The position numbers and the translations under genes were made by a program. From the NCBI GenBank assembly GCA_963706025.1, contig CAVPLM010000013.1, forward strand, positions 1-59,087: a stretch of DNA of 59,087 nucleotides, written 5' to 3'. This DNA comes from an uncultured Actinomycetes bacterium (GTDB lineage: Bacteria; Actinomycetota; Thermoleophilia; RBG-16-64-13). The notes beneath the pieces are model-generated. The model had not been told where the DNA came from and searched no databases. It worked only from the letters and a program-made list of their open reading frames with translations. Shown one piece after another: positions 1 through 59,087 of the stretch; the first letter of the stretch is position 1; the number at the start of each line of letters is the position of its first letter.

Positions 1-68
1 GCTAGAGTCAGTTCGAGTCGCCGGGAGTCCACCCGGCAGGCTCTTGCTGGTGTAGTGAGAGGAGGCCG

Positions 69-536
69 TTGCTCAGACTGTCCATCCCCGGCCGGGGCGA
101 GTACAGCATCAGCAACGTGGTCCTGGACATGAATGGGACCGTCAGTCTGGATGGCACGCTGGTCGAGGGCGTGGCAAACCGGGTCGCGCGGCTCGTACCA
201 TGGTGCGGCTGGTCATTCTCACCGCCGATACCCACGGCGGAGCGGCACGCCTGAGAGACGATCTGGACCTCGAGACGGTGATCCTCGACAAGGGCGGCGA
301 GGCCAAGCAGAAGGTGGAGTCGTCCGGAGGATGGGGACGGAGCACACGGTCGCTATCGGTAACGGCTCGAACGACGTCCTCATGTTGAAGGAGAGCGCCA
401 TCGGAATATGCGTCGTGGGTGGGGAGGGGGCTTCGACCGCGGCGCTTCTAAGCGCCGACGTCGTGGTCAACGACATCCGGACGCCGTCGATCTGCTCCTG
501 AAGCCTCAGCGGTTGGTGGCGACACTGCGGAGATAG
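69..536 (+). CDS. HAD-family hydrolase (soluble P-type ATPase-like), split by frameshifts
   Basis: LDMNGT motif, ILTADTHG, AIGNGSND and C-terminal RLVATLRR* spread over three frames (ORFs 69..254, 200..388, 133..501). Confidence 0.8.
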
Positions 537-613
537 GGCCACAGGCCTATCCCCAGCGTGGCGACTTTCCGACCTGCAGAAGGGTGGGATATGAACCGCG
601 GCGCAGGCGGCTG

Positions 614-1993
614 ATGGGTGAGACGGACCAGAACCACGAGCCGCGTGCTGTGGAGCCTCAGACCGGCGCCAACGCTGCGGACACTGCCGCCGCTCCAAAG
701 AAGATCCGGGGGCTCGACCGCAACGTCTTCTGGGCCGGCGTCTCGTCGTTCTTCATGGACATCAGCTCCGAGATGGTCTACTCGCTGGTGCCCATCTTCC
801 TGTCGTCGGTGCTGGGGGTCAACAAGTCGCTCATCGGGGTCATCGAGGGCATCGCCGAGACCACGGCCAGCATGCTCAAGATGGTCGCCGGTTGGCTCAG
901 TGACAAGCTGGGCAAGCGAAAGCCCCTCATGCTCTTTGGCTACAGCATCTCCACTCTGAGCCGGCCCTTGCTGGCTCTCGCCGGGGGCTGGGGGATGGTG
1001 CTGGGGTCGCGGTTCGTCGACCGGTTCGGCAAGGGAGTGCGCACTGCGCCGCGGGACGCCATCGTGGCCGACTCGTGCGACAAGAAGGAACTGGGCCGGT
1101 CGTTCGGTTACCACCGGGCGATGGACCAGATCGGGGCGGTGATCGGTCCTGCCTCGCCTTCCTGGTGCTGTGGCTGCGGCCCGGGGGGCTACCGGCATGG
1201 TGTTCTGGATCTCCATGATCCCCGGGGATCCTTTGCGTGGCTGGTGATCGCCCTCTTCATCCGCGATCGGCGGCCGAAAGGCCGCGGTCATGCGATGTCG
1301 AGGCTCGGCGTCGGCCTCACGGGGGAGGTCGAGGAGGCCGGGCGGGGACGCAAGCCGCCGAGGGAGGCCCGGCGGGCGTGCGCGAGCGGCCCGGCCGGCT
1401 CGCGGCGGCCGGACGAGGACTCGGGCGCCTGCCTCGGCCGCCCTGCTTGCCTATCTGCTGGTCACCGGGAGTGTTCGCGCTGGGCAACTCGTCCGATGCT
1501 TTCCTCATCCTGCGGGCGCGGGATCTGGAGGTGGCCACCGTGATGATCCCCGTGCTGTATCTGGTGTTCAACTTCATCTACTCGGTGCTGTCCATCCCGG
1601 CCGGGCTTCTGGCCGACCGCATCGGCAGGCGCAAGGTGGCGCTGTCGGGTTCGCGCGTGTTCGCCGGGGCTTATGCCTGGATGGCGGTGGCGCGGTCGCA
1701 GGCCGCGGTCTGGGGGGTGTTCGCGGTCTACGGCGTCTACATGGCCATCGCCGACGGCAACGGGCGGGCCCTCTTGGCCGAGTTCTCGTCGGGTGAGCGA
1801 CAGGGGGACGGCCTTCGGCGCTTACCACATGGTGGTGGGGCTCGCGGCTCTGCCGGCGAGCGTCATCGCCGGTCTGCTCTACGACCACGTCTCCGCGGCG
1901 GCGCCCTTCTGGGTGGGGGCGGCCGGCGCCGTGCTGGCGGGCGTGTTGATGCTGGCGCTGGTGCCGGAACCACGGAGGAGACAGAGCGTGTAG
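614..1993 (+). CDS. MFS transporter, frameshifted
   Basis: GWLSDKLGKRK and GLLADRIGRRK MFS motif A copies; hydrophobic helices across ORFs 584..1543, 1237..2019, 1673..1993. Confidence 0.85.
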
Positions 1994-2103
1994 CGGGGGG
2001 AGGCAGGCGCTGCATCTGAAGCTCTCTTGTTCTCACGAGCGTGAATAGCTAGATACGCTGTTAACATTTGGCGCCATAAGTGTTAATGGCGCAGGCGGGC
2101 ACC

Positions 2104-2556
2104 CTAGGCCGAGACCAGCCACTCTCGGACTTGCTCCACAGTAGGAACGCTCCCGTGATGCACCACCGTGCCGTTCACGACCAGGACCGGCGTCATAAGA
2201 AACCCCACCGCTTCGGCTGCTTCGCGGCACGGGTCGAGCAGGGCGTCGAGCGCGGGAGTCCAGGTCTCAGCCGCCCGCGACTCGTCTCCCACCAACCGCC
2301 TTTGCTCTTGCACCAGCTTGTCCCTGCGCTCCCAATCCACTGCGATGCCTGCCTCCTTGGCGACCTGCGGTGGGGTGCCCACCTGCCGATTCACAGCGTG
2401 ACCTACGGCGGCCGTCTCGACGGAATCCACGCAGACGTGTCTCACTGTGACCGGCCGCTGCAGGCCCTCCGCCGCCTGCTGCGCACGGACGGCAAGAAGG
2501 TCACAGCGCGGGCAGGGCGGGTCCGTCCCGATCACGAGGATATCGACGGCATCCAT
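2104..2556 (-). CDS. Thioredoxin-fold protein with internal insertion (CPRC)
   Basis: MDAVDILVIGTDPPCPRC ... LMTPVLVVNG..HHGSVP. Confidence 0.8.
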   Translation of the reverse strand: MDAVDILVIGTDPPCPRCDLLAVRAQQAAEGLQRPVTVRHVCVDSVETAAVGHAVNRQVGTPPQVAKEAGIAVDWERRDKLVQEQRRLVGDESRAAETWTPALDALLDPCREAAEAVGFLMTPVLVVNGTVVHHGSVPTVEQVREWLVSA

Positions 2557-2600
2557 AGCGACCGGGGTCTCAGCGCATCTGGTGCGCGACCGTGAACTCC

Positions 2601-2863
2601 TCACTCCAGCCCGGCCTCCCGCAAGGCGCCGATCAGGCCCTCCTTGGTCGGGCATACTCCGATGAACCGGACCAGGTCGCCAACGATGATGGCCGGAGCG
2701 GACGATAGCTTCAGTTCCTCGTAGCGCTCGTCGCGTCCCTGATGGTAGACGACATCCATCTGGTCCCCGTACTGCTGACCACGTCATCGATGAGCCGTCG
2801 GACGGCGACGCCGCCCGAGCAGGCCGGCACCGAGAGAAAGACCTCCACCGTTATCGGATCCAT
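2601..2863 (-). CDS. Small thioredoxin-fold protein (PACSG, no CxxC), one frameshift
   Basis: Manual translation MDPITVEVFLSVPACSGG.../YGDQMDVVYHQGRDERYEELKLSSAPAIIVGDLVRFIGVCPTKEGLIGALREAGLE*. Confidence 0.65.
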
Positions 2864-3125
2864 AGCCCACCCTCCCGGAGCGCGTTGTTCATGGTGCCCT
2901 CGTCCGGAGCCGTGCCTTCGATCTTGATGACGCCGTTGATGACCACTGCCGGCACGCAGGACAAGTCGTACTCCGCGTACTTCTCGAGCGCTTCCTTGCC
3001 CACGTACTTCTTGACCGTCAGCTCCTCGGCCGGATACTTCTCGCGTATCGGTCGCCCATGGCCAGGATGGCGACACAACCGGGGCAGGGCGGATCTCCGC
3101 TGAACACTTCCATGAGTACAGGCAC
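2851..3125 (-). CDS. Small thioredoxin-fold protein (CPGC), one frameshift
   Basis: MEVFSGDPPCPGC... joined to ...CVPAVVING..IEGTAP (ORF 2851..3078). Confidence 0.7.
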
Positions 3126-3126
3126 G

Positions 3127-3384
3127 TCACCCTCCTAGCTCTGATCGAAAGATACGTTCGAGTTCGCTCTCCTTCGGCACCCGGCCCTGGGAGATCACCT
3201 TGCCGTTGACCACCACAGCCGGGGTCATCAGAAGCCCCAACTGCAGCGCCTCGGGCAGGAGAGCCGAGTACTTGGCCACGCTCACCTGTCCCGGGAACTT
3301 CTCTGCCGCCTTCCTGGCTTCTTGCTCCGCCTGCTTGCACTTGGCGCAGGGCGGTTCGCTGCCAAAGACCTTGACCTCGATCAA
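3127..3384 (-). CDS. Small redox-active disulfide / thioredoxin-family protein (CAKC)
   Basis: VKVFGSEPPCAKC ... LMTPAVVVNGKVISQGRVP. Confidence 0.85.
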   Translation of the reverse strand: MIEVKVFGSEPPCAKCKQAEQEARKAAEKFPGQVSVAKYSALLPEALQLGLLMTPAVVVNGKVISQGRVPKESELERIFRSELGG

Positions 3385-3420
3385 GACCTTCCACCTTTCA
3401 TGTCGGGTTCGGCCAGACTG

Positions 3421-3792
3421 CTAGCAGCAGGACGCCGCTCCTTGCCCTCGCGCCGCCCCAGCCGCCGTCTTCTCCGCAAACCACCGGTCCAGTGCTTGAC
3501 GCAGTTCCTGCTTCTGCTCCTCGCCGATCGCCTCGGCTAGCGCCGCCACAATGGTTCGCTGTTCGGAGCGGTCGGGGGAGATGCGGTAGTGCATCCACAG
3601 CCCTTCGCGACGGTCCTCCACAAGGCCGGCGTGGTAGAGATAGCGGAGATGACGCGAGACCTTCGATTGCGTCTCGCCCAACGCGCCCACGAAGTCGCAG
3701 ACGCAGAGCTCTTCGTTCTCCAGGAGGAGCGTCATGATCTGCAGCCGGGTCTCGTCGGACAGCGCTTTGAACGTGTCTCTCAGGATATCCAT
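3421..3792 (-). CDS. arsR: ArsR/SmtB-family As(III)-sensing repressor
   Basis: FKALSDETRL, ELCVCD metal site, SRHLRYL helix-turn-helix, C-terminal CC. Confidence 0.92.
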   Translation of the reverse strand: MDILRDTFKALSDETRLQIMTLLLENEELCVCDFVGALGETQSKVSRHLRYLYHAGLVEDRREGLWMHYRISPDRSEQRTIVAALAEAIGEEQKQELRQALDRWFAEKTAAGAARGQGAASCC

Positions 3793-3824
3793 TCCCCACT
3801 GCTCCTCGAATCGGAATCTACCTG

Positions 3825-3845
3825 ATTATAACCGTACAAACGGTT
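3825..3845 (-). promoter_or_regulatory. ArsR-type operator overlapping a -10 box upstream of arsR
   Basis: Perfect 6-4-6 inverted repeat AACCGT-ACAA-ACGGTT next to TATAAT (minus strand); 19 bp identical copy at 10985..11003. Confidence 0.7.
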
Positions 3846-3855
3846 GTTTTACGGA

Positions 3856-4538
3856 TCAACCTCCGACAAACGCCTGGTAGGCCGCGAGGAGGGCATCCTG
3901 GTACGTCAGGCTCCTCTTCGGGAGCGATGTAGTGGAACATCTTCACTTTCTCAAGAAGAGGCGAAGCGACCGCTTCATCCGCCCGCATCCCCTCGGAAGC
4001 CAATTTAGCGAAGACCAGGGGCAAAGCGTCGATCTCCACCTGCTTCCCGCGCACGCTGACAGAGCCCGTGCTGCGCGGGCTTCATGCAGGAGCAGACGTC
4101 CGCGTCAGGGGTCTTCGTCCATCTCCGGCTGCGCGCCCTCGTCCATGAGCGCGTCGACCTCGGCCGCGATGCGGTCGGCCACGGCTGCCACGCCTGCTCG
4201 TCCGCCTGGGTCCGCCCCCGCAGTGAGCGGGAACAGCCGGCGGCTTCGTCGCCGAGGATGTCGGTGACCACCAAAGACCGGGCGACCGGTCCCCCGTGCT
4301 TCTCGGTGCCCCAGCGGGCGCACTGCTTGTCGCAGCCGTCGATAGTTATGGTCGGATGCGTGCGGGCGAAGTTGCGCTCGCCCTCGTTCCCGGCAAGAAA
4401 GAGGGGCAGGCAGAGCGTGACCGCGTCATGGGGACGGAGGGATTCGAGGACTCTGCGAACGGCGTTGCGCGAGATGGTGCCCTCTGGGATCTCCTCGCCG
4501 CTGCAGGAGATGATCCCCACCTTGGTCGTCTTGTTCAT
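3856..4538 (-). CDS. DGC-type putative zinc-binding protein with C-terminal extension, frameshifted
   Basis: IISCSG ... TLCLP ... ITIDGCDKQCA; C-terminal CSC and VEIDALP segment in shifted frames. Confidence 0.75.
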
Positions 4539-4550
4539 CTCCGCGCGACA

Positions 4551-4973
4551 TCAGGCCACCTCTTCGCCGGCCGCTGCAGCCGCGCAGCCTCTTCGGCCAC
4601 TGCTTCGGCGATCTCGCGGCTCATGCCCCAGCCCTCCTCGGTCAGCTCCGACCCACTGCCCGGCTGGCTCCGCGGTGGCCGGCGAGGAACTTGGCCACCT
4701 GAACAGCGTTGAGCCACCTGCCCACCGGCGATCTCCACGTTCTTCTGCGCGCAGGCCTTGCCGCAGCCATCGATGGTGATGCATGGATGAGCCTGCACCT
4801 GGGCGAGCGTTTCTTCGTCCTCCCTGACCAGTAGAGCCAGACACACGACCTCCGTGTCGTTCGGCGCGAGTTCGTCGGTGACCAGATAGGCGGCCTCCCG
4901 GCTGATGAGCCCGTGGACTTTGCCGATGCCGCTGCAGGGGATGACCAGCACCTTGCTCTGTGTCTTTGTTCAT
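4551..4973 (-). CDS. DGC-type putative zinc-binding protein, frameshifted
   Basis: VIPCSGIGK ... VVCLA ... ITIDGCGKACA. Confidence 0.8.
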   Translation of the reverse strand: MNKDTEQGAGHPLQRHRQSPRAHQPGGRLSGHRRTRAERHGGRVSGSTGQGGRRNARPGAGSSMHHHRWLRQGLRAEERGDRRWAGGSTLFRWPSSSPATAEPAGQWVGADRGGLGHEPRDRRSSGRRGCAAAAAGEEVA

Positions 4974-4988
4974 GGATCCTCTTGTTCC

Positions 4989-5867
4989 TTATTCCTCAGC
5001 GGCCTTGCGCTCCACGTCGGCGGCGTAAGCCGGTCCATCGATGAGCAGCGCCTGATCTTCCTCCCAGGCGGTCAACTCCAACTCCACGATCCAGCTGCCG
5101 TAGGGGTCTTCGTTGATCGACTCGGGGATGTCGTCACTGCCTCGTTGACCCGCACCACCGTGCCGCTGACCGGCGAGACCAGCTCGAAGTTGGCCTTGGT
5201 CGACTCGACCGAGCCCACCTCGCCGAACTGCTCGATGGCGGTGCCGATCTCGGGCGGGTCCACGTAGGTGATGTCGGTGAGCCGCTGCTGCATGTAGTCG
5301 GAGATGCCCACCCGAGCCCTGTTGCCGGCCACCTGCGCCCAGACGTCGTTCTCGTTGAAGAAGAAGCCGCTCACGGGGATGCGGAACTCATACTTGTCGT
5401 GAACGACCACGAGGAAATCCGACGGGGGCTCGAACTCGACTTCGGCAGGGCCTGCTCGGCGCCCCGCGGCCTGGGCGTCCTGCGACTTCGGCTGCCTGGC
5501 GGCCTCAGCCGCTTGGAGCTTGATGTCATCGACGATCGTTCCGGCAAGCTCCAGGCCATCGGGGCCAAGGCGAGCTCCGGCTCGAGCGTGCGCCCCGACT
5601 TCTTCAGCACGTCGGACACGATCACCTTCTGGGCCGGCTTCGTCTCCGCGGCCGCGGCCAGCTTGCTCGCGCACTGGGTGGCGCAGCCGTCGACCACGAT
5701 CAGGCGGTTCTCGGCCAGCGCCTTCTTGTATCGGCGGGCGTGCGATTGAGCACCACCGGGCAGATGATCTCGGCTCCGGCTTCCTCGGCCAGGCGGATGG
5801 CCACCTCGCGGGCCACCGAACCTTCGGGCTTGTCCAGACCGGTGCAGGCAAGGACGCGATAGCTCAT
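4989..5867 (-). CDS. DGC zinc-binding domain fused to glycine-cleavage-H (lipoyl carrier) domain, frameshifted
   Basis: N-term VLACTG..IICP..VVDGCATQCA; C-term RARVGISDYMQ..GSVESTKA..SPVSG..INEDPYG.WIV with lipoyl Lys. Confidence 0.8.
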
Positions 5868-5881
5868 CTCGATCGTGCCTC

Positions 5882-6200
5882 CTACGTGTTCGCCGCCTCG
5901 GCCTCGCCGGCGCTTCGACTCGCCCTCCTCGGCGTGGAGCTTCTTGATGAGGGCCACGGTCTCGGGCTTGTCCGGGAAGGAGATGGCGTCGGGGCCGCAG
6001 GTCTTGGCGCAGGCCCGGCAGAAGACGACGCAGTTCTCGGGATTGGCCACCACCAGCTTCACGTCGCCCTCCCGCCGCTCGAAGACCCGGTGCGGGCAGA
6101 ACTCGTCGCACTCCATGCAGAAGTCGCACTTGTCGTAGTCGATGGTGGGGGCCCAGGGGATCTTGCTGCGCGGCACCCCCATGAAGGTGTTCTCAGCCAT
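5882..6200 (-). CDS. 2[4Fe-4S] ferredoxin
   Basis: CDFCMECDEFCP and CVVFCRACAKTCG motifs; stop position uncertain because of an indel. Confidence 0.85.
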
Positions 6201-6617
6201 CCTGGCCACCGTCCTCCTTGACCGCCCATCTCCCGAAGGGCGGCCGCCACCTTCTCGACCGCCTCGTCGGTGGTCATGTCGCGGATGTCCAGCGGGACCA
6301 TGTCCTTCTTCACGTCCATGCCCTCGGCGGCGAAGGCGTCCCGGAACATCTTGTACTGCATGTTGGGGGCGCAGGCGGCGATGACCAGGGCGCTTCGCCT
6401 GGAGGAAATCGGCCAGGAAGCGGTCGCCGTCCTCCTCGCAGAGCTGGGGATGGATCATCCCGAACTCCACCGGCAGCTCGATGCGCGCCCGGTTGATGAA
6501 GTCCCAGATGTCCATCTTCTCGAATCCCGGGCACTTGCCGGTGCAGACGCACATGATCAGACCGGGGCGTTGCTGCTTGCTCTCGGTGGTTTCCAGTTCT
6601 TCCGATGTGTCGGTCAT
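6193..6617 (-). CDS. Small Cys-rich protein resembling the HdrA N-terminal domain, frameshifted
   Basis: LIMCVCTGKCPG ... HPQLC ... VIAACAP ... LDIRD pattern (ORFs 5700..6617 and 6059..6361). Confidence 0.6.
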
Positions 6618-6619
6618 CA

Positions 6620-6816
6620 GTCATCGACCTCCTTGGCGCTCTTCTTCGCGGCGGGATCTTGCCCTCCGCAATCATGGCTTTCTTCACCTGGCTCAGTTCA
6701 GCAGACCCCACATCCCACGCACTTCTTGCCGTCGATGGTGGGGCCCCCAGTTCCTTCACAGCCGGGGTAGAAAGCCTATCGGCTTCCGGCCGGGACTCGG
6801 CCGTCCTCTCCGTCAT
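6620..6816 (-). pseudogene. Internally deleted ferredoxin remnant
   Basis: GPTIDGKKCVGCGVC* resembles the N-terminal half of the adjacent ferredoxin (APTIDYDKCDFCMEC); second cluster motif absent. Confidence 0.5.
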
Positions 6817-6834
6817 GATGTAGCCCCTCCCTTC

Positions 6835-6909
6835 TCAAAAGGCCCCGCTTCGGTTGTAGAGTCGCTCGCAGTTGGGGCAGCCCGCCCCAAGTATCTTGAT
6901 ACTCAACAT
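6835..6909 (-). pseudogene. Truncated small thioredoxin-family gene
   Basis: MLSIKILGAGCPNCERLY followed by a stop after 24 codons. Confidence 0.65.
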
Positions 6910-6976
6910 GTGAACACCTCCGTGCATCACTGCCGACACCTGAACCCGGTCGGCAAGAACACCCCGCCTCTTGTCG

Positions 6977-7675
6977 CTACAGACTCAGATAGATCATGTA
7001 CCCGGCCCCGGCAATAAGCAGCAGACCGCACACTTGCGGATGACCGGCGCGGCTCGAGAGCGCTCGTTCCAGGAGAGGACCTTGCGAAGCGCCCCGGCGA
7101 AGGCGCCCATGAGCATGATCACTGCGCTGTGCCCGACGGCGAAGGCAAGCAGCATGCCGATGCCCAGACCGAGGCTGGACCCAGACATATCGAACACCAC
7201 CGCGAGCACCGGTGCCAGATAGGCAAACGCGCAAGGCCCCAAGGCCAGTCCCATCACGAGGCCGAGAATCAACGCCCCCAGCGCATCGCGACGGGGATGT
7301 ACTGTGGGAGAGGCCAGACCCGCCGGCAGCTTAAGCACACCCAAGAGATACAGGCCGACAGACCAGCAGCACGACGGCGACCACGATATTGCCCCAGATG
7401 CCGGTCTGCCCCAAGAGACGTCCGGCGGCGAGCGCTATCCCGCCGGCTATGGCCAGCGTGACGAGAACACCGCCGGCAAAGCAGGTGGCCGTCCACACCG
7501 CCCGGCGGGTGGAAGTCGCCTCCCCGCGGTTGATGTAGCCGATGACCAAGGGGACGCTGGTCAAATGGCAGGGACTGAGAACGATACTGAGTATCCCCCA
7601 CACAAAGGCAGCGGGGATAGCGAGCCAACCCGCCCCTTCGACCGCCTTGGTGAGCGCCCCAAATAGATCGCTCAT
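6977..7675 (-). CDS. ccdA: CcdA/DsbD-like transmembrane disulfide-exchange protein, frameshifted
   Basis: LSPCHLTSVP and LGPCAFAYLAP twin Cys motifs in hydrophobic helices. Confidence 0.8.
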
Positions 7676-8215
7676 CCGCCGCCCCGGGCCTCGCCCGGGT
7701 TCACCGGCCCCACCCTCGCGAGCGGATAGCCCAGTTGCTGAAACGCGCGACCATATCATCCTTGGATATGTAGCCCTCGTGGCGGGACAGCTCATTGCCA
7801 GCAGGGTCGAGGAAGATCTGAGTGGGAATCACCTGGATGCCCAGTTGCCGGGCAAGAGCTGCCCCTTCCTCGGTGTTGTTGACATCGACGAAAACCACAT
7901 CGACCGAGCCTGAGTACTCTGAGCGAAAGCCTCCAGTTCGGGGGCCATCATCTCGCAAGGGACACAGCAGTCGGAACCCAGATCGACCAGCTGCGGGAGC
8001 CCCGAGCCCGCGATCGGAGAGGAGGACTGCGGCGGGTTGTGCTCGTAGATGAAGCGGCGGTCGAATCGGTGGCGACCGGGTCTGCCCCTCCGCAGCCCCC
8101 GAGTAGAGTGGCCAGGGCAAGCAGCGCGACTCCCGTGGCGACGAGCCGCATCCTGCGGATCGACGCGGTGAGCAATCGCCGGATGGGACGGGTGCATAGC
8201 TTCGGTTCGATTCAT
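7672..8215 (-). CDS. Exported thioredoxin lipoprotein, frameshifted
   Basis: Lipobox LGGC, LVDLGSDCCVPCEMMAP, IQVIPTQIF, RHEGYI. Confidence 0.8.
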
Positions 8216-8231
8216 CAAAAGAACCTCCAGT

Positions 8232-8991
8232 TTAGTGTCCATGGCGCAGCATGTCGGCGAGTGCGAGAGGAAGGCCGGCGGTCGACGACCGCCTGCGGCC
8301 GCAGCCTCCACGTCGTAGACGACTCGCCTGATCTCTACTTCGATGGGCCCTTCGGGAGAGGAACTCAGAACAACGTAGGCGGCGCGGGGGTCTCCGTCCT
8401 TGGGCCGCCCGACCGAGCCCACATTCACAAAGAGCTTGCCCCCATACGACCGGGACCAGGGATCATGGGTGTGGCCAAAGCACAGGACGTCATCGGTCTC
8501 CGCCTCGGCCAGTCGCAGGAAGGTCCGTTCGTCACGGTCGCGCAAGAGGTACTCGTTGATGCGCCTGGGACTGCCGTGCACCAAGTGGACCTTCTTGCCG
8601 GCGAGTTCCACATGGAGTTCGCGGGGCAGGGAACGCAGGTAGGCCTTCCTTCGGCCGTGACCTCGGCGACAGTGAAGACATACGAGGCCTCGCCGATGCG
8701 CCGGGCCTCCTCGTCGGGGTAGAAACAGCCGCAGTCACCCGTCTCCCAGCCAACGCCTTCGTCGTAGTTGCCGAGGATGCTCTGCACGCCCGAAGCGCGA
8801 ATCAGGTCGATCACTCCGTTGGGATCCGCGCCATATCCGACCAGATCACCGAGACAATAGTGGCGTCGACAGCTCTGGCTGCGAATGTCATCCAGGGCGG
8901 CGCGCAGAGCCAGGCTGTTGCCGTGGATGTCGGAGATAAGGGCCAGGCTGCTCAGCTCTCTCCCTCAGCAGGTCCTCCGTGCGGGTCGCAT
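8232..8991 (-). CDS. Calcineurin-like metallophosphoesterase, frameshifted (start uncertain)
   Basis: SDIHGN, GDLVGYG, GNYD, HGSP, GHTH, NVGSVG motifs. Confidence 0.85.
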
Positions 8992-9002
8992 CCGGGTGAG
9001 CC

Positions 9003-9796
9003 TCAGGCCTTGGTCGCGCGGATGTTCGCCGAAACGACATAATCCTCGATGTTCGTTCCGGGCTGCCACTCGCGGATGAACTCCCGGCTTCCCTCTTTGG
9101 GCTCGATGCTCACGTCAACAAAGCCTGCGTCACGCATGATGCCGGCCAACTCGTCGATCTGGCCGCCCCGGAGATGCAGCCGGACAGAAGCGACATGTCC
9201 TTGCGCCACTCCTCCGGCAATTCCGCTGTCGCCACCACGTCGCTCACCGCCAGCCGGCCACCGGGTCGCAGAACGCGAAAGGCATCCCGAAAGACAGCGG
9301 ATTTGTCCGGAGAGAGGTTGATCACGCAGTTGGAGATGATGACGTCGACGGAAGCGTCGGCGACGGGCAGATGCTCGATCTCGCCCAGCCGGAACTCGAC
9401 GTTGTCGAACTCCGCCTTCTGCGCGTTCTCACGGGCCCGGAGCACCATCTCGGGCGTCATGTCCACGCCGATCACCCGGCCGGTCGGCCCCACCGCCCGC
9501 GCCGCCAGGAAGCAGTCGAAACCGCCGCCGGCGCCAAGGTCGAGCACCACCTCGCCCGGCTTCAGGTCAGCGATGGCCTGAGGATTGCCGCAGCCCAGGC
9601 CCAGGTTGGCGCCCTCCGGCGCCAAGGCGAGGTCCTCTTCGCTGTAGCCGAGGCCGGCGGAGATATCGTCGGCGCTTCCGACAGGACCGCAGCACGACGA
9701 GCCGCTGCAGCAGGAAGAGCCCGTCTTCGCTATCTCCGCATAGCGGTCGCGCACGGCCTCATGGACCGTGTTCTTGTCACTCATGTCAGACACCAT
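9003..9796 (-). CDS. arsM: Arsenite S-adenosylmethionine methyltransferase, frameshift near 3' end
   Basis: N-terminal CC pairs, [33 protein letters not shown]. Confidence 0.92.
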
Positions 9797-10929
9797 TCAT
9801 CTCCTGTCATGATTTGCTTGAGGTATGGCTGATTGTAGTCGGACAGCCCAAGTCCTGACCTGAGCACCTCCGAGCGCTGGCGTACCGTCCACCTCCTTCG
9901 CCGGCCAATACCGGCGCTGGAACCAGAAGGCCACGTTCACCAGACCGATCATCACAGGGACCTCCACCAGCGGGCCGATGACGGCGGCAAAGGCCTGGGC
10001 CGAACCCAAGCCGAAGACCGCGACCGCCACCGCGATGGCCAGCTCGAAGTTGTTGGAGGCCGCCGTGAAGGCAAGGGTGGTGCTCTTGCGGTAGTCGGCG
10101 CCGACCCGTTTGCCCATGCAGAAGCTCACGAAGAACATGATCACGAAGTAGATGAGCAGCGGAACCGCCACGCGCACGCACGTCCAGCGGCAACTGCACG
10201 ATGATCTCGCCCTTGAGCGAGAACATCACCAGGATGGTGAACAGCAGGGCGATCAGGGTGATGGGGCTGATGCGGGGGATGAACTGCTTGTGGTACCACT
10301 CCTTGGTCTTGAAGCGGAGCATCATGAAGCGCGTCAGGATCCCGGCCACAAAGGGGATGCCCAGGTAGATGCCCACGCTCTTGGCGATCTGCCCGATGCT
10401 CACGTCGACCGCCGCGCCTTCCAGCCCGAACCAGCCCGGCAGCACGGTGATGAAGACGTAGGCGTACACCGAGTAGAAGAGCACCTGGAAGACCGAGTTG
10501 AAGGCCACCAGCCCGGCGGCGTACTCGGTGTCGCCCTTGGCCAGCTCGTTCCAGACGATGACCATGGCGATGCAGCGGGCCAGGCCGATCATGATCACGC
10601 CCTGCATGAGGGCGGGCTTGTCGGAGAGCAGGAGGATGGCGAGGAAGAACATGAGGATGGGGCCGACGATCCAGTTCTGAACCAGCGAGAGCCCCAGGAT
10701 CTTCCAGTTGCGAAAGACGTCGCCCAGTTCCTCGTAGCGCACCTTGGCCAGACGGCGGATACATCATGACGATAAGGCCGACAGCGATGGGGATAGAGGT
10801 GGTGCCGATGGAGGCGCTTTCGATGGCCTTGCCGATCTGCGGCCAGACATACCCGGCTCCCACGCCGATGGCCATGGCCAGGAAGATCCACAGGGTGAGG
10901 TATCTATCGAGGAACGAGAGCCTTTTCAC
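9797..10929 (-). CDS. acr3: Acr3 arsenite efflux permease, frameshifted
   Basis: [42 protein letters not shown]. Confidence 0.95.
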
Positions 10930-10982
10930 GCCACTCCGCCGTCGTCCAAACGAGGGTCGCCCGCAACATCCATATCACGTAT

Positions 10983-11003
10983 ACCCGTTTGTACGGTTAT
11001 AAT
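10983..11003. promoter_or_regulatory. Second ArsR-type operator in the divergent acr3 / thioredoxin-like intergenic region
   Basis: ACCCGT-TTGT-ACGGTT followed by TATAAT on plus strand; reverse-complement match to 3825..3843. Confidence 0.7.
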
Positions 11004-11049
11004 GATAGCACATACTGGTCGTCGCGAAGGGTTGCAGCGACGGTCCGCT

Positions 11050-11360
11050 GTGGCTGAGAAACGAATGATCGTCCGGCGGCCTTGGCTCCGGAGCGGCCGC
11101 CAGTCCGCCCACGAAGAAATGCCGCGCCACCCTCAAGCTCATGGAGGAGATGACTCGCCGCTTCCCCGATGAGGCGCGTCTGGACGTCCACGACCTGGGA
11201 CGAAACTGGCCTGGCTACACCCACCATGTCATGTGTATCCAAACACAGGACGTGGCGGGTTCCGTCCGCGTACGTCAACGGACGCCCTGTCTCAAAGGCC
11301 GGGGTGCCTGATGCCAAGGCACTCGAAGCCAGAATGAGGATTTCCTGCCCTGAGGGCGAG
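11050..11360 (+). CDS. Thioredoxin-fold protein (TKKC), frameshifted and probably cut by the att scar
   Basis: Manual translation ..ASPPTKKCRATLKLMEEMTRRFPDEARLDVH.../RVPSAYVNGRPVSKAGVPDAKALEAR parallels the proteins at 2851..3384. Confidence 0.55.
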
Positions 11361-11362
11361 CA

Positions 11363-11407
11363 AGCCGACGCGGGGAATCGAACCTCGGACCTGCTCATTG
11401 CGGTGAG
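11363..11407 (-). mobile_element. tRNA-Thr-like 3' half (att scar)
   Basis: Minus strand CTCACCGCAATGAGCAGGTCCGAGGTTCGATTCCCCGCGTCGGCT: anticodon-arm remnant, T arm and acceptor 3' strand, no 5' half. Confidence 0.65.
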
Positions 11408-11464
11408 AAGGCCACTGTGGCCTTTTTGGCTTTGTGAAGCCAATAGCTCGCATCTAAACGCTGC

Positions 11465-11983
11465 CGTGTCACGTCCGTGTCACGCCGCGAAACGGAAACT
11501 ATTCCTTCGTAGCCTTCCTAGTGAGCGGTCCCCGCGCGCTTCACCACGCCCACGAAATGACACCAAGACACAGCTGGAGTTCGGAACCCGGGCCAAAAAA
11601 ATCGATCAGCGAAAACCTCAAGCGGGTCCACAGACCCTCGCGTTGCCATCCTCGGGGGAAGAGTCCAGATTTCGGAGTAGGGTCTTTCCGGCGGCCGGCC
11701 ATATGCCGGAGGCGGACTCGAACCCGCATGGGCATAGCCCTACGGTGTTTAGGCCGAAAGGTCCGCCCTTTCTCGGTTGTTTCTATGCTCAAGAACCGCT
11801 GATCGTGTCGGACCGTTGGGCACCTCGGCCTCCGCCTCTCCCCTGTTCCACGGTATGGTGTGAACACCGAGCGACGTGACACTGGAAGTAACCTAGCAGC
11901 GCTCACCGGAGCCCCACTCGGGAGCGACGTTTCTCGGCCTCTAAAAGCCAAACCTCTTGCGTTGGTGAGATTTCGTGTCACGT
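11465..11983. repeat. Four GTGTCACG repeats (candidate integrase arm-type sites)
   Basis: CGTGTCACG at 11465, 11476 and 11974; inverted copy ACGTGACAC at 11874..11882. Confidence 0.5.
11704..11750 (-). mobile_element. tRNA-Leu-like 3' half (att scar)
   Basis: Minus strand AAACACCGTAGGGCTATGCCCATGCGGGTTCGAGTCCGCCTCCGGCA: long variable arm, T loop and acceptor strand, no 5' half. Confidence 0.7.
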
Positions 11984-12089
11984 TGTGATTGCAGGACCAG
12001 CGGCTCGAACCTCCTGGCCGAGAAGCACATGACGCATCACCTTCGGGACGAACTTCCTGCGCACCGCCAAGTTCATCGTTTCGTCAGGA

Positions 12090-12140
12090 CGGGCTCCGGT
12101 CTCGGTTCCATCGAGGGAGTTGGCCCGAGACCGGAGCCCG
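12090..12140. terminator. 16-bp perfect hairpin downstream of mmsA
   Basis: CGGGCTCCGGTCTCGG ... CCGAGACCGGAGCCCG; no clear U-tract. Confidence 0.5.
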
Positions 12141-12174
12141 CCGTCCGACTCGCGCCGGGCACTGATGCTCGAAC

Positions 12175-13692
12175 CTACCGGTTGACGGTGCCCTCCCAGG
12201 TGGACACTTTCTTCTGCTTCTTGTCGGCTTCGGTGAACCAGCGCGAGGTGACGCACTTGGTCTCGGTGAAGAAGCGGATGCCGTCCAGGCCGAACACGTG
12301 GCTCTCGCCGAAGAACGAGTCTTTGTGGCCGGCGAAGGGGAAGAAGCTGACCGGGACCGGGATGCCCACGTTGATGCCCACCATGCCGGCATGGGTGCGG
12401 CGGGCGAACTCGCGGGCATAGTAGCCGCTCTCGGTGAAGATGCACGAGCCGTTGGCGAAGCGGCTGGCGTTCATGATGGTGATGCCCTCTTCGAAGTCCT
12501 CGACCCGCTTGATGGCGAGCACCGGGCCGAAGATCTCGTCGCGGCCGATGGTCATGTCCTCGGTCACGTTGTCGAAGATCGTCGGGCCGACGAAGAAGCC
12601 CTTCTCATAGCCGGGCACGACCAGGTTGCGGCCGTCGAGCACCAGGTCGGCGCCTTCTTCGACGCCCTTGTCGATCCAGCCCTTGATGAAGGCCTGGTGC
12701 TCGGCGCTGACCACCGGGCCGAGTTCGGTCTTGGGATCGTAGGAGCAGCCGACGATGCGCTGCTGGGCGAACTTCTTCATGTAGCCGATGAACTCGTCGG
12801 CCACGCTGTCCTCGACCACGCAGACCGGCAGGGCCATGCAGCGCATGCCCGCGCAGCCGAAGGTGGAGTTGATGATGCCGGCGGCGGCGCGCTCGAGCGA
12901 AGCGTCCGCCAGCACCAGGCCGTGGTTCTTGGCCTCGGTCTGGGCCTGGACGCGCTTGCCGTGGGCGGCGGCCACGGAGTAGACGTGCTGGCCCACGTCG
13001 GTGGAGCCGACGAAGCTGACGCCGCGGATGAGCGGGTGGGTCAGCAGCAGTTCGGCCTCTTTGCGGCTGCAGGTGACCACGTTCACGACGCCCTTGGGCA
13101 GGCCGGCCTCCTGCAGGAGCTCGAGCAGGCGGATGGACGAGGTCGGCACCATGCTGGCGGCCTTGAGCACGAAGGTGTTCCCGGTGACGATGCACAGCGG
13201 GATCATCCAGCCCCAGGGGATCATGGCCGGGAAGTTGAAGGGGGCGATACCGGCGAACACGCCGAGAGGCTCGCGGTAGCTCACCGTGTCGTGCCCGGTG
13301 GAGACGTTCATGAGCGACTCGCCCTTGGCGATCATGGGAGCGGCGACGCCCACTTCGCAGCCCTCGATGATCTTGACGATCTCGCCGCGGGCCTCGTCGA
13401 GGTTCTTGCCGACCTCGCGCGAGCAGATGTAGGCGAGCTCCTCCATGTTGTCCTCGAGCAGCTGCTTCCACTTGAAGAGCACCTGGGTGCGCTTCTGGAT
13501 GGGCAGCGCGGACCAGGTCTGGTAAGCCTCGTGAGCGGAGAGGATGGCGGCCTCCACCTCGGCCGCGGTGCAGCACGGCGCCTGGGCGAACACCTCGCCG
13601 GTGCTCGAGTCGGTCACGTCCATGTACTTGTCGGTGGTGGACTCGCACCACTCGTTGTTGACGCAATACTTCAGGGTCTGTTTGTCCGCCAC
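12175..13692 (-). CDS. mmsA: CoA-acylating (methyl)malonate-semialdehyde dehydrogenase
   Basis: PFNFPAMIP, FVGST, AKNH, FGCAGMRCMAL, EIFGP, GINVGIPVP, FPFAGHKDSFFG. Confidence 0.93.
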   Translation of the reverse strand: MADKQTLKYCVNNEWCESTTDKYMDVTDSSTGEVFAQAPCCTAAEVEAAILSAHEAYQTWSALPIQKRTQVLFKWKQLLEDNMEELAYICSREVGKNLDEARGEIVKIIEGCEVGVAAPMIAKGESLMNVSTGHDTVSYREPLGVFAGIAPFNFPAMIPWGWMIPLCIVTGNTFVLKAASMVPTSSIRLLELLQEAGLPKGVVNVVTCSRKEAELLLTHPLIRGVSFVGSTDVGQHVYSVAAAHGKRVQAQTEAKNHGLVLADASLERAAAGIINSTFGCAGMRCMALPVCVVEDSVADEFIGYMKKFAQQRIVGCSYDPKTELGPVVSAEHQAFIKGWIDKGVEEGADLVLDGRNLVVPGYEKGFFVGPTIFDNVTEDMTIGRDEIFGPVLAIKRVEDFEEGITIMNASRFANGSCIFTESGYYAREFARRTHAGMVGINVGIPVPVSFFPFAGHKDSFFGESHVFGLDGIRFFTETKCVTSRWFTEADKKQKKVSTWEGTVNR

Positions 13693-13733
13693 TTCTATCG
13701 CCCTGGCCTTTCTTCGTGTCTCGTCTTTCTTGT

Positions 13734-13970
13734 TGTTCTCTGTGAAATCCAATCGCGGTGCAAGGGGAAGCAACCAACGGGCATCAGACGGCAGCGCCGA
13801 TCACGCTCAAGAGACTCCCATGTATCTTGCCCAATCGCGCTTCATCTCGACCGCGGGTAAGGGATATCGATCGGCACGTCTGCGACGACGCGTGAGGGCG
13901 ATCCTCCGAGCAGGATCACCCGTTCTGCCAGAGCCAATGCCTCATCGATACTATGAGTCACCAGCACCAT
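13734..13970 (-). repeat. Diverged duplicate of 14015..14253 (3' end of ABC ATPase gene plus downstream spacer)
   Basis: Alignable throughout, e.g. AATCGCGGTG..GGGGAAGCAACCAA and GATACTATGAGT..AGCACCAT. Confidence 0.9.
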
Positions 13971-14064
13971 GGTGGATTATAGGGAGCGGCGGCGACGCCC
14001 TCAACACTCTCTGGTGTTCTCTGTAAAACCCAATCGCGGTGCGAGGGGAAGCAACCAAAGGCCA

Positions 14065-14799
14065 TCAGACTGCAGCGCGGATCATGCTCGAGAGAGTCCC
14101 GCGTATCTTGCCCAGTCGCGCTTCATCTCCCGACCGAGGGTAAGGAAGATCGATGGGCACGTCTGCGACAACGCGTGAGGGCAATCCTCGAAGGAGAAGC
14201 ACCCGCTCGGCCACAGCCAACGCCTCGTCGATACTATGAGTTACTAGCACCATAGTTGTGCTCGTATCCATCCACAGCCGCGACAGCTCAGACTGCATCG
14301 CCTCTCGCAACTGGGTGTCGAGCGCACCGAAAGGCTCGTCCAGTAAGAGTACTCGCGGCCGAGGCGCAAGCGCGCGTGCGAGCGCGGCTCGTTGCGCCAT
14401 TCCACCGGATAGTTGATGTGGATAGAGACCGGCACAGTCGGTGAGCCGAACGAGCTCGAGCAGTTCGTTCACTCGTTCCATTCGCTCGCTTCGCCCCAGC
14501 CTCAGGAGACGCAGCCCGAATTCTACGTTTCTTTGCACAGTGGACCAGGGATACAGGGAGCTTTCTTGGAAGACGAGACCAACTTGGCCAGGCCTGCCCG
14601 TGATATCTTGCGAGTCAAGGGTGACACTTCCGTGGGTCGGCCATTCGAGGCCCGCGAGTATTCTGAGCAAGCAGCTCTTGCCACAGCCGCTCGGTCCCGT
14701 GATGACGGTGAAGCTGCCGGGCTCAACCGTGAAGGTAATGCCATCGAGTACCTGCATTCCTTCGTAGTCATGCGACACGTTGATTACTTCGAGTGCCAC
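14065..14799 (-). CDS. ABC transporter ATPase, NitT/TauT family
   Basis: GPSGCGKS, LSGGM, LLLDEPF, VTHS. Confidence 0.93.
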   Translation of the reverse strand: MALEVINVSHDYEGMQVLDGITFTVEPGSFTVITGPSGCGKSCLLRILAGLEWPTHGSVTLDSQDITGRPGQVGLVFQESSLYPWSTVQRNVEFGLRLLRLGRSERMERVNELLELVRLTDCAGLYPHQLSGGMAQRAALARALAPRPRVLLLDEPFGALDTQLREAMQSELSRLWMDTSTTMVLVTHSIDEALAVAERVLLLRGLPSRVVADVPIDLPYPRSGDEARLGKIRGTLSSMIRAAV

Positions 14800-15584
14800 G
14801 GCGTCAATCGTCGCTCTGCCAGCAGCAGGAGGGAATACATGGCGAGCCCGGCCAGCCCGATTACGACGACGCCGGCGATTATTTGGTCGGCTCGTCCCCC
14901 GATGGAGTACGCATTCCAGATGAAGAATCCAATACCTGCCCTGCCCCCGACGAACTCAGCGGCTATTATCGACATCCAGCCCACTCCAACGCCCACCCGG
15001 ATGCCCCCCATGATAGACGGCAGCGCTGCAGGCAGCGCCACATGAAGCAGCAGATAGCGTGAACTAGCTCCCAGCGTCCGTCCGACCATCGCGTAGGTAG
15101 GCGGTATGTAAGCCACTCCTTGAAGGGTAGCCCCCAATACCGGAAAGAAGACCGCGAGAGAGACGACGAGGAGTTGTACCCAGGCTGTGGCTTGAGACGT
15201 TCCAGAGAATATTAGGTAGGCCAAGGGGAGCCAGGCGAGAGGGGGAATGGGCTGCAGCAAACCCACTAGGGGCTGCAGCATGATGCGTGCACGCACGCTG
15301 CTACCTGCTGCCACGCCTACGAGGACTCCGAGCACCGCGCCGACCGCCGCTCCCCGAATGACTACCCACAGGCTCAACAGCAGCATCTCGAGAAGATTCT
15401 TGCCCAACACGGGGTCCCCAATAAATATGAGAGAAACGAAAGTCCGCACGACGGCAAGCGGGCTAGGGAAGCCTATCAGCCCCAGCCCGCTGGCCAGTTG
15501 CCAGAGAACTGCAATCGCGAGCAACCCCGAGGCCCGCATTGCGAAACGAGCGAATCGTCCTCGAACGTTAGGGCTCATCTGCAA
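14784..15584 (-). CDS. ABC transporter permease, NitT/TauT family
   Basis: PIPPLAWLP, LGAS...ALPAALPSI, IIAAE. Confidence 0.92.
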   Translation of the reverse strand: MQMSPNVRGRFARFAMRASGLLAIAVLWQLASGLGLIGFPSPLAVVRTFVSLIFIGDPVLGKNLLEMLLLSLWVVIRGAAVGAVLGVLVGVAAGSSVRARIMLQPLVGLLQPIPPLAWLPLAYLIFSGTSQATAWVQLLVVSLAVFFPVLGATLQGVAYIPPTYAMVGRTLGASSRYLLLHVALPAALPSIMGGIRVGVGVGWMSIIAAEFVGGRAGIGFFIWNAYSIGGRADQIIAGVVVIGLAGLAMYSLLLLAERRLTPWHSK

Positions 15585-15626
15585 AGAGGGCCTGCCCGGA
15601 GCGGGAACACTGGGTAGGCACGGGAC

Positions 15627-16727
15627 TCACTGCACCCTGCTCGGGATGTGATACTGATCAAGCAGCTCGCGCAGGAGCACGTATTGGACTGTACCGACCT
15701 GAGGGACGGCCACCCGCTTGCCGGCGAGGTCGGCGGGGCTGCTAATACCCGCGCCACACTTCGCAACTACTGCCGAACCCTCCACGTTCACTCCGGCCAC
15801 AACCGAAATAGGAACACTGTCGTTGATCGCTTTCAAGAGCGCGGGTGCGGCCCCGAGGTAAGCAGCATCAATCTCGTTGTTTTGGAAGGCCTGCATAATC
15901 ACGACCCCATTTGTGTACGGCCGCAACTCCAGGTTCTCCCCGGCGATCAAACCGGTTTTCGCAAGAAAGCCTTCCTTCTGCGCGACGTAGAGCGGCAGGT
16001 GATGCAGATCTTTGGAAATATAGCCCACGCGAACACGAGTGCCGATGGGAGGAGCCGGCGGCGTCCAGGATGGATCGGCTGAAAGCTGGGTCTCGACCAG
16101 ACTAAGCGCGCCGGGCGCCAGGAATTGGTTCCAGAAATCCGCTGTGGCCGCCGCCTTCCCGTCGGCGCCTGGCATGCCTATCAGCTCCAACGAGGCTAGA
16201 CGATCTTCGAAAGACTGAAGACCAGAGGCCGGAAGTGAGGCGGAGTATCGGACGTGCAACAGAGCTTCGTCTACTACTTCGGGAGACGCCCCGGTGAATT
16301 CGGAAGCAAGTTCTCGCACACGGGTTTGGGCGGCTGGGTCGTTGAGCACCTGGGTACTGAGGACATGCGCTACGAGCAACGATGGAACCCACCCAGATTG
16401 CCCGGCCTCCGTTCGAATCGCAAGCACACAGCAGGGATGATCTTTCCAGATCTCCGACGACTGCACGAGATAATCCCCAGTACCCTCAGTCACCGCGCTG
16501 GCACCGAAGGGCTCCCAGGAGACGAAAGCGTCTATTTCGCTAGCGCGAAGAGCATCAAGCATCGCGGCGGGTGCCAACTGAACAATGGCAGCCGTGTCCG
16601 CGCTCTGGCGGCAGCCGCTCAGGAAAACGGCACCGACCAGAAGCACGGGAAGGACCAACAAGACCACCAGTCGCCAACCAGCGCGCTTGAGCCACCCACC
16701 CGAACCGATGTTTCCTCTTGTTGTCAT
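15627..16727 (-). CDS. SsuA/NrtA-type substrate-binding lipoprotein, circularly permuted
   Basis: Lipobox LSGC; IDAFVSWEPF and DHPCCV come before VRVGY..HHLPLYVA and DLAGKRVAVP. Confidence 0.85.
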   Translation of the reverse strand: MTTRGNIGSGGWLKRAGWRLVVLLVLPVLLVGAVFLSGCRQSADTAAIVQLAPAAMLDALRASEIDAFVSWEPFGASAVTEGTGDYLVQSSEIWKDHPCCVLAIRTEAGQSGWVPSLLVAHVLSTQVLNDPAAQTRVRELASEFTGASPEVVDEALLHVRYSASLPASGLQSFEDRLASLELIGMPGADGKAAATADFWNQFLAPGALSLVETQLSADPSWTPPAPPIGTRVRVGYISKDLHHLPLYVAQKEGFLAKTGLIAGENLELRPYTNGVVIMQAFQNNEIDAAYLGAAPALLKAINDSVPISVVAGVNVEGSAVVAKCGAGISSPADLAGKRVAVPQVGTVQYVLLRELLDQYHIPSRVQ

Positions 16728-17722
16728 GGCCTCACTCCGGTTATCGGCATTGTAGCTAGGTCCCAGATCACGACCGTTGAGTCGGAGTAACGGACACGGA
16801 GACGGGGTTCCTCAGTTACGCCTCCTATATCGGCCGCAGCCAATCCTGCTGCCTGGAAAGCGGAACAGACATCGTGGACGGCAGACGTCGACACGGCTAG
16901 CACCAGGCCAAATCCCGGGTAGGCAGCCACCCAGGAGCGTAAGTCCACAGACCCAGGACTCGGGAGAACCCCAAGATCGATGTCAGCGCCACATTCAGAT
17001 GTTTCGAGGAGCATCAGCAGAGATCCCAAGACTCCGGGATTGCTTACGTCTTTTCCTGCCCGCACGAGTCCCCGTTCGGCAAGGGTCGGTAGAGCGGCAA
17101 GGTGGCGGGCGATTTCCCGCGGGGAACGGCGGGTCGTCGAATCCCAATGAGGGAACGGCGTCCTCCAATCACCTTCAAGGTCAACCACTGAGCAAATCCG
17201 GTCTCCGGGACGTGCACCAAAACTTGTTACGAGACAAGATGCGGCGCCCAACACACATACGTCAACCGACTGCTGCTCGCTATCCGGGTCGACATGACCG
17301 CCCACCATAGGCACACCGAAGTGACTACTGGCGAACGCCATTCCTGCCAACATCTCACCTCGCAGATCAGCATCCTTTCCTCTAAGCACGTTGACAAGTG
17401 CGAGCGGGCGGCCGCCGGTGGCACAGATGTCGTTCACGTTGGCCAGAACCGCGCAGTAGCCGGCCCACCAGGGATCTGCGAGGAGGTCGCTGCTGATCCC
17501 CTCGGCCGCTAAGAGCAGGTACTCTTCGCCATATGGAATCGGCGCCGCGTCCTCGCCAAGAGTGTGGGGCCAACCTGCTGGACGAGCAACGGTCTTCAGC
17601 GCGCTCGCTGCCTGACCTACCGCCTTCTTGCGAGCGAGGCCGCGCGAGCTCTGGAGGAACCTAGAAATATCTTGGAGCAGATCTGGCCCGGCAAGATGTT
17701 GCTGAATTCCCTGAGACGTCAT
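16724..17722 (-). CDS. AIR-synthase/PurM-family protein (sll0787/NitF-like)
   Basis: LGEDAA, LLAAEG, NVNDICATGGRP, VGGH, GKDVSNPG, YPGFG. Confidence 0.85.
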   Translation of the reverse strand: MTSQGIQQHLAGPDLLQDISRFLQSSRGLARKKAVGQAASALKTVARPAGWPHTLGEDAAPIPYGEEYLLLAAEGISSDLLADPWWAGYCAVLANVNDICATGGRPLALVNVLRGKDADLRGEMLAGMAFASSHFGVPMVGGHVDPDSEQQSVDVCVLGAASCLVTSFGARPGDRICSVVDLEGDWRTPFPHWDSTTRRSPREIARHLAALPTLAERGLVRAGKDVSNPGVLGSLLMLLETSECGADIDLGVLPSPGSVDLRSWVAAYPGFGLVLAVSTSAVHDVCSAFQAAGLAAADIGGVTEEPRLRVRYSDSTVVIWDLATMPITGVRP

Positions 17723-17742
17723 TTCCTATCATCCCACCTACA

Positions 17743-18213
17743 TCAGGCCGCTTCGGGCCCGCCCTGGCCGAACCCATTTGAAGGGTCAAGCTGCGCTTCC
17801 ATCTCTATATGCCGAACGCCGCGGAAGTAGTCCGAATGTCCGGTTGTCCTCCATCCGAGCCGGCGGAAGAAAGCTTCGTTACGTTCCTGCACTTGGGCGC
17901 GGAAGACCAGGGCGCCAACTCGCTTGGCTTCCTCGACGGCACACCGAACGAGTCCAGCACCAATTCCCCGGCGGTGACTCGAAAGCACCGCGAGGCGCCC
18001 CCCGACCCACACTCCCGGCTCGCTTTCATAGAGACGTACGGTGCCCACAACCCGGTTTTCGTCGACGGCGACGAGGTGGACTGCGACCGGGTCCCAATCG
18101 TCCTCGTCGCTGTAGTCAAATAGTTTCTGCTCCTCGCAGAAGACGCTTTGCCTTACTCGAAAGGCTTCCACTAGTTCGTGGTCTTGAGCGCGTCTGATGA
18201 CTGTCTCACCCAC
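17743..18213 (-). CDS. GNAT N-acetyltransferase (MSMEG_0567/Sll0786-like)
   Basis: VFCEEQ.LF..SD.D.WD, VVGTVR, W.GGRLAV, AQVQERNEAFFRRLGW. Confidence 0.85.
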   Translation of the reverse strand: MGETVIRRAQDHELVEAFRVRQSVFCEEQKLFDYSDEDDWDPVAVHLVAVDENRVVGTVRLYESEPGVWVGGRLAVLSSHRRGIGAGLVRCAVEEAKRVGALVFRAQVQERNEAFFRRLGWRTTGHSDYFRGVRHIEMEAQLDPSNGFGQGGPEAA

Positions 18214-19378
18214 CGCAAAGGCCTTCCTCGTAATCGGACAGCGCCGAGCACGCGCGACAGCGGCCGCACCCAGCCATGATCATCCGCCACGACCCGCCGG
18301 CTGACTGCAGGATGCCGGCTGTAGCTCGGTATAACCGATCCATCAACTGTGGAGACGGAGGAGTTGCACGCGCCAATGGGGAGCCAGGGATAGGACGCAG
18401 CGGCACCAGATGTGGGTAGACTCCGAGATCACAGAGCTGTTCGACTCCGTGAAGCAATCGATCGGTTCGTTCTCCCAGCCCGGCGATCAGATAGCTGACA
18501 ACCTGCCAGCGACCAAAAACCTCGACCGCTTGTTTCCAGCATTCGACGTAGGCGTTCCAGCCCAATCTCGCCTTCATCGGCGCAACGAGGGCAAGCGTGT
18601 CGGGGTCACACGTCTCGATGTGAATACCAACAGTGTCAACGCCGGCCTCGTAGAGCTTGACCAGCGAATCGGCGTGACCAGGCATACATTGAACTTGCAC
18701 GGGGAGATCCACGGCAGCCTTGATCGCGCCCGTGCAAGCGGCCAGGTGGTCAATCTCGTCTTCGCCGGTGACCGAAGAGCCCGTGGTCAGCGTTACGTGA
18801 CGGATTCCCCCCAATGCGGCGACTGCCGCAACCTCTGCAAGAGCCGATGGTGATTTTCTCCGAACTGTTGTCCCATCCCGGAGACTTGTTCCAATGGCGC
18901 AGAAGCGGCATGCGGACTGTGTTCCCCAGTAGACGCAATCTTGGATGACTGTGGAAGCTAGGCAATCATTCCCGTGTAGCCGAGCGATCTTCACGAAGGG
19001 CACGCCCTCCGAAGTTAGGGCTGCGTAGTAGCTCGGCGCGTTGACCACACCGGCTATTTCGCACACATCCTCCGGCGTTCGGTCGTCCGAAAGCAAGAAC
19101 CGATCACCATCATGGTTGAGGATGAAGGGCGAACGTTGTGAAAGGGGGTGTACGGTCGAAACGGCCACCGGGCCGCTATCAAGCAAGAGGGTTATCCCCT
19201 CGGCCGGCCCCGCTCCCCCGCGGCGGCGGGGTATCGCGGCTACAGCCTGGCTGTCTCCAAGCTTCACCCCTAGTGTCTGAAGCTCGACCTTCAGAAAGGT
19301 GCCGGCTGGTGCCCGACTCGGCTTTCGTTCAATGGCCCTGGTCTTCACGCCGCAATTCCTCGGTTTGTCGGCAATCAC
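18206..19378 (-). CDS. Radical SAM protein (MSMEG_0568/NitD-like)
   Basis: LHGNDCLASTV, Cx8Cx2C (CVYWGTQSACRFC), TLTTG, GIHIE, C-terminal AGCGRCRACS. Confidence 0.88.
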   Translation of the reverse strand: MIADKPRNCGVKTRAIERKPSRAPAGTFLKVELQTLGVKLGDSQAVAAIPRRRGGAGPAEGITLLLDSGPVAVSTVHPLSQRSPFILNHDGDRFLLSDDRTPEDVCEIAGVVNAPSYYAALTSEGVPFVKIARLHGNDCLASTVIQDCVYWGTQSACRFCAIGTSLRDGTTVRRKSPSALAEVAAVAALGGIRHVTLTTGSSVTGEDEIDHLAACTGAIKAAVDLPVQVQCMPGHADSLVKLYEAGVDTVGIHIETCDPDTLALVAPMKARLGWNAYVECWKQAVEVFGRWQVVSYLIAGLGERTDRLLHGVEQLCDLGVYPHLVPLRPIPGSPLARATPPSPQLMDRLYRATAGILQSAGGSWRMIMAGCGRCRACSALSDYEEGLCGG

Positions 19379-19384
19379 GCGTAA

Positions 19385-20662
19385 TCAATGAGCGAACAGA
19401 GAGCTGCTAATGTGAAGCGACGCGACCGGTTCACGACGAGAGCAGGCCCGTCGCGAATGCTCAAATCGCAGGGAAGCGAAATAGTGGTTGAGGAACCGCG
19501 TGGTTACAGTCCGAAGACGAGGGAAAAGCTCTTCGGCAAGCTCTAACGTGTCCTTGCGCATGCGAAGATCTCTGCCAAGCTGCCGTACAAGCTCAGTGAC
19601 GGCCGTAAGCTCGGAGACAAGCGAAGTCAATGCTCCTGCGTCCGCGAAACGGGAAAAGCGTTCGGCATTCCTTAGCCTTCTCCACATGGCGTCGCAGAAC
19701 ACGTTGATCTTTGCCGGCTCGTATGCCTTCCGCCCAATCCACCACACCGTATCCGCAGACTCAACCGAGAGGCTGGCTATGCGCAAATCTCCAAGAATCC
19801 CTCGTAGGTGCCAGAGCGCGTCGCTGGGAATTGCTCCAAGGTAAGGTAGAGCGGGAGCTAAGGAACGCCGGCGAAGTGACTGCGAGAGCAAACGGGCTAG
19901 AGCCCGGTTTGCTTCCGGGTAGCGCGGGTTTTCCAAATGCGGCCCAAAGAGAAAGGCCTCGCCGCCGCCAATGAGGCGTGAGCACGCCGCAACCTTCCCT
20001 AGAAGCAGCTCGGCAGCTAGGTGTTTGTCTACCAGGAAGAGGGTCTCCGGGACAAACGCGCGGTAGCGGCCGAGAATGCGGTCTTCGCCCTCGGTCTCGA
20101 TGGGAGGCCCTCCGTAAAGAGGTGCCTCGATGCATATGGAAGACTGGCCTGCGACCGGCGCCCAATCCAACAACACGCCTTCGCGAACCGGGTGCACAAC
20201 ATACTTGTCCGCATAGCGAGTCGCCGCCTTGCTGGCAAGCGCCTTGATAGGAGGCAGATCGGGAAGGATATTGGCCGGCCGCGCGGCCGTTAACCGGAAT
20301 CGTTCCATTGAGGGCTCTTCGTTCATGTCCAGGGCCAGGTAGCAACCGGCACAAAAACCGAGGTAAATGCCGCCTTCACGTATGAAACGGTGGAACTCGC
20401 TCGCACCTGTTCGCCCCAGTGCCTCCGCCATTGCTATCGGATCTCCGCCTCCGATCGCGACTGCGTCGAACTGGTTGAGACATGTGTTGTGTACATCCTC
20501 TTCGTCGAAGAAGAAGAGACCGCTGTATCCCTCACGTTCCAGGGAGTCAGCCAGCCACGTCCAAGAGTGCGAGGCACCCTTTCCCGCGTAGATGCCGACT
20601 GCAGTTTTCTCGGTTGCCGCTAAGGGCCCGTCGCGAGCCGCGCTTGTCGCTGCCCTCTCCAT
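19385..20662 (-). CDS. BPL-N-like class I glutamine-amidotransferase-fold protein with C-terminal helical extension
   Basis: IYAGKGASHSW, GGGD, YLGFCAGCY nucleophile elbow, GPHLE. Confidence 0.75.
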   Translation of the reverse strand: MERAATSAARDGPLAATEKTAVGIYAGKGASHSWTWLADSLEREGYSGLFFFDEEDVHNTCLNQFDAVAIGGGDPIAMAEALGRTGASEFHRFIREGGIYLGFCAGCYLALDMNEEPSMERFRLTAARPANILPDLPPIKALASKAATRYADKYVVHPVREGVLLDWAPVAGQSSICIEAPLYGGPPIETEGEDRILGRYRAFVPETLFLVDKHLAAELLLGKVAACSRLIGGGEAFLFGPHLENPRYPEANRALARLLSQSLRRRSLAPALPYLGAIPSDALWHLRGILGDLRIASLSVESADTVWWIGRKAYEPAKINVFCDAMWRRLRNAERFSRFADAGALTSLVSELTAVTELVRQLGRDLRMRKDTLELAEELFPRLRTVTTRFLNHYFASLRFEHSRRACSRREPVASLHISSSLFAH

Positions 20663-21948
20663 TATGTCTCTTCCGAGTTCGCTTCCATCACGGCAGTGGG
20701 TGCATCCGCAGGCTGCGCCCCAACAGCGGCCGCTACGAGCTCGGTCAGATCCATCATCTGGAGAGAACTCCCACGAGCGGCTATCCCCAGCTGCAGACCC
20801 TGGTAACAGAAGGGGCAGGACGAAACGATGGTGTCCGCGCCGGTTGATTCGGCTTCCTCAATACGAGTCTCTGAGATGGCTGCCTGCACCTGGGGGAAAC
20901 CTGCCTTGAGCCCGCCCCCTGCCCCACAGCAGCGGGAATCCTCTCGCGAACGCTCCATCTCGCGCAGCTCAAGTCCGGGAATCCGCGAAATGACCTGCCT
21001 CGGCGCGTCGTACACACCGCTGTGGCGGCCGAGGTGGCAGGGGTCATGATAGGTGACAGTACGCGGCACTTCGTTTCGCAGTATCAACCGATCCTGTTTG
21101 AGGAGACGCACCAGGTATTCGGATACATGCAGGACCTCAAAGTTGAGGGGAGATATCTTGGGATAGTCCTGGCCAATCGTCTTGAAGCAGCCCGCGCACG
21201 AGGTGACCAAGCTCTGAATCCCAAGCCCGTTCAAGTACTCAATGTTTCTGGCTGCCCGCTCAGCGAATTGTTGACGAAGACCGACTCTGAGCATCACGCT
21301 CCCGCAGCAGGGCTCATCGCGGCCTAGAAAGCCGAAGTCAACCTCAGCTGCTTGAAGCACTTTTGCTGTGCTGACCGCCATCTGCTTGAGATTCATATCG
21401 AAAGATGCCGTGCAGCCAACGAAGAACAGCACCTCCGCCCCCTCCGGCCCTATTACCGGTACGGGCGCGATCTCGGCCAACTTGCCCTTGGCCGCCCGGG
21501 TCGCCCAACGATCGCGGCTGCTCTTTGGCTGCTGCCATGGGTTTTCGTTGTCCTCGATACTTTGGGCAAGCACGCGATGCGGGGGCAAAGGCCCGAGGCC
21601 CGATTCGACAGCCACCGCCCGTAGGGCTTCCCATAGGGCTGCGGTGTCGATGTTGATAGGACATGCCTGCTGACACTGCCCGCAAACGGAGCACTCGTAC
21701 AAGTCCAGGATTGCCTGTTCGACTTCGGCTTTGCCGAGAGCCTTGCCGGCAAACATCCGCTGGAGCCGGTTACCATCCTGCCTCATCAGCCTCTTGAAGA
21801 CGTGGGCCTTGCTCCGGGGCAAGACACCTTCGCGCTGATCCTTTTCGAACACTGGGCACCAGAGCTGACACTCGCCGCATCGGGCGCACGCGTCCAGCTC
21901 CATGGCTTGTCTCCACGTGAGGAGCGACCAATCGAGATCAGGCTTCAT
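20662..21948 (-). CDS. HdrD/GlpC-like Fe-S oxidoreductase (2 ferredoxin motifs plus 2 CCG domains)
   Basis: CARCGECQLWCP, CSVCGQCQQACP, EPCCG, YHDPCHLGR, CCGAGG; ATGA overlap with upstream gene. Confidence 0.9.
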   Translation of the reverse strand: MKPDLDWSLLTWRQAMELDACARCGECQLWCPVFEKDQREGVLPRSKAHVFKRLMRQDGNRLQRMFAGKALGKAEVEQAILDLYECSVCGQCQQACPINIDTAALWEALRAVAVESGLGPLPPHRVLAQSIEDNENPWQQPKSSRDRWATRAAKGKLAEIAPVPVIGPEGAEVLFFVGCTASFDMNLKQMAVSTAKVLQAAEVDFGFLGRDEPCCGSVMLRVGLRQQFAERAARNIEYLNGLGIQSLVTSCAGCFKTIGQDYPKISPLNFEVLHVSEYLVRLLKQDRLILRNEVPRTVTYHDPCHLGRHSGVYDAPRQVISRIPGLELREMERSREDSRCCGAGGGLKAGFPQVQAAISETRIEEAESTGADTIVSSCPFCYQGLQLGIAARGSSLQMMDLTELVAAAVGAQPADAPTAVMEANSEET

Positions 21949-22730
21949 CGCCCCCCAGTCCTCTCCCGCTCCGTCGAAGCGGCCAGCGACATTTCGATTG
22001 GAGCTGCAACAAGGTGCAATAGCTTGCCAAGGGGGATGTAGGCGATCAAGGCGAGCGACAAAACCCCATGAACCCAGAAGAGCACCATACGATTGCGGAT
22101 ACCGACCGCCGGCAGCCATTTGAAGAACCGTCCGATAAAAGCCCAACCTGGAGCAAGGGCACCACCAGCCAGCCGGACACCCTCGGCGGCGAAACCGGTC
22201 AGGGTAACGGCAAGAAGCAGCCAGAGCGGAAGGGCGTCCTCAAACAAAGTCCGGAGCTGCGCCGTCTTCAGAACATACCTTCGAACTAATGCGATGGTTA
22301 CACCAAGAAAAAGCACCAGACCCCAGAAATCCCCCCAGAGATTCAATAGGGCCTGGCCTCGATAGCCCTTGAAGAAGCCCGCGGTTCGCGAGCGGGGTAT
22401 GAACCACTGCAGAACCATCAGCCAAAGACTCTGCAGGAAGAGCATTACGAAGCCCCAGTAGATCGCCGTATGCATGGCCCAGCGAACTTGGCTCTGGCTC
22501 CGCAGTTTGGGCTGAAATAGAATGTCGTTTAGGGTGCTCTTCGCCGCAGGCTGGTCAAACCCTCGAACTCCGACTCTCGCTTTCCCAACTGTCCACTGCG
22601 AAACACGGACGTATAGTCCTAGCAGAAAGATGGCTACGGCGAGGAACGCAAGCAAATAGAAGAACCGCGGGTGAGCGTAACCATATGGTGGCTCCTCTTT
22701 GCCGCGCCAGAACTTGGAGCTTCCACTCAT
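21945..22730 (-). CDS. NarI/HdrE-like b-type cytochrome membrane subunit
   Basis: RWAMHTAIYWGF, ALVRRY, TGFAAEG, WVHG..YIPLGKLLH. Confidence 0.8.
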   Translation of the reverse strand: MSGSSKFWRGKEEPPYGYAHPRFFYLLAFLAVAIFLLGLYVRVSQWTVGKARVGVRGFDQPAAKSTLNDILFQPKLRSQSQVRWAMHTAIYWGFVMLFLQSLWLMVLQWFIPRSRTAGFFKGYRGQALLNLWGDFWGLVLFLGVTIALVRRYVLKTAQLRTLFEDALPLWLLLAVTLTGFAAEGVRLAGGALAPGWAFIGRFFKWLPAVGIRNRMVLFWVHGVLSLALIAYIPLGKLLHLVAAPIEMSLAASTERERTGGR

Positions 22731-22738
22731 GGCCGACG

Positions 22739-24010
22739 CTACCAGGTTAAGCTGAGCGGGCCCGAAGTGGATCCGGCCGCGAGTTCTAGAAGATGTTCGG
22801 ACTCCAGCTCCATGCCGGCCCCCAGTGCGACGGCCTGTAGCAAACGCTGCTGATCGAGAGAAGGAGCGGTCGCCAACAACATGGGGCAAACGCCGAGGAC
22901 GTATCCGAGGAGAGAGGCGCCGGAAGCCGCCGAAGCAGGGTAGTTGACGATCGGCAAATGATTGCCTTCGACTGCTTCCCGAAGGGAATTGATGGCCGAT
23001 GCTCCGCTGGCTGCCCCACGCGCCGCTGCCTCCTCTGCAGCCGCAAGGGGATCCACCCCCAAACGGGCTGCCTCGCGTAAGATGCTGACCGCATCGGTGG
23101 CTGCAAATCCAGCGGCGTGCAGCCGCAGCAAGCTGTGAGGTTCAGTGAGAAGCATACCCGGCTCGGCAACCCCAGAGGGGAGCATTTCGTTGGCCGGTTC
23201 ATCGATCTTCGCGAACGTAGCGCAGGCAGCTGGGCAACCGTAGCAGGAACGATGACGATGAACATATGGTTCCAGCCATTCGGCAAGGGGGCCTGCTGCG
23301 ATACCAGCGCTGACAGCGGCGGCAATAAGTCCCTTGGACCTGCGGGCTCCAGCCACCTCGTTGCTGAGGTCCACGGATAGCGCGAATAGCTCGTCGGGCT
23401 CCTCGGCGTCGATGATGCCGAGTCCTCGCCAGGCAATCGCCTTCACTCGTTTATGACCAAGTGTCCCCGCCAGACCGTCGTGGTCAGCGCTTGCCCAATA
23501 GTTGACTATCACCTGGCTGCCCGTAAGACCTCGTTCTCCGGCCGGTCCGATGGACACCACCTGCACCACCTGATCGCCCTTGAGCGTTTTGATGCTGTCC
23601 GCCGTCTGCCAGGTGTCCTTGCCCCATAATCCCGATGCGTCCTCGAGAGCGGCAAAACCGTCGTGGATCCATAGAATGACCGGCTGCGGCGAGACTCCCT
23701 TGAGAACTACAGCGTCGAAGCCCGAGAGTTTAGCCTCGAACCCGATGAACTGGGTCAACGGGGCGTGGAGACGTTGCCCCTGCGCTCCAAAGGCGCTGAG
23801 AACGGCAAGAGCACCGCCAGGAACGAGTGTCCCGGTTAGTGGGCCGGTCGATATGACAACCGGCTGATCTTCACTGTAGGTTTCGAGCAGGCTGGACGCT
23901 AACCCTATTCCTCCGACCGTCTTCTCTATCAGCTCGTCATCATAGTCGATGACGTCCACCCGGCGATCAGCCAGATCAGCAACAAGTATCTTCCCCTCGT
24001 ACAGAAGCAT
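22739..24010 (-). CDS. Short, degenerate aldehyde:ferredoxin-oxidoreductase-like protein
   Basis: AOR N-terminal motifs (GPLTGT, GFDAVV, LWGKDT, SIGPAGE, KAI) and SCYGCPAAC; only 423 aa. Confidence 0.8.
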   Translation of the reverse strand: MLLYEGKILVADLADRRVDVIDYDDELIEKTVGGIGLASSLLETYSEDQPVVISTGPLTGTLVPGGALAVLSAFGAQGQRLHAPLTQFIGFEAKLSGFDAVVLKGVSPQPVILWIHDGFAALEDASGLWGKDTWQTADSIKTLKGDQVVQVVSIGPAGERGLTGSQVIVNYWASADHDGLAGTLGHKRVKAIAWRGLGIIDAEEPDELFALSVDLSNEVAGARRSKGLIAAAVSAGIAAGPLAEWLEPYVHRHRSCYGCPAACATFAKIDEPANEMLPSGVAEPGMLLTEPHSLLRLHAAGFAATDAVSILREAARLGVDPLAAAEEAAARGAASGASAINSLREAVEGNHLPIVNYPASAASGASLLGYVLGVCPMLLATAPSLDQQRLLQAVALGAGMELESEHLLELAAGSTSGPLSLTW

Positions 24011-24019
24011 GGGCTCCTC

Positions 24020-24355
24020 CTACCGGCTGATGGCGCCTGTTGGGCACGCCTGTTCGCATGGGGCAGGGTCACATTTGTCACAGCTTGGGCGTAACAGAAT
24101 CGGCTTCCCGCCAGCCATCACTGGCCCGGAGCTATCCCCAGGCTTACGCACGAATACACCTTCCGGGCGAACTCCAACCATCTCGTTGTCCGTCTTGTAG
24201 AGCAGTCCGAAGTAGTTCTTCTTTTCCTCACCGCGGTACAGCATCACGCTGGCCGACGTAACCGTATAACCCTCGTCGCGGTAGTTCCCGCAGGCAACCT
24301 CACATCGGCCACAGCCGATGCAGGATAGAGGATCGAACTTCAGGTGGAGCTCCAT
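24020..24355 (-). CDS. Small 4Fe-4S protein
   Basis: CIGCGRCEVAC and CDKCDPAPCEQACP. Confidence 0.85.
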   Translation of the reverse strand: MELHLKFDPLSCIGCGRCEVACGNYRDEGYTVTSASVMLYRGEEKKNYFGLLYKTDNEMVGVRPEGVFVRKPGDSSGPVMAGGKPILLRPSCDKCDPAPCEQACPTGAISR

Positions 24356-24394
24356 CTTCCTACCTTCCCATCTGTCAGCGTTTCCGGGTTCCGG

Positions 24395-25501
24395 CTAGGG
24401 GCAGCACAGCCGTTCGATTATCTGCAGCGCAATCTCGTACGTTCGATCGGAAGCATCGAGAGTCGGCCAGCCAGCTCGCCGGACATCGATCTCCATGAGA
24501 TCCAGGCCTACTAGGCGTCTTCGTCCACCCCTTGCATACCGGCCAACCTCTTCAACGACCTGGAGCAGGCGGTCCCGCGGCAGCCCTTCCCTCTCACAGA
24601 AACGGACGCCGTTCAAGGCACGACGGGCACCGACATCCAGATCGACTGAGACGTACACATAGGGGGCGTCTATGGCGTTAAGAGCCCGCGAGGCAGCAGA
24701 TTCGTCAGCCATAAGGCTTTGCTGGGTCGCTATCGTAACCCCCTGTCGCTTCAGAGCCGCATAGGCTTCCACGTATCGCCGCACTCGCCTATCGTGGATA
24801 CGGAAGGCATGCCTGGGAGGGTAGTCGGCAACTCCAAGCAAACAGAGGTTGCGCGCGCAGATAACGCCGTCTCGAAGCAAATGCGCCAGAAACGAACTGG
24901 CGTTATAGGAGTCGCTGCGTCCGACCAGAAACGGATCCCTCGCATCGAAGCAAGACTGGGCGTTGGTCTCCAGGTCGTATTCGATGGCACCGATCGCTGT
25001 TGGAGCGGGTATCGCATCGGAGTGCGCGTCGAGCACTATGACCGCTAGCTGGTCACGACCGAACTGGTGCGCGAGCGCTTGGATGACTCCGCCGCTCAGA
25101 GCGTGATCTACTCCGATCAGACAAGGTACATCCGGGAGTATGTGGGTCGTTACGAACTGCTCAAGCGCGTTCGCGCAGCGGCGAAGGTCGCCCGATTCAG
25201 TGAAATCGACAAAGTTCGCCGTGTGCATGTACTCGCGATCTTCCTGAACGGGAACCGGGCGGAGCCAGGAGGGAACCTCCATGGACCCTGCCCGCTTCCA
25301 CTTCGCAGCCCAAGGAATACCGTCAAGTAATTGCGTGACGACCGCGTACGGGTCGTCAGGCAAATCACTTCCAATTCGGCTTCTCTTATCGCGCACCGCG
25401 CTATCTCGCTCGTCGCTATCTAGCGGACAGCCCAGAAACACCAGGTTGGCCGACGGCAACTCAGAAGGAGTGCAACTCATCGCTTCGCTGGTCGTGTTCA
25501 C
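24395..25501 (-). CDS. Ureohydrolase (arginase/agmatinase superfamily)
   Basis: GVDHALS, LDAHSD, SVDLDV, GLDLME. Confidence 0.8.
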   Translation of the reverse strand: MNTTSEAMSCTPSELPSANLVFLGCPLDSDERDSAVRDKRSRIGSDLPDDPYAVVTQLLDGIPWAAKWKRAGSMEVPSWLRPVPVQEDREYMHTANFVDFTESGDLRRCANALEQFVTTHILPDVPCLIGVDHALSGGVIQALAHQFGRDQLAVIVLDAHSDAIPAPTAIGAIEYDLETNAQSCFDARDPFLVGRSDSYNASSFLAHLLRDGVICARNLCLLGVADYPPRHAFRIHDRRVRRYVEAYAALKRQGVTIATQQSLMADESAASRALNAIDAPYVYVSVDLDVGARRALNGVRFCEREGLPRDRLLQVVEEVGRYARGGRRRLVGLDLMEIDVRRAGWPTLDASDRTYEIALQIIERLCCP

Positions 25502-25533
25502 TGAGAATCCAATGCCCAGTCCATAGGTAGCAT

Positions 25534-26859
25534 TTACGACACTGGGGGCAGTGCTTCATCAATCAGTTGAGTGATATCGAGTACGGGCATCTGGCTTCCA
25601 ATATGAGCCGCACCCTCGGTTAGATTGACGAAGCAGAAAGGACAGATGGAAATGAGCTGGTCAGCACCAGTCTCCATGGCCTCTTCGACACGAAGGCTTG
25701 CATTTTTCGTAGCCCAGTCCTTGTAACCTGTCATCACTCCTCCACCGCCGCCGCAGCAGAAGGAGTTTTCGCGCACCCGCTCCATCTCTCGGAACTGCAG
25801 ACCGGGAATTGCGTGGAGCAAATCACGGGGTTGCTCATATACGCACTCAGATTGGTCCTCACCAAGGTATGCGCCCGGGTACTGCTCAGTGCCTTCCACG
25901 TCAATGCGGTACTCCGTCAGGTGGCGACCCGTATGACACGGATCGTGGTACGTGACGGTACGGTTGACTTCGATGCTGAGCGGCAACTCGCCTTTCTTGA
26001 ACATGTCGTACAGAAGATCGGCGGTGTGGATGATGCTTATGCCGGACAGAGCCTCTTCATACTCGTCGGCCAGACGGTAGTCCTTCGTCAGGGCCCGGTA
26101 GCAACCCGCACAAGAGGTGACAATCGTATTGACGCCCTGTTCCTCATGCAGCTGCTTGAAAACAGCCATGTTCCTCTCGGCAAGTGTCCGGAACTCCGCT
26201 ACTTCACCAAGCCGCATAGCGGTCGATCCACAGCACAGTTCCTGCTCTCCGAGAATGCCAAAGTCGAGACCCAGCTTCTGGAAGATGGAGGCGGTCGCGA
26301 CGGGGATTACCCGGACCGACGCGTTGTAGGCTGCTGTGCAGCCAACCCAAAACAGAACGCTTGCGGGTTGTTTCGTGATGTCCTTGATGGGTCGCCCTGC
26401 CTTCTTGAACGGACGAGTCCAGTCTGTCCGTGCTCGGCGCGGTCCCTGATAAGGATTGTCATAGGTCCCCAGTGACTGGGTCACGACTTTCTGAGAGGGC
26501 ATGGGACCAGCGCCCGCGGCGACCGCGTCACGGCGGATGGCCTCTATGATGTCGGGGATGAAGGGCTTGTGATCCAGCTGGCACTGAGCCTGACAACCCC
26601 CGCAGACCGTGCATTTGTACACTGCATCAACCAGTTCGTCGTCCCATTCAAGCTGTCCATCCAGAATCCCGCGCGCGTACGCGATCTTGCCCTTCGAAGC
26701 GAGATAGCCCTCGAACCCATACTCGACGCCTGCGGGGCAAATGGTATTGGACCACGGTGGCGGACCGTACTCGTACGCGCTCTTACACGTTCCGCAGGCC
26801 GTGCAGCGCCAGATCTTCTTTTCTAGATCCTTGAGCGTGGCGACATCCCAGTGCATCAT
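25534..26859 (-). CDS. GlcF/HdrD-like Fe-S oxidoreductase subunit
   Basis: CTACGTC...CP, CTVCGGCQAQC, ELCCG, YHDPCH, CCGGGG. Confidence 0.9.
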   Translation of the reverse strand: MMHWDVATLKDLEKKIWRCTACGTCKSAYEYGPPPWSNTICPAGVEYGFEGYLASKGKIAYARGILDGQLEWDDELVDAVYKCTVCGGCQAQCQLDHKPFIPDIIEAIRRDAVAAGAGPMPSQKVVTQSLGTYDNPYQGPRRARTDWTRPFKKAGRPIKDITKQPASVLFWVGCTAAYNASVRVIPVATASIFQKLGLDFGILGEQELCCGSTAMRLGEVAEFRTLAERNMAVFKQLHEEQGVNTIVTSCAGCYRALTKDYRLADEYEEALSGISIIHTADLLYDMFKKGELPLSIEVNRTVTYHDPCHTGRHLTEYRIDVEGTEQYPGAYLGEDQSECVYEQPRDLLHAIPGLQFREMERVRENSFCCGGGGGVMTGYKDWATKNASLRVEEAMETGADQLISICPFCFVNLTEGAAHIGSQMPVLDITQLIDEALPPVS

Positions 26860-26902
26860 ATCCTCCTCCGAAAGCCGACTGTTGACTTGGAACCCGGCTC
26901 GT

Positions 26903-28342
26903 TCAGATCCCCAACTTCCCAGGATTCATGATGTCGTTAGGATCGAGGAACCGCTTCACTCGAGTGAGCAGATCGAGATAGCCGGGGTCGACCCGTTTGT
27001 TGATCTCGACGGCGAAATCGACAGACGGCTTGTAGGGTATGCCCCCGTGATCGAGGTCGACCTTGAGGCATTCCACGATGGCGTGGCGAGCGTTTTCGGT
27101 TGCTGCCGCGCTCTGCTTGTCGAAGGGAACCATGGCCCGAAGCATGCCGTAGTGCACGCCGCGGTACATGCTCATCCTGACCGCCGGAGAGATGTCGTGT
27201 TCCGTGAGGATCCGCTTCCAATCCTTGTACACGGCCGGCCACTTCTTGGCTGGAGTGAACGTCCCGGGCCAAGAGATGCCGCCGCCGCCCTGCTTGCTAT
27301 AGTTCTTGGTAGAGCCGACGATCTGACTCGGGAGCTCAGTCCGTGCCTTCAGCGCCTCCTCGGGGTATTGGGTTACCTTCAGCGAGGAGCCCTTCGCCTG
27401 CTCCTCAGCCACGACCTCCTCCCAGATCTCCTGACGAGCCTCTTCTTCCTTCTTGGTGAACGAGTTCGTGTTCGCGAAACAAAACCACTCGGCAGCGCTC
27501 TGAGGCATGGGTTTGAACGGGCTTGGGATAGGAACCTGAGCAAGCCACCAGGAGACTGCGGTCAGGTCGTCGCATATCTCGTAATTGCTTAGATTGAGCA
27601 TATACGAGTACATATCCTCGACCGTCGCTGCCGAGACCGTGAAAGTCCTCTGCAGCGGCGGCAGAGGATGAACGTTGATGCCCAGCTTAGTGACAACTCC
27701 GCTCGAGCCAAGCCACCCCTTGAATAGGCCATCCAATTGAGGAAGCGGCAGAACGCTGTGCCAGGCGTCCTCTTGAACTGCGCACGACCCTACGCGGACC
27801 AGCTCGCCGGTAGGCAGGACCACCTCCATGCTGGTGATTTCCTGGCTCTGCAGCCCGTATCGAGCACTGAGTCCTCCGATCCCGTGTGACACGCAGCAGG
27901 CGACGACAGAGGAAGATGGCGGACCAACCGGCCACCCGAACCGCAGTTTGTGCGGGTAGAGGGCGGACGCCAACTGGCCGTGCGAGACGCCAGGCTCGAT
28001 CACCGCATAGTGAGCTTCAACGTCGAGGGTGAGGATGCGGTTCATCCTCTTGAGATCGAGGATAATGCCTCCCCGCTCGGGGATGCACAGTCCCCCGATG
28101 TTGGTACCGGAGGTGTACGGTACCACTGGGATAAGTTCCCGGTTTGCGAAGCGCAGGACATCTTGTATTTGTCCGACCTCGGTCGCAAGGACGACATAAT
28201 CGGGCATTTTGGGCTGCACGAAAGACATGTCGTAGGAATACGCATAGCGAACATGCTTGGCTGCCGTTGCATTCTGCTCGCCCACAATGGACTTGAGCTC
28301 GGCAAGTACTCGGGCTTCCCGTTTGGCAGGTGTGTCGCTCAC
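26903..28342 (-). CDS. FAD-linked oxidoreductase, GlcD/D-lactate dehydrogenase family
   Basis: P..SGTN.GG, LDLKRMNRI, EPGV, EVVLPTGE, LDPNDIMNPGK; GTG start after a purine-rich RBS. Confidence 0.9.
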   Translation of the reverse strand: MSDTPAKREARVLAELKSIVGEQNATAAKHVRYAYSYDMSFVQPKMPDYVVLATEVGQIQDVLRFANRELIPVVPYTSGTNIGGLCIPERGGIILDLKRMNRILTLDVEAHYAVIEPGVSHGQLASALYPHKLRFGWPVGPPSSSVVACCVSHGIGGLSARYGLQSQEITSMEVVLPTGELVRVGSCAVQEDAWHSVLPLPQLDGLFKGWLGSSGVVTKLGINVHPLPPLQRTFTVSAATVEDMYSYMLNLSNYEICDDLTAVSWWLAQVPIPSPFKPMPQSAAEWFCFANTNSFTKKEEEARQEIWEEVVAEEQAKGSSLKVTQYPEEALKARTELPSQIVGSTKNYSKQGGGGISWPGTFTPAKKWPAVYKDWKRILTEHDISPAVRMSMYRGVHYGMLRAMVPFDKQSAAATENARHAIVECLKVDLDHGGIPYKPSVDFAVEINKRVDPGYLDLLTRVKRFLDPNDIMNPGKLGI

Positions 28343-28428
28343 GGCTCTCGTTTCCCTCCCCTTCGCTGTTCCCTCTGCTGGTCGCGTCTTTTCTTCTGCC
28401 GTCTGCACGGATTGGCGACGACACGACA

Positions 28429-28516
28429 AAGATAGCGGGGAGAGATACCGAATTCGACGTCAGAAAGCGACCAAATCAGCGCCGTATATCGTCTGTTTGC
28501 GGCTAGGAAAGGACAA
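28429..28516 (-). promoter_or_regulatory. Activator-dependent promoter, copy 1 of shared motif
   Basis: Minus strand GTCCTTTC..AAACAGACGATAT..CTTTCTGAC-N24-TATCTT; same layout at 32.2 and 35.8 kb. Confidence 0.6.
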
Positions 28517-28532
28517 AAGGCCAGGTTGGCTG

Positions 28533-30803
28533 CTAGCTGCGCGGACCGGCACTCCTCATCAATTGCTCGGTCGCAAGGATCCGGGTGGCGAGATGGAGCT
28601 CAAACCGAGTATCGTCGTCGGAGAGATCGACTTCGAGAATCTCTTCGGCGCGACTCAGCCTGTACTTGAGAGTGCTCAGGTGAATGTGGAGCCGGCGCGT
28701 CGTCTCGACCTTGTTCCCACTACAGTCAAGGTAGCAGGTGAGGGTAGGAACGAGAGCGCTTCTCGACCGACGGTCATGATGGATCAGACCGCCGAGCCGC
28801 TTCTGTACGAAGGAGTCTAGGCGGGTGCTGTCGCCCTCACCCAGCAACCCTAAGACCCCGAACTGCCCGTACTCGACGAAGGCCCCGGGCAGGTCCAAAT
28901 CGCGGTGCATAGAGAGAGCTATCTGGGCTTCACGATAGCTATCCTTGATGTCCGCCAGCGTAGCGACAAAAGTGCCCATGCCCACTACCAGCCGCTGGCC
29001 ACGCATCTGCTTCTGAAGTTCGGTCGCAAGCAGGCGTCCAAACCGCGCGCCTGAACTCTCAAAGTTATCGCCGTCTGCAGTGACCACGCACAGTACCTGG
29101 CGGCCCTTGGCGGCCACTATTGCATGTAGCCGCTGTGACTCGGCGATCGACTCAATCGTGCGCCAGATATTGCGACGAGCGACAATTGTGTCGTGCCCCT
29201 CGACCTGGTTCTCGACTTCCGGGTCCTTCATCTCGGCCACAACGGCAACCGCCGGGCTGGTCGCGTCATGTCCGAGATAGCCGGCACGACGTAGTGCGGA
29301 TTTGACTGTTTGCTCGTTCTCATCGAGAAGATCGTCGAGTAGTTCCCCTCTGAGCCGTTGCTCCATCTCAGCCTCGACCCGGAGACGCATCATACGGAGA
29401 GCGATGATAACCCCGGCACGCTCGGCAATCCGGAGTGCGACGGAATCCACGTTCCTGTCAAGCTGAATAACATGAACATAGCCAAGTACCTCGTTCCCCG
29501 AGACCACTGGAGCGACGGCCCGAGCAAGCGCGAGATCCGCGCCTGAAGACTGCTGAAGGATAACCCCGTGACGAGAACCAGTTCCCTCCTGTTCCTTCTC
29601 GGCTTGCTGGTTCAGCAAATCGAATGGTACCGCGGCCTCGTAGACGCCGGGAGCGGCCGGCTGAGGAGGATGACAGGCCAGGAGATTGAGACGGGAGTCA
29701 TAGATGGCGGTGGGATTGCCAACGAGGCGGCTTAGAGCCTCGGCAATCATTTGGAAGTCTCCGTCTCTCAGAACGATGGCGGTCAGTCGGTCGTCCACTT
29801 CGATCGCTTGGCGCTCCCGCTCGTACAACTCTGAGTTTGCAATGGCTATCGCTGCCTGATCCGCCATACCTTGGAGAAGCCTCGCATCGCGCTCCGTGAA
29901 TCTGTCCGGACGACGGTCAGCCGCGTAGATAACTCCTGTCACATCCTTGCCAAATATCATTGGCACTGCGACCACGGCTTTGACGCCCTCGCCGTTCACC
30001 ATGTCTTGGACCTGCTGGCTGGTGACGTGAGGATAGGCGGAGTAGTCGGGGATGATGAGCGGTTCTCGGGATGCGGCAACGGTACCGCCGATCCCCTCGC
30101 CAAATCGCATCCGCATGACGTTCCGCCAGGATGCGCTGACGCCGTGAGTCATGACCACCGTTAGTTCCTGCTGCCGTTTGTCGGCCAAACCGACGTACGA
30201 GATGTCCACATCAAGAAGTTGCGCGGACTTTCGACAGATCAGATTGAGCACGCGGTCGGGACTACCAAGGGCCGATATTTCCTTGCCGATCTCGTGGAGA
30301 GCCCGGATCTCTGCCTCCCGTGCCGCGGCTGCCGCCATCGCAAGGTCCGTTGCTACCGCTGTCTCCATCGCCTTTGCCACCGTCGTTAGCACGAGATCAT
30401 CGACAGTGGGAAGGCCAACGGAAGCGGTGCTTCCTAACAGTAATAGCCCCTCAAAGTCGTTCTCTTGGAAAAGACGAGCCGTGTACGAACGAAGCCCGCA
30501 AGCGTCGGCCCAATTGGCAGCAAGCGCGGGGTCGCAGTCAATGGAAGAACCACGGCTCGCAGTTATCTGACGCGTCTGGGCGCAGCGCTCATCCAGCTTA
30601 CGCAGACAGTCTTCACTGATTCCCCAGGCGGCGGCGAGAAGGCATTGCCCGGGTCGAAGCATCGGACGCACCCCCGCGCGAGAGCAGAGTACAAGCGCTG
30701 CTGCTTCCTGCCCGGTAACCTTCGCAGCCCATTCCGTGAGAGACGCCAGGTGATTATCGGTGTTCAGATGATCCCCCAGTTCGTCCATCCACCTCTGCCT
30801 CAA
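28533..30803 (-). CDS. GAF-domain PucR/CdaR-family transcriptional activator
   Basis: GAF (GEGIGG.VA, AVPM, ADQAAIAI), degenerate GGDEF-like region, C-terminal TL.CYL..SGN..T..RLHIH.STLKYRL helix-turn-helix. Confidence 0.88.
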   Translation of the reverse strand: MRQRWMDELGDHLNTDNHLASLTEWAAKVTGQEAAALVLCSRAGVRPMLRPGQCLLAAAWGISEDCLRKLDERCAQTRQITASRGSSIDCDPALAANWADACGLRSYTARLFQENDFEGLLLLGSTASVGLPTVDDLVLTTVAKAMETAVATDLAMAAAAAREAEIRALHEIGKEISALGSPDRVLNLICRKSAQLLDVDISYVGLADKRQQELTVVMTHGVSASWRNVMRMRFGEGIGGTVAASREPLIIPDYSAYPHVTSQQVQDMVNGEGVKAVVAVPMIFGKDVTGVIYAADRRPDRFTERDARLLQGMADQAAIAIANSELYERERQAIEVDDRLTAIVLRDGDFQMIAEALSRLVGNPTAIYDSRLNLLACHPPQPAAPGVYEAAVPFDLLNQQAEKEQEGTGSRHGVILQQSSGADLALARAVAPVVSGNEVLGYVHVIQLDRNVDSVALRIAERAGVIIALRMMRLRVEAEMEQRLRGELLDDLLDENEQTVKSALRRAGYLGHDATSPAVAVVAEMKDPEVENQVEGHDTIVARRNIWRTIESIAESQRLHAIVAAKGRQVLCVVTADGDNFESSGARFGRLLATELQKQMRGQRLVVGMGTFVATLADIKDSYREAQIALSMHRDLDLPGAFVEYGQFGVLGLLGEGDSTRLDSFVQKRLGGLIHHDRRSRSALVPTLTCYLDCSGNKVETTRRLHIHLSTLKYRLSRAEEILEVDLSDDDTRFELHLATRILATEQLMRSAGPRS

Positions 30804-30869
30804 ATTGGCGCATGCAGGACTTTTTGATTATAGCTGCCGGGACCTCGCTGTGCGCAAACGCAGGAAGAA

Positions 30870-31138
30870 ACCGTCTCGCTGTGATGGGGACGGTCTGCTT
30901 CGTGAAAGGCGCCGATCACGTGCTCGACGAGCTCAACGAACTGCTGGGCATCGACATCGGCGAGACCACCGAGGACGGTCTGTTCTCCATCGACGTGGCC
31001 CGCTATGTGGGCGCCTGCGCCCTGACGCGGGTGATGCTGGTAGACGAGACCGTCCATGCCGAGGTCAAGCCGGGCCAAGTGGCCAAGATCTTGACTGAGT
31101 ACGGCTATTCCGTGAAGAAGGCTGCCGCCGCCCCATAA
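30870..31138 (+). pseudogene. NuoE/HydC-like 2Fe-2S subunit C-terminal remnant
   Basis: MGTVCFVKGA..TTEDGLFSIDVARYVGAC; first Cys codon broken by an indel, third Cys replaced by Tyr, N-terminus missing. Confidence 0.7.
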
Positions 31139-31187
31139 CGGGCGGCGGCAGCCGAGTATCGCGCAGCCAGGTAGCGCCGCCGCAGGC

Positions 31188-31794
31188 TCAGGCAGGCGGC
31201 GCCGCAAAGGCGAAGTCGGCCCAGGTGCCACAGCGGTCTTTGTAGGTGTAGTGCCGGTCATGAGCGGCCCATCTCCAGAAGGGAGCGTGGGCCGCCTTGA
31301 TGTTGGAGAGGAAGGGCAGCGTCGCGTTCTCGATGCGCACCGGCTCCCCGTTGCCGCTCTTGGTTAGCTCCAGGCGCGCGGCACCCGTCGGTATGGTCAC
31401 TTCCACCCAGCCATCGCCCTCCTCCACCGAGATGGGCGCGTAGTGGACGCCCCAGAAGTCCTTCATCAGAGCACCGCCCAGCGCCTGCTTCACCAGCGTG
31501 TCGAGTATCGGCCCGCTGCTCGGGCGTTGCCGTGTCGCTGATGTAGACGGCACCGTGGGAACCCTGGGTTACGCACTCGGCGAAGGTCGGATACGGAAGG
31601 TCACCCATATAGACGGTGGTTATGCCAGCCAGATCTACCCCGCCCACCACGCCTTCCATGATCCGAAAGGTCATGAAGTACCGGCAGCCACCTTCCTTTT
31701 CCCTGCCGAAGTAGTACGGGCATTGACCCTCCGAAGCACATGTCTCGTGATACAAGCCCTTGATCTGCCAGCCCTGCTGCTCAGCGCCCATCAT
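31188..31794 (-). CDS. DUF1326-like protein, one frameshift
   Basis: W.IKGLYHETC..QCP..GC, GVDLAG, YISDTATPEQR. Confidence 0.7.
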
Positions 31795-31813
31795 GCTACC
31801 TCCCGGTTCCGGA

Positions 31814-32161
31814 CTATTTCGCCGCTTTGAACTGCTTCAAGGCTTCGAGGGCGTGGGTCGAATAAACGACACCAGGTCCTCCACCCATGAGAATCGCGAC
31901 GTCGATGGCCGTCAGGACATCCTTTTCTGTCGCTCCGCCCTGCAAGGCGGCGTTGGTATGGGCAGCGATGCAACCGTCGCAATGGACCGCGATCGATATG
32001 CCGAGCGCTATGAGTTCCCGCAGAACGATATCTTCGGCCTGGCCGTCGCAGGCGGCGTGGTGGAGCGCCATGAATCCACCCATCGTCTCGGGTGCCAAGC
32101 CACCCAGTTCTTTCACGCTCGCACCGAAATTCTCGTAGATCTCGCAGTAGTTGGTAGCCAT
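31814..32161 (-). CDS. Carboxymuconolactone decarboxylase / AhpD-family protein
   Basis: RELIALGISIAVHCDGCIAAH, MGGGP. Confidence 0.88.
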   Translation of the reverse strand: MATNYCEIYENFGASVKELGGLAPETMGGFMALHHAACDGQAEDIVLRELIALGISIAVHCDGCIAAHTNAALQGGATEKDVLTAIDVAILMGGGPGVVYSTHALEALKQFKAAK

Positions 32162-32254
32162 TGATATCCCCCTATCTGTGTTGTTTGAGTCAAGCCGCCG
32201 CCGAGAGCGGCAACCATTCCACGGGTCCATCGTACGCGTATCACAGGGAGCATG

Positions 32255-32378
32255 TACATGTCAGAAAGTAAGGAATTGAAGGCCCGGATGTCGCCGTTTT
32301 AGGATGAAAAGACAAGCGTTCGCAGTTCTCCGGTCATGTCCAAGAGCAAAGGCCAGCTCCGGCAACGACCTTCTTCGG
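32255..32378. repeat. 124-bp direct repeat copy 1 (promoter-upstream region)
   Basis: Same length as and alignable with 35800..35923; -10-like TACGAT at 32229..32234 (minus). Confidence 0.9.
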
Positions 32379-32505
32379 CACGTCTGCAGATCGTAGACTC
32401 GGTCTTCCTCATGCGCATACTCCAGCCTGCGAGGCGCAGGCTGGAGGGATTGATCCGCTGGCACTGGGCGGGGAGGCCCGCAGCCATCTGGCGATGCCAG
32501 CTTCC

Positions 32506-32805
32506 TTAGACGATGCACATTCCGTACGCGCGATGGTACGGCACGTAGACGGGAAACAGAGCCACCCGATCTCCTGCCGCCACGGTAGAGTCGAGGGTCG
32601 CCTTGCAGCCATTGATCATGACCAGTCCTATGCGGTCTGATTCCAACCCGAGCCCCGCTGCCACTGACTCTGCGGTTATCCCGGAGCCCGGCGTAAGAGC
32701 GGCTGCCAGCTCGCACAACGACAGGTACCATGGCCCCACGCCTCCCGCGGTGAGGGCCAGCTCCAGAAAGGCACGCGCCTCCACCGCTCCCCCGCTATCT
32801 GTCAT
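32506..32805 (-). CDS. MoaD/ThiS-fold protein lacking C-terminal GG
   Basis: LVMING...GDRVALFP then VYVPYHRAYGMCIV*. Confidence 0.75.
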   Translation of the reverse strand: MTDSGGAVEARAFLELALTAGGVGPWYLSLCELAAALTPGSGITAESVAAGLGLESDRIGLVMINGCKATLDSTVAAGDRVALFPVYVPYHRAYGMCIV

Positions 32806-32812
32806 GCAACCG

Positions 32813-33043
32813 CTAGCCCCCTCCGACCGGTGGGAAGAGGCCGAGCCGATCCCCATCTCCGAGCTCCGACTCCATAGTCCCATGGAGACCGTTGATCATG
32901 ACGATGTGGACGTCGGTCGGCTTCAGACCCTCCGCCTCGACGATCTCACGCACGGTTAGTCCCGCGCTGAACGGCACCTCGAACTGCTTGCGGCCGGTCG
33001 CGGAATGCCTGGGGAGTGTGGCGAAGAGCCGGACCTCGATCAT
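32813..33043 (-). CDS. MoaD/ThiS sulfur carrier
   Basis: VRLFATL...GDRLGLFPPVGGG*. Confidence 0.9.
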   Translation of the reverse strand: MIEVRLFATLPRHSATGRKQFEVPFSAGLTVREIVEAEGLKPTDVHIVMINGLHGTMESELGDGDRLGLFPPVGGG

Positions 33044-33090
33044 TACCGGGCACCTCCGTCGGCCCTGATGCGGACCCAGCCCACCTCAGA

Positions 33091-33366
33091 TCACTCCTCC
33101 CCGCGACGCAGGTAGAACTGCGAGAAGTGAATGAAGTTGGGTGGGAACAGCGCCACCCGGTCCCCGTCCTCCACGCGAGCCGAAGGAGCGACGAAGACGT
33201 GGTTGCGGTAGATCACGTTCACCTCGGAAGCGGCGATGCCAAGGGCGGCCATCACGTCCGCGACTGTCGCAGGGCCTTCGTCGGGCAGTTCCACCAGGCC
33301 CTCGCCCCCAGCGAAGCCTGGGGCCTTGCCCCTCAGCACCGATCCCAGCTTGACGGTCACGTGCAC
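33091..33366 (-). CDS. MoaD/ThiS-fold protein lacking C-terminal GG
   Basis: VKLGSVLR..ATVADV..GDRVALFPP then NFIHFSQFYLRRGEE*. Confidence 0.75.
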   Translation of the reverse strand: MHVTVKLGSVLRGKAPGFAGGEGLVELPDEGPATVADVMAALGIAASEVNVIYRNHVFVAPSARVEDGDRVALFPPNFIHFSQFYLRRGEE

Positions 33367-33411
33367 GGTCCACCGTCCGCACACAGATGAAAGCTCAACT
33401 GAGTTCAGAGC

Positions 33412-35166
33412 TCAGCCAAGTTCAATCACCGGGCTCCAGCCGCACACCTCGTTGAGTTCCGCGTCGGGCACGTCCCAGGTGAGGTTGTGGGGGGGTAGCT
33501 TCTCCTTGTAGAAGAACTCCGGTAGCCGGTCGTCCTCCGGGGTCATCCCCGCCCGCTTGTTGAAGTCCCGCTCGACCTCCAGCACTTTCGCGCCCTGTGC
33601 CGCGGCGTCGGCAACCGATATGTCCACGCCGCACACGGCGGATACCATCTCGGGGATGGCGGCCAGCGAATCGGGTTGGTCCAGGCAGGCGAAGGCGAGA
33701 AACAGGCACAGGCCGGTGGAATCGAAGAAGCCGGCCGTTGCCTCTTGCAGGGCCTGGGAGAGGGCGCACTGGCCCTCAGCTTTCAAGGGATCCACGTCGC
33801 CGCCCACCTTGAGGACGTTGGGGGCCACCGCGTAGCCGGCGGTATGGTCCGCCCCCATGGTGGAGGTGGCGTAGGTGACCCCGATCCCCTTGATGGCCCG
33901 GGGGTCGTAGGCCGGCATCACCTGGTTCTTCACGGTGGGCACGTGGGTGACGCCGTAGGCCTGGGCGCAGTGCCCGGTGCCGTTACCGATCTTCTGGCCG
34001 ATCTCGGTGTTGTGGCGGATCTCTTCGAAGAGCTCGATCATCCGCTGGGCGTCGCCCCAAGGAAGCAGCCCCCCTTCCATGGCCACGCCGAAGGTGCCGC
34101 CCATCTCGATGGTGTCCAATCCCAGGTCGTCACAGAGTCGATCCATCTGCGCTATGGCCTCGATGTCGCCGTTGTCGCAGTTGGCCCCGAGCGCCCAGAT
34201 CGACTCGTACTCCACGCCCGAGGAGACGTAGTTGCCGTCTTTGTCGTTGTAGACATTCGAGCAGTGGATCACGCAACCGGTCATACACCCGTGGCTGCGC
34301 TTGCCCCCCCGGTCCTCACAGTTCTGATGGAGGGTCTCGCCAGAAATGGCCTCGGCCTGATCAAAGCGGCCGTAATGGAAGTTGTGGGTAGGAAAAGCCC
34401 CCGCCTCGTTGATGATATTGACGAGGATGGCGGTGCCGAAGTTGGGGAGTCCCTGGCTGGTCACCGGGTGGGCCTTCAAGCCGTCCACCAGCGTCTTGCG
34501 CGCCTTATCGAAGCGCGCGGGGTCTGCCAGGGGCGGGCGCTCGGTGCCGGCGTCGTCCACCACGATGGCCTTGAGACCGCGGGCGCCCATCACCGCGCCT
34601 ACGCCTCCACGACCGGCGTGACGGGCGGGGTTACCCTCCGGGTCGGTGCAGGCCACCGAGGAGTTGCGCATGCCGTACTCCCCAGCCAGGCCCACCTGGA
34701 TGGTGGCCACCTTGGGCCCGTAGGCCCTCCGCAGCGCCGCAGCGCACTCGTAATTTGCCATGCCCCAGAAGGCCGTGCCGTCCTCCAGGCGGGCGCCGTC
34801 CTTGGACAGGTGGAGGATCCACTTCTTCCCTTTCGGATCGCCCTCCACGATGATGGCGGCAATGCCCAGGCGCCCCAGGCGACCGGCCGCCTGCCCGCCA
34901 GAGTTGGCCTCTTTGATGCCCTCGGTAAGCGGACTCTTGCAGCCCACCGAGAGCCGGCCGGAGTTGGGGGCGGTGGTGCCCGCCAAGACGCCGGGCGCAA
35001 ACACGATTTTGTTGGCCGGGCCCAGCGGGTCGCAGAGCGGGTCAACCTCCGTCGCGACGACGGCCGACGTGAGAGCACGGCCACCCAGAAGTCTCAACTC
35101 CTCCCGCAGGTCCTCAGACGTGACCGTTCCCGCTTCAACATCGACTCGCAACAGCGTTCTCATCAC
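33412..35166 (-). CDS. aor: Tungsten-type aldehyde:ferredoxin oxidoreductase
   Basis: KSPLT..KEANSGG, AGRGGVGAVMG..GLKAI, CMTGCVIHC, EYE, CDDLGLDTI, YDPR, GADH, DSTGLC. Confidence 0.93.
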   Translation of the reverse strand: MMRTLLRVDVEAGTVTSEDLREELRLLGGRALTSAVVATEVDPLCDPLGPANKIVFAPGVLAGTTAPNSGRLSVGCKSPLTEGIKEANSGGQAAGRLGRLGIAAIIVEGDPKGKKWILHLSKDGARLEDGTAFWGMANYECAAALRRAYGPKVATIQVGLAGEYGMRNSSVACTDPEGNPARHAGRGGVGAVMGARGLKAIVVDDAGTERPPLADPARFDKARKTLVDGLKAHPVTSQGLPNFGTAILVNIINEAGAFPTHNFHYGRFDQAEAISGETLHQNCEDRGGKRSHGCMTGCVIHCSNVYNDKDGNYVSSGVEYESIWALGANCDNGDIEAIAQMDRLCDDLGLDTIEMGGTFGVAMEGGLLPWGDAQRMIELFEEIRHNTEIGQKIGNGTGHCAQAYGVTHVPTVKNQVMPAYDPRAIKGIGVTYATSTMGADHTAGYAVAPNVLKVGGDVDPLKAEGQCALSQALQEATAGFFDSTGLCLFLAFACLDQPDSLAAIPEMVSAVCGVDISVADAAAQGAKVLEVERDFNKRAGMTPEDDRLPEFFYKEKLPPHNLTWDVPDAELNEVCGWSPVIELG

Positions 35167-35185
35167 AATCTCTCCCTGTTCGTGT

Positions 35186-35413
35186 TCAGCCGACCGACAG
35201 CCGGCCCGAGTTGGGGGCTGCCGTGCCAGTCAATGTCCCCGGCGCAAACACTATTCGGTTTTCGGAACCTGATGGATCACAAGCAGGGTTGACCTCCTTA
35301 TTGGCAATGATAGCCGACGTCGGCGATCGGCCCCCACAATGTGCCAATTCCTCGGGTAGTTCCTCGAACTTGACCACACCTTGTTCTACATCCACCCGGA
35401 CCAACGTGCCCAT
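35186..35413 (-). pseudogene. 5' stub of a second AOR gene
   Basis: 75 codons paralogous to the AOR N-terminus (IVFAPG.L.GT.APNSGRLSVG), then stop. Confidence 0.85.
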
Positions 35414-35799
35414 GAGTGCACCCCCCATCTGTCTTTGGCTTGCGCCAACCACGGGCCGTTACGCTTCTCCCTTTGCTGTCCGTATTCGTCCGGTCGTAAC
35501 CCCACCTGGCCAAACGAAGAAACGACCCTCTCGATGCACGTCCATCCTCTCAGCACTCAAACCTGAATCACTGGGCATATCCCGAACTCGGTCGCACGAT
35601 GACTGGTCCGCCCCCAGTCCACGTACTAGCCAATCCGCCGTTCCCGTCGGTTAGCCGGAGCGGAGACCTTGAAACACCGCCCCGACCCTCGTCGCAATGC
35701 GAAGGGCAGCTTTCTCCAGGCCAACCTCCGTCGTATCTCGTGCAAGCGAACTAACGCCGAGTTGGCACAGCAACAGGATATCGAGGATAGATGCCGCGT

Positions 35800-35923
35800 T
35801 ACATGTCAGAAAGTGAGGAATCGAAGGCCAAGATGTCGTCGTGTTAGGGTGAAAGGACGAGGCTTGGCAGTTCTCCGGTCATGTCCAAGAGCAAAGGCCG
35901 GCTCCGGCAACGACCTTCTTCGG
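35800..35923. repeat. 124-bp direct repeat copy 2 (promoter-upstream region)
   Basis: Matches 32255..32378; -10-like TATCCT at 35775..35780 (minus). Confidence 0.9.
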
Positions 35924-36135
35924 TCTCGAAGTAGAGTCCCGTCCCCGTTGGGGGGGAGAGTCGTTCAATGGTAGACGAGCTTCCTCACAGGCTTGACGCC
36001 CGGGGACCCGCTCCATAGATGCGGGTGCAGTCGCCCATTTGGCTCCGTTCGTCGGTGTCGGGCCCGACAAAAGCCGTCATCTCAAAGTCCAGCAGGGCCG
36101 ACCCCGGTCCGAGCGAGTGTGCTATCATGTAGCGC

Positions 36136-36445
36136 ATGCATACGAAATCATCAGCTGATATCGGCGCTAAAACCCCCAGGGTAATGACCCTGCGCGGCAT
36201 CGATCCGGCCCTTCGGTCGGCCCTCGACGCCGAGGCTGCGAGGCTGGGTTTGAGCCTGAACGCGCTGATCCTGCAGATACTGCGAGGTTCGCTCGCTCTG
36301 GGCTCTGACGCGCGCCTGGCCCATGACCTGGATGCTCTGGCCGGCTCGTGGTCGCCGCAGGAAGCGGAGGATTTCGCCGCGGCTACCCAGGGCTTCGAAG
36401 AGGTCGACCCATCGCTATGGCAGGACCCACCCCGACGCCCCATGA
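36136..36445 (+). CDS. Ribbon-helix-helix antitoxin (VapB/FitA-like)
   Basis: MTLRGID..L...AAR.GLSLN..., HDLDALAGSWS; runs in frame into the toxin, probably through a C-run indel before the ATGA overlap. Confidence 0.7.
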
Positions 36446-36852
36446 GAGACGTGCTGCTGGATACCAACGTGCTGGCCGATTTCTTCGCCGGCGATCCGGA
36501 GACCGTGGAAGCCTTTCAGCGCAGTCGCACGTTGGCGATCAACACGGTGGTGCTCGGCGAACTGCTGGGCGGGTTCGCTCTCGGGACCCGCGCCGGTGCG
36601 AACCGACGGCTCCTCTCCCGCTTTCTTTCCAGTCCGCGGGTCAAGGTGCTGGCCATGGCGGCGGAGACGGCCGAGCACTACGCCGACGTCTACGCGCAAC
36701 TGCGCCGCAAGGGCAGGCCGATCCCCTCGAACGATATGTGGGTCGCGGCCAGTGCCCGGGAACACGGCCTGGTCCTGTTCACCCGGGACGTCCATTTCCG
36801 GGAGATCGAGGGACTGCTCACCGCGTCGTCGCTCGACCAGTTGCTGCCTTGA
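36442..36852 (+). CDS. vapC: PIN-domain toxin
   Basis: VLLDTN, VLGEL, GRPIPSNDMWVAA, TRD.HF. Confidence 0.9.
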   Translation: MRDVLLDTNVLADFFAGDPETVEAFQRSRTLAINTVVLGELLGGFALGTRAGANRRLLSRFLSSPRVKVLAMAAETAEHYADVYAQLRRKGRPIPSNDMWVAASAREHGLVLFTRDVHFREIEGLLTASSLDQLLP

Positions 36853-36853
36853 A

Positions 36854-36907
36854 TCACTCGATCACCCTGACGACAGGACCATCAACGCAGATCGGCGAGT
36901 TGCTCAT
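36854..36907 (-). pseudogene. Stub of a PIN toxin gene
   Basis: MSNSPICVDGPVVRVIE* overlaps the end of the Phd antitoxin; ICVD resembles the first PIN strand. Confidence 0.45.
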
Positions 36908-37184
36908 CGCGCTCGTCTCTTGCCTCTTCGAGCATCTCCTCGGGAGACGGGATCTGCTTGCCCAGTAGCTCCTCTCGCACGCGGCCGCGCACGGTCGACA
37001 CCGTCTCGCGCCACCCTCGGCCCGCGGCCCTTGCCATCATTCGTTCGTACTCCGGCAATGCGATGACGACCACCTGGGGAACCCCGCCTCGCTCGACCAC
37101 CACGGTCTCCCCCTGCTCTGCCACTCGCCGCAAGAGGTCGCCGAAGTGTACACGGGCTTCGGTGGCGTTCAGTACGCGCTCCAT
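36882..37184 (-). CDS. Phd/YefM-family antitoxin
   Basis: NATEARVHFGDLLRRV..GETVVVERGG.P.VVVI. Confidence 0.85.
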   Translation of the reverse strand: MERVLNATEARVHFGDLLRRVAEQGETVVVERGGVPQVVVIALPEYERMMARAAGRGWRETVSTVRGRVREELLGKQIPSPEEMLEEARDERDEQLADLR

Positions 37185-37223
37185 CTCTCGCCCACTTTCA
37201 TCGATGGGTCCATCGATGAAAGT

Positions 37224-38093
37224 CTAGCTCACCACGCTCAGGATGGTGACCGCCGCTATGGTGCAGATCACCCCAGCCACCTGGTGAGGGCGTGGTCGTT
37301 CCTTCAGAAGGACCAAACCCAGAATGACCGCCACGGTGGCATACTGGGAGACGGTCACGCCCGCCACCGCCAGCGGTCCGCGCTCGACGGCGAGGGTCAT
37401 GGCGACCAGGCCCAACACCTCCAGTACGCCGGCACCCACACAGATGGCAGCGCCTTTACGGCCCAGCACGTTGTGCGACCCCCGAGTCTGTCCCGCCCTT
37501 CGCGCCCGAGCGAGGGCCCAACCAGCCACCGGCAGGAAGAGGATCAAGCTCGTGATCCGTGACCAGGCCGCCTGCGAGAGCCACGAGAGCTCCCCCGCTT
37601 GGTCGAAGAAGATGATCGCAGTTGCCCAGAGCACGCCGGTGAGCAGTGCCCAGCCGGCGCCGGCGGCCGACCGAGCCCGGCCCCGCACCGCGGCCAGCGT
37701 ACCGCCGACGACCGCCAGGGCGATCCCCAGGCCCATCAGAGACGTGAAGCTCTCCCCCTCAAGGAGCGCAAACACCGCGATGAAGAAGCCTTCCAGCGAG
37801 GCCAGGGGGGCCACGAGCGAAAGATCACCGACCTGAAGGGCCCGCAGGATGCTGAACCATGTCGCCAGGTAGAACGCGCCCGCCGCGGCGCAGTAGGCCA
37901 CAGCCCGCCACTGGGCAGCGGTAGCAGGGAGCCCGTCGGCAAGGAGCGCTGCCGGGACCAGGATCACCACCCCGGTCGGAATCACCCAGCACAGGACGCG
38001 GACCAGACCTGCGAGGCGGCTCATACGCTGCGCGAGCAGGTCGTGGAAGGCGTAGAAGACCGCCGACAAGAGCCCGATGAGGACCGTCAACAA
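37224..38093 (-). CDS. EamA/DMT-family transporter
   Basis: Two hydrophobic repeats, GDLSLVAPL, LLKERP. Confidence 0.85.
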   Translation of the reverse strand: MLTVLIGLLSAVFYAFHDLLAQRMSRLAGLVRVLCWVIPTGVVILVPAALLADGLPATAAQWRAVAYCAAAGAFYLATWFSILRALQVGDLSLVAPLASLEGFFIAVFALLEGESFTSLMGLGIALAVVGGTLAAVRGRARSAAGAGWALLTGVLWATAIIFFDQAGELSWLSQAAWSRITSLILFLPVAGWALARARRAGQTRGSHNVLGRKGAAICVGAGVLEVLGLVAMTLAVERGPLAVAGVTVSQYATVAVILGLVLLKERPRPHQVAGVICTIAAVTILSVVS

Positions 38094-38147
38094 GAGAGCT
38101 ATCTGCCTGCGCTCAAGACCCTGGACGCTGCGGCACTAACAAAAGGG

Positions 38148-38660
38148 CTAGGAGTAGGCGCCCCATTGCACGAGTGTCCGCAGACTGCGGCGTCTCTTGG
38201 TGCGGGCCGGCTGAGCGGGGTAGCCGAGCGGGGTCAGGACGAGCGGTTCCAGCTCCGCGGGAAGGTGCAAGACCTCGCGGACCACCGCCGGGTGGAAGTC
38301 GGCGATCCAGCAGGTCCCCAGTCCCAGGTCGGCCGCCTGCAGGATGAGGTGGTCCATCACGATGGCTACGTCGGTCTCGACATACGTCACTCCGTCTTTG
38401 CGCACCCAGGCCTCGCCCGCAACGGCGCAGGCTACGATGATCACCGGGGCGGTGTAGAACCACTTGCGCGAGTATGCTCCAGCCATCGCGGTCCGGGTGG
38501 GCTCGTCGGTGACGACCAGGAGGCGGAACGGCTGCCGGTTGTCGGCCGTGGGGGCAAGACGGGCGGCCTCCAGTACCTGGCGGACAAGGTCCTCCTCGAC
38601 GGGGCGCTGCTCATAACGCCTCACGCTCGCCCGGGTAGTGACCAACTCACGGAAGTCCAT
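38148..38660 (-). CDS. Nitroreductase-family protein
   Basis: RASVRRY, APTADNRQP, GLGTCWI, LGYP. Confidence 0.9.
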   Translation of the reverse strand: MDFRELVTTRASVRRYEQRPVEEDLVRQVLEAARLAPTADNRQPFRLLVVTDEPTRTAMAGAYSRKWFYTAPVIIVACAVAGEAWVRKDGVTYVETDVAIVMDHLILQAADLGLGTCWIADFHPAVVREVLHLPAELEPLVLTPLGYPAQPARTKRRRSLRTLVQWGAYS

Positions 38661-38686
38661 GTTCGTCCTCCTTCTTGTATCTGCAC

Positions 38687-41600
38687 CTAGCGCGAAGCCG
38701 CGTAGGCATTGCGGAACATCCTCATCCACGGACTGGTGCTGCAACTCCATGCGGGCGGGACCCAGGGCCACTGGCGAAGCTGAAAGCTCCGCTCGGGGTG
38801 GGGCATGATCGCCAGGTGGCGGCCATCCGGGGAGCAGAGCGCGGCAATGCCCAGAGGACTGCCGTTCGGGTTGTACGGATAGGTGGTGGTCGGGTTCGCG
38901 TCAGGGTCGACGAACCTGACGGGTGCCAGTCGGCTCTCGACGATCCAATCGAGCGTCGCAGGGTCGGGGACATGCAGGCGGCCCTCGCCGTGAGCCACCC
39001 AGACCCCCAGTATCGAGTCCTCCATCCCCCGCAGCATGACCGCGGGGCTCTTCTCGATGAGAACCGTGCTGAAGCGGGACTCGAAGCGTTCCGAGCGGTT
39101 CCTGATGAACCGAGGCTTGAAAGTATCGGGAAGATCGAAGCCGGGGATGCCCAGCAGCGCCATCAGCTGGCAGCCGTTGCACACGCCCAGAGAGAGGGTG
39201 TCCGATCGACCGAAGAAACGGGTGAATTCCTCCGCCAGCCGCTCGTTGTTGCGGATCACCGATGCCCATCCTTTGGCGGAATCGAGGACATCACCGAACG
39301 AGAACCCACCGACGAACGCGATCAGCTGGAAGCCCCCGAGATCGATAGCCCCCTTGATGAGATCGGTCATGGTGACGTCCCAGGGCTCGAACCCGGCCGC
39401 CAGGAAGGCGGCGGCCATCTCCCGGTCGCCGTTACTGCCCTCCTCGCGCAGGATGGCGGCCTTTGGCTTGGTGACGGAGACGCCTAGGGAGCCGCCGCCG
39501 CGCGGGCGTCGCTCCGCCGCAGGCTCCGCGTCCGGATCGAAGCTGAGATAGTACGGCCGTGTACCGGCCCCCGACCGATGGGAGAGCCACTCCTCCTCGG
39601 CACACCCGGGGTTCGCCTGCAGGCGCTCGAGCTGGTAGCCGGTCTCCTCCCAGGTAGAGTGCAGCCCGCGCACCGGCTCCTGTAGCACCACTTCCTGGTT
39701 GAAGCTCAGCTCGACCGCGCCGTCCTCTACATACCCCAACTCAATGCCGTCGACGCCGTGGCGTTCGAGGATCCGGCGCGTCTGTTCTTCGTCGGCGACC
39801 TCTACGACGACGCCGGCCTCCTCCGCGAACAGGCATTCATACAGATCGTCTCCCTCGACCTTGACCCGCCAGCCCTTCTCGCCGGCGAAGGCCATCTCCA
39901 ACAAGGTGACGATGAGCCCGCCGTCGCTGACGTCGTGGCAGGAGACGATCGCCCGGCTCCTGACCAAGTCCTGTACCGCCTCGAAGACCGACTTCAGAGA
40001 CCTCGGATCCTCTATATCGGGAGCCTCGTCCCCAAGCTGGGAAAGAACTTGAGCGAACGCGCTTCCACCCAGCCGCCGCCTGCGTCCCACCGCGAGCAGC
40101 AGCAGCTTGTTGCCGTTCTCTTTCAGATCGGAAGTCACCCTCAGCCCGACATCCGGCACCAGGGCGTAGGGGGCGATCACCAGCTCTGGGGGAGCTTTGA
40201 CCAACTCGCTGCCGCCTGCCGGGGTCAGTCCCTGGCTGGCCATCGAAAGGCTGTCTTTGCCCCCGTCGATAGCCATGCCCAGCGCGATCAGGAGGTCCCG
40301 GAGCGCGCACGCCGCGTCATAGAGCCATGCTCCCTCCCCAGGCTGCTTCACCGCCAGCATCCAGTTGGCCGAGCACTTGATCTCGCTGATTCCCGACACG
40401 ACCACGCCCGCCATGTTCAGAAGCGCCTCGGCCACGGCCATCCGAGCGCCCGCCTCGGGGCTGATCAGCCCCTTGATCGGTTGCTCGCCCAGGCTGAGGG
40501 CGGTCCCCGAGGGGTCGGCGTACGTCTGAGCGATCACCGCATAGTCCGACAGGGGCAGATGGCGGGGGCCGACCAGTTGCCGCTGGATGACAAGCCCGGT
40601 GACGTCCAGATCGGCCTTGTTGGTGAGGAAGCGCTTGGAGCCTATTCCTGGAAGCCGGAGCACGAGGTCGAGCACCCGGCGCAGATCCGCGGCCGGGGGA
40701 AGGACCAGGGGCGCAAGGTCCGCCCGCCCCAGCCCACGCGGGGAGCGGCGCTCGAACTCGAACCTCTTCGGAGGCAGCCGCCCCAGGATGTCGTCCAAGG
40801 GGAGCTCGACCGGCCTGCTGTCATCGGTCTCGTCGTACAGGACCAACAACCCGTCGCCTGTCACCCGGCCGACGATCGCCAGCGGAACGTTTTCGCGCGC
40901 TGCCAGGGTTTCCACGATCTCGAGCTTGGCGGGCAGGACGAGGAGGGCGTTCCTTTCCTGCGACTCGTTCCCCCATATCTCGAGGACAGAGAGCGTCTGA
41001 TCGCCGACGGGGATCGCCCGCAGGTCGATCACCGCGCCGGCCGGCTCCACGATCTCGGGCAGGGCATTGCAGTCGCCACCGGCCCCCAGGTCGTGGGCGG
41101 AGACGATAGGATTCGCCTCACCCAGCTCCACGCACGCCCGCAGCAGACGGTTGACCCGCTGCTCCATCTCGGGATTGCCGCGCTGGACGGCGTTGAAGTC
41201 GAGCTCCTGGACGTTCTTGCCCTGCTCCATGCTGCTCGCGGCTCCTCCGCCCATGCCGATGCGGTAGGCCGGGCCGCCCACCTGCACCACCAGCATGTCC
41301 TTCTCCGGCCTGCCTTTGACCGTGTGCTCGTCCCTGATCTGGCCCGCTCCCACGCTGTACATGATCGGCTTGTACCAGGAGCGGTAGCCATCGGGCAGGC
41401 GGAGGCCGAAGGTACGGGTGAAGCCGTAGATGAGGGGTTCGCCGAAGCAGTTGCCGTAGTCGGAGGCGCCGTTGCTGGCCTCGATGAGGATGTCGACCGG
41501 CGAGGCGAGATCGGGAGGATGGGAGTAGCCGTCCTCCTCCCAGGGCAGCTCATATCCGGGGAGGTGGAGGTTGCCGACACAGTAGGCCGCGCCGGAGGCG

Positions 41601-42610
41601 TAGACGAGTCCGCCCCGGCCGACCGCCTGGTTATCCCGGATCCGCCCGCCCCCGCCCGTCGCCGCGCCGGGATAGGGGGCCACACCCGAGGGGAAGTTGT
41701 GGGTCTCGGCAGTGAGGGTGGGATGCAGGAGAACCGGCCTCGGCAAGAGAGGCGACGGGCCCAGCGGCTCGGAGGCCACGAGCAGGTTCACTTCTCTTCC
41801 CCGGATGGCCGAACTGTCGTCGCGGAAAGCGATCACGGAGTTGGGACCTGAAGCCGCGAGCGGCTGCCTCACGATATGCATCAGATTCTGCTCGGGCACG
41901 CGGACGCCGTCCACCCAGAGCTCGCCCTTGAACACCCAGTGCCGGGAGTGCTCCGAGTTGGCCTGAGCGATCTGGAACAGCTCGACATCGGTGGGATCCC
42001 GTTCCAGCCGCCGGTAGATCCCGGCGATGAGCTCGAGGTCGCCGGCATCCCAGCTGCACCCGTGATCTCGGTCGAATCCCCGCAAGGCCTCTACTCCCTC
42101 CGTGAGCAGCGGGATCACCCTTACCGGTTGGGGAGAGAGACCGGTCTCGAACGAGGCCAGAGGCTCGCGGTACCGCATCTCCGTCATGCGGTCGTGGAGA
42201 GAGGCAAGCAGCTCATCCGCCTGCCGATCGGAGATGGCCACTGGGAGCCCGAGCCGCACCGACCGTTCGAGGCGGCGCACGGAACGGACACCGGAGCGCC
42301 GGCAGATCTCTACCGCGGCCGAGGACCAGGCAGTCTCGAAGTTCAGTCGCGGGCCATGCTCGATGACTGTGGGGAATCTCCCATCGAGGAAACTCACCGG
42401 CCCGAACTGCCCGGGTTCGAAGGTCTCCGACAGCAGATAGCGGAGAACGGCCAGATCTTGGGTGTCAAGCGGCTGGTCGGTCTCCTCGACGTAGAAGCAG
42501 TATTCCGTCCCCACCGGCCCGCCGAGCCACCCGACGACCCGTTCGGCGATCGAAATGAACGCCTCGACCCTCGTCGGGGTCATGCTTGGTGTCCGGAAGA
42601 AGCGCAACAT
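38687..42610 (-). CDS. purL: Phosphoribosylformylglycinamidine synthase, large fused form
   Basis: NSEHSRH, ETHNFP, HDLGAGG, GGKDSLSM, GGFSFGD, GVCNGCQ, MPHPER. Confidence 0.96.
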   Translation of the reverse strand: MLRFFRTPSMTPTRVEAFISIAERVVGWLGGPVGTEYCFYVEETDQPLDTQDLAVLRYLLSETFEPGQFGPVSFLDGRFPTVIEHGPRLNFETAWSSAAVEICRRSGVRSVRRLERSVRLGLPVAISDRQADELLASLHDRMTEMRYREPLASFETGLSPQPVRVIPLLTEGVEALRGFDRDHGCSWDAGDLELIAGIYRRLERDPTDVELFQIAQANSEHSRHWVFKGELWVDGVRVPEQNLMHIVRQPLAASGPNSVIAFRDDSSAIRGREVNLLVASEPLGPSPLLPRPVLLHPTLTAETHNFPSGVAPYPGAATGGGGRIRDNQAVGRGGLVYASGAAYCVGNLHLPGYELPWEEDGYSHPPDLASPVDILIEASNGASDYGNCFGEPLIYGFTRTFGLRLPDGYRSWYKPIMYSVGAGQIRDEHTVKGRPEKDMLVVQVGGPAYRIGMGGGAASSMEQGKNVQELDFNAVQRGNPEMEQRVNRLLRACVELGEANPIVSAHDLGAGGDCNALPEIVEPAGAVIDLRAIPVGDQTLSVLEIWGNESQERNALLVLPAKLEIVETLAARENVPLAIVGRVTGDGLLVLYDETDDSRPVELPLDDILGRLPPKRFEFERRSPRGLGRADLAPLVLPPAADLRRVLDLVLRLPGIGSKRFLTNKADLDVTGLVIQRQLVGPRHLPLSDYAVIAQTYADPSGTALSLGEQPIKGLISPEAGARMAVAEALLNMAGVVVSGISEIKCSANWMLAVKQPGEGAWLYDAACALRDLLIALGMAIDGGKDSLSMASQGLTPAGGSELVKAPPELVIAPYALVPDVGLRVTSDLKENGNKLLLLAVGRRRRLGGSAFAQVLSQLGDEAPDIEDPRSLKSVFEAVQDLVRSRAIVSCHDVSDGGLIVTLLEMAFAGEKGWRVKVEGDDLYECLFAEEAGVVVEVADEEQTRRILERHGVDGIELGYVEDGAVELSFNQEVVLQEPVRGLHSTWEETGYQLERLQANPGCAEEEWLSHRSGAGTRPYYLSFDPDAEPAAERRPRGGGSLGVSVTKPKAAILREEGSNGDREMAAAFLAAGFEPWDVTMTDLIKGAIDLGGFQLIAFVGGFSFGDVLDSAKGWASVIRNNERLAEEFTRFFGRSDTLSLGVCNGCQLMALLGIPGFDLPDTFKPRFIRNRSERFESRFSTVLIEKSPAVMLRGMEDSILGVWVAHGEGRLHVPDPATLDWIVESRLAPVRFVDPDANPTTTYPYNPNGSPLGIAALCSPDGRHLAIMPHPERSFQLRQWPWVPPAWSCSTSPWMRMFRNAYAASR

Positions 42611-42792
42611 GCTGTTCAGCCGAAACCTTACCACCCGACCGCTCGGTCGTGTTGCCGCCATTGTGCGAACAAAGGTGGATGGCGGAAGCCGGAGCGACGA
42701 GCGAGACTATCGCCGACTATGGAGCGAGACCGCTGACAGTCCTTTTTACGTACGCTATGATGTTCTTCATAACGTCACTCAAGGAGGCAGTC

Positions 42793-43074
42793 ATGTCGGT
42801 GATCCGGCCTTCCACGGATGTGCTACCGGTCACGGAGTTTCGCGCGAACACGTCGGCGTTGCTAACGCAGCTACGGGCCAGCAAGCGGCCGATCGTGTTG
42901 ACGCAGCACGGCCGTAGCGCGGCGGTAGTTATGGATGTGGATGTGTACGAGGGCCTACTCGATGAGATCGCTCTGCTGCGGGACATCCGCATCTCGGAGG
43001 AGCAGATAGCGCGCGGAGAGGGGATCGCGCACGATGAAGCCGTGGCGGGACTCCGGGCGCGGTTGACCAAGTGA
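42793..43074 (+). CDS. Phd/YefM-family antitoxin
   Basis: DVLPVTEFR..PIVLTQHGRSAAV; GTGA overlap with a toxin stub. Confidence 0.88.
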   Translation: MSVIRPSTDVLPVTEFRANTSALLTQLRASKRPIVLTQHGRSAAVVMDVDVYEGLLDEIALLRDIRISEEQIARGEGIAHDEAVAGLRARLTK

Positions 43075-43115
43075 AGGTCATCTGGTCCCCGCTGGCGTGC
43101 GACCACGTCGCCCAG
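43071..43115 (+). pseudogene. RelE/ParE toxin 5' stub
   Basis: MKVIWSPLA.D start, then sequence belonging to the opposite-strand module. Confidence 0.65.
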
Positions 43116-43142
43116 GCCCCGGACGAGGTCGGTACGCTTCAC
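43113..43142 (-). pseudogene. HicA toxin 5' stub
   Basis: MKRTDLVRGL overlapping the hicB stop (GTGA). Confidence 0.6.
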
Positions 43143-43330
43143 GCGACGCTCAGTTCACCGACCTTGTGGACCCGGGGGATCTCCCCCGAGACTAGCTCCT
43201 TGTACACGTCAAGCAGATTGTCCTGCAATTGTTCCATGGTCTCGCCCTGGGTGCGATAGTCAGGGTAGTCCTCAAGCCAGCCCACGAGGAACCCGTCTTC
43301 CTCGTAGTAAATGAACCTTTTGGTCTCCAT
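43139..43330 (-). CDS. Short HicB-family antitoxin
   Basis: YYEEDG.LVG.LEDYP...TQGET.EQL..NL. Confidence 0.85.
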   Translation of the reverse strand: METKRFIYYEEDGFLVGWLEDYPDYRTQGETMEQLQDNLLDVYKELVSGEIPRVHKVGELSVA

Positions 43331-43457
43331 CGCCTCTCCCCCGGATTCATCGGCCGGAACCAGTTTCCTATTCTACCTCGCCCGAAGTCCGGCGATCGCG
43401 CGAAACCCTACAACGAAAGGTGGACGACAGAGGGCGTGGCGACGCGCGGAGCCCAGG

Positions 43458-43919
43458 CTACACGTGTGTGCCGGCAACCTTGAGCAGCGCTTCCGCCTCC
43501 AGTCCGTCCTCCGGGCATGACGCAGTGCCGAAACTCGCCCTCATGGTGACGAAATCCTCGCCTACCTTGATTCGCGTCTTCTCTAGTGAGTCGGCGATAC
43601 GCCTCCCCGCCGTCTGGGTGGCCTGCTTCTCGGTCTCCTGCATGATGACGGCAAACTCGTCCGCACTACACCTGGATACGATGTCCACGTCCCGCAGGTG
43701 CGTCTCTATGATTGTCGTCAGATACTCGAGAGCGGATTCTCCGGCGGCATCCCCAGACGCATCCTTGACCCACTCGACATTGTCGAACCTGATCAGTAGC
43801 AGAGAAAACGGGCGGCGGTAACGTTTGTAGAGCTTGATATGGCGTTCAAGCTCATGCAGCACATACCAGCGGCAATTAAGGCCGGTGAGAGGATCCCGAC
43901 CGAGACTGTCTTCCGTCAT
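43458..43919 (-). CDS. Stand-alone degenerate GGDEF-domain protein
   Basis: DPLTGL, RCSADEF in place of RxGGDEF, ASFG.A..P.DG. Confidence 0.8.
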   Translation of the reverse strand: MTEDSLGRDPLTGLNCRWYVLHELERHIKLYKRYRRPFSLLLIRFDNVEWVKDASGDAAGESALEYLTTIIETHLRDVDIVSRCSADEFAVIMQETEKQATQTAGRRIADSLEKTRIKVGEDFVTMRASFGTASCPEDGLEAEALLKVAGTHV

Positions 43920-44125
43920 GTCGCGTCTCCCCCTGCTCGTTTCGGAACGCCCACATCGGGTAGTTTACGCTCTTAGAATCTACCAGGTTCGAGGGACAGG
44001 TCAAGCAAGGGACGCACCAAAGCCCCCGCAACTGCCTGGTGCCGTCCGGGGACCTGGAAGGTCTAGGATTCCGGCCGAAGAAATCAGTAGACTGGTCCCC
44101 AAACGTAATCGCACGGGAGCCGAAC

Positions 44126-45417
44126 ATGAGGCGCGGACTAGGGTCGATATCCGTTCGCTCTCTGGTGGCGTTCGCCGCCGGGTCCGTCTTTGCCATCGCT
44201 GTGCTGGCCGCTCTCCCGGCGACCGCGCGGGCTCAGCCCGCGACGCCCCTTCAAACCGCCGCGGTGGCCCGGACCTTCACCGACGTCCAGGGGAACGAGT
44301 GGTACGCGCAAGCCGTGCGCGCTCTGGCCCGGCAGGGAATCGTGGAGGGGCGCCAAGACGGCTCGTTCGGTCCGAATGAATCGGTGACTCGGGCGCAAAT
44401 GGCCGTGTTCCTGGCCCGGGCACTCGGGCTGCCGGAGTCGCCCGGACAACCGTTCTTCGATGTGAACAACCCGGATTGGTTCGCAGGCGCCGTGGGGGCC
44501 CTCTACCAGAAGAGGCTCATCCAGGGCACCAGCCCGATCGTGTTCTCGCCTGACCGGCCGATCAATCGGCAGCAGGCAGCCACGTTGGTGATGCGCTGCC
44601 TGAAGTTCTTCCTCGAGCGCGACCCTGCGTCCACCGTCGAACACGAGCTGGCGAAAGAACAAGCGGCGGTCTGGTTGGTGGGATTCCGCGACCGGCTGCT
44701 GATAGCCCCCTATCACGCTGTCTCGGTCGCCAACGCCTACCGCTTGGGGGTGATCGAAAGCAACGCCGACGGCTGGTTCTTTCCCGCGCTCAATCTCACC
44801 CGAGCCCAGATGGCGGTGATGCTCTACCGGGCCTTCTTGCAGCCCATCGAGGCGAGGAACGTCTACCCCATAGAACTGCCGGCGGTGTCGAGCTACGCCC
44901 CACAGTCGGTGGGTTCGGAAGGGAGCCTCGTGTCTTTCCTCGAGGCCAGGCTCACCGCTCTTCACTACCCCTGCGGTCCGGTGGACGGGGTCTATGACCG
45001 CCGCACCAGGGACGCGGTGATGGCCTTCGAGAAGGTCGAACGGCTCAAGCGGGACGGGAGCGTGGGGGCTAAGGTCTGGGAGCGCCTCTTCTCGGCCAAG
45101 ACGCCCAGTCCGCGTCGGTCTCTCGGCGGTACCCGAGCGAAGTCGATGTTGACCCGGCAGGTGCTCTAACATCATGATCACCGGGGATCAACAGAGTCTG
45201 GAAGATCGTGCACGTGTCGACCGGTAGGCTAGGGCGAGCCCGGTACCGGCCACTTCACGCGGTGGGGGTGACAAGTACGAGGGTTGAACGATGTTCAACC
45301 GTGCGTGCACTGCTCGGCGGCGAGATGTACTACCCCTCGTACATCGTCAGCAAGACGGCCATCCACGGCAAGGTCACATCGGTGAGCAAGCGTTCCCCCC
45401 TGAAGATCCGGCGATGA
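44126..45417 (+). CDS. SLH-domain protein with peptidoglycan-binding and L,D-transpeptidase-like C-terminus (frameshifted or truncated)
   Basis: FTDV..WY, TRAQMA repeats, GPVDGVY..T.DAV.AF, VHVSTG, AIHG. Confidence 0.75.
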
Positions 45418-45580
45418 GACAAGAATGCCATTTCACGGCCGTTGAGGAACTGCGCGTCCCCGTGTCGGACGGCGGGTAAGCAGCTGATACGAGCAGCTGC
45501 CGAAGGGTACGCCGGTCGACGGCTACTACTAGCGGCGCTGGGCAGGCATTACTAGTCTGTTGCGCCAGAGCAGCGTCCTC

Positions 45581-46720
45581 TTACAGGCCGAGGCTCCTTG
45601 CGATCACGAGTCTCATTACTTCGGAGGTGCCCTCACCGATCTCCAGCAGCTTGGCATCTCGCAGATAGCGCTCCACCGGGAACTCCCTAATGTATCCGTA
45701 CCCGCCGTGGATCTGGATGGCTTCTAGGGCTGCTCTGGTCGCCATTTCAGAGGCAAAAAGCTTCACGTAGCTTGCCTCTCGAGAGTAGGGCTGGCCATTG
45801 TCTCGCAGCCACGCAGCCTTCAGATACATGAGCCTGGCCAACTCTATGTTCATAGCTATGTCGGCCAGCTTGAACTGGATAGCCTGGAACTTCCCGATGG
45901 GCTGGCCGAACTGGACACGCTCCTTGGCGTACTTCACGGAGGCGTCCAGGCAGGCCTGGGCGATCCCCACTCCCATCGCGCCGATCGCGATCCGGCCGCC
46001 GTCGAGCACCTTTAGGAACTGCTTGAAGCCTTCTCCACGCACGCCGATAAGGTTTCGCTCGGGCACTCTCACGTCGTCGAAGAACAACTCCGTGGTGTTG
46101 GAGCCATGGAGGCCCAGTTTCTCGTATGCCGCCCTGACGGTGAACCCCGGTGTTCCGGTAGGCACGATGATGTCACTGATGCCACGGGTGCCTTTGCCCT
46201 TGTCGGTCACCGCGGTGATGGTCACGAACTTGGCGAAGCTGGCGTTGGTGATGTAGCACTTCGAGCCGTTGATGACCCACTCACCGTCCTCCAGCCTGGC
46301 CGTGGTCTGAGTACCACCGGCATCGGAACCGGCATTCGGCTCCGTGAGGCCGAAGGAGCCCATGCTCTCACCGCTGCAGAGCAGGGGCAGGAACTCCTGT
46401 TTTTGCTCCTCGCTTCCAAAGAGATAGATGGGCATGCAGCCGAGGGAGATGTGCGCCTCGTAGGTCAGGCCTGTCGAGCCGCAGGCTCCGGTGATCTCCT
46501 CCAAGGCCAGGCAGTAACTGACGTAGTCCCCCCCGGATCCCCCGTATTCCTCCGCTATCGGCAGCCCCATCAACCCAAGCTCGGCCATCTGCTTGAGAGT
46601 CTCCACGGGGAAGGCACCGGACCGGTCGACCTCTGCCGCCCGGGGCGCGATCTCGCGTTGGGCGAAGTCCTTGACCATGTCCCTGATCATCCGTTGATCT
46701 TCTGTTAGCTTGAAGTCCAC
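45581..46720 (-). CDS. Acyl-CoA dehydrogenase (butyryl-CoA DH-like)
   Basis: LTEPNAGSD, INGSKCYITN, RVQFG, QIHGGYGY, IGEGTSE. Confidence 0.95.
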   Translation of the reverse strand: MDFKLTEDQRMIRDMVKDFAQREIAPRAAEVDRSGAFPVETLKQMAELGLMGLPIAEEYGGSGGDYVSYCLALEEITGACGSTGLTYEAHISLGCMPIYLFGSEEQKQEFLPLLCSGESMGSFGLTEPNAGSDAGGTQTTARLEDGEWVINGSKCYITNASFAKFVTITAVTDKGKGTRGISDIIVPTGTPGFTVRAAYEKLGLHGSNTTELFFDDVRVPERNLIGVRGEGFKQFLKVLDGGRIAIGAMGVGIAQACLDASVKYAKERVQFGQPIGKFQAIQFKLADIAMNIELARLMYLKAAWLRDNGQPYSREASYVKLFASEMATRAALEAIQIHGGYGYIREFPVERYLRDAKLLEIGEGTSEVMRLVIARSLGL

Positions 46721-46827
46721 TCTCTCTCGCTTTCGCTCTGACCTGGAATCCTACTATCTAGAGATCGTCTAACCTTCGGGTTGACGGGACGGGATTTGCC
46801 TTCGGCAGCCGGTTGCCTGACAGGGTC

Positions 46828-47265
46828 CTACTCGCCACACCCTTGTCTTTCGCGCGGCAATAGGAGCTCGCCCCTGCCCGTGATGACGGTGACTCCGTCC
46901 TGATTGGTCCACACCGAGCTGACGATGACTCGGCGCTTGTCTTCCATCTTCTCGGCGACTTCTGAGACTACCGTGATAGTGTCGCCGATTCTAACGGGCG
47001 CTCTGAAAGACACCTCTTGCGAGACGTGGATAGCTCCCTCGCCCAGTATGGCCGACAGTGTCTGTGTGACCATGGCTGCGACGAGCATGCCGTGCGCGAT
47101 TCGACCCTCCCAACGAGATTGCTTGGCAAACACCTCGTCGACATGAATGGGATTGAAATCTCCCGTGATGCCGCAAAAGGCGAAGATATCCGCTTCACTA
47201 ACCGTCTTGCTGAAGGCGCTTCTATCACCCGGCTTGATGTCTTCATATCTCGTCTTGTTGTGCAA
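46828..47265 (-). CDS. MaoC-family (R)-enoyl-CoA hydratase
   Basis: TGDFNPIH, IAHGML, F.APV.IGD. Confidence 0.9.
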   Translation of the reverse strand: MHNKTRYEDIKPGDRSAFSKTVSEADIFAFCGITGDFNPIHVDEVFAKQSRWEGRIAHGMLVAAMVTQTLSAILGEGAIHVSQEVSFRAPVRIGDTITVVSEVAEKMEDKRRVIVSSVWTNQDGVTVITGRGELLLPRERQGCGE

Positions 47266-47451
47266 TCGTGCCCTCCTGCAAGACCGAAAGAACCCCGTTC
47301 GATGCGATCGTCCAATGTATTGTCACATGTCGTGGCCAACTCACGGTGTGCGCACCGACTCACCAACCTCCTATGTGCCGACCGCCCCAGAGATGCCGCA
47401 GACGAAGTAGAATACCTCGCACACACGATACGACACAGTAGGAAGAACCGC

Positions 47452-48003
47452 ATGATCGAGATACGATGGCACGGCAGGGGCGGACAGGGTGCGATCACCG
47501 CGGCGAAGATATTCGCCACGGCGGCATTCCAGTCTGGATACACCGGGGTGGTCATGGCCCCGACCTTTGGTACCGAACGTCGCGGCGCCCCGGTCTTCAC
47601 CTCCCTCAAGATAGCCAGGGAAAAGATATACGACGTCTCCCCGATCGAGACCCCCGATATCGTGGTCGTCCTCGACCATCTCCTACTGGCCGAGGCGGAT
47701 GTGACCAATGGGCTCAAGGCCGGCGGGCTCATCGTCCTGAACACCCCCAAACCCCCTGCGGCCTATGACTTCGGCGGCATGCGCCTGGCCGTGGCCGATG
47801 TCACGGCCCTGTCCGTGGAGGCGGGGTTGCCGCAGGGCAGGGTGAACTCCGGTATCATCGGGGCCCTGTGCCGGGCGCTTGACGTCGTCCCGTTCGATCT
47901 GGTCCTCGCGGAGATCGAGGCCGAATTCAAGGACAAGAAACCACAGGCCAACGCGCAGGCAGCCAGGCTCGCCTACGAGAAGACCATCGTGAGAGGCGCA
48001 TGA
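47452..48003 (+). CDS. porC: 2-oxoacid:ferredoxin oxidoreductase gamma subunit
   Basis: EIRWHGRGGQGA, FGTERRGAPV. Confidence 0.9.
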   Translation: MIEIRWHGRGGQGAITAAKIFATAAFQSGYTGVVMAPTFGTERRGAPVFTSLKIAREKIYDVSPIETPDIVVVLDHLLLAEADVTNGLKAGGLIVLNTPKPPAAYDFGGMRLAVADVTALSVEAGLPQGRVNSGIIGALCRALDVVPFDLVLAEIEAEFKDKKPQANAQAARLAYEKTIVRGA

Positions 48004-48350
48004 TGGGAACCAGGGGATATCGGTACAAGACATCACACAGCGAGTCCGGTCCGGGCGACGGCGGTAGGACGGGGTCCTGGCGCGTCCAGCGTCCGGTCCT
48101 CAACACCGAGCTCTGCACTCCGGCCCGGCGCAAGGCCGAGGCCTGCTTCATCTGCTGGCTCTACTGCCCCGACTGTGTGATCTCGCGAACCATCCCGCCC
48201 ACTATCGACTACGAGTACTGCAAGGGCTGCGCGATCTGCGCCGAGGAGTGCCCCACCAAGGCCATCACCATGGTGGACGAAGCCGACCGGCCCGCGGACG
48301 ACGAAGAACCGACGGCATGCTCATACGAGGGACCGAGGCCATGCACATAA
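48000..48350 (+). CDS. porD: 2-oxoacid:ferredoxin oxidoreductase delta subunit
   Basis: TGSWR..RP, CWLYCPD, DYEYCKGCAICAEECP. Confidence 0.9.
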   Translation: MMGTRGYRYKTSHSESGPGDGGRTGSWRVQRPVLNTELCTPARRKAEACFICWLYCPDCVISRTIPPTIDYEYCKGCAICAEECPTKAITMVDEADRPADDEEPTACSYEGPRPCT

Positions 48351-49540
48351 TCGAGAACGGCAACGTCGCGGCGGCCCTGGGGGTCAAACTGGCCGGAGCC
48401 CAGGTGATCGCGGCCTATCCCATCACCCCGCAGACCCCCCTCACAGAGAAGCTCTCCGAACTCATCGAGGCCGGCGAGATGCAGGCCCAGTACGTCCCGG
48501 TGGAGAGCGAACACTCGGCCTTGGCGGCCTGCATCGCCGCGAGCTCGACGGGCGCGCGGGCCTTCACGGCCACGAGCGCCAACGGGCTCCTCTACATGCA
48601 CGAGCAGATCCACTGGGCCGCGGGCGCCCGGCTACCCCTCGTCATGTGCGTGGTGAACCGGGCCGTGGGTGCCCCCTGGTGTATCTGGAACGACCACCAG
48701 GATTCCATCTCGCAGCGCGATACAGGCTGGATTCAGATGTATGCCTGCGACCACCAGCAGATCATCGATGGCGTCCTCAAGGCCTTCTCCCTCGCCGAGG
48801 CCACCAGCATCCCGGTCATGGTCTGCTATGACGGCTACCTGCTTTCGCACACCTATATGCCCTTTGTCGTGCCCGAAGAGGAGAAGGTCGCACGCTTCTT
48901 GAAACCGTTCAAACCGGCCTATGCCCTGGACCCGGATAATCCGGCCAACCTCAATACCGTCACCCTGCCCGACATACGCATGGACGTCACGGGCGAGATG
49001 GCCCATGGGTATATGGAGATCCGCTATCTCCTCCAGGAAGATCTGAGAGCCGCCCTGACAATCGCCCAGCAGACCGAGGACGCATTCAAGGAGATCTTCG
49101 GGCGGGGCGGAAACGCCCTCGTGGAACCCTATCGCTGCGACGATGCCGAGTACATCGTGGTCGGCCTGGGTTCGCTGACCTACCAGCTGCGGGATGTCGT
49201 GGAGATCCTGCGGGGCGAAGGGCTCAAGCTGGGCGTGCTCGGAGTCAGGCTCTACCGGCCCTTCCCCGATCAGGCCCTGACCGAGGCCCTGCAGCATGCA
49301 CGGGGGGTGATCGTCATCGAAAAGGCGCTGTCCTACGGCTACGAAGGCGCGCTTTGCTCGGATATCAAGGCGGCCCTATATGAGCATATCCAAGACAGAA
49401 GCCGGGCCCCCTTTGTCAAGGGCATGATCGCCGGCATCGGGGGCCGCGACATCAGGACCCCCGACCTGACCGCCACTCTGCGCGCCGCCATCGCCGGCGC
49501 GCCCGAAGAAGGTCCCGACTGGATCGGGATCAAGCTCTAG
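48341..49540 (+). CDS. porA: 2-oxoacid:ferredoxin oxidoreductase alpha subunit
   Basis: AYPITPQT, ESEHSA, RLYRPFP. Confidence 0.92.
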   Translation: MHIIENGNVAAALGVKLAGAQVIAAYPITPQTPLTEKLSELIEAGEMQAQYVPVESEHSALAACIAASSTGARAFTATSANGLLYMHEQIHWAAGARLPLVMCVVNRAVGAPWCIWNDHQDSISQRDTGWIQMYACDHQQIIDGVLKAFSLAEATSIPVMVCYDGYLLSHTYMPFVVPEEEKVARFLKPFKPAYALDPDNPANLNTVTLPDIRMDVTGEMAHGYMEIRYLLQEDLRAALTIAQQTEDAFKEIFGRGGNALVEPYRCDDAEYIVVGLGSLTYQLRDVVEILRGEGLKLGVLGVRLYRPFPDQALTEALQHARGVIVIEKALSYGYEGALCSDIKAALYEHIQDRSRAPFVKGMIAGIGGRDIRTPDLTATLRAAIAGAPEEGPDWIGIKL

Positions 49541-49561
49541 AAGGCTGTAGGAGCGCCTGCT

Positions 49562-50461
49562 ATGCCCACCAAGACCACGATACTCACGCTGCCCAAAGAA
49601 GAATTCGTCCACCCGGGTAATCGGGCCTGCACAGGCTGCGGTCTGAGCATCGCCTACCGGATCGGGCTCAAGGCCCTGGGGCCGGATACCATCCTCGTCG
49701 TGCCGCCCAGTTGCCTGACCGTACTGCAGGGACTCTTCCCCGTCGCCTCCACCAAGCTACCCTGTCTGAACGTGACCTTCGCGTCCACCGCAGCGGCGGC
49801 CACCGGTGTGCTGGAGGCGCTCAAGGCCCAGAACAAGGAACACATCAAGGTCGTCGGCTGGGCCGGCGACGGAGGTACGAGCGACATCGGCATCCAAGCT
49901 CTGTCCGGGGCGGCCGAGCGCGGGGATGACTTCATCTTCCTGTGCTACGACAACGAGGGTTACATGAACACCGGGGTGCAGCGTTCGGGCACCACGCCGC
50001 AGTGGGCCTTGACCGCCAATACGCCCATCAAGGGAAAGCGGCAGCAGAAGAAGGACGTTCCCGCCATCATGGCCGCGCACGGCATCGACTACGTGGCCAC
50101 GGCCTCGGCCGCCTACCCGTTAGACCTCTACGACAAGATCGGGAAGGCTATCTCCATCCAGGGCACCAAGTACATCCATATCCACACACCCTGTCCGCCG
50201 GGGTGGGGTTTCGAACCGCGCTATTCCATCAAAGTCGGCCGGCTTGCTGTGGAAACCGGATATTTCGATCTCTATGAGGTCGATCACGGCGCGTTCAGAC
50301 TGACCGGCGCTTCAGAGAAGCTCCTGGAAAAACGACAGCTTGTCCCGGTGCGGGACTATCTGAAGACCCAGTCGCGCTTCAAGATCCTCACGGAGGAGCA
50401 GATCGCCGAGATCCAGGCGCGGGTGGACGCCAAATGGAGCACGTACTACCAGGGGGCGTAG
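49562..50461 (+). CDS. porB: 2-oxoacid:ferredoxin oxidoreductase beta subunit
   Basis: ACTGCG, GDGG TPP motif, DNEGYMNTG, PCP.GW. Confidence 0.92.
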   Translation: MPTKTTILTLPKEEFVHPGNRACTGCGLSIAYRIGLKALGPDTILVVPPSCLTVLQGLFPVASTKLPCLNVTFASTAAAATGVLEALKAQNKEHIKVVGWAGDGGTSDIGIQALSGAAERGDDFIFLCYDNEGYMNTGVQRSGTTPQWALTANTPIKGKRQQKKDVPAIMAAHGIDYVATASAAYPLDLYDKIGKAISIQGTKYIHIHTPCPPGWGFEPRYSIKVGRLAVETGYFDLYEVDHGAFRLTGASEKLLEKRQLVPVRDYLKTQSRFKILTEEQIAEIQARVDAKWSTYYQGA

Positions 50462-50462
50462 G

Positions 50463-50657
50463 CGTCCGCCGCGAGCACTGCAGAGTACTGCAAAGCTCGC
50501 GCCAAACCCCTACGCCCCCTTGGTCACGAGGTGTGAGTCGCGGCAGCCCCGCCGTTGCCGGCGACTAGACGTCCGCCGCGAGCACTGCAGAGTACTGCAA
50601 AGCTCGCGGCGAACCCCTACGCCCCCTTGGTCACAAGGTGTGAGTCGCGGCAGCCCC
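50463..50657. repeat. Two 88-bp direct repeats (period 107) each with a hairpin, REP-like
   Basis: 50463..50550 vs 50570..50657, 3 mismatches; CGCGAGC-AC-TGCAG-AGTA-CTGCA-AA-GCTCGCG stem. Confidence 0.85.
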
Positions 50658-50738
50658 TAGCCGAAGTGCCGCCGAGGGGGAGAGCGAAGCTTTGCGTACC
50701 CGCAGTGCTTCGCGGAGACCCCTATGCCTCCTCGGCCA

Positions 50739-51719
50739 CTAAGCGAGTGCCTGCAGCAGGTGCTCGTGATCCAGGTTTCCTCCGGACATGACGAGGGCCA
50801 CGTTCTTGCCGGCCAGCCGGTCTTTGATCTGGAGTGCAGCCGCGATGGATGCGGCCCCAGCCCCTTCAGCCAGGTTGTGTGTGACCTGTAGGGCCAGCCG
50901 GATACCCCCCAGTATCTCCTCTTCGCTCAGCAGCACCACGTCCGTGATGTGGTCCTTCATGATCGCGTAGGGGAGCTGGAAGACGCTCCGTGCCGCCAGA
51001 CCGTCGGCCACGGTATCGGCCCCCTCGATGGTGACCCGCTCGCCCTTCTTCCAGGAGTCATGGAAGGCTGCCGCCCGTTCGGCCTGCACCCCGATGATCT
51101 CCACTTTCGGGTTGATGGCCCGGGCCACCTTGATGAGCGAGGCGCAACCCGAACCGCCGCCGATAGGACAGATGATGATGTCCACCTCAGGGAGGTCCTC
51201 GAAGATCTCGAGCCCCATCGTGCCAAGACCGTTGAGGATCTCGGGTTCGTCGCCCTGTTCGACGTAGTAGTACCCGGCGCTGTCGACCAGTTCGTCGCAG
51301 TAGGATTGGGCATCGTAGAAGTCATGCCCATGCACGATGAGATCGGCCCCAAAACTCTCGACGATGCGGTTGATCTCGGGATTGTTGTGCTCCGGCACGA
51401 CCACGGTGCAGGGCACATGGAACCACCGGCCGGCCCAGGCCATGGCGAGGCCGTGGTTGCCGCGCGTGGCGACCAGCACGCCGGTCTCCAGTTCCTCTGT
51501 GGACATGTGGTGGAAGAAATTGAGAGCGCCGCGGATCTTGAACGAACCGGTGGGGTTGTGGTTCTCATGTTTGATGAAGACCTCGCAGCCGGCCAGGCGG
51601 GAGAGCTCCGAATAGTAAGTCAGATTCGTCCGGTTCAGGTAGCGGCTGATGACCGCCCTGGCCTTGATGACACCTATCAGATTGACCTCAGCGCTGAGCG
51701 CTTCGTAATTCCTCAACAC
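50739..51719 (-). CDS. PLP-dependent threonine/serine dehydratase family
   Basis: KHEN..PTGSFKIRG, TRGNHG, PIGGGSG, SGGN. Confidence 0.9.
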   Translation of the reverse strand: MLRNYEALSAEVNLIGVIKARAVISRYLNRTNLTYYSELSRLAGCEVFIKHENHNPTGSFKIRGALNFFHHMSTEELETGVLVATRGNHGLAMAWAGRWFHVPCTVVVPEHNNPEINRIVESFGADLIVHGHDFYDAQSYCDELVDSAGYYYVEQGDEPEILNGLGTMGLEIFEDLPEVDIIICPIGGGSGCASLIKVARAINPKVEIIGVQAERAAAFHDSWKKGERVTIEGADTVADGLAARSVFQLPYAIMKDHITDVVLLSEEEILGGIRLALQVTHNLAEGAGAASIAAALQIKDRLAGKNVALVMSGGNLDHEHLLQALA

Positions 51720-51778
51720 CCACCTCCTCCACCGTATCGTGGGCTTCCTCCTGCCAAGCGAAGCGTCATCTCCACCGT

Positions 51779-52369
51779 CTAGAACGAGAAGCCTTCGGGT
51801 AGCGAACCGACTTTCGTGCCCGCGGGAACCCAGGAGAGATCCAGGATCGTATAGGTCGGATTGAATATCTTGAAAACCGGCAGCACCCGCATCCCGATCT
51901 GGGGCTCGCCTAATAGAAGATAGCTGAACAGAATGGTAGGCACGTTCTCGAACTCGACATTGATGAACTTGATCGGCTTGTCGAGCACGCTGAACGCACC
52001 CGATCTCTCGCAGACCATGAATGTGTGAATGGTGGCCGTTTCCTTGGCAAGGTCGGTCATGTCGATGACCGTGCACTTCGAGAGACAATCCGGGCAATAG
52101 ATCCTGAACGGCTGGAACACCGAACCGTTGGCTTCGCAGGCCGGGTTCTCGCACTTAGTAGCCATCAGCTTACCTTGTGAGAGCGATTCAAAGAATATCG
52201 CCTCGCCCCCATAGGAATGGACATAGGTCATATCCCTGGGCTTCGTGACGCCCATAAGCTTCCAGCCATGATCAGCATCCCTGATGGGCATATTCTGCTC
52301 GAGGCGATGGAAGTCACCCCTGAACCTGTACTTGTTGTCTTTTACCTGGACCCGTCCGTATGAACTCAT
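51779..52369 (-). CDS. DUF35-type Zn-ribbon/OB-fold protein
   Basis: ATKC..PAC, IYCPDC, IGMRV; directly downstream of a thiolase gene. Confidence 0.8.
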   Translation of the reverse strand: MSSYGRVQVKDNKYRFRGDFHRLEQNMPIRDADHGWKLMGVTKPRDMTYVHSYGGEAIFFESLSQGKLMATKCENPACEANGSVFQPFRIYCPDCLSKCTVIDMTDLAKETATIHTFMVCERSGAFSVLDKPIKFINVEFENVPTILFSYLLLGEPQIGMRVLPVFKIFNPTYTILDLSWVPAGTKVGSLPEGFSF

Positions 52370-52381
52370 TGTCAGCCTCTC

Positions 52382-53818
52382 TCACGCGTCTTTCTTCAAC
52401 AGATGATCGGGGTCCATGAGGATGGTCGCCGTCACGTGCGACCCCACGCCGGCGTGGCTCACGGAAAGGGCCCTCTTGGCATCCTTCACCTGCAGGTCGG
52501 TCCAGTCCGCGGGCTTCACCCTGCCGAATTCCTTCCACCGGTTCGCGTCGCCATGTATCTCGGCCCACCGGCCCCAAAGATGCGTCGCTATCTCAAAGAC
52601 CTGCATGATGCCACTGGCGCCGACCGCATGCATGCAGCCCAGCAACCCGCCGGAGAGGTTTGACGGGAGCTTGCCCGGCTTTCCTGTGTGAGGGTTGACG
52701 TGATAGCAGTCGCCGGACTCGACATAGTCACGTCCGTGGCCATATGGTCTGATGCCGACGTCCTCGTACGTCTGCACGTCGCTGATCGTGAAAGCGTCAT
52801 GCAGTTCGATGACGTCAAAATCCTCCGTGGGATCGACAACGCCTGTCATATGGTAGGCATAGTAGGCCGCCATCCTTGCAGCGAGAAAACCGGTAAAACC
52901 CGGATAGCGCTCGCCCCCGGGGAATTCCTTGCCCAAGTTCTTGTACTGATCGGCCGTTTCATTGGGAAGCAAGGGTATGGCCATATCGCGTCTGTCCGCG
53001 GGGCGCAGGGTATGCGAACCGGCGGTCACCCAGATCCTGAGCGGCTTGTGCTTGCTGTCCTTGGTCAACTCCACCGCCGTGTCCTCGTCGCAGAGGATCG
53101 CGCATGCGGCCCCCGTGCTCATCAGGCACGCATCCAGAGCCCGCAGTGGGTCGGCGATCACGGGCGACATCAGAACGTCGTCGACGGTGATCTTCATGCC
53201 GCTCTGCGCGAACGGGTTGAACCGGGCGTAGCCGTGGTGTTTCACGGAGATCTCGGCGAGAGTGCGCCGGAACGAAGCCTCGGCCTTGCCGAACACCTGC
53301 CAGTATTTCTGGGCCATGACCGCGTAGTAGCCCGTGTATATGTGGCCCAGGGGAGACTCCCAGTCCCTGTCGGCCGCGCACGAGATCAGGAAGTTGCCCT
53401 CGTCGGTGGGGACTTCATCCATCCGTTCCCACCCCATGGCGAGAACGCAGTCCGAATACCCGGATGCCACCGCCTTCGCGGCTTCCCAGAGGGTCGAGCC
53501 GCCCGTTGCCCCGCCGGACTTTATTCCGATGTTGCCCAGAGGATCCAACCCAAGCCGGTCGTGGATCACCGCCTCACCAAGAAGCTGATCCCCGAAGTGG
53601 TCTGCAAAATGCCCGTAGTAGCAGGAATGTATGTATTGCTTGAGTTCTGCCGGAGTAAGGTCGAGCAACTCCGCCGCCATAGTCAGGGCGTCGACGCACA
53701 ATTCTTCGGTTCTCTTGTCTGGAATCGCCCTGTCGTACTTTGACTGACCGGCAGTCACCAGATACACCGGCCGCAGAAACTTGGGCGCTTTGAGTTGTTG
53801 CTGGCTGAACTTGATCAT
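52382..53818 (-). CDS. SCP2-type thiolase-family protein lacking the N-terminal catalytic Cys
   Basis: ELHDAF, NLSGGL..HAVGASG; GGATGG at the usual xCASG position. Confidence 0.85.
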   Translation of the reverse strand: MIKFSQQQLKAPKFLRPVYLVTAGQSKYDRAIPDKRTEELCVDALTMAAELLDLTPAELKQYIHSCYYGHFADHFGDQLLGEAVIHDRLGLDPLGNIGIKSGGATGGSTLWEAAKAVASGYSDCVLAMGWERMDEVPTDEGNFLISCAADRDWESPLGHIYTGYYAVMAQKYWQVFGKAEASFRRTLAEISVKHHGYARFNPFAQSGMKITVDDVLMSPVIADPLRALDACLMSTGAACAILCDEDTAVELTKDSKHKPLRIWVTAGSHTLRPADRRDMAIPLLPNETADQYKNLGKEFPGGERYPGFTGFLAARMAAYYAYHMTGVVDPTEDFDVIELHDAFTISDVQTYEDVGIRPYGHGRDYVESGDCYHVNPHTGKPGKLPSNLSGGLLGCMHAVGASGIMQVFEIATHLWGRWAEIHGDANRWKEFGRVKPADWTDLQVKDAKRALSVSHAGVGSHVTATILMDPDHLLKKDA

Positions 53819-54026
53819 CTGTCCCCTCTTGTGCCGGATAGTACGTGCACGAGCTGAACCCATCCCTAGGTCAGTGTCCTATGATAGTGCGAGAGCCGAC
53901 CCTTGTGTTAAGGCGGAGGTTGCACCTCCGCCACAAGAAGTCCAGGTGAGCTACAACTCGTTTCAAAATGAAGCCGCGGCCGCCTAGTGCGCCCTGGACG
54001 GCGGAGCTTCATTCTGAAACGAGTTC

Positions 54027-54909
54027 TTAGGCCCGCGCCCCGCCTACCGACTCCACCATAGCCTTGATATGGGCGGGCGAAGTCCCGCAGCAGCCGCCGA
54101 CCAGCCGGGCTCCTGCCCGCACACACTCCTCAACACCGGCCGCAAAACGAGCAGGCGGCATGTCAAACACAAGGCGCTTCTCGACCAGTCTGCCCTTGCC
54201 CGCATTGGGCTGGGCAAGAATGGGCAGCGACGTCGCTTCTCGCATCAGCGAGACGACCTCGGCCAGTTCGAGCGGATCCAGACTCCCGCAGTTCGCCCCG
54301 ACCGCACACGCTCCCGCTTCGGCCAGTGTCTGCGCACAGTCACGAGCGGTGTTCCCCATGACGGTACGTCCCCCATTGCCGGCGGTGTTGAAGGCGATCG
54401 AAGCGATGATGGGAAGATCGCTCGCCTCTTTCGCGGCGCGTAGTGCGCACAAAGCTTCCCGAAGATCGAACATAGTCTCGATGATGAACCCGTCCACCCC
54501 GCCTTCCGCCAGAATGGCTGCCTGCTCCCTGAACGCGGCGTACGCGTCATCCTCATCGAGTTGTCCATATGGCTTCAGCATCTTCCCGGTGGAGCTCATA
54601 TCGCCAAGCACGTATTGGCCGTCACGAGCGGCTTCTTTGGCCAGCCTGACTCCGGCCAGATTCACCTCGCGTACATCCAGCCCCACCTTGTGAGACTCGA
54701 TATTGACGCGATTCATGGTCAGGGTGTTTGTGATCAGCAGGTCGACTCCGCAGTCGGCGTATCGCTGATGAACGGCCAGCACTGCGTCTGGGTGGGTGAC
54801 ATTGCTCTGGCCGCCCATCTCCAGACAGGCTTCTCCCGAGTTGAGTCCCCATCGCCCCGTCAAGGAAGATGGCCCTTCTCTCGCTCGCAATAAGATCCGA
54901 CACGCTCAT
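54027..54909 (-). CDS. Homocysteine S-methyltransferase domain (stand-alone MetH N-terminal part), frameshift near 5' end
   Basis: FLDGAMGTQL, IET, GANC, PNAG, GGCCGT. Confidence 0.88.
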
Positions 54910-55159
54910 TCAGGCTCTTTTCATCGTCGCGTCACTGCCCGATCGAGTACGTACGACCGGGATTCGGGAGCGAGCATTTCGAGGCCGAAGCGGTCGATCA
55001 ACTCGGTGTGCCCATTATAGATCCTTCAACGCTTCGGCTCGCCATGAGCATCGGCACCACCTCTTCGAGTTCTTCAGATACTCTCTCCTTGGTCGACCGG
55101 CCCCTGGCGGCCAGGTTCACGGTAGAGTAGAGGAATCGAGTTGTGAGAGGAGGAGCAGC

Positions 55160-56128
55160 ATGCAGGCCATCAGAGTGCACCGGTATGGCGGGCCGGAGGT
55201 CCTGGTCCTCGATACCCTCCCGACGCCGGAGCCCGGCCCGGGGGAGGCCCTCGTCCGGGTCTCGGCGGTGGGCGTCAACTTCATCGAGATCTACCACCGA
55301 ACCGGGCACTACGCCCTTCCACTTCCCATAGCCATGGGGGGAGAGGGGGCGGGAGTCGTCGAGCGACTGGGACCAAGTGATTCGCCCGTGGCCGTCGGCG
55401 ACCGTGTCGCCTGGGTGGGTGGCCAAGGAGCCTATGCCAGCGAGGCGATCGTCCCTGCCGACCGGCTCGTCCCCTTACCCCCGGGTGTCGACGAACGTCT
55501 GGCCGCGGCCGTGATTCTGCAGGGCCTCACCGCCCACTACCTCACCCGCTCCTCGTACGAGCTCAAGCCGGGAGACACCTGCCTCGTGCACGCCGCCGCC
55601 GGTGGAGTGGGGCAGTTGCTCTGCCAGATGGCGAAACTCGCCGGGGCCCGGGTCATCGGGACGGTCTCCACGGAAGAAAAGGCTTCCATCGCCAAGGCCG
55701 CGGGGGCCGACGAGACGATCAACTACGAAGAAGAGGACTTCGTCCAGCGGGTAAGGACGCTCACCGGAGGGGTGGGCGTCCAGGTAGTGTACGACGGAGT
55801 GGGCCAGAAGACGTTCAGCCAGGGGCTCGATTGCCTCGTGCCCCGGGGATACATGGTCCTTTTCGGCGGCGCGAGTGGACCGGTCGCGCCCTTCGATCCC
55901 CTCATCTTGTTCCACAAAGGCAGCCTCTATCTGCAAAGACCGACTCTCTGGGACTTCATCCGGACCCGAGACGAACTCATGGCGCGGGCGACGGAGATGT
56001 TCGGCTGGATCGAATCCGGCAAGCTGAAGGTGACAGTGGCGGCAACCTTCTCCTTGTCCGAGGCACCCGAGGCACACCGGCTGCTGGCCTCCCGCAAGAC
56101 TGCCGGCAAGATCCTGCTCATCCCCTGA
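55160..56128 (+). CDS. qor: NADPH:quinone oxidoreductase (zeta-crystallin/MDR family)
   Basis: GVNFI, LQGLTAHYL, HAAAGGVG, VYDGVG, GKILL. Confidence 0.9.
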   Translation: MQAIRVHRYGGPEVLVLDTLPTPEPGPGEALVRVSAVGVNFIEIYHRTGHYALPLPIAMGGEGAGVVERLGPSDSPVAVGDRVAWVGGQGAYASEAIVPADRLVPLPPGVDERLAAAVILQGLTAHYLTRSSYELKPGDTCLVHAAAGGVGQLLCQMAKLAGARVIGTVSTEEKASIAKAAGADETINYEEEDFVQRVRTLTGGVGVQVVYDGVGQKTFSQGLDCLVPRGYMVLFGGASGPVAPFDPLILFHKGSLYLQRPTLWDFIRTRDELMARATEMFGWIESGKLKVTVAATFSLSEAPEAHRLLASRKTAGKILLIP

Positions 56129-56155
56129 TTCCTGGTTCCGGCGAGGAAGGGCGCA

Positions 56156-57616
56156 ATGATGGAAGAGGAGTTAGCTGAGGCAGCCTGCAACCTCGGGTGG
56201 GACGACCTGCCCCGGGAGGTGCGCGCCTCCATTCGCGATCTGTTCGTGGATTGGCTCGGATCGGCCTTCGCGGGAACGCGCTCCGACCCGGTGCAGGCCC
56301 TCTTGGCCGCCGGACATGATCTGGCTGTGCAGTCGGCCGCCCCATCGGGGAACGGAGCTACTGTGCTGCCTACGCTGGCTACTGCCAACCCGCTTTGGGC
56401 GGCGCTGGTCAACGGAGCATCGAGCCACGTTGTCGAGATGGACGACCTGCATAACACCTCGATATATCATCCAGGCACCTGTGTCTTCCCTGCCGCGCTG
56501 GCGGTAGCCGAAGCGAACGGCCGTTGCGGCAGCGACTTTCTTCTCGCAGCCCTTGTGGGCTACGAGGTCTCTCTAAGGATCGGTGAGGCTCTGGGGCGCG
56601 AGCACTATGTGTTCTTCCACACGACTGGAACGGTGGGTACGTTTGGTGCGGCCCTGGCTGCGGCCAAGCTCCTGAGGCTACCCAAGGCTCAGACTCTATG
56701 GGCTATGGGCAACGCCGGCTCCCAGGCGGCGGGGCTTTGGGAGTTCCTCGCGGATGGTGCGATGACGAAGCAACTCCACCCGGGCAAGGCGGCGCTCAAC
56801 GGTGTCCTTGCCGCCTACGCCGCCCGTCGTGGCTTCTCCGGACCTGCACACATCATCTCCGGCAAGCGAGGCATGCTGCGGGCTATGATGGCGGCGGGTG
56901 CACTGGAGATGGGGACTTTCGATCCGGAAGATTCGGGGGCCGAGAACCGTTTGGAGGCTGCGCTTCTGGAAGGGGTCGAAAAGGGGGAGGGATCAGAGGC
57001 GGTCTTCACCCGATTCAAGTCCCCAGAGGTCTCTCTGAAGTACCATGCCTCCTGCCGGCACACGCATCCCGCGGTCGACGCGCTCCTCGAGGTGATGGCG
57101 AAAAGCAGGATCCCTGTGGAAGAGATCTCTCTGATCCGTGCGCATGTCTACACTGTCGCCTATGATCGACTCAAGGATACCGAGGTGTCGAGCCCGTGGT
57201 CGGCAAAATTCAGCTTTCCTTACTGTCTGGCTCGGGCGGCACAGCTCGGCAGTCTGGGAATTGGGGCGTTCACTCCAGAGTCGCTGGAGGATCCCGCACT
57301 GGCCGGCCTCATGGGCATAGTTGACGTGCAGGTCGACCCCGAGCTTGACAGGCTCTATCCCGGGCGCTGGAGCTCCTGGGTCGAGGTCGAGACCCAGGAC
57401 GGCGTGGTGCATACGGGACGTGTTGAAATCCCCAAGGGAGATCCTGATAACCCTCTCACGGCACGCGAATTGAGAGAGAAGTTCCTCGAACTCACCCGAT
57501 CCGCCGAAACGCTCACGGAGCAGGGCGCCCGGGAGCTACTGACCAGGTGCTATGAGGTCGAATCGCTGAGCGACATGAGTCTGCTGTTCACCGGCCTTGA
57601 ACGCGGCAGCAAATGA
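56156..57616 (+). CDS. MmgE/PrpD-family protein
   Basis: SHVVEMDDLH, HPG, HTTGT, KQLH, KYHASCRHTH, GDP.NPL. Confidence 0.9.
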   Translation: MMEEELAEAACNLGWDDLPREVRASIRDLFVDWLGSAFAGTRSDPVQALLAAGHDLAVQSAAPSGNGATVLPTLATANPLWAALVNGASSHVVEMDDLHNTSIYHPGTCVFPAALAVAEANGRCGSDFLLAALVGYEVSLRIGEALGREHYVFFHTTGTVGTFGAALAAAKLLRLPKAQTLWAMGNAGSQAAGLWEFLADGAMTKQLHPGKAALNGVLAAYAARRGFSGPAHIISGKRGMLRAMMAAGALEMGTFDPEDSGAENRLEAALLEGVEKGEGSEAVFTRFKSPEVSLKYHASCRHTHPAVDALLEVMAKSRIPVEEISLIRAHVYTVAYDRLKDTEVSSPWSAKFSFPYCLARAAQLGSLGIGAFTPESLEDPALAGLMGIVDVQVDPELDRLYPGRWSSWVEVETQDGVVHTGRVEIPKGDPDNPLTARELREKFLELTRSAETLTEQGARELLTRCYEVESLSDMSLLFTGLERGSK

Positions 57617-58974
57617 GCACCGAGCCCTGCCACAAGGTCCTCTCCCCGACGGCGATCCTGGGCTACGGATTCCCGGAAGAGTCGTTCCGTCGGGGTCTGG
57701 AGAAGCACCCCGACCTCATCGGTGTCGATGCCGGGAGCACCGACCCGGGCCCCTACTACTTAGGTTCGGGCACGTCGTTCACCAGCCGGGCCGGGGTCAA
57801 ACGCGATCTGACGCTGATCCTCGAGGCGGCGCTGGAAGCGGAAATCCCGTGCATCATCGGCTCCGCCGGGGGATCAGGCGCTCGGGAGCACGTGAACTGG
57901 GCGCGGGAGATCATTCAGGAGATCGCCCGGGAGCGCGGCCTCAGGTTCCGCATGGCCGTCATCAGCGCGGATTTCTCCCGGGACATGGTGACCGCGGCCC
58001 TGGACGCTGGCAGGATCTCATCCCTGTTCCCCGCTCCCGATCTCACCCGGGCTGATATCGAGAGAAGCACGAGAATCGTCGGGCAGATGGGAGCCGAGCC
58101 CGTGCTGGCCGCCCTGCGCGAGCAACCCGACCTGATCCTGTGCGGTCGGGCCTATGATCCGGTGGTGTTTGCAGCCCCCGCCATCGGGGCCGGCTTCGAC
58201 CCAGGTTTGGCCCTTCACATGGGCAAGATCCTGGAATGCGCTGCCATAGCTGCCACTCCTGGGAGTGGCAGCGACTGCGTTCTGGGCTCGCTCTACGAGG
58301 ATGCGTTCGTACTTGAATCCCTGAACCCGGCTCGAGCATTCACCTCTGTGTCCACCGCAGCTCACACGCTCTATGAGAAGAGCGACCCCTACTCGCTGCC
58401 GGGCCCGGGAGGGACGCTGGACCTACACATGACCCGGTTCGAGGAACTCGGCGGGGGCCGGGTGAGGGTGACCGGGTCGCGCTACGTGCCGGCCCCGGTC
58501 TACACGATCAAGCTGGAGGGAGCCGGTAAGGTCGGATATCGCACCATATCCATCGCCGGGATTCGAGACCCCCTCTTGATCAGCCAGATCCACGATGTGC
58601 TGGCGACCATCGAGGGCCGAGCGACACGAGACCTGAACATCGAGGGCCGGGTGCTGTTCCACGTCTACGGGCGCGACGGGGTGATGGGCCCGCGCGAGCC
58701 CGAGCGAGAGCGCGCCTCGCATGAACTGGGGCTGGTGATCGAGGCGGTGGCCGCCACTCAGGCCGAAGCGGACAGTCTCTGTTCGAGCGTGCGCAGCACC
58801 CTGCTTCACTTCGGGTATCCGGGGCGCATGGCCACAGCGGGCAACCTCGCTCTTCTCTACAGCCCCTCCGACGTCGCCTGCGGGGAGGTGTTCGAGTTCA
58901 CCATCTACCACTTGCTCGAGGTCGACGACCCGGTGGCTCCTTTTCCTATCGAGTACTGCGAGGTGGGACCATGA
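57613..58974 (+). CDS. AtuA-like / DUF1446 protein
   Basis: LGYGF, DAGSTDPGPYYLG, GRAYDP, HMGKILEC, AHTLYEK. Confidence 0.8.
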   Translation: MSTEPCHKVLSPTAILGYGFPEESFRRGLEKHPDLIGVDAGSTDPGPYYLGSGTSFTSRAGVKRDLTLILEAALEAEIPCIIGSAGGSGAREHVNWAREIIQEIARERGLRFRMAVISADFSRDMVTAALDAGRISSLFPAPDLTRADIERSTRIVGQMGAEPVLAALREQPDLILCGRAYDPVVFAAPAIGAGFDPGLALHMGKILECAAIAATPGSGSDCVLGSLYEDAFVLESLNPARAFTSVSTAAHTLYEKSDPYSLPGPGGTLDLHMTRFEELGGGRVRVTGSRYVPAPVYTIKLEGAGKVGYRTISIAGIRDPLLISQIHDVLATIEGRATRDLNIEGRVLFHVYGRDGVMGPREPERERASHELGLVIEAVAATQAEADSLCSSVRSTLLHFGYPGRMATAGNLALLYSPSDVACGEVFEFTIYHLLEVDDPVAPFPIEYCEVGP

Positions 58975-59087
58975 ACGATCGGCTCCCCCGGCTTGTGGCT
59001 CTCTCGGAGCTGGCGGTCGTCATCCGCAGCAAGAATTCGGGGCCCTATGAACTGACTCTGGATGTCATCTTCCGGAACGAAGACGAC
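58971..59087 (+). CDS. DUF4387-like protein (partial, runs off window)
   Basis: LSELAVVIRSKNSGPYELTLDVIF. Confidence 0.75.
   Translation, partial: MNDRLPRLVALSELAVVIRSKNSGPYELTLDVIFRNEDD

Follow-up and report, generated by a model that had tools for sequence, protein, structure and literature searches.

A nitrilase-free relative of the Nit1C cluster in an operon with a ureohydrolase-fold enzyme, redox proteins and a NitT/TauT-type importer

Layout of the locus

The window, the whole stretch of 59,087 nucleotides that was analysed, carries on its minus strand a chain of 14 genes at 14065-28429 of the ORF map, just after the gene for a transcriptional regulator with GAF, GGDEF-like and PucR-HTH domains (28533..30803, minus; Pfam GAF 77.1, GGDEF_2 66.6 and HTH_30 72.5 bits), which lies directly upstream. 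Gaps or overlaps at the gene junctions are at most about 55 nt by the ORF coordinates, and the chain matches the description in the initial annotation of a tightly packed 14-gene minus-strand operon beside a GAF-PucR gene. The gap between the regulator and the first gene (28430..28532, minus) would be the putative promoter or operator region; a consensus scan of it found no sigma-70-like site, and a weak terminator-like hairpin lies at 28537-28520.

At 0.596, the GC content of the block lies below the genome average of 0.641 (sd 0.015), and 1% of the genome windows have values as low; the GC3 of the operon is 0.60-0.72 as compared with 0.94 for mmsA. Non-coding DNA at 13845..13976 (minus), where the low-GC block has its left edge, is a remnant similar to an ABC ATPase at its C terminus, found by tblastn with residues 192-235 of the ATPase of locus L024 at 48% identity (E 2e-8). 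A horizontal acquisition of the operon is probable.

These genes form a single, real operon, conserved among anaerobic sediment bacteria, which is a mosaic of four recurring modules. Module T, the Nit1C core trio, consists of a radical SAM enzyme of the variant kind together with a GNAT acyltransferase and an ATP-using enzyme of the PurM fold; module A is a binding-protein-dependent NitT/TauT-type importer; in module H a glutamine-amidotransferase-like protein is accompanied by a membrane subunit of the NarI-like kind and by an iron-sulfur protein with CCG domains that resembles HdrD; and module U comprises a VAO/GlcD-type flavoprotein, its CCG partner and a ureohydrolase-fold metallohydrolase, with MmsA just downstream. 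For the genes outside the trio, Pfam and NCBIfam profile searches agreed only loosely with the labels first given to them.

The genome of a relative, G006, has the regulator orthologue in the equivalent position (50% identity) and shares 12 of the 14 operon genes, whose order is unchanged and whose products are 41-78% identical. Two Thermodesulfobacteriota genomes, G425 (locus L024) and G631 (locus L097), hold a core set of flavoprotein, CCG protein, arginase-like gene, MmsA-type ALDH, radical SAM-GNAT fusion and PurM-like gene. In addition, 60 metagenome loci were retrieved with the radical SAM alignment, many of them on contigs of only 1-5 kb. The regulator is of the GAF-PucR type in the window and of the GntR/FCD type in L024, L097, L147 and L148.

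Core trio and importer

The radical SAM enzyme belongs to the MSMEG_0568 family (18206..19378, minus; TIGR04043 332.9 bits, cut-off 303.7), scores 153.7 bits against NF045502 variant_rSAM (cut-off 125) and is encoded by one copy in the window's genome. Its Cx8Cx2C motif reads CVYWGTQSACRFC and its C-terminal end is CGRCRAC (CxxCxxC); both motifs, which the initial annotation had pointed out, can be read in the protein, and their cysteines are invariant across four aligned variant orthologues. Next to it is an MSMEG_0567/Sll0786-family GNAT acyltransferase (17743..18213, minus; TIGR04045 136.4 bits, cut-off 68.45); L024, L097 and 26 of the 60 metagenome loci have the two genes fused. The sll0787-family PurM-fold, AIR-synthase-like protein (16724..17722, minus; Pfam AIRS and AIRS_C) clears TIGR04049 narrowly, with 328.5 bits against a cut-off of 321.3, a margin of 7 bits, and falls under that of methan_mark_2 (286.2 of 365). 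Residues D58, N97 D98, G103 G104 P106, H143, D181 and D225 are invariant in 22 sequences, and its PDB sequence matches include HypE and PurL. The proposal of an adjacent minus-strand trio of these three families was thus borne out by profile cut-offs in every case.

The importer consists of an ABC ATPase (14065..14799, minus; ABC_tran 117.4 bits) resembling SaoA/TauB and an ABC permease (14784..15584, minus; BPD_transp_1 61.2 bits) resembling ntrB/SaoP/TauC, each under the corresponding NCBIfam cut-offs, together with a lipoprotein substrate-binding protein of the NitT/TauT (NMT1/SsuA-like) type (15627..16727, minus). The latter is circularly permuted: the profile halves match in swapped order, in that residues 40-205 align to 149-307, and residues 229-366 to 21-156, of the binding protein that such clusters usually have.

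Hydrolase, MmsA and redox proteins

The first gene of the operon encodes a VAO/PCMH/GlcD-superfamily flavoprotein (26903..28429, minus; FAD_binding_4 104, FAD-oxidase_C 43.5 bits), 78% identical to its G006 and 68% to its L024 counterpart, whose best PDB sequence matches are of the cresol dehydrogenase, D-lactate dehydrogenase and eugenol oxidase types. Its partner, with two CCG domains and a 4Fe-4S dicluster (25534..26859, minus; CCG 92.7, Fer4_8 29 bits), is 64-65% identical to those of G006 and L024.

A deep-branching ureohydrolase (arginase-fold) metallohydrolase follows (24395..25501, minus; Pfam Arginase 70.1 bits). Residues D132 H133, D158 H160 D162, D287 D289 and E337 are invariant in 21 sequences, which keep all six ureohydrolase metal ligands. 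The AF2 model (pLDDT 91.7) gave Foldseek matches to formimidoylglutamase, proclavaminate amidinohydrolase, arginase, agmatinase, guanidinopropionase and metformin hydrolase, each at 13-19% identity, and this structure comparison singled out no substrate class; judged from the kept metal site, an amidine- or guanidine-type substrate would fit. The protein has the fold of the ureohydrolase superfamily, all six binuclear-metal ligands and the conserved Glu, but it differs from every solved member in its low identity, a TM of 0.5-0.6 and about 60 extra residues, and no NCBIfam subfamily exceeded 39 bits. The hydrolase is a family of its own within the superfamily, with 117 clusters that, where the organism is named, come mostly from Thermodesulfobacteriota and Thermoleophilia.

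MmsA, a CoA-acylating (methyl)malonate-semialdehyde dehydrogenase (12175..13773, minus; TIGR01722 535.5 bits, cut-off 448.5), has native codon usage; a second copy (91%) lies on contig C5. A promoter-like site at 14004-13976 suggests that mmsA possibly has its own putative promoter. The gene does lie downstream of the operon, as initially described, but it is a conserved member of the cluster rather than a bystander, since TIGR01722 was passed by all five cluster-linked ALDHs tested (window, L148, L133, L097 and L024), and in the other genomes this enzyme family is encoded within the cluster itself.

Between the hydrolase and module H lie a small 2x[4Fe-4S]-type ferredoxin-like protein (24020..24355, minus; Fer4_7 34.7 bits and related models), with homologues in G006 (60-70% identity) and beside the L097 cluster (38%), and a short aldehyde:ferredoxin-oxidoreductase-like protein (22739..24010, minus). 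The latter has AFOR_N only (136.8 bits), with no AFOR_C domain by Pfam, and homologues in G006 (49%) and L097 (38%); clusters of AFOR_N proteins of about 424 aa occur in the Atlas, most commonly in Thermodesulfobacteriota.

Module H begins with a NarI/QmoC-like membrane cytochrome-b-type subunit (21945..22889, minus; Nitrate_red_gam 26.8 bits). It is 55% identical to a 250-aa G006 orthologue from residue 70 onward, and the gene likely starts near 22685. The HdrD/TfrB-like CCG iron-sulfur protein (20662..21948, minus; CCG 121.4, Fer4_8 38.4 bits) was refined by alignment with G006 to start at Met67 of its ORF (21948), at a conserved MKPDLDW, by which an apparent 200-nt overlap with the NarI-like gene becomes an ATGA overlap. 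The class-I glutamine-amidotransferase-like (BPL_N) protein with a C-terminal helical domain (19385..20662, minus; BPL_N 36.1 bits) retains an intact Cys-His-Glu triad of invariant C104, H242 and E244. Its AF2 model (pLDDT 84.4) has a predicted class-I amidotransferase fold, with Foldseek matches to Pdx2, PurQ of PurLQS, the GMP-synthase GATase and TrpG.

Relation to Nit1C and other known systems

In the Nit1C cluster (Podar et al. 2005, PMC1199592), which is nitBCDEFGH of Pseudomonas and sll0783-0787 of Synechocystis, the trio sits beside a nitrilase. Its counterpart in M. smegmatis is gpr, MSMEG_0565-0572 (PMC6039565). As in Nit1C, the radical SAM, GNAT and PurM-fold genes of the window are adjacent, of the same NCBIfam families and in the same order, and a C-N hydrolase, a flavoprotein and a nutrient-type regulator accompany them. 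Unlike in Nit1C, however, the hydrolase is of the ureohydrolase fold, the flavoprotein is of the VAO/GlcD type with CCG Fe-S partners, and the operon further contains NarI/HdrD-like, AOR-like, amidotransferase-like and importer genes.

The initial annotation had called the locus a nitrilase-less relative of Nit1C, and NCBIfam profiles run over the whole genome agree: no nitrilase (sll0784 type), NitB (MSMEG_0570), NitG (MSMEG_0572 type) or NitH (MSMEG_0569 flavoprotein) reached its cut-off in the window's genome, a bin of 92.3% completeness and 7.3% contamination, so that the absence is short of proof. The nitrilase profile TIGR04048 reached at best 255.7 of 502.6 bits in an unrelated RidA/phosphoketolase context, TIGR04046 at best 340.9 of 498.35 bits, also in an unrelated context, and TIGR04042 and TIGR04044 had no match there. 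In the three other genomes with the gene set, nitrilase matches did not exceed 39 bits and NitB was missing. A literature search found no publication on this nitrilase-free Nit1C variant, and the check for a characterised pathway of such architecture, suggested at the outset, likewise found none.

Other nitrilase-less Nit1C-like clusters, here called type B, likewise pair the trio with another C-N hydrolase. In all seven type-B loci the radical SAM gene has Amidohydro_2 as its immediate upstream neighbour; these loci also contain an AllG-type oxamate carbamoyltransferase subunit (6/7), carbamate kinase (5/7) and a convergent PurM-like gene, in host genomes of 68-77% GC; none of these partners occurred in the window or the 60 metagenome loci. 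All seven type-B genomes have ComA, as against none of the four genomes with the present variant. On the tree, the radical SAM proteins of this variant fall outside a clade that unites the canonical Nit1C and type-B proteins (SH-aLRT 94).

The redox genes recall known systems in arrangement: an FAD_binding_4 flavoprotein is paired with a CCG and dicluster protein as in GlcDEF/D-lactate dehydrogenase-CCG systems, and the NarI-like subunit is translationally coupled to the HdrD-like protein as in DsrMK/HmeCD-type modules. The proteins are nevertheless far under the equivalog cut-offs, with 100 of 567.9 bits for glcD (flavoprotein), 37 of 333 for GlcF, 229.3 of 385 for TfrB (HdrD-like; 169 for the CCG partner of the flavoprotein), 41.4 of 300 for QmoC and 82.5 of 400 for DsrK. 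Similarly, a PurM-fold protein and a triad-bearing amidotransferase-like protein encoded two genes apart recall PurLQS, but the homology is at fold level only and the amidotransferase-like gene joins the trio in only 7 of the 60 metagenome loci.

Conservation and modularity

The claim of a conserved gene set held in the neighbourhood survey, with the same order in G006 and subsets in the metagenome loci, and the set is more than a chance juxtaposition. The radical SAM/GNAT family was found in 56 of the 60 loci, 28 of them also with the PurM-like gene. Permease and ATPase were present in 15, with the binding protein in 13 of these; five of the seven loci with BPL_N also had the NarI-like and CCG genes; and flavoprotein, CCG and arginase-like genes occurred together in two, out of nine with the arginase-like gene. 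Among 401 sampled Thermodesulfobacteriota genomes, 19 have the arginase-like gene, in eight of which flavoprotein and CCG adjoin it. Gene identities, conserved catalytic residues, and the conservation and modularity of the set are established.

A proposed pathway and its alternatives

The importer, ligand-binding regulators and acylating ALDH are marks of catabolism, and on a slight balance of probability the operon encodes a horizontally acquired, ligand-induced catabolic or nitrogen-scavenging pathway built as a mosaic of the four modules. That the trio has a C-N hydrolase as neighbour in type B and in Nit1C too speaks for this reading. We infer its reactions, their order, the direction of electron flow and a nitrogen-rich substrate as follows. 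A small organic nitrogen compound would be imported via the NitT/TauT-type system, the ureohydrolase-like enzyme would cleave an amidine- or guanidine-type C-N bond, and oxidation of the carbon skeleton by the flavoprotein/CCG pair would yield a (methyl)malonate-semialdehyde-like aldehyde, which MmsA would convert to an acyl-CoA. Electrons may reach the quinone pool by way of the NarI/HdrD module, to which the small Fe-S and AOR-like proteins would hand them. The trio and the amidotransferase-like protein might carry out an ATP- and radical-dependent conversion of the same compound or its product, the step that Nit1C would couple to its nitrilase.

The initial annotation took all 14 genes as one pathway, which gives way to separable modules, since the trio accompanies the flavoprotein/CCG/arginase-like set in only two of eight Thermodesulfobacteriota genomes and is missing from six; the arginase-like and BPL_N modules meet in none of the 60 metagenome loci, so the arrangement of the window and G006 is a rare composite. 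Both counts would also agree with two or three independent functions whose only link is a common transcript in this lineage, with degradation by the flavoprotein, CCG protein, ureohydrolase and MmsA on one side and the importer, trio and amidotransferase/NarI/HdrD genes on the other, as would the best radical SAM tree, where the window and G006 pair stands outside a 17-row clade holding every arginase-linked row. Such a mere sharing is nonetheless rather unlikely, as the genes are translationally coupled or within about 55 nt, and the trio adjoins arginase-like/MmsA genes in L024, L097, nine metagenome loci, the window and G006. If trio and arginase-like genes were joined twice independently, a functional link would be favoured, yet a single origin is not rejected by the AU test (p 0.234).

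HypE is a PurM-fold enzyme that serves hydrogenase maturation. Its presence among the PDB matches, and the extra C-terminal CxxCxxC cluster site of the radical SAM protein, lend some weight to the idea, already raised as an option in the initial annotation, that the trio makes or repairs a thiol or redox cofactor, or modifies a protein, for the neighbouring redox enzymes. CCG proteins of thiol/disulfide type are nearby, a CoA-binding and thioredoxin fusion occurs in one subgroup, and the trio accompanies unrelated hydrolase folds, namely Amidohydro_2, the ureohydrolase and, in Nit1C clusters (PMC1199592), nitrilase. The M. smegmatis cluster, moreover, alters the NADPH/NADP ratio and peroxide resistance (PMC6039565). 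This cofactor-building role is decidedly unlikely, however: the commonest partner is a binding-protein-dependent importer, as would suit a system that consumes a compound taken up from outside, neither a target protein nor a precursor peptide gene stands out as a candidate, and partners that vary by context are unexpected for a dedicated maturase. A biosynthetic cluster, which would make a secondary metabolite or an osmolyte and use its ABC genes for export or re-uptake, is very improbable. The radical SAM, GNAT, ATP-dependent PurM-fold and amidotransferase-like members do belong to enzyme families typical of biosynthesis. A binding protein of the lipoprotein kind, however, is the mark of import, degradation is the typical setting both for PucR- and GntR/FCD-type regulators and for an acylating semialdehyde dehydrogenase, and no scaffold-forming enzyme was found in the window operon.

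The trio of Nit1C, a long-unexplained nitrogen-starvation cluster, is here re-used beside an arginase-like hydrolase, redox proteins and an importer, and the nitrilase-free operon offers a new natural handle on the function of the trio enzymes. Left unexplained by a simple pathway is a further neighbourhood of the arginase-like gene, which in nine loci adjoins URO-D/MtaA-type methyltransferase genes in place of its usual partners, with a RACo-type corrinoid activator in three of them (Pfam checked in L094).

Organization of the operon

The region at 14065-30803 is a real and conserved relative of the Nit1C cluster that lacks the nitrilase and is evidently anaerobic. ORF calls place 14 ORFs in a single chain on the minus strand at 14065-28429, with intergenic gaps of no more than about 55 nt and several overlaps of 1-16 nt by the ORF coordinates. 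The chain is preceded by a minus-strand regulator gene (28533-30803) encoding GAF, GGDEF-like and PucR HTH domains, and it is followed on the same strand by an aldehyde dehydrogenase gene (12175-13773), whose product reaches 535.5 bits on the MmsA model TIGR01722 against a cut-off of 448.5, so that the mmsA placed there by the initial annotation is rightly named. The families claimed for the trio also hold at the NCBIfam cut-offs. The radical SAM protein of the NitD family (18206-19378, minus) scores 332.9 bits on TIGR04043 (cut-off 303.7), the GNAT of the NitE family, MSMEG_0567/Sll0786 (17743-18213, minus), 136.4 bits on TIGR04045 (cut-off 68.45), and the PurM-like, sll0787 AIR-synthase-like protein of the NitF family (16724-17722, minus) 328.5 bits on TIGR04049, a narrow pass over 321.3. 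The last also gives 286.2 bits on methanogenesis marker 2, under that model's cut-off.

The other operon genes encode a FAD_binding_4/FAD-oxidase_C flavoprotein, a CCG and dicluster protein, an arginase-fold protein, a small 4Fe-4S protein, an AFOR_N-only protein, a NarI/QmoC-like membrane protein, an HdrD/TfrB-like CCG protein, a BPL_N protein, and an importer of NMT1/SsuA-like binding protein, permease and ATPase. Because these 11 non-trio genes all stay under equivalog cut-offs, labels such as "GlcD/GlcF-like" and "HdrD-like" apply at the level of fold only. The flavoprotein/CCG pair misses the cut-offs of the glycolate oxidase equivalogs (glcD 100/567.9 bits, GlcF 37/333 bits), and the coupled genes for the HdrD-like CCG domains and their Nitrate_red_gam-like partner leave those of DsrK (82.5/400) and QmoC (41.4/300) unreached. 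The NarI-like and HdrD-like genes seem to share a conserved overlap of 170-200 nt, but this was discarded as an artefact of a long upstream frame; the first 66 residues of the ORF are unconserved, and by alignment to the orthologue the HdrD-like protein truly begins at Met67 (21948), where its start codon and the stop codon before it overlap as ATGA. A promoter and terminator scan returned fewer sites than shuffled sequence did. Words of the window DNA were traced to 14 DNA datasets, from sediment, freshwater-sediment and freshwater metagenomes and one other organism, none with more than 0.37 of the words that were sampled; no RNA dataset is listed among the matching sequencing runs.

Missing Nit1C members

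The window, an entire contig of 59,087 bases, belongs to a bin of 3.66 Mb with a completeness of 92.3% and a contamination of 7.3%. The nitrilase-less character claimed initially was upheld across this bin, in which a genome-wide search for nitB, nitC, nitG and nitH found nothing at cut-off on TIGR04042, TIGR04048, TIGR04044 or TIGR04046. For the nitrilase NitC (TIGR04048, sll0784 family), no match lies in the window and the best in the bin reaches 255.7/502.6 bits on contig C3; the two best matches in the bin are tandem CN-hydrolase genes that adjoin RidA-like and phosphoketolase genes. The MSMEG_0569 flavoprotein NitH (TIGR04046) has a single sub-cut-off match there (340.9/498.35 bits, contig C18), adjoining a hypothetical gene and an alpha/beta hydrolase gene. 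The MSMEG_0572 family (TIGR04044), whose small protein we take to be NitG, has zero matches in the bin, in which the radical SAM gene is present as a single copy. A bin complete to 92.3% cannot prove the nit genes missing; nonetheless, the three other genomes with the gene set (G006, G425 and G631, one of them 100% complete) are also without a nitrilase, their nitrilase matches all lying at 39 bits or less, and NitB (TIGR04042, MSMEG_0570 family) has zero matches in any of the four.

Conservation and modular composition

Sampled genomes and a metagenome scan were surveyed for the gene neighbourhood. Among 41 related genomes, only three hold a radical SAM protein over the TIGR04043 cut-off. One of them, G006, of the same family and another genus, keeps the regulator, flavoprotein, CCG, arginase-like, Fer4, AFOR_N, NarI-like, HdrD-like, BPL_N, radical SAM, GNAT and PurM-like genes in window order at identities of 41-78%; past the PurM-like gene it carries a ThDP enzyme, a D-2-hydroxyacid dehydrogenase and a PotABC-like transporter instead of the NitT/TauT importer. 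A scan of genome contigs with the single radical SAM protein as query gave one locus, L024 of the Desulfobacterales bin G425, with the order GntR/FCD regulator, flavoprotein, MmsA-type ALDH, 143-aa protein, CCG, 461-aa membrane protein, arginase-like, radical SAM-GNAT fusion, PurM-like, permease and ATPase. In L097 of G631 (Thermodesulfobacteriota), a GntR gene is accompanied by flavoprotein, CCG, membrane protein, URO-D/MtaA-type, arginase-like, MmsA-type ALDH, ferritin-like, radical SAM-GNAT fusion and PurM-like genes, with divergent Fer4 and AFOR_N genes. The 461-aa membrane protein of L024 was considered as a relative of BPL_N or of the binding protein and proved unrelated to both window proteins.

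The metagenome scan, with an alignment of four radical SAM proteins as query, returned 60 loci, many of 1-5 kb, and their ORFs were clustered together with the window ORFs for feature counts. The radical SAM/GNAT family was recovered in 56/60 and occurs with a PurM-like gene in 28. Permease and ATPase genes are found in 15 loci, 13 of which also have an NMT1_2 binding protein, while BPL_N is found in seven, five of them with NarI-like and CCG genes. Nine loci carry the arginase-like gene, five with a URO-D-type gene and four with an ALDH; flavoprotein, CCG and arginase-like genes stand together in two (L147, L148). A CN hydrolase was seen in one of the 60 (L125), and none has a NitH-like flavoprotein, a type-B partner (Amidohydro_2, AllG or carbamate kinase), or arginase-like and BPL_N genes in one locus. 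Based on this distribution across genomes and metagenome loci, the operon is a mosaic of four modules: the trio (T), the importer (A), BPL_N with the NarI-like and HdrD-like proteins (H), and flavoprotein, CCG, arginase-like protein and MmsA (U). The gene set that the initial annotation delineated is therefore conserved, in order in G006, in L024 and L097, and as subsets in the metagenome loci; the single fixed pathway that it envisaged gives way to a modular system, in which U is found without the trio and U and H meet in 0/60 loci.

For other homes of the trio, 401 genomes of the window's phylum were sampled; 26 of these have a relative at E <= 1e-60, and 17 are over cut-off. The contexts compared, in 20 of the 26 genomes and in G030 (L025), comprise four canonical-like loci, seven of type B and ten with the radical SAM gene alone. 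In the canonical-like loci the trio is colinear with an MSMEG_0569-like flavoprotein, and two have weak CN-hydrolase matches. In type B, Amidohydro_2 lies directly 5' of the radical SAM gene in 7/7, an AllG-type subunit is present in 6/7 and carbamate kinase in 5/7, and the PurM-like gene is convergent. The contexts differ in the C-N hydrolase partner of the trio, which is a nitrilase in Nit1C and Amidohydro_2 in type B, whereas the variant has ureohydrolase-like and amidotransferase-like proteins. A sister radical SAM family was noticed in ten genomes of the phylum (L050-L059), with 266-312 bits on TIGR04043, mostly just under cut-off, and no GNAT or PurM-like neighbours.

Proteins of the trio

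The canonical radical SAM cluster motif is CX3CX2C. The window protein lacks it and has a Cx8Cx2C site and a C-terminal CxxCxxC, both invariant in four aligned orthologues. It passes Pfam Radical_SAM (43.4 vs 29.5) and the variant_rSAM model NF045502 (153.7 vs 125), and it has no PDB sequence relatives at E <= 0.01. The PurM-like protein keeps D58, N97-D98, G103-G104-P106, H143, D181 and D225 in 22 sequences, and its PDB sequence relatives include PurL and HypE; PurM-fold enzymes carry out ATP-dependent activation of carbonyl or amide oxygens. The three proteins of the trio probably work together on a small molecule, as a single unit.

Fusion of the radical SAM and GNAT proteins into about 505-520 aa was observed in most Thermodesulfobacteriota-type loci (L024:9977-11518, L097:5558-7117) and in 26/60 metagenome loci, a Rosetta-stone clue that hints at joint action as one unit; going by the model name of TIGR04050, a GNAT-PurM fusion exists in MSMEG_0567. 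Directly 5' of the radical SAM-GNAT gene, 8/60 metagenome loci carry a gene for a protein of roughly 200 aa, assigned to Pfam FMN_red through its L126 member (L126:9387-9989), and a member at L097:3766-4368 adjoins the PurM-like gene on the opposite strand. The gene product is a candidate electron donor to the radical SAM cluster; none of the window operon genes was seen to be a homologue. The most distant subgroup of metagenome loci (L158, L159, L161, L164 and relatives) has a longer PurM-like gene followed by the radical SAM gene and then by a CoA_binding_2 and thioredoxin fusion.

BPL_N, AFOR_N and binding proteins

In the BPL_N protein, Cys104, His242 and Glu244 are invariant across all aligned sequences and correspond to the Cys-His-Glu triad of class-I amidotransferases. 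The predicted fold is a class-I glutamine amidotransferase (GATase1) with an additional helical domain, and its best structural matches are Pdx2, PurQ of PurLQS, and the GMP-synthase and TrpG subunits. Foldseek assigned probability 1.00 to Pdx2, PurQ and TrpG at just 9-16% identity; the best hit of a PDB sequence search had E 0.039. A predicted complex of the PurM-like and BPL_N proteins scored 0.00 in a run without controls, a score that weighs neither way on binding. In importer/HdrD-type loci, a Peptidase_U32 gene precedes the BPL_N gene in L128 (L128:2814-3851) and the near-identical L137, and a FAD_binding_3 oxidoreductase gene does so in L121 (L121:2387-3745) and L134. U32 proteins are known as oxygen-independent hydroxylases, and one of them could take the place that the flavin monooxygenase has in aerobic Nit1C.

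The AFOR_N protein falls within clusters of short AOR-like proteins of roughly 424 aa, a type common in Thermodesulfobacteriota. The same bin also has AFOR_N-only, FAD_binding_4-type and CCG genes grouped in a further, diverged set on contig C5 (L072, G000:C5:1157745-1162759), at 24-32% identity to that of the window, which suggests that short AOR-like proteins are habitual companions of flavoprotein/CCG pairs. The putative binding lipoprotein (15627-16727, minus), which has an LSGC lipobox-like signal at its N-terminus, is a naturally circularly permuted form of the NMT1_2 binding protein that is usual in these clusters: in comparison with the L126 protein, its residues 40-205 correspond to 149-307 and its residues 229-366 to 21-156.

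The arginase-like family and its neighbours

The arginase-like protein (24395-25501) belongs to a sharply bounded family whose 117 sequence clusters lie at 31-54% identity, with two close relatives at 85-89%; where the organism is given, the sources are Desulfomonilaceae, Desulfatirhabdiaceae, Desulfobacula, Desulfarculaceae and Thermoleophilia. Arginases hold a binuclear metal centre by ligands of the pattern His, DxHxD and DxD. In 21 family members the ligands H133, D158/H160/D162 and D287/D289 and a conserved Glu are invariant, and the ligand motifs align with those of formimidoylglutamase 3m1r. None of the subfamilies with known substrate was reached at cut-off (hutG 38.7/229, agmatinase 33.3/174, arginase 32.6/228 bits). 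Since the structure model (pLDDT 91.7) is roughly equidistant from all solved ureohydrolases, at 13-19% identity and TM 0.5-0.6, the substrate is not readable from structure.

The gene is present in 19 of 401 sampled genomes of the phylum of L024. Flavoprotein and CCG genes adjoin it in 8/19, five at 62-74% and three at 23-32% identity to the window pair, and only two of these eight genomes have the trio. The ALDHs of L148 (546 bits), L133 (539), L097 (546) and L024 (468) pass TIGR01722 (cut-off 448.5) as that of the window does, which makes an acylating (methyl)malonate-semialdehyde-type dehydrogenase a constant of module U. A 91% identical copy of mmsA lies at G000:C5:1112503-1114035; in view of the 7.3% contamination and of exact duplicate matches on C21/C3 and C24/C2/C6, it may be a true paralogue or come from a co-binned strain.

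URO-D-family genes adjoin the arginase-like gene in nine loci, some with Liv-type transporter genes as well. In the Thermodesulfobacteriota loci L094, L099, L100, L102, L103, L104 and L107, one or two URO-D/MtaA-type methyltransferase genes often stand beside it, several with Liv-type ABC genes. Three of the URO-D loci (L094, L099, L100) encode a 1150-aa fusion of a RACo-type corrinoid activator with a pyridine-nucleotide oxidoreductase, with Pfam domains confirmed for the L094 member. In L148, the URO-D-type gene lies between those for the CCG and arginase-like proteins and passes the cut-offs of the MtaA/CmuA subfamilies (TIGR01463 240.4 vs 235.4, PRK06252 282.6 vs 244), and its family recurs in L097 and five further metagenome loci. 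It is possible that the arginase-like/URO-D loci serve corrinoid-dependent demethylation of a methylated amidine or guanidine compound.

A proposed pathway and a possible sulfonate alternative

An importer with a binding protein, ligand-sensing regulators (GAF-PucR or GntR/FCD in these clusters), a hydrolase of non-peptide C-N bonds and an acylating semialdehyde dehydrogenase make an inducible catabolic or scavenging system most likely. From the observed gene identities, catalytic residues and syntenies, we infer a pathway in which a compound would be imported and the ureohydrolase-like enzyme would cut an amidine- or guanidine-type bond. The flavoprotein/CCG pair would then perform a two-electron oxidation to a (methyl)malonate-semialdehyde-like aldehyde, electrons would pass via Fe-S carriers to the NarI/HdrD module, and MmsA would convert the aldehyde to an acyl-CoA. 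The weak points of this pathway are that U and T are separable, that U does not meet H in the metagenome loci, and that the link of the arginase-like family to corrinoid methyltransferases is unaccounted for.

A joint reading, which covers the variant and type B and which we hold to be improbable, is that the trio with its changing partners may act on a short compound of the coenzyme M/taurine kind, either a sulfonate or a sulfonate-thiol, and not on nitriles. The variant would import, for example, a guanidino- or amino-sulfonate, to be processed by the ureohydrolase-like enzyme, flavoprotein and acylating aldehyde dehydrogenase, and the HdrD/NarI module would reduce the resulting disulfide, while type-B clusters would make the thiol themselves. 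Leads to it are an importer of the taurine/sulfonate/nitrate family, CCG proteins of HdrD/TfrB kind, and the gene of the methylcobamide:CoM methyltransferase family MtaA/CmuA between the CCG and arginase-like genes of L148. An acylating enzyme of the ALDH family active on sulfoacetaldehyde, as described in PMC10413351, was counted as a further lead. A tentative lead is ComA, found in 7/7 type-B genomes, three of which have it less than 15 kb from the trio, vs 0/4 variant genomes. Xsc reaches at best 325.5/676.4 bits in the window's bin and so stays under cut-off, which lends no support to C2-sulfonate cleavage; a literature search for a bacterial taurocyamine amidinohydrolase found nothing.

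For the catabolic or scavenging system, a full-text literature search, judged from titles and abstract openings, found no characterised pathway of the same architecture, which agrees with the initial annotation, and no work on NitD/E/F biochemistry or on this nitrilase-less variant. Nit1C was defined as seven genes, none of which had a known chemistry, and the role of the trio has been open since 2005 (PMC1199592). Other papers give the nit gene names and a link to cyanide (PMC11049912) and describe the gpr cluster of mycobacteria, which is GlnR-induced and affects peroxide resistance and NADPH (PMC6039565, PMC4617892). Nitrogen starvation strongly induces the Nit1C cluster of mycobacteria, and in Pseudomonas the cluster is of importance to cyanide assimilation (PMC1199592, PMC11049912, PMC6039565, PMC4617892). 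Variants in which the nitrilase is swapped for an unrelated C-N hydrolase (ureohydrolase-fold here, Amidohydro_2 elsewhere), the oxygen-dependent flavoprotein for anaerobic Fe-S and quinone-linked partners, and a dedicated importer is added, narrow the possible chemistry of the trio. They also give experiments new starting points, in a binding protein with a screenable ligand and an assayable metallohydrolase. The analysis further delimits a ureohydrolase family, whose 117 sequence clusters, from sulfate-reducing and actinobacterial sediment organisms, are without assigned substrate.

Phylogeny and origin of the block

A first tree covers 25 radical SAM proteins. In it, a single clade (SH-aLRT 94) unites the canonical-type (100) and type-B (94) members from the window's phylum, and the pair of window and G006 (97) and the pair of L024 and L097 (91) lie outside it; the outer group (99) is a related family without GNAT and PurM neighbours. 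When 49 metagenome rows were added, all arginase-linked rows fell into one 17-row clade (93), nested in a 31-row clade (99) with importer/FMN_red-type loci, and the window and G006 pair lay outside the arginase-linked clade, in a poorly supported region near a BPL_N-type locus. Two independent unions of T and U are suggested by this best tree; yet a tree constrained to place the pair within the arginase-linked clade, although 16.3 log-likelihood units worse, is not rejected by the AU test (p 0.234), which allows one origin.

The block at 14065-30803 has a GC of 0.596; across the genome, 14-kb windows average 0.641 (sd 0.015), and 1% of them are equally low. Its genes have a GC3 of 0.60-0.72, compared with 0.94 for mmsA and 0.86 for the AOR gene at 33412-35166, though values for other window genes span 0.46-0.84. 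Between the ATPase gene and mmsA lies a C-terminal ABC ATPase remnant of 44 codons (13845-13976, minus), 48% identical to the L024 ATPase (E 2e-8), which is probably a rearrangement scar at the edge of the low-GC block. The low GC and GC3, this remnant and the mainly Thermodesulfobacteriota spread of several families point to horizontal acquisition.

Two further features of the window were noted. At 30800-32731 (minus), 5' of the regulator, four small genes share the lower GC3 of the operon; they encode a 153-aa protein without family matches, a DUF1326 protein, a CMD/AhpD-like protein and a 156-aa protein without family matches, and they have no counterpart adjoining the G006 cluster. An ACR3 arsenite-efflux ORF at 9807-10742 (minus) scores 243.1 bits vs a cut-off of 282.8, and its first 188 residues match only positions 61-244 of the 327-position model, so that it may be truncated or diverged.
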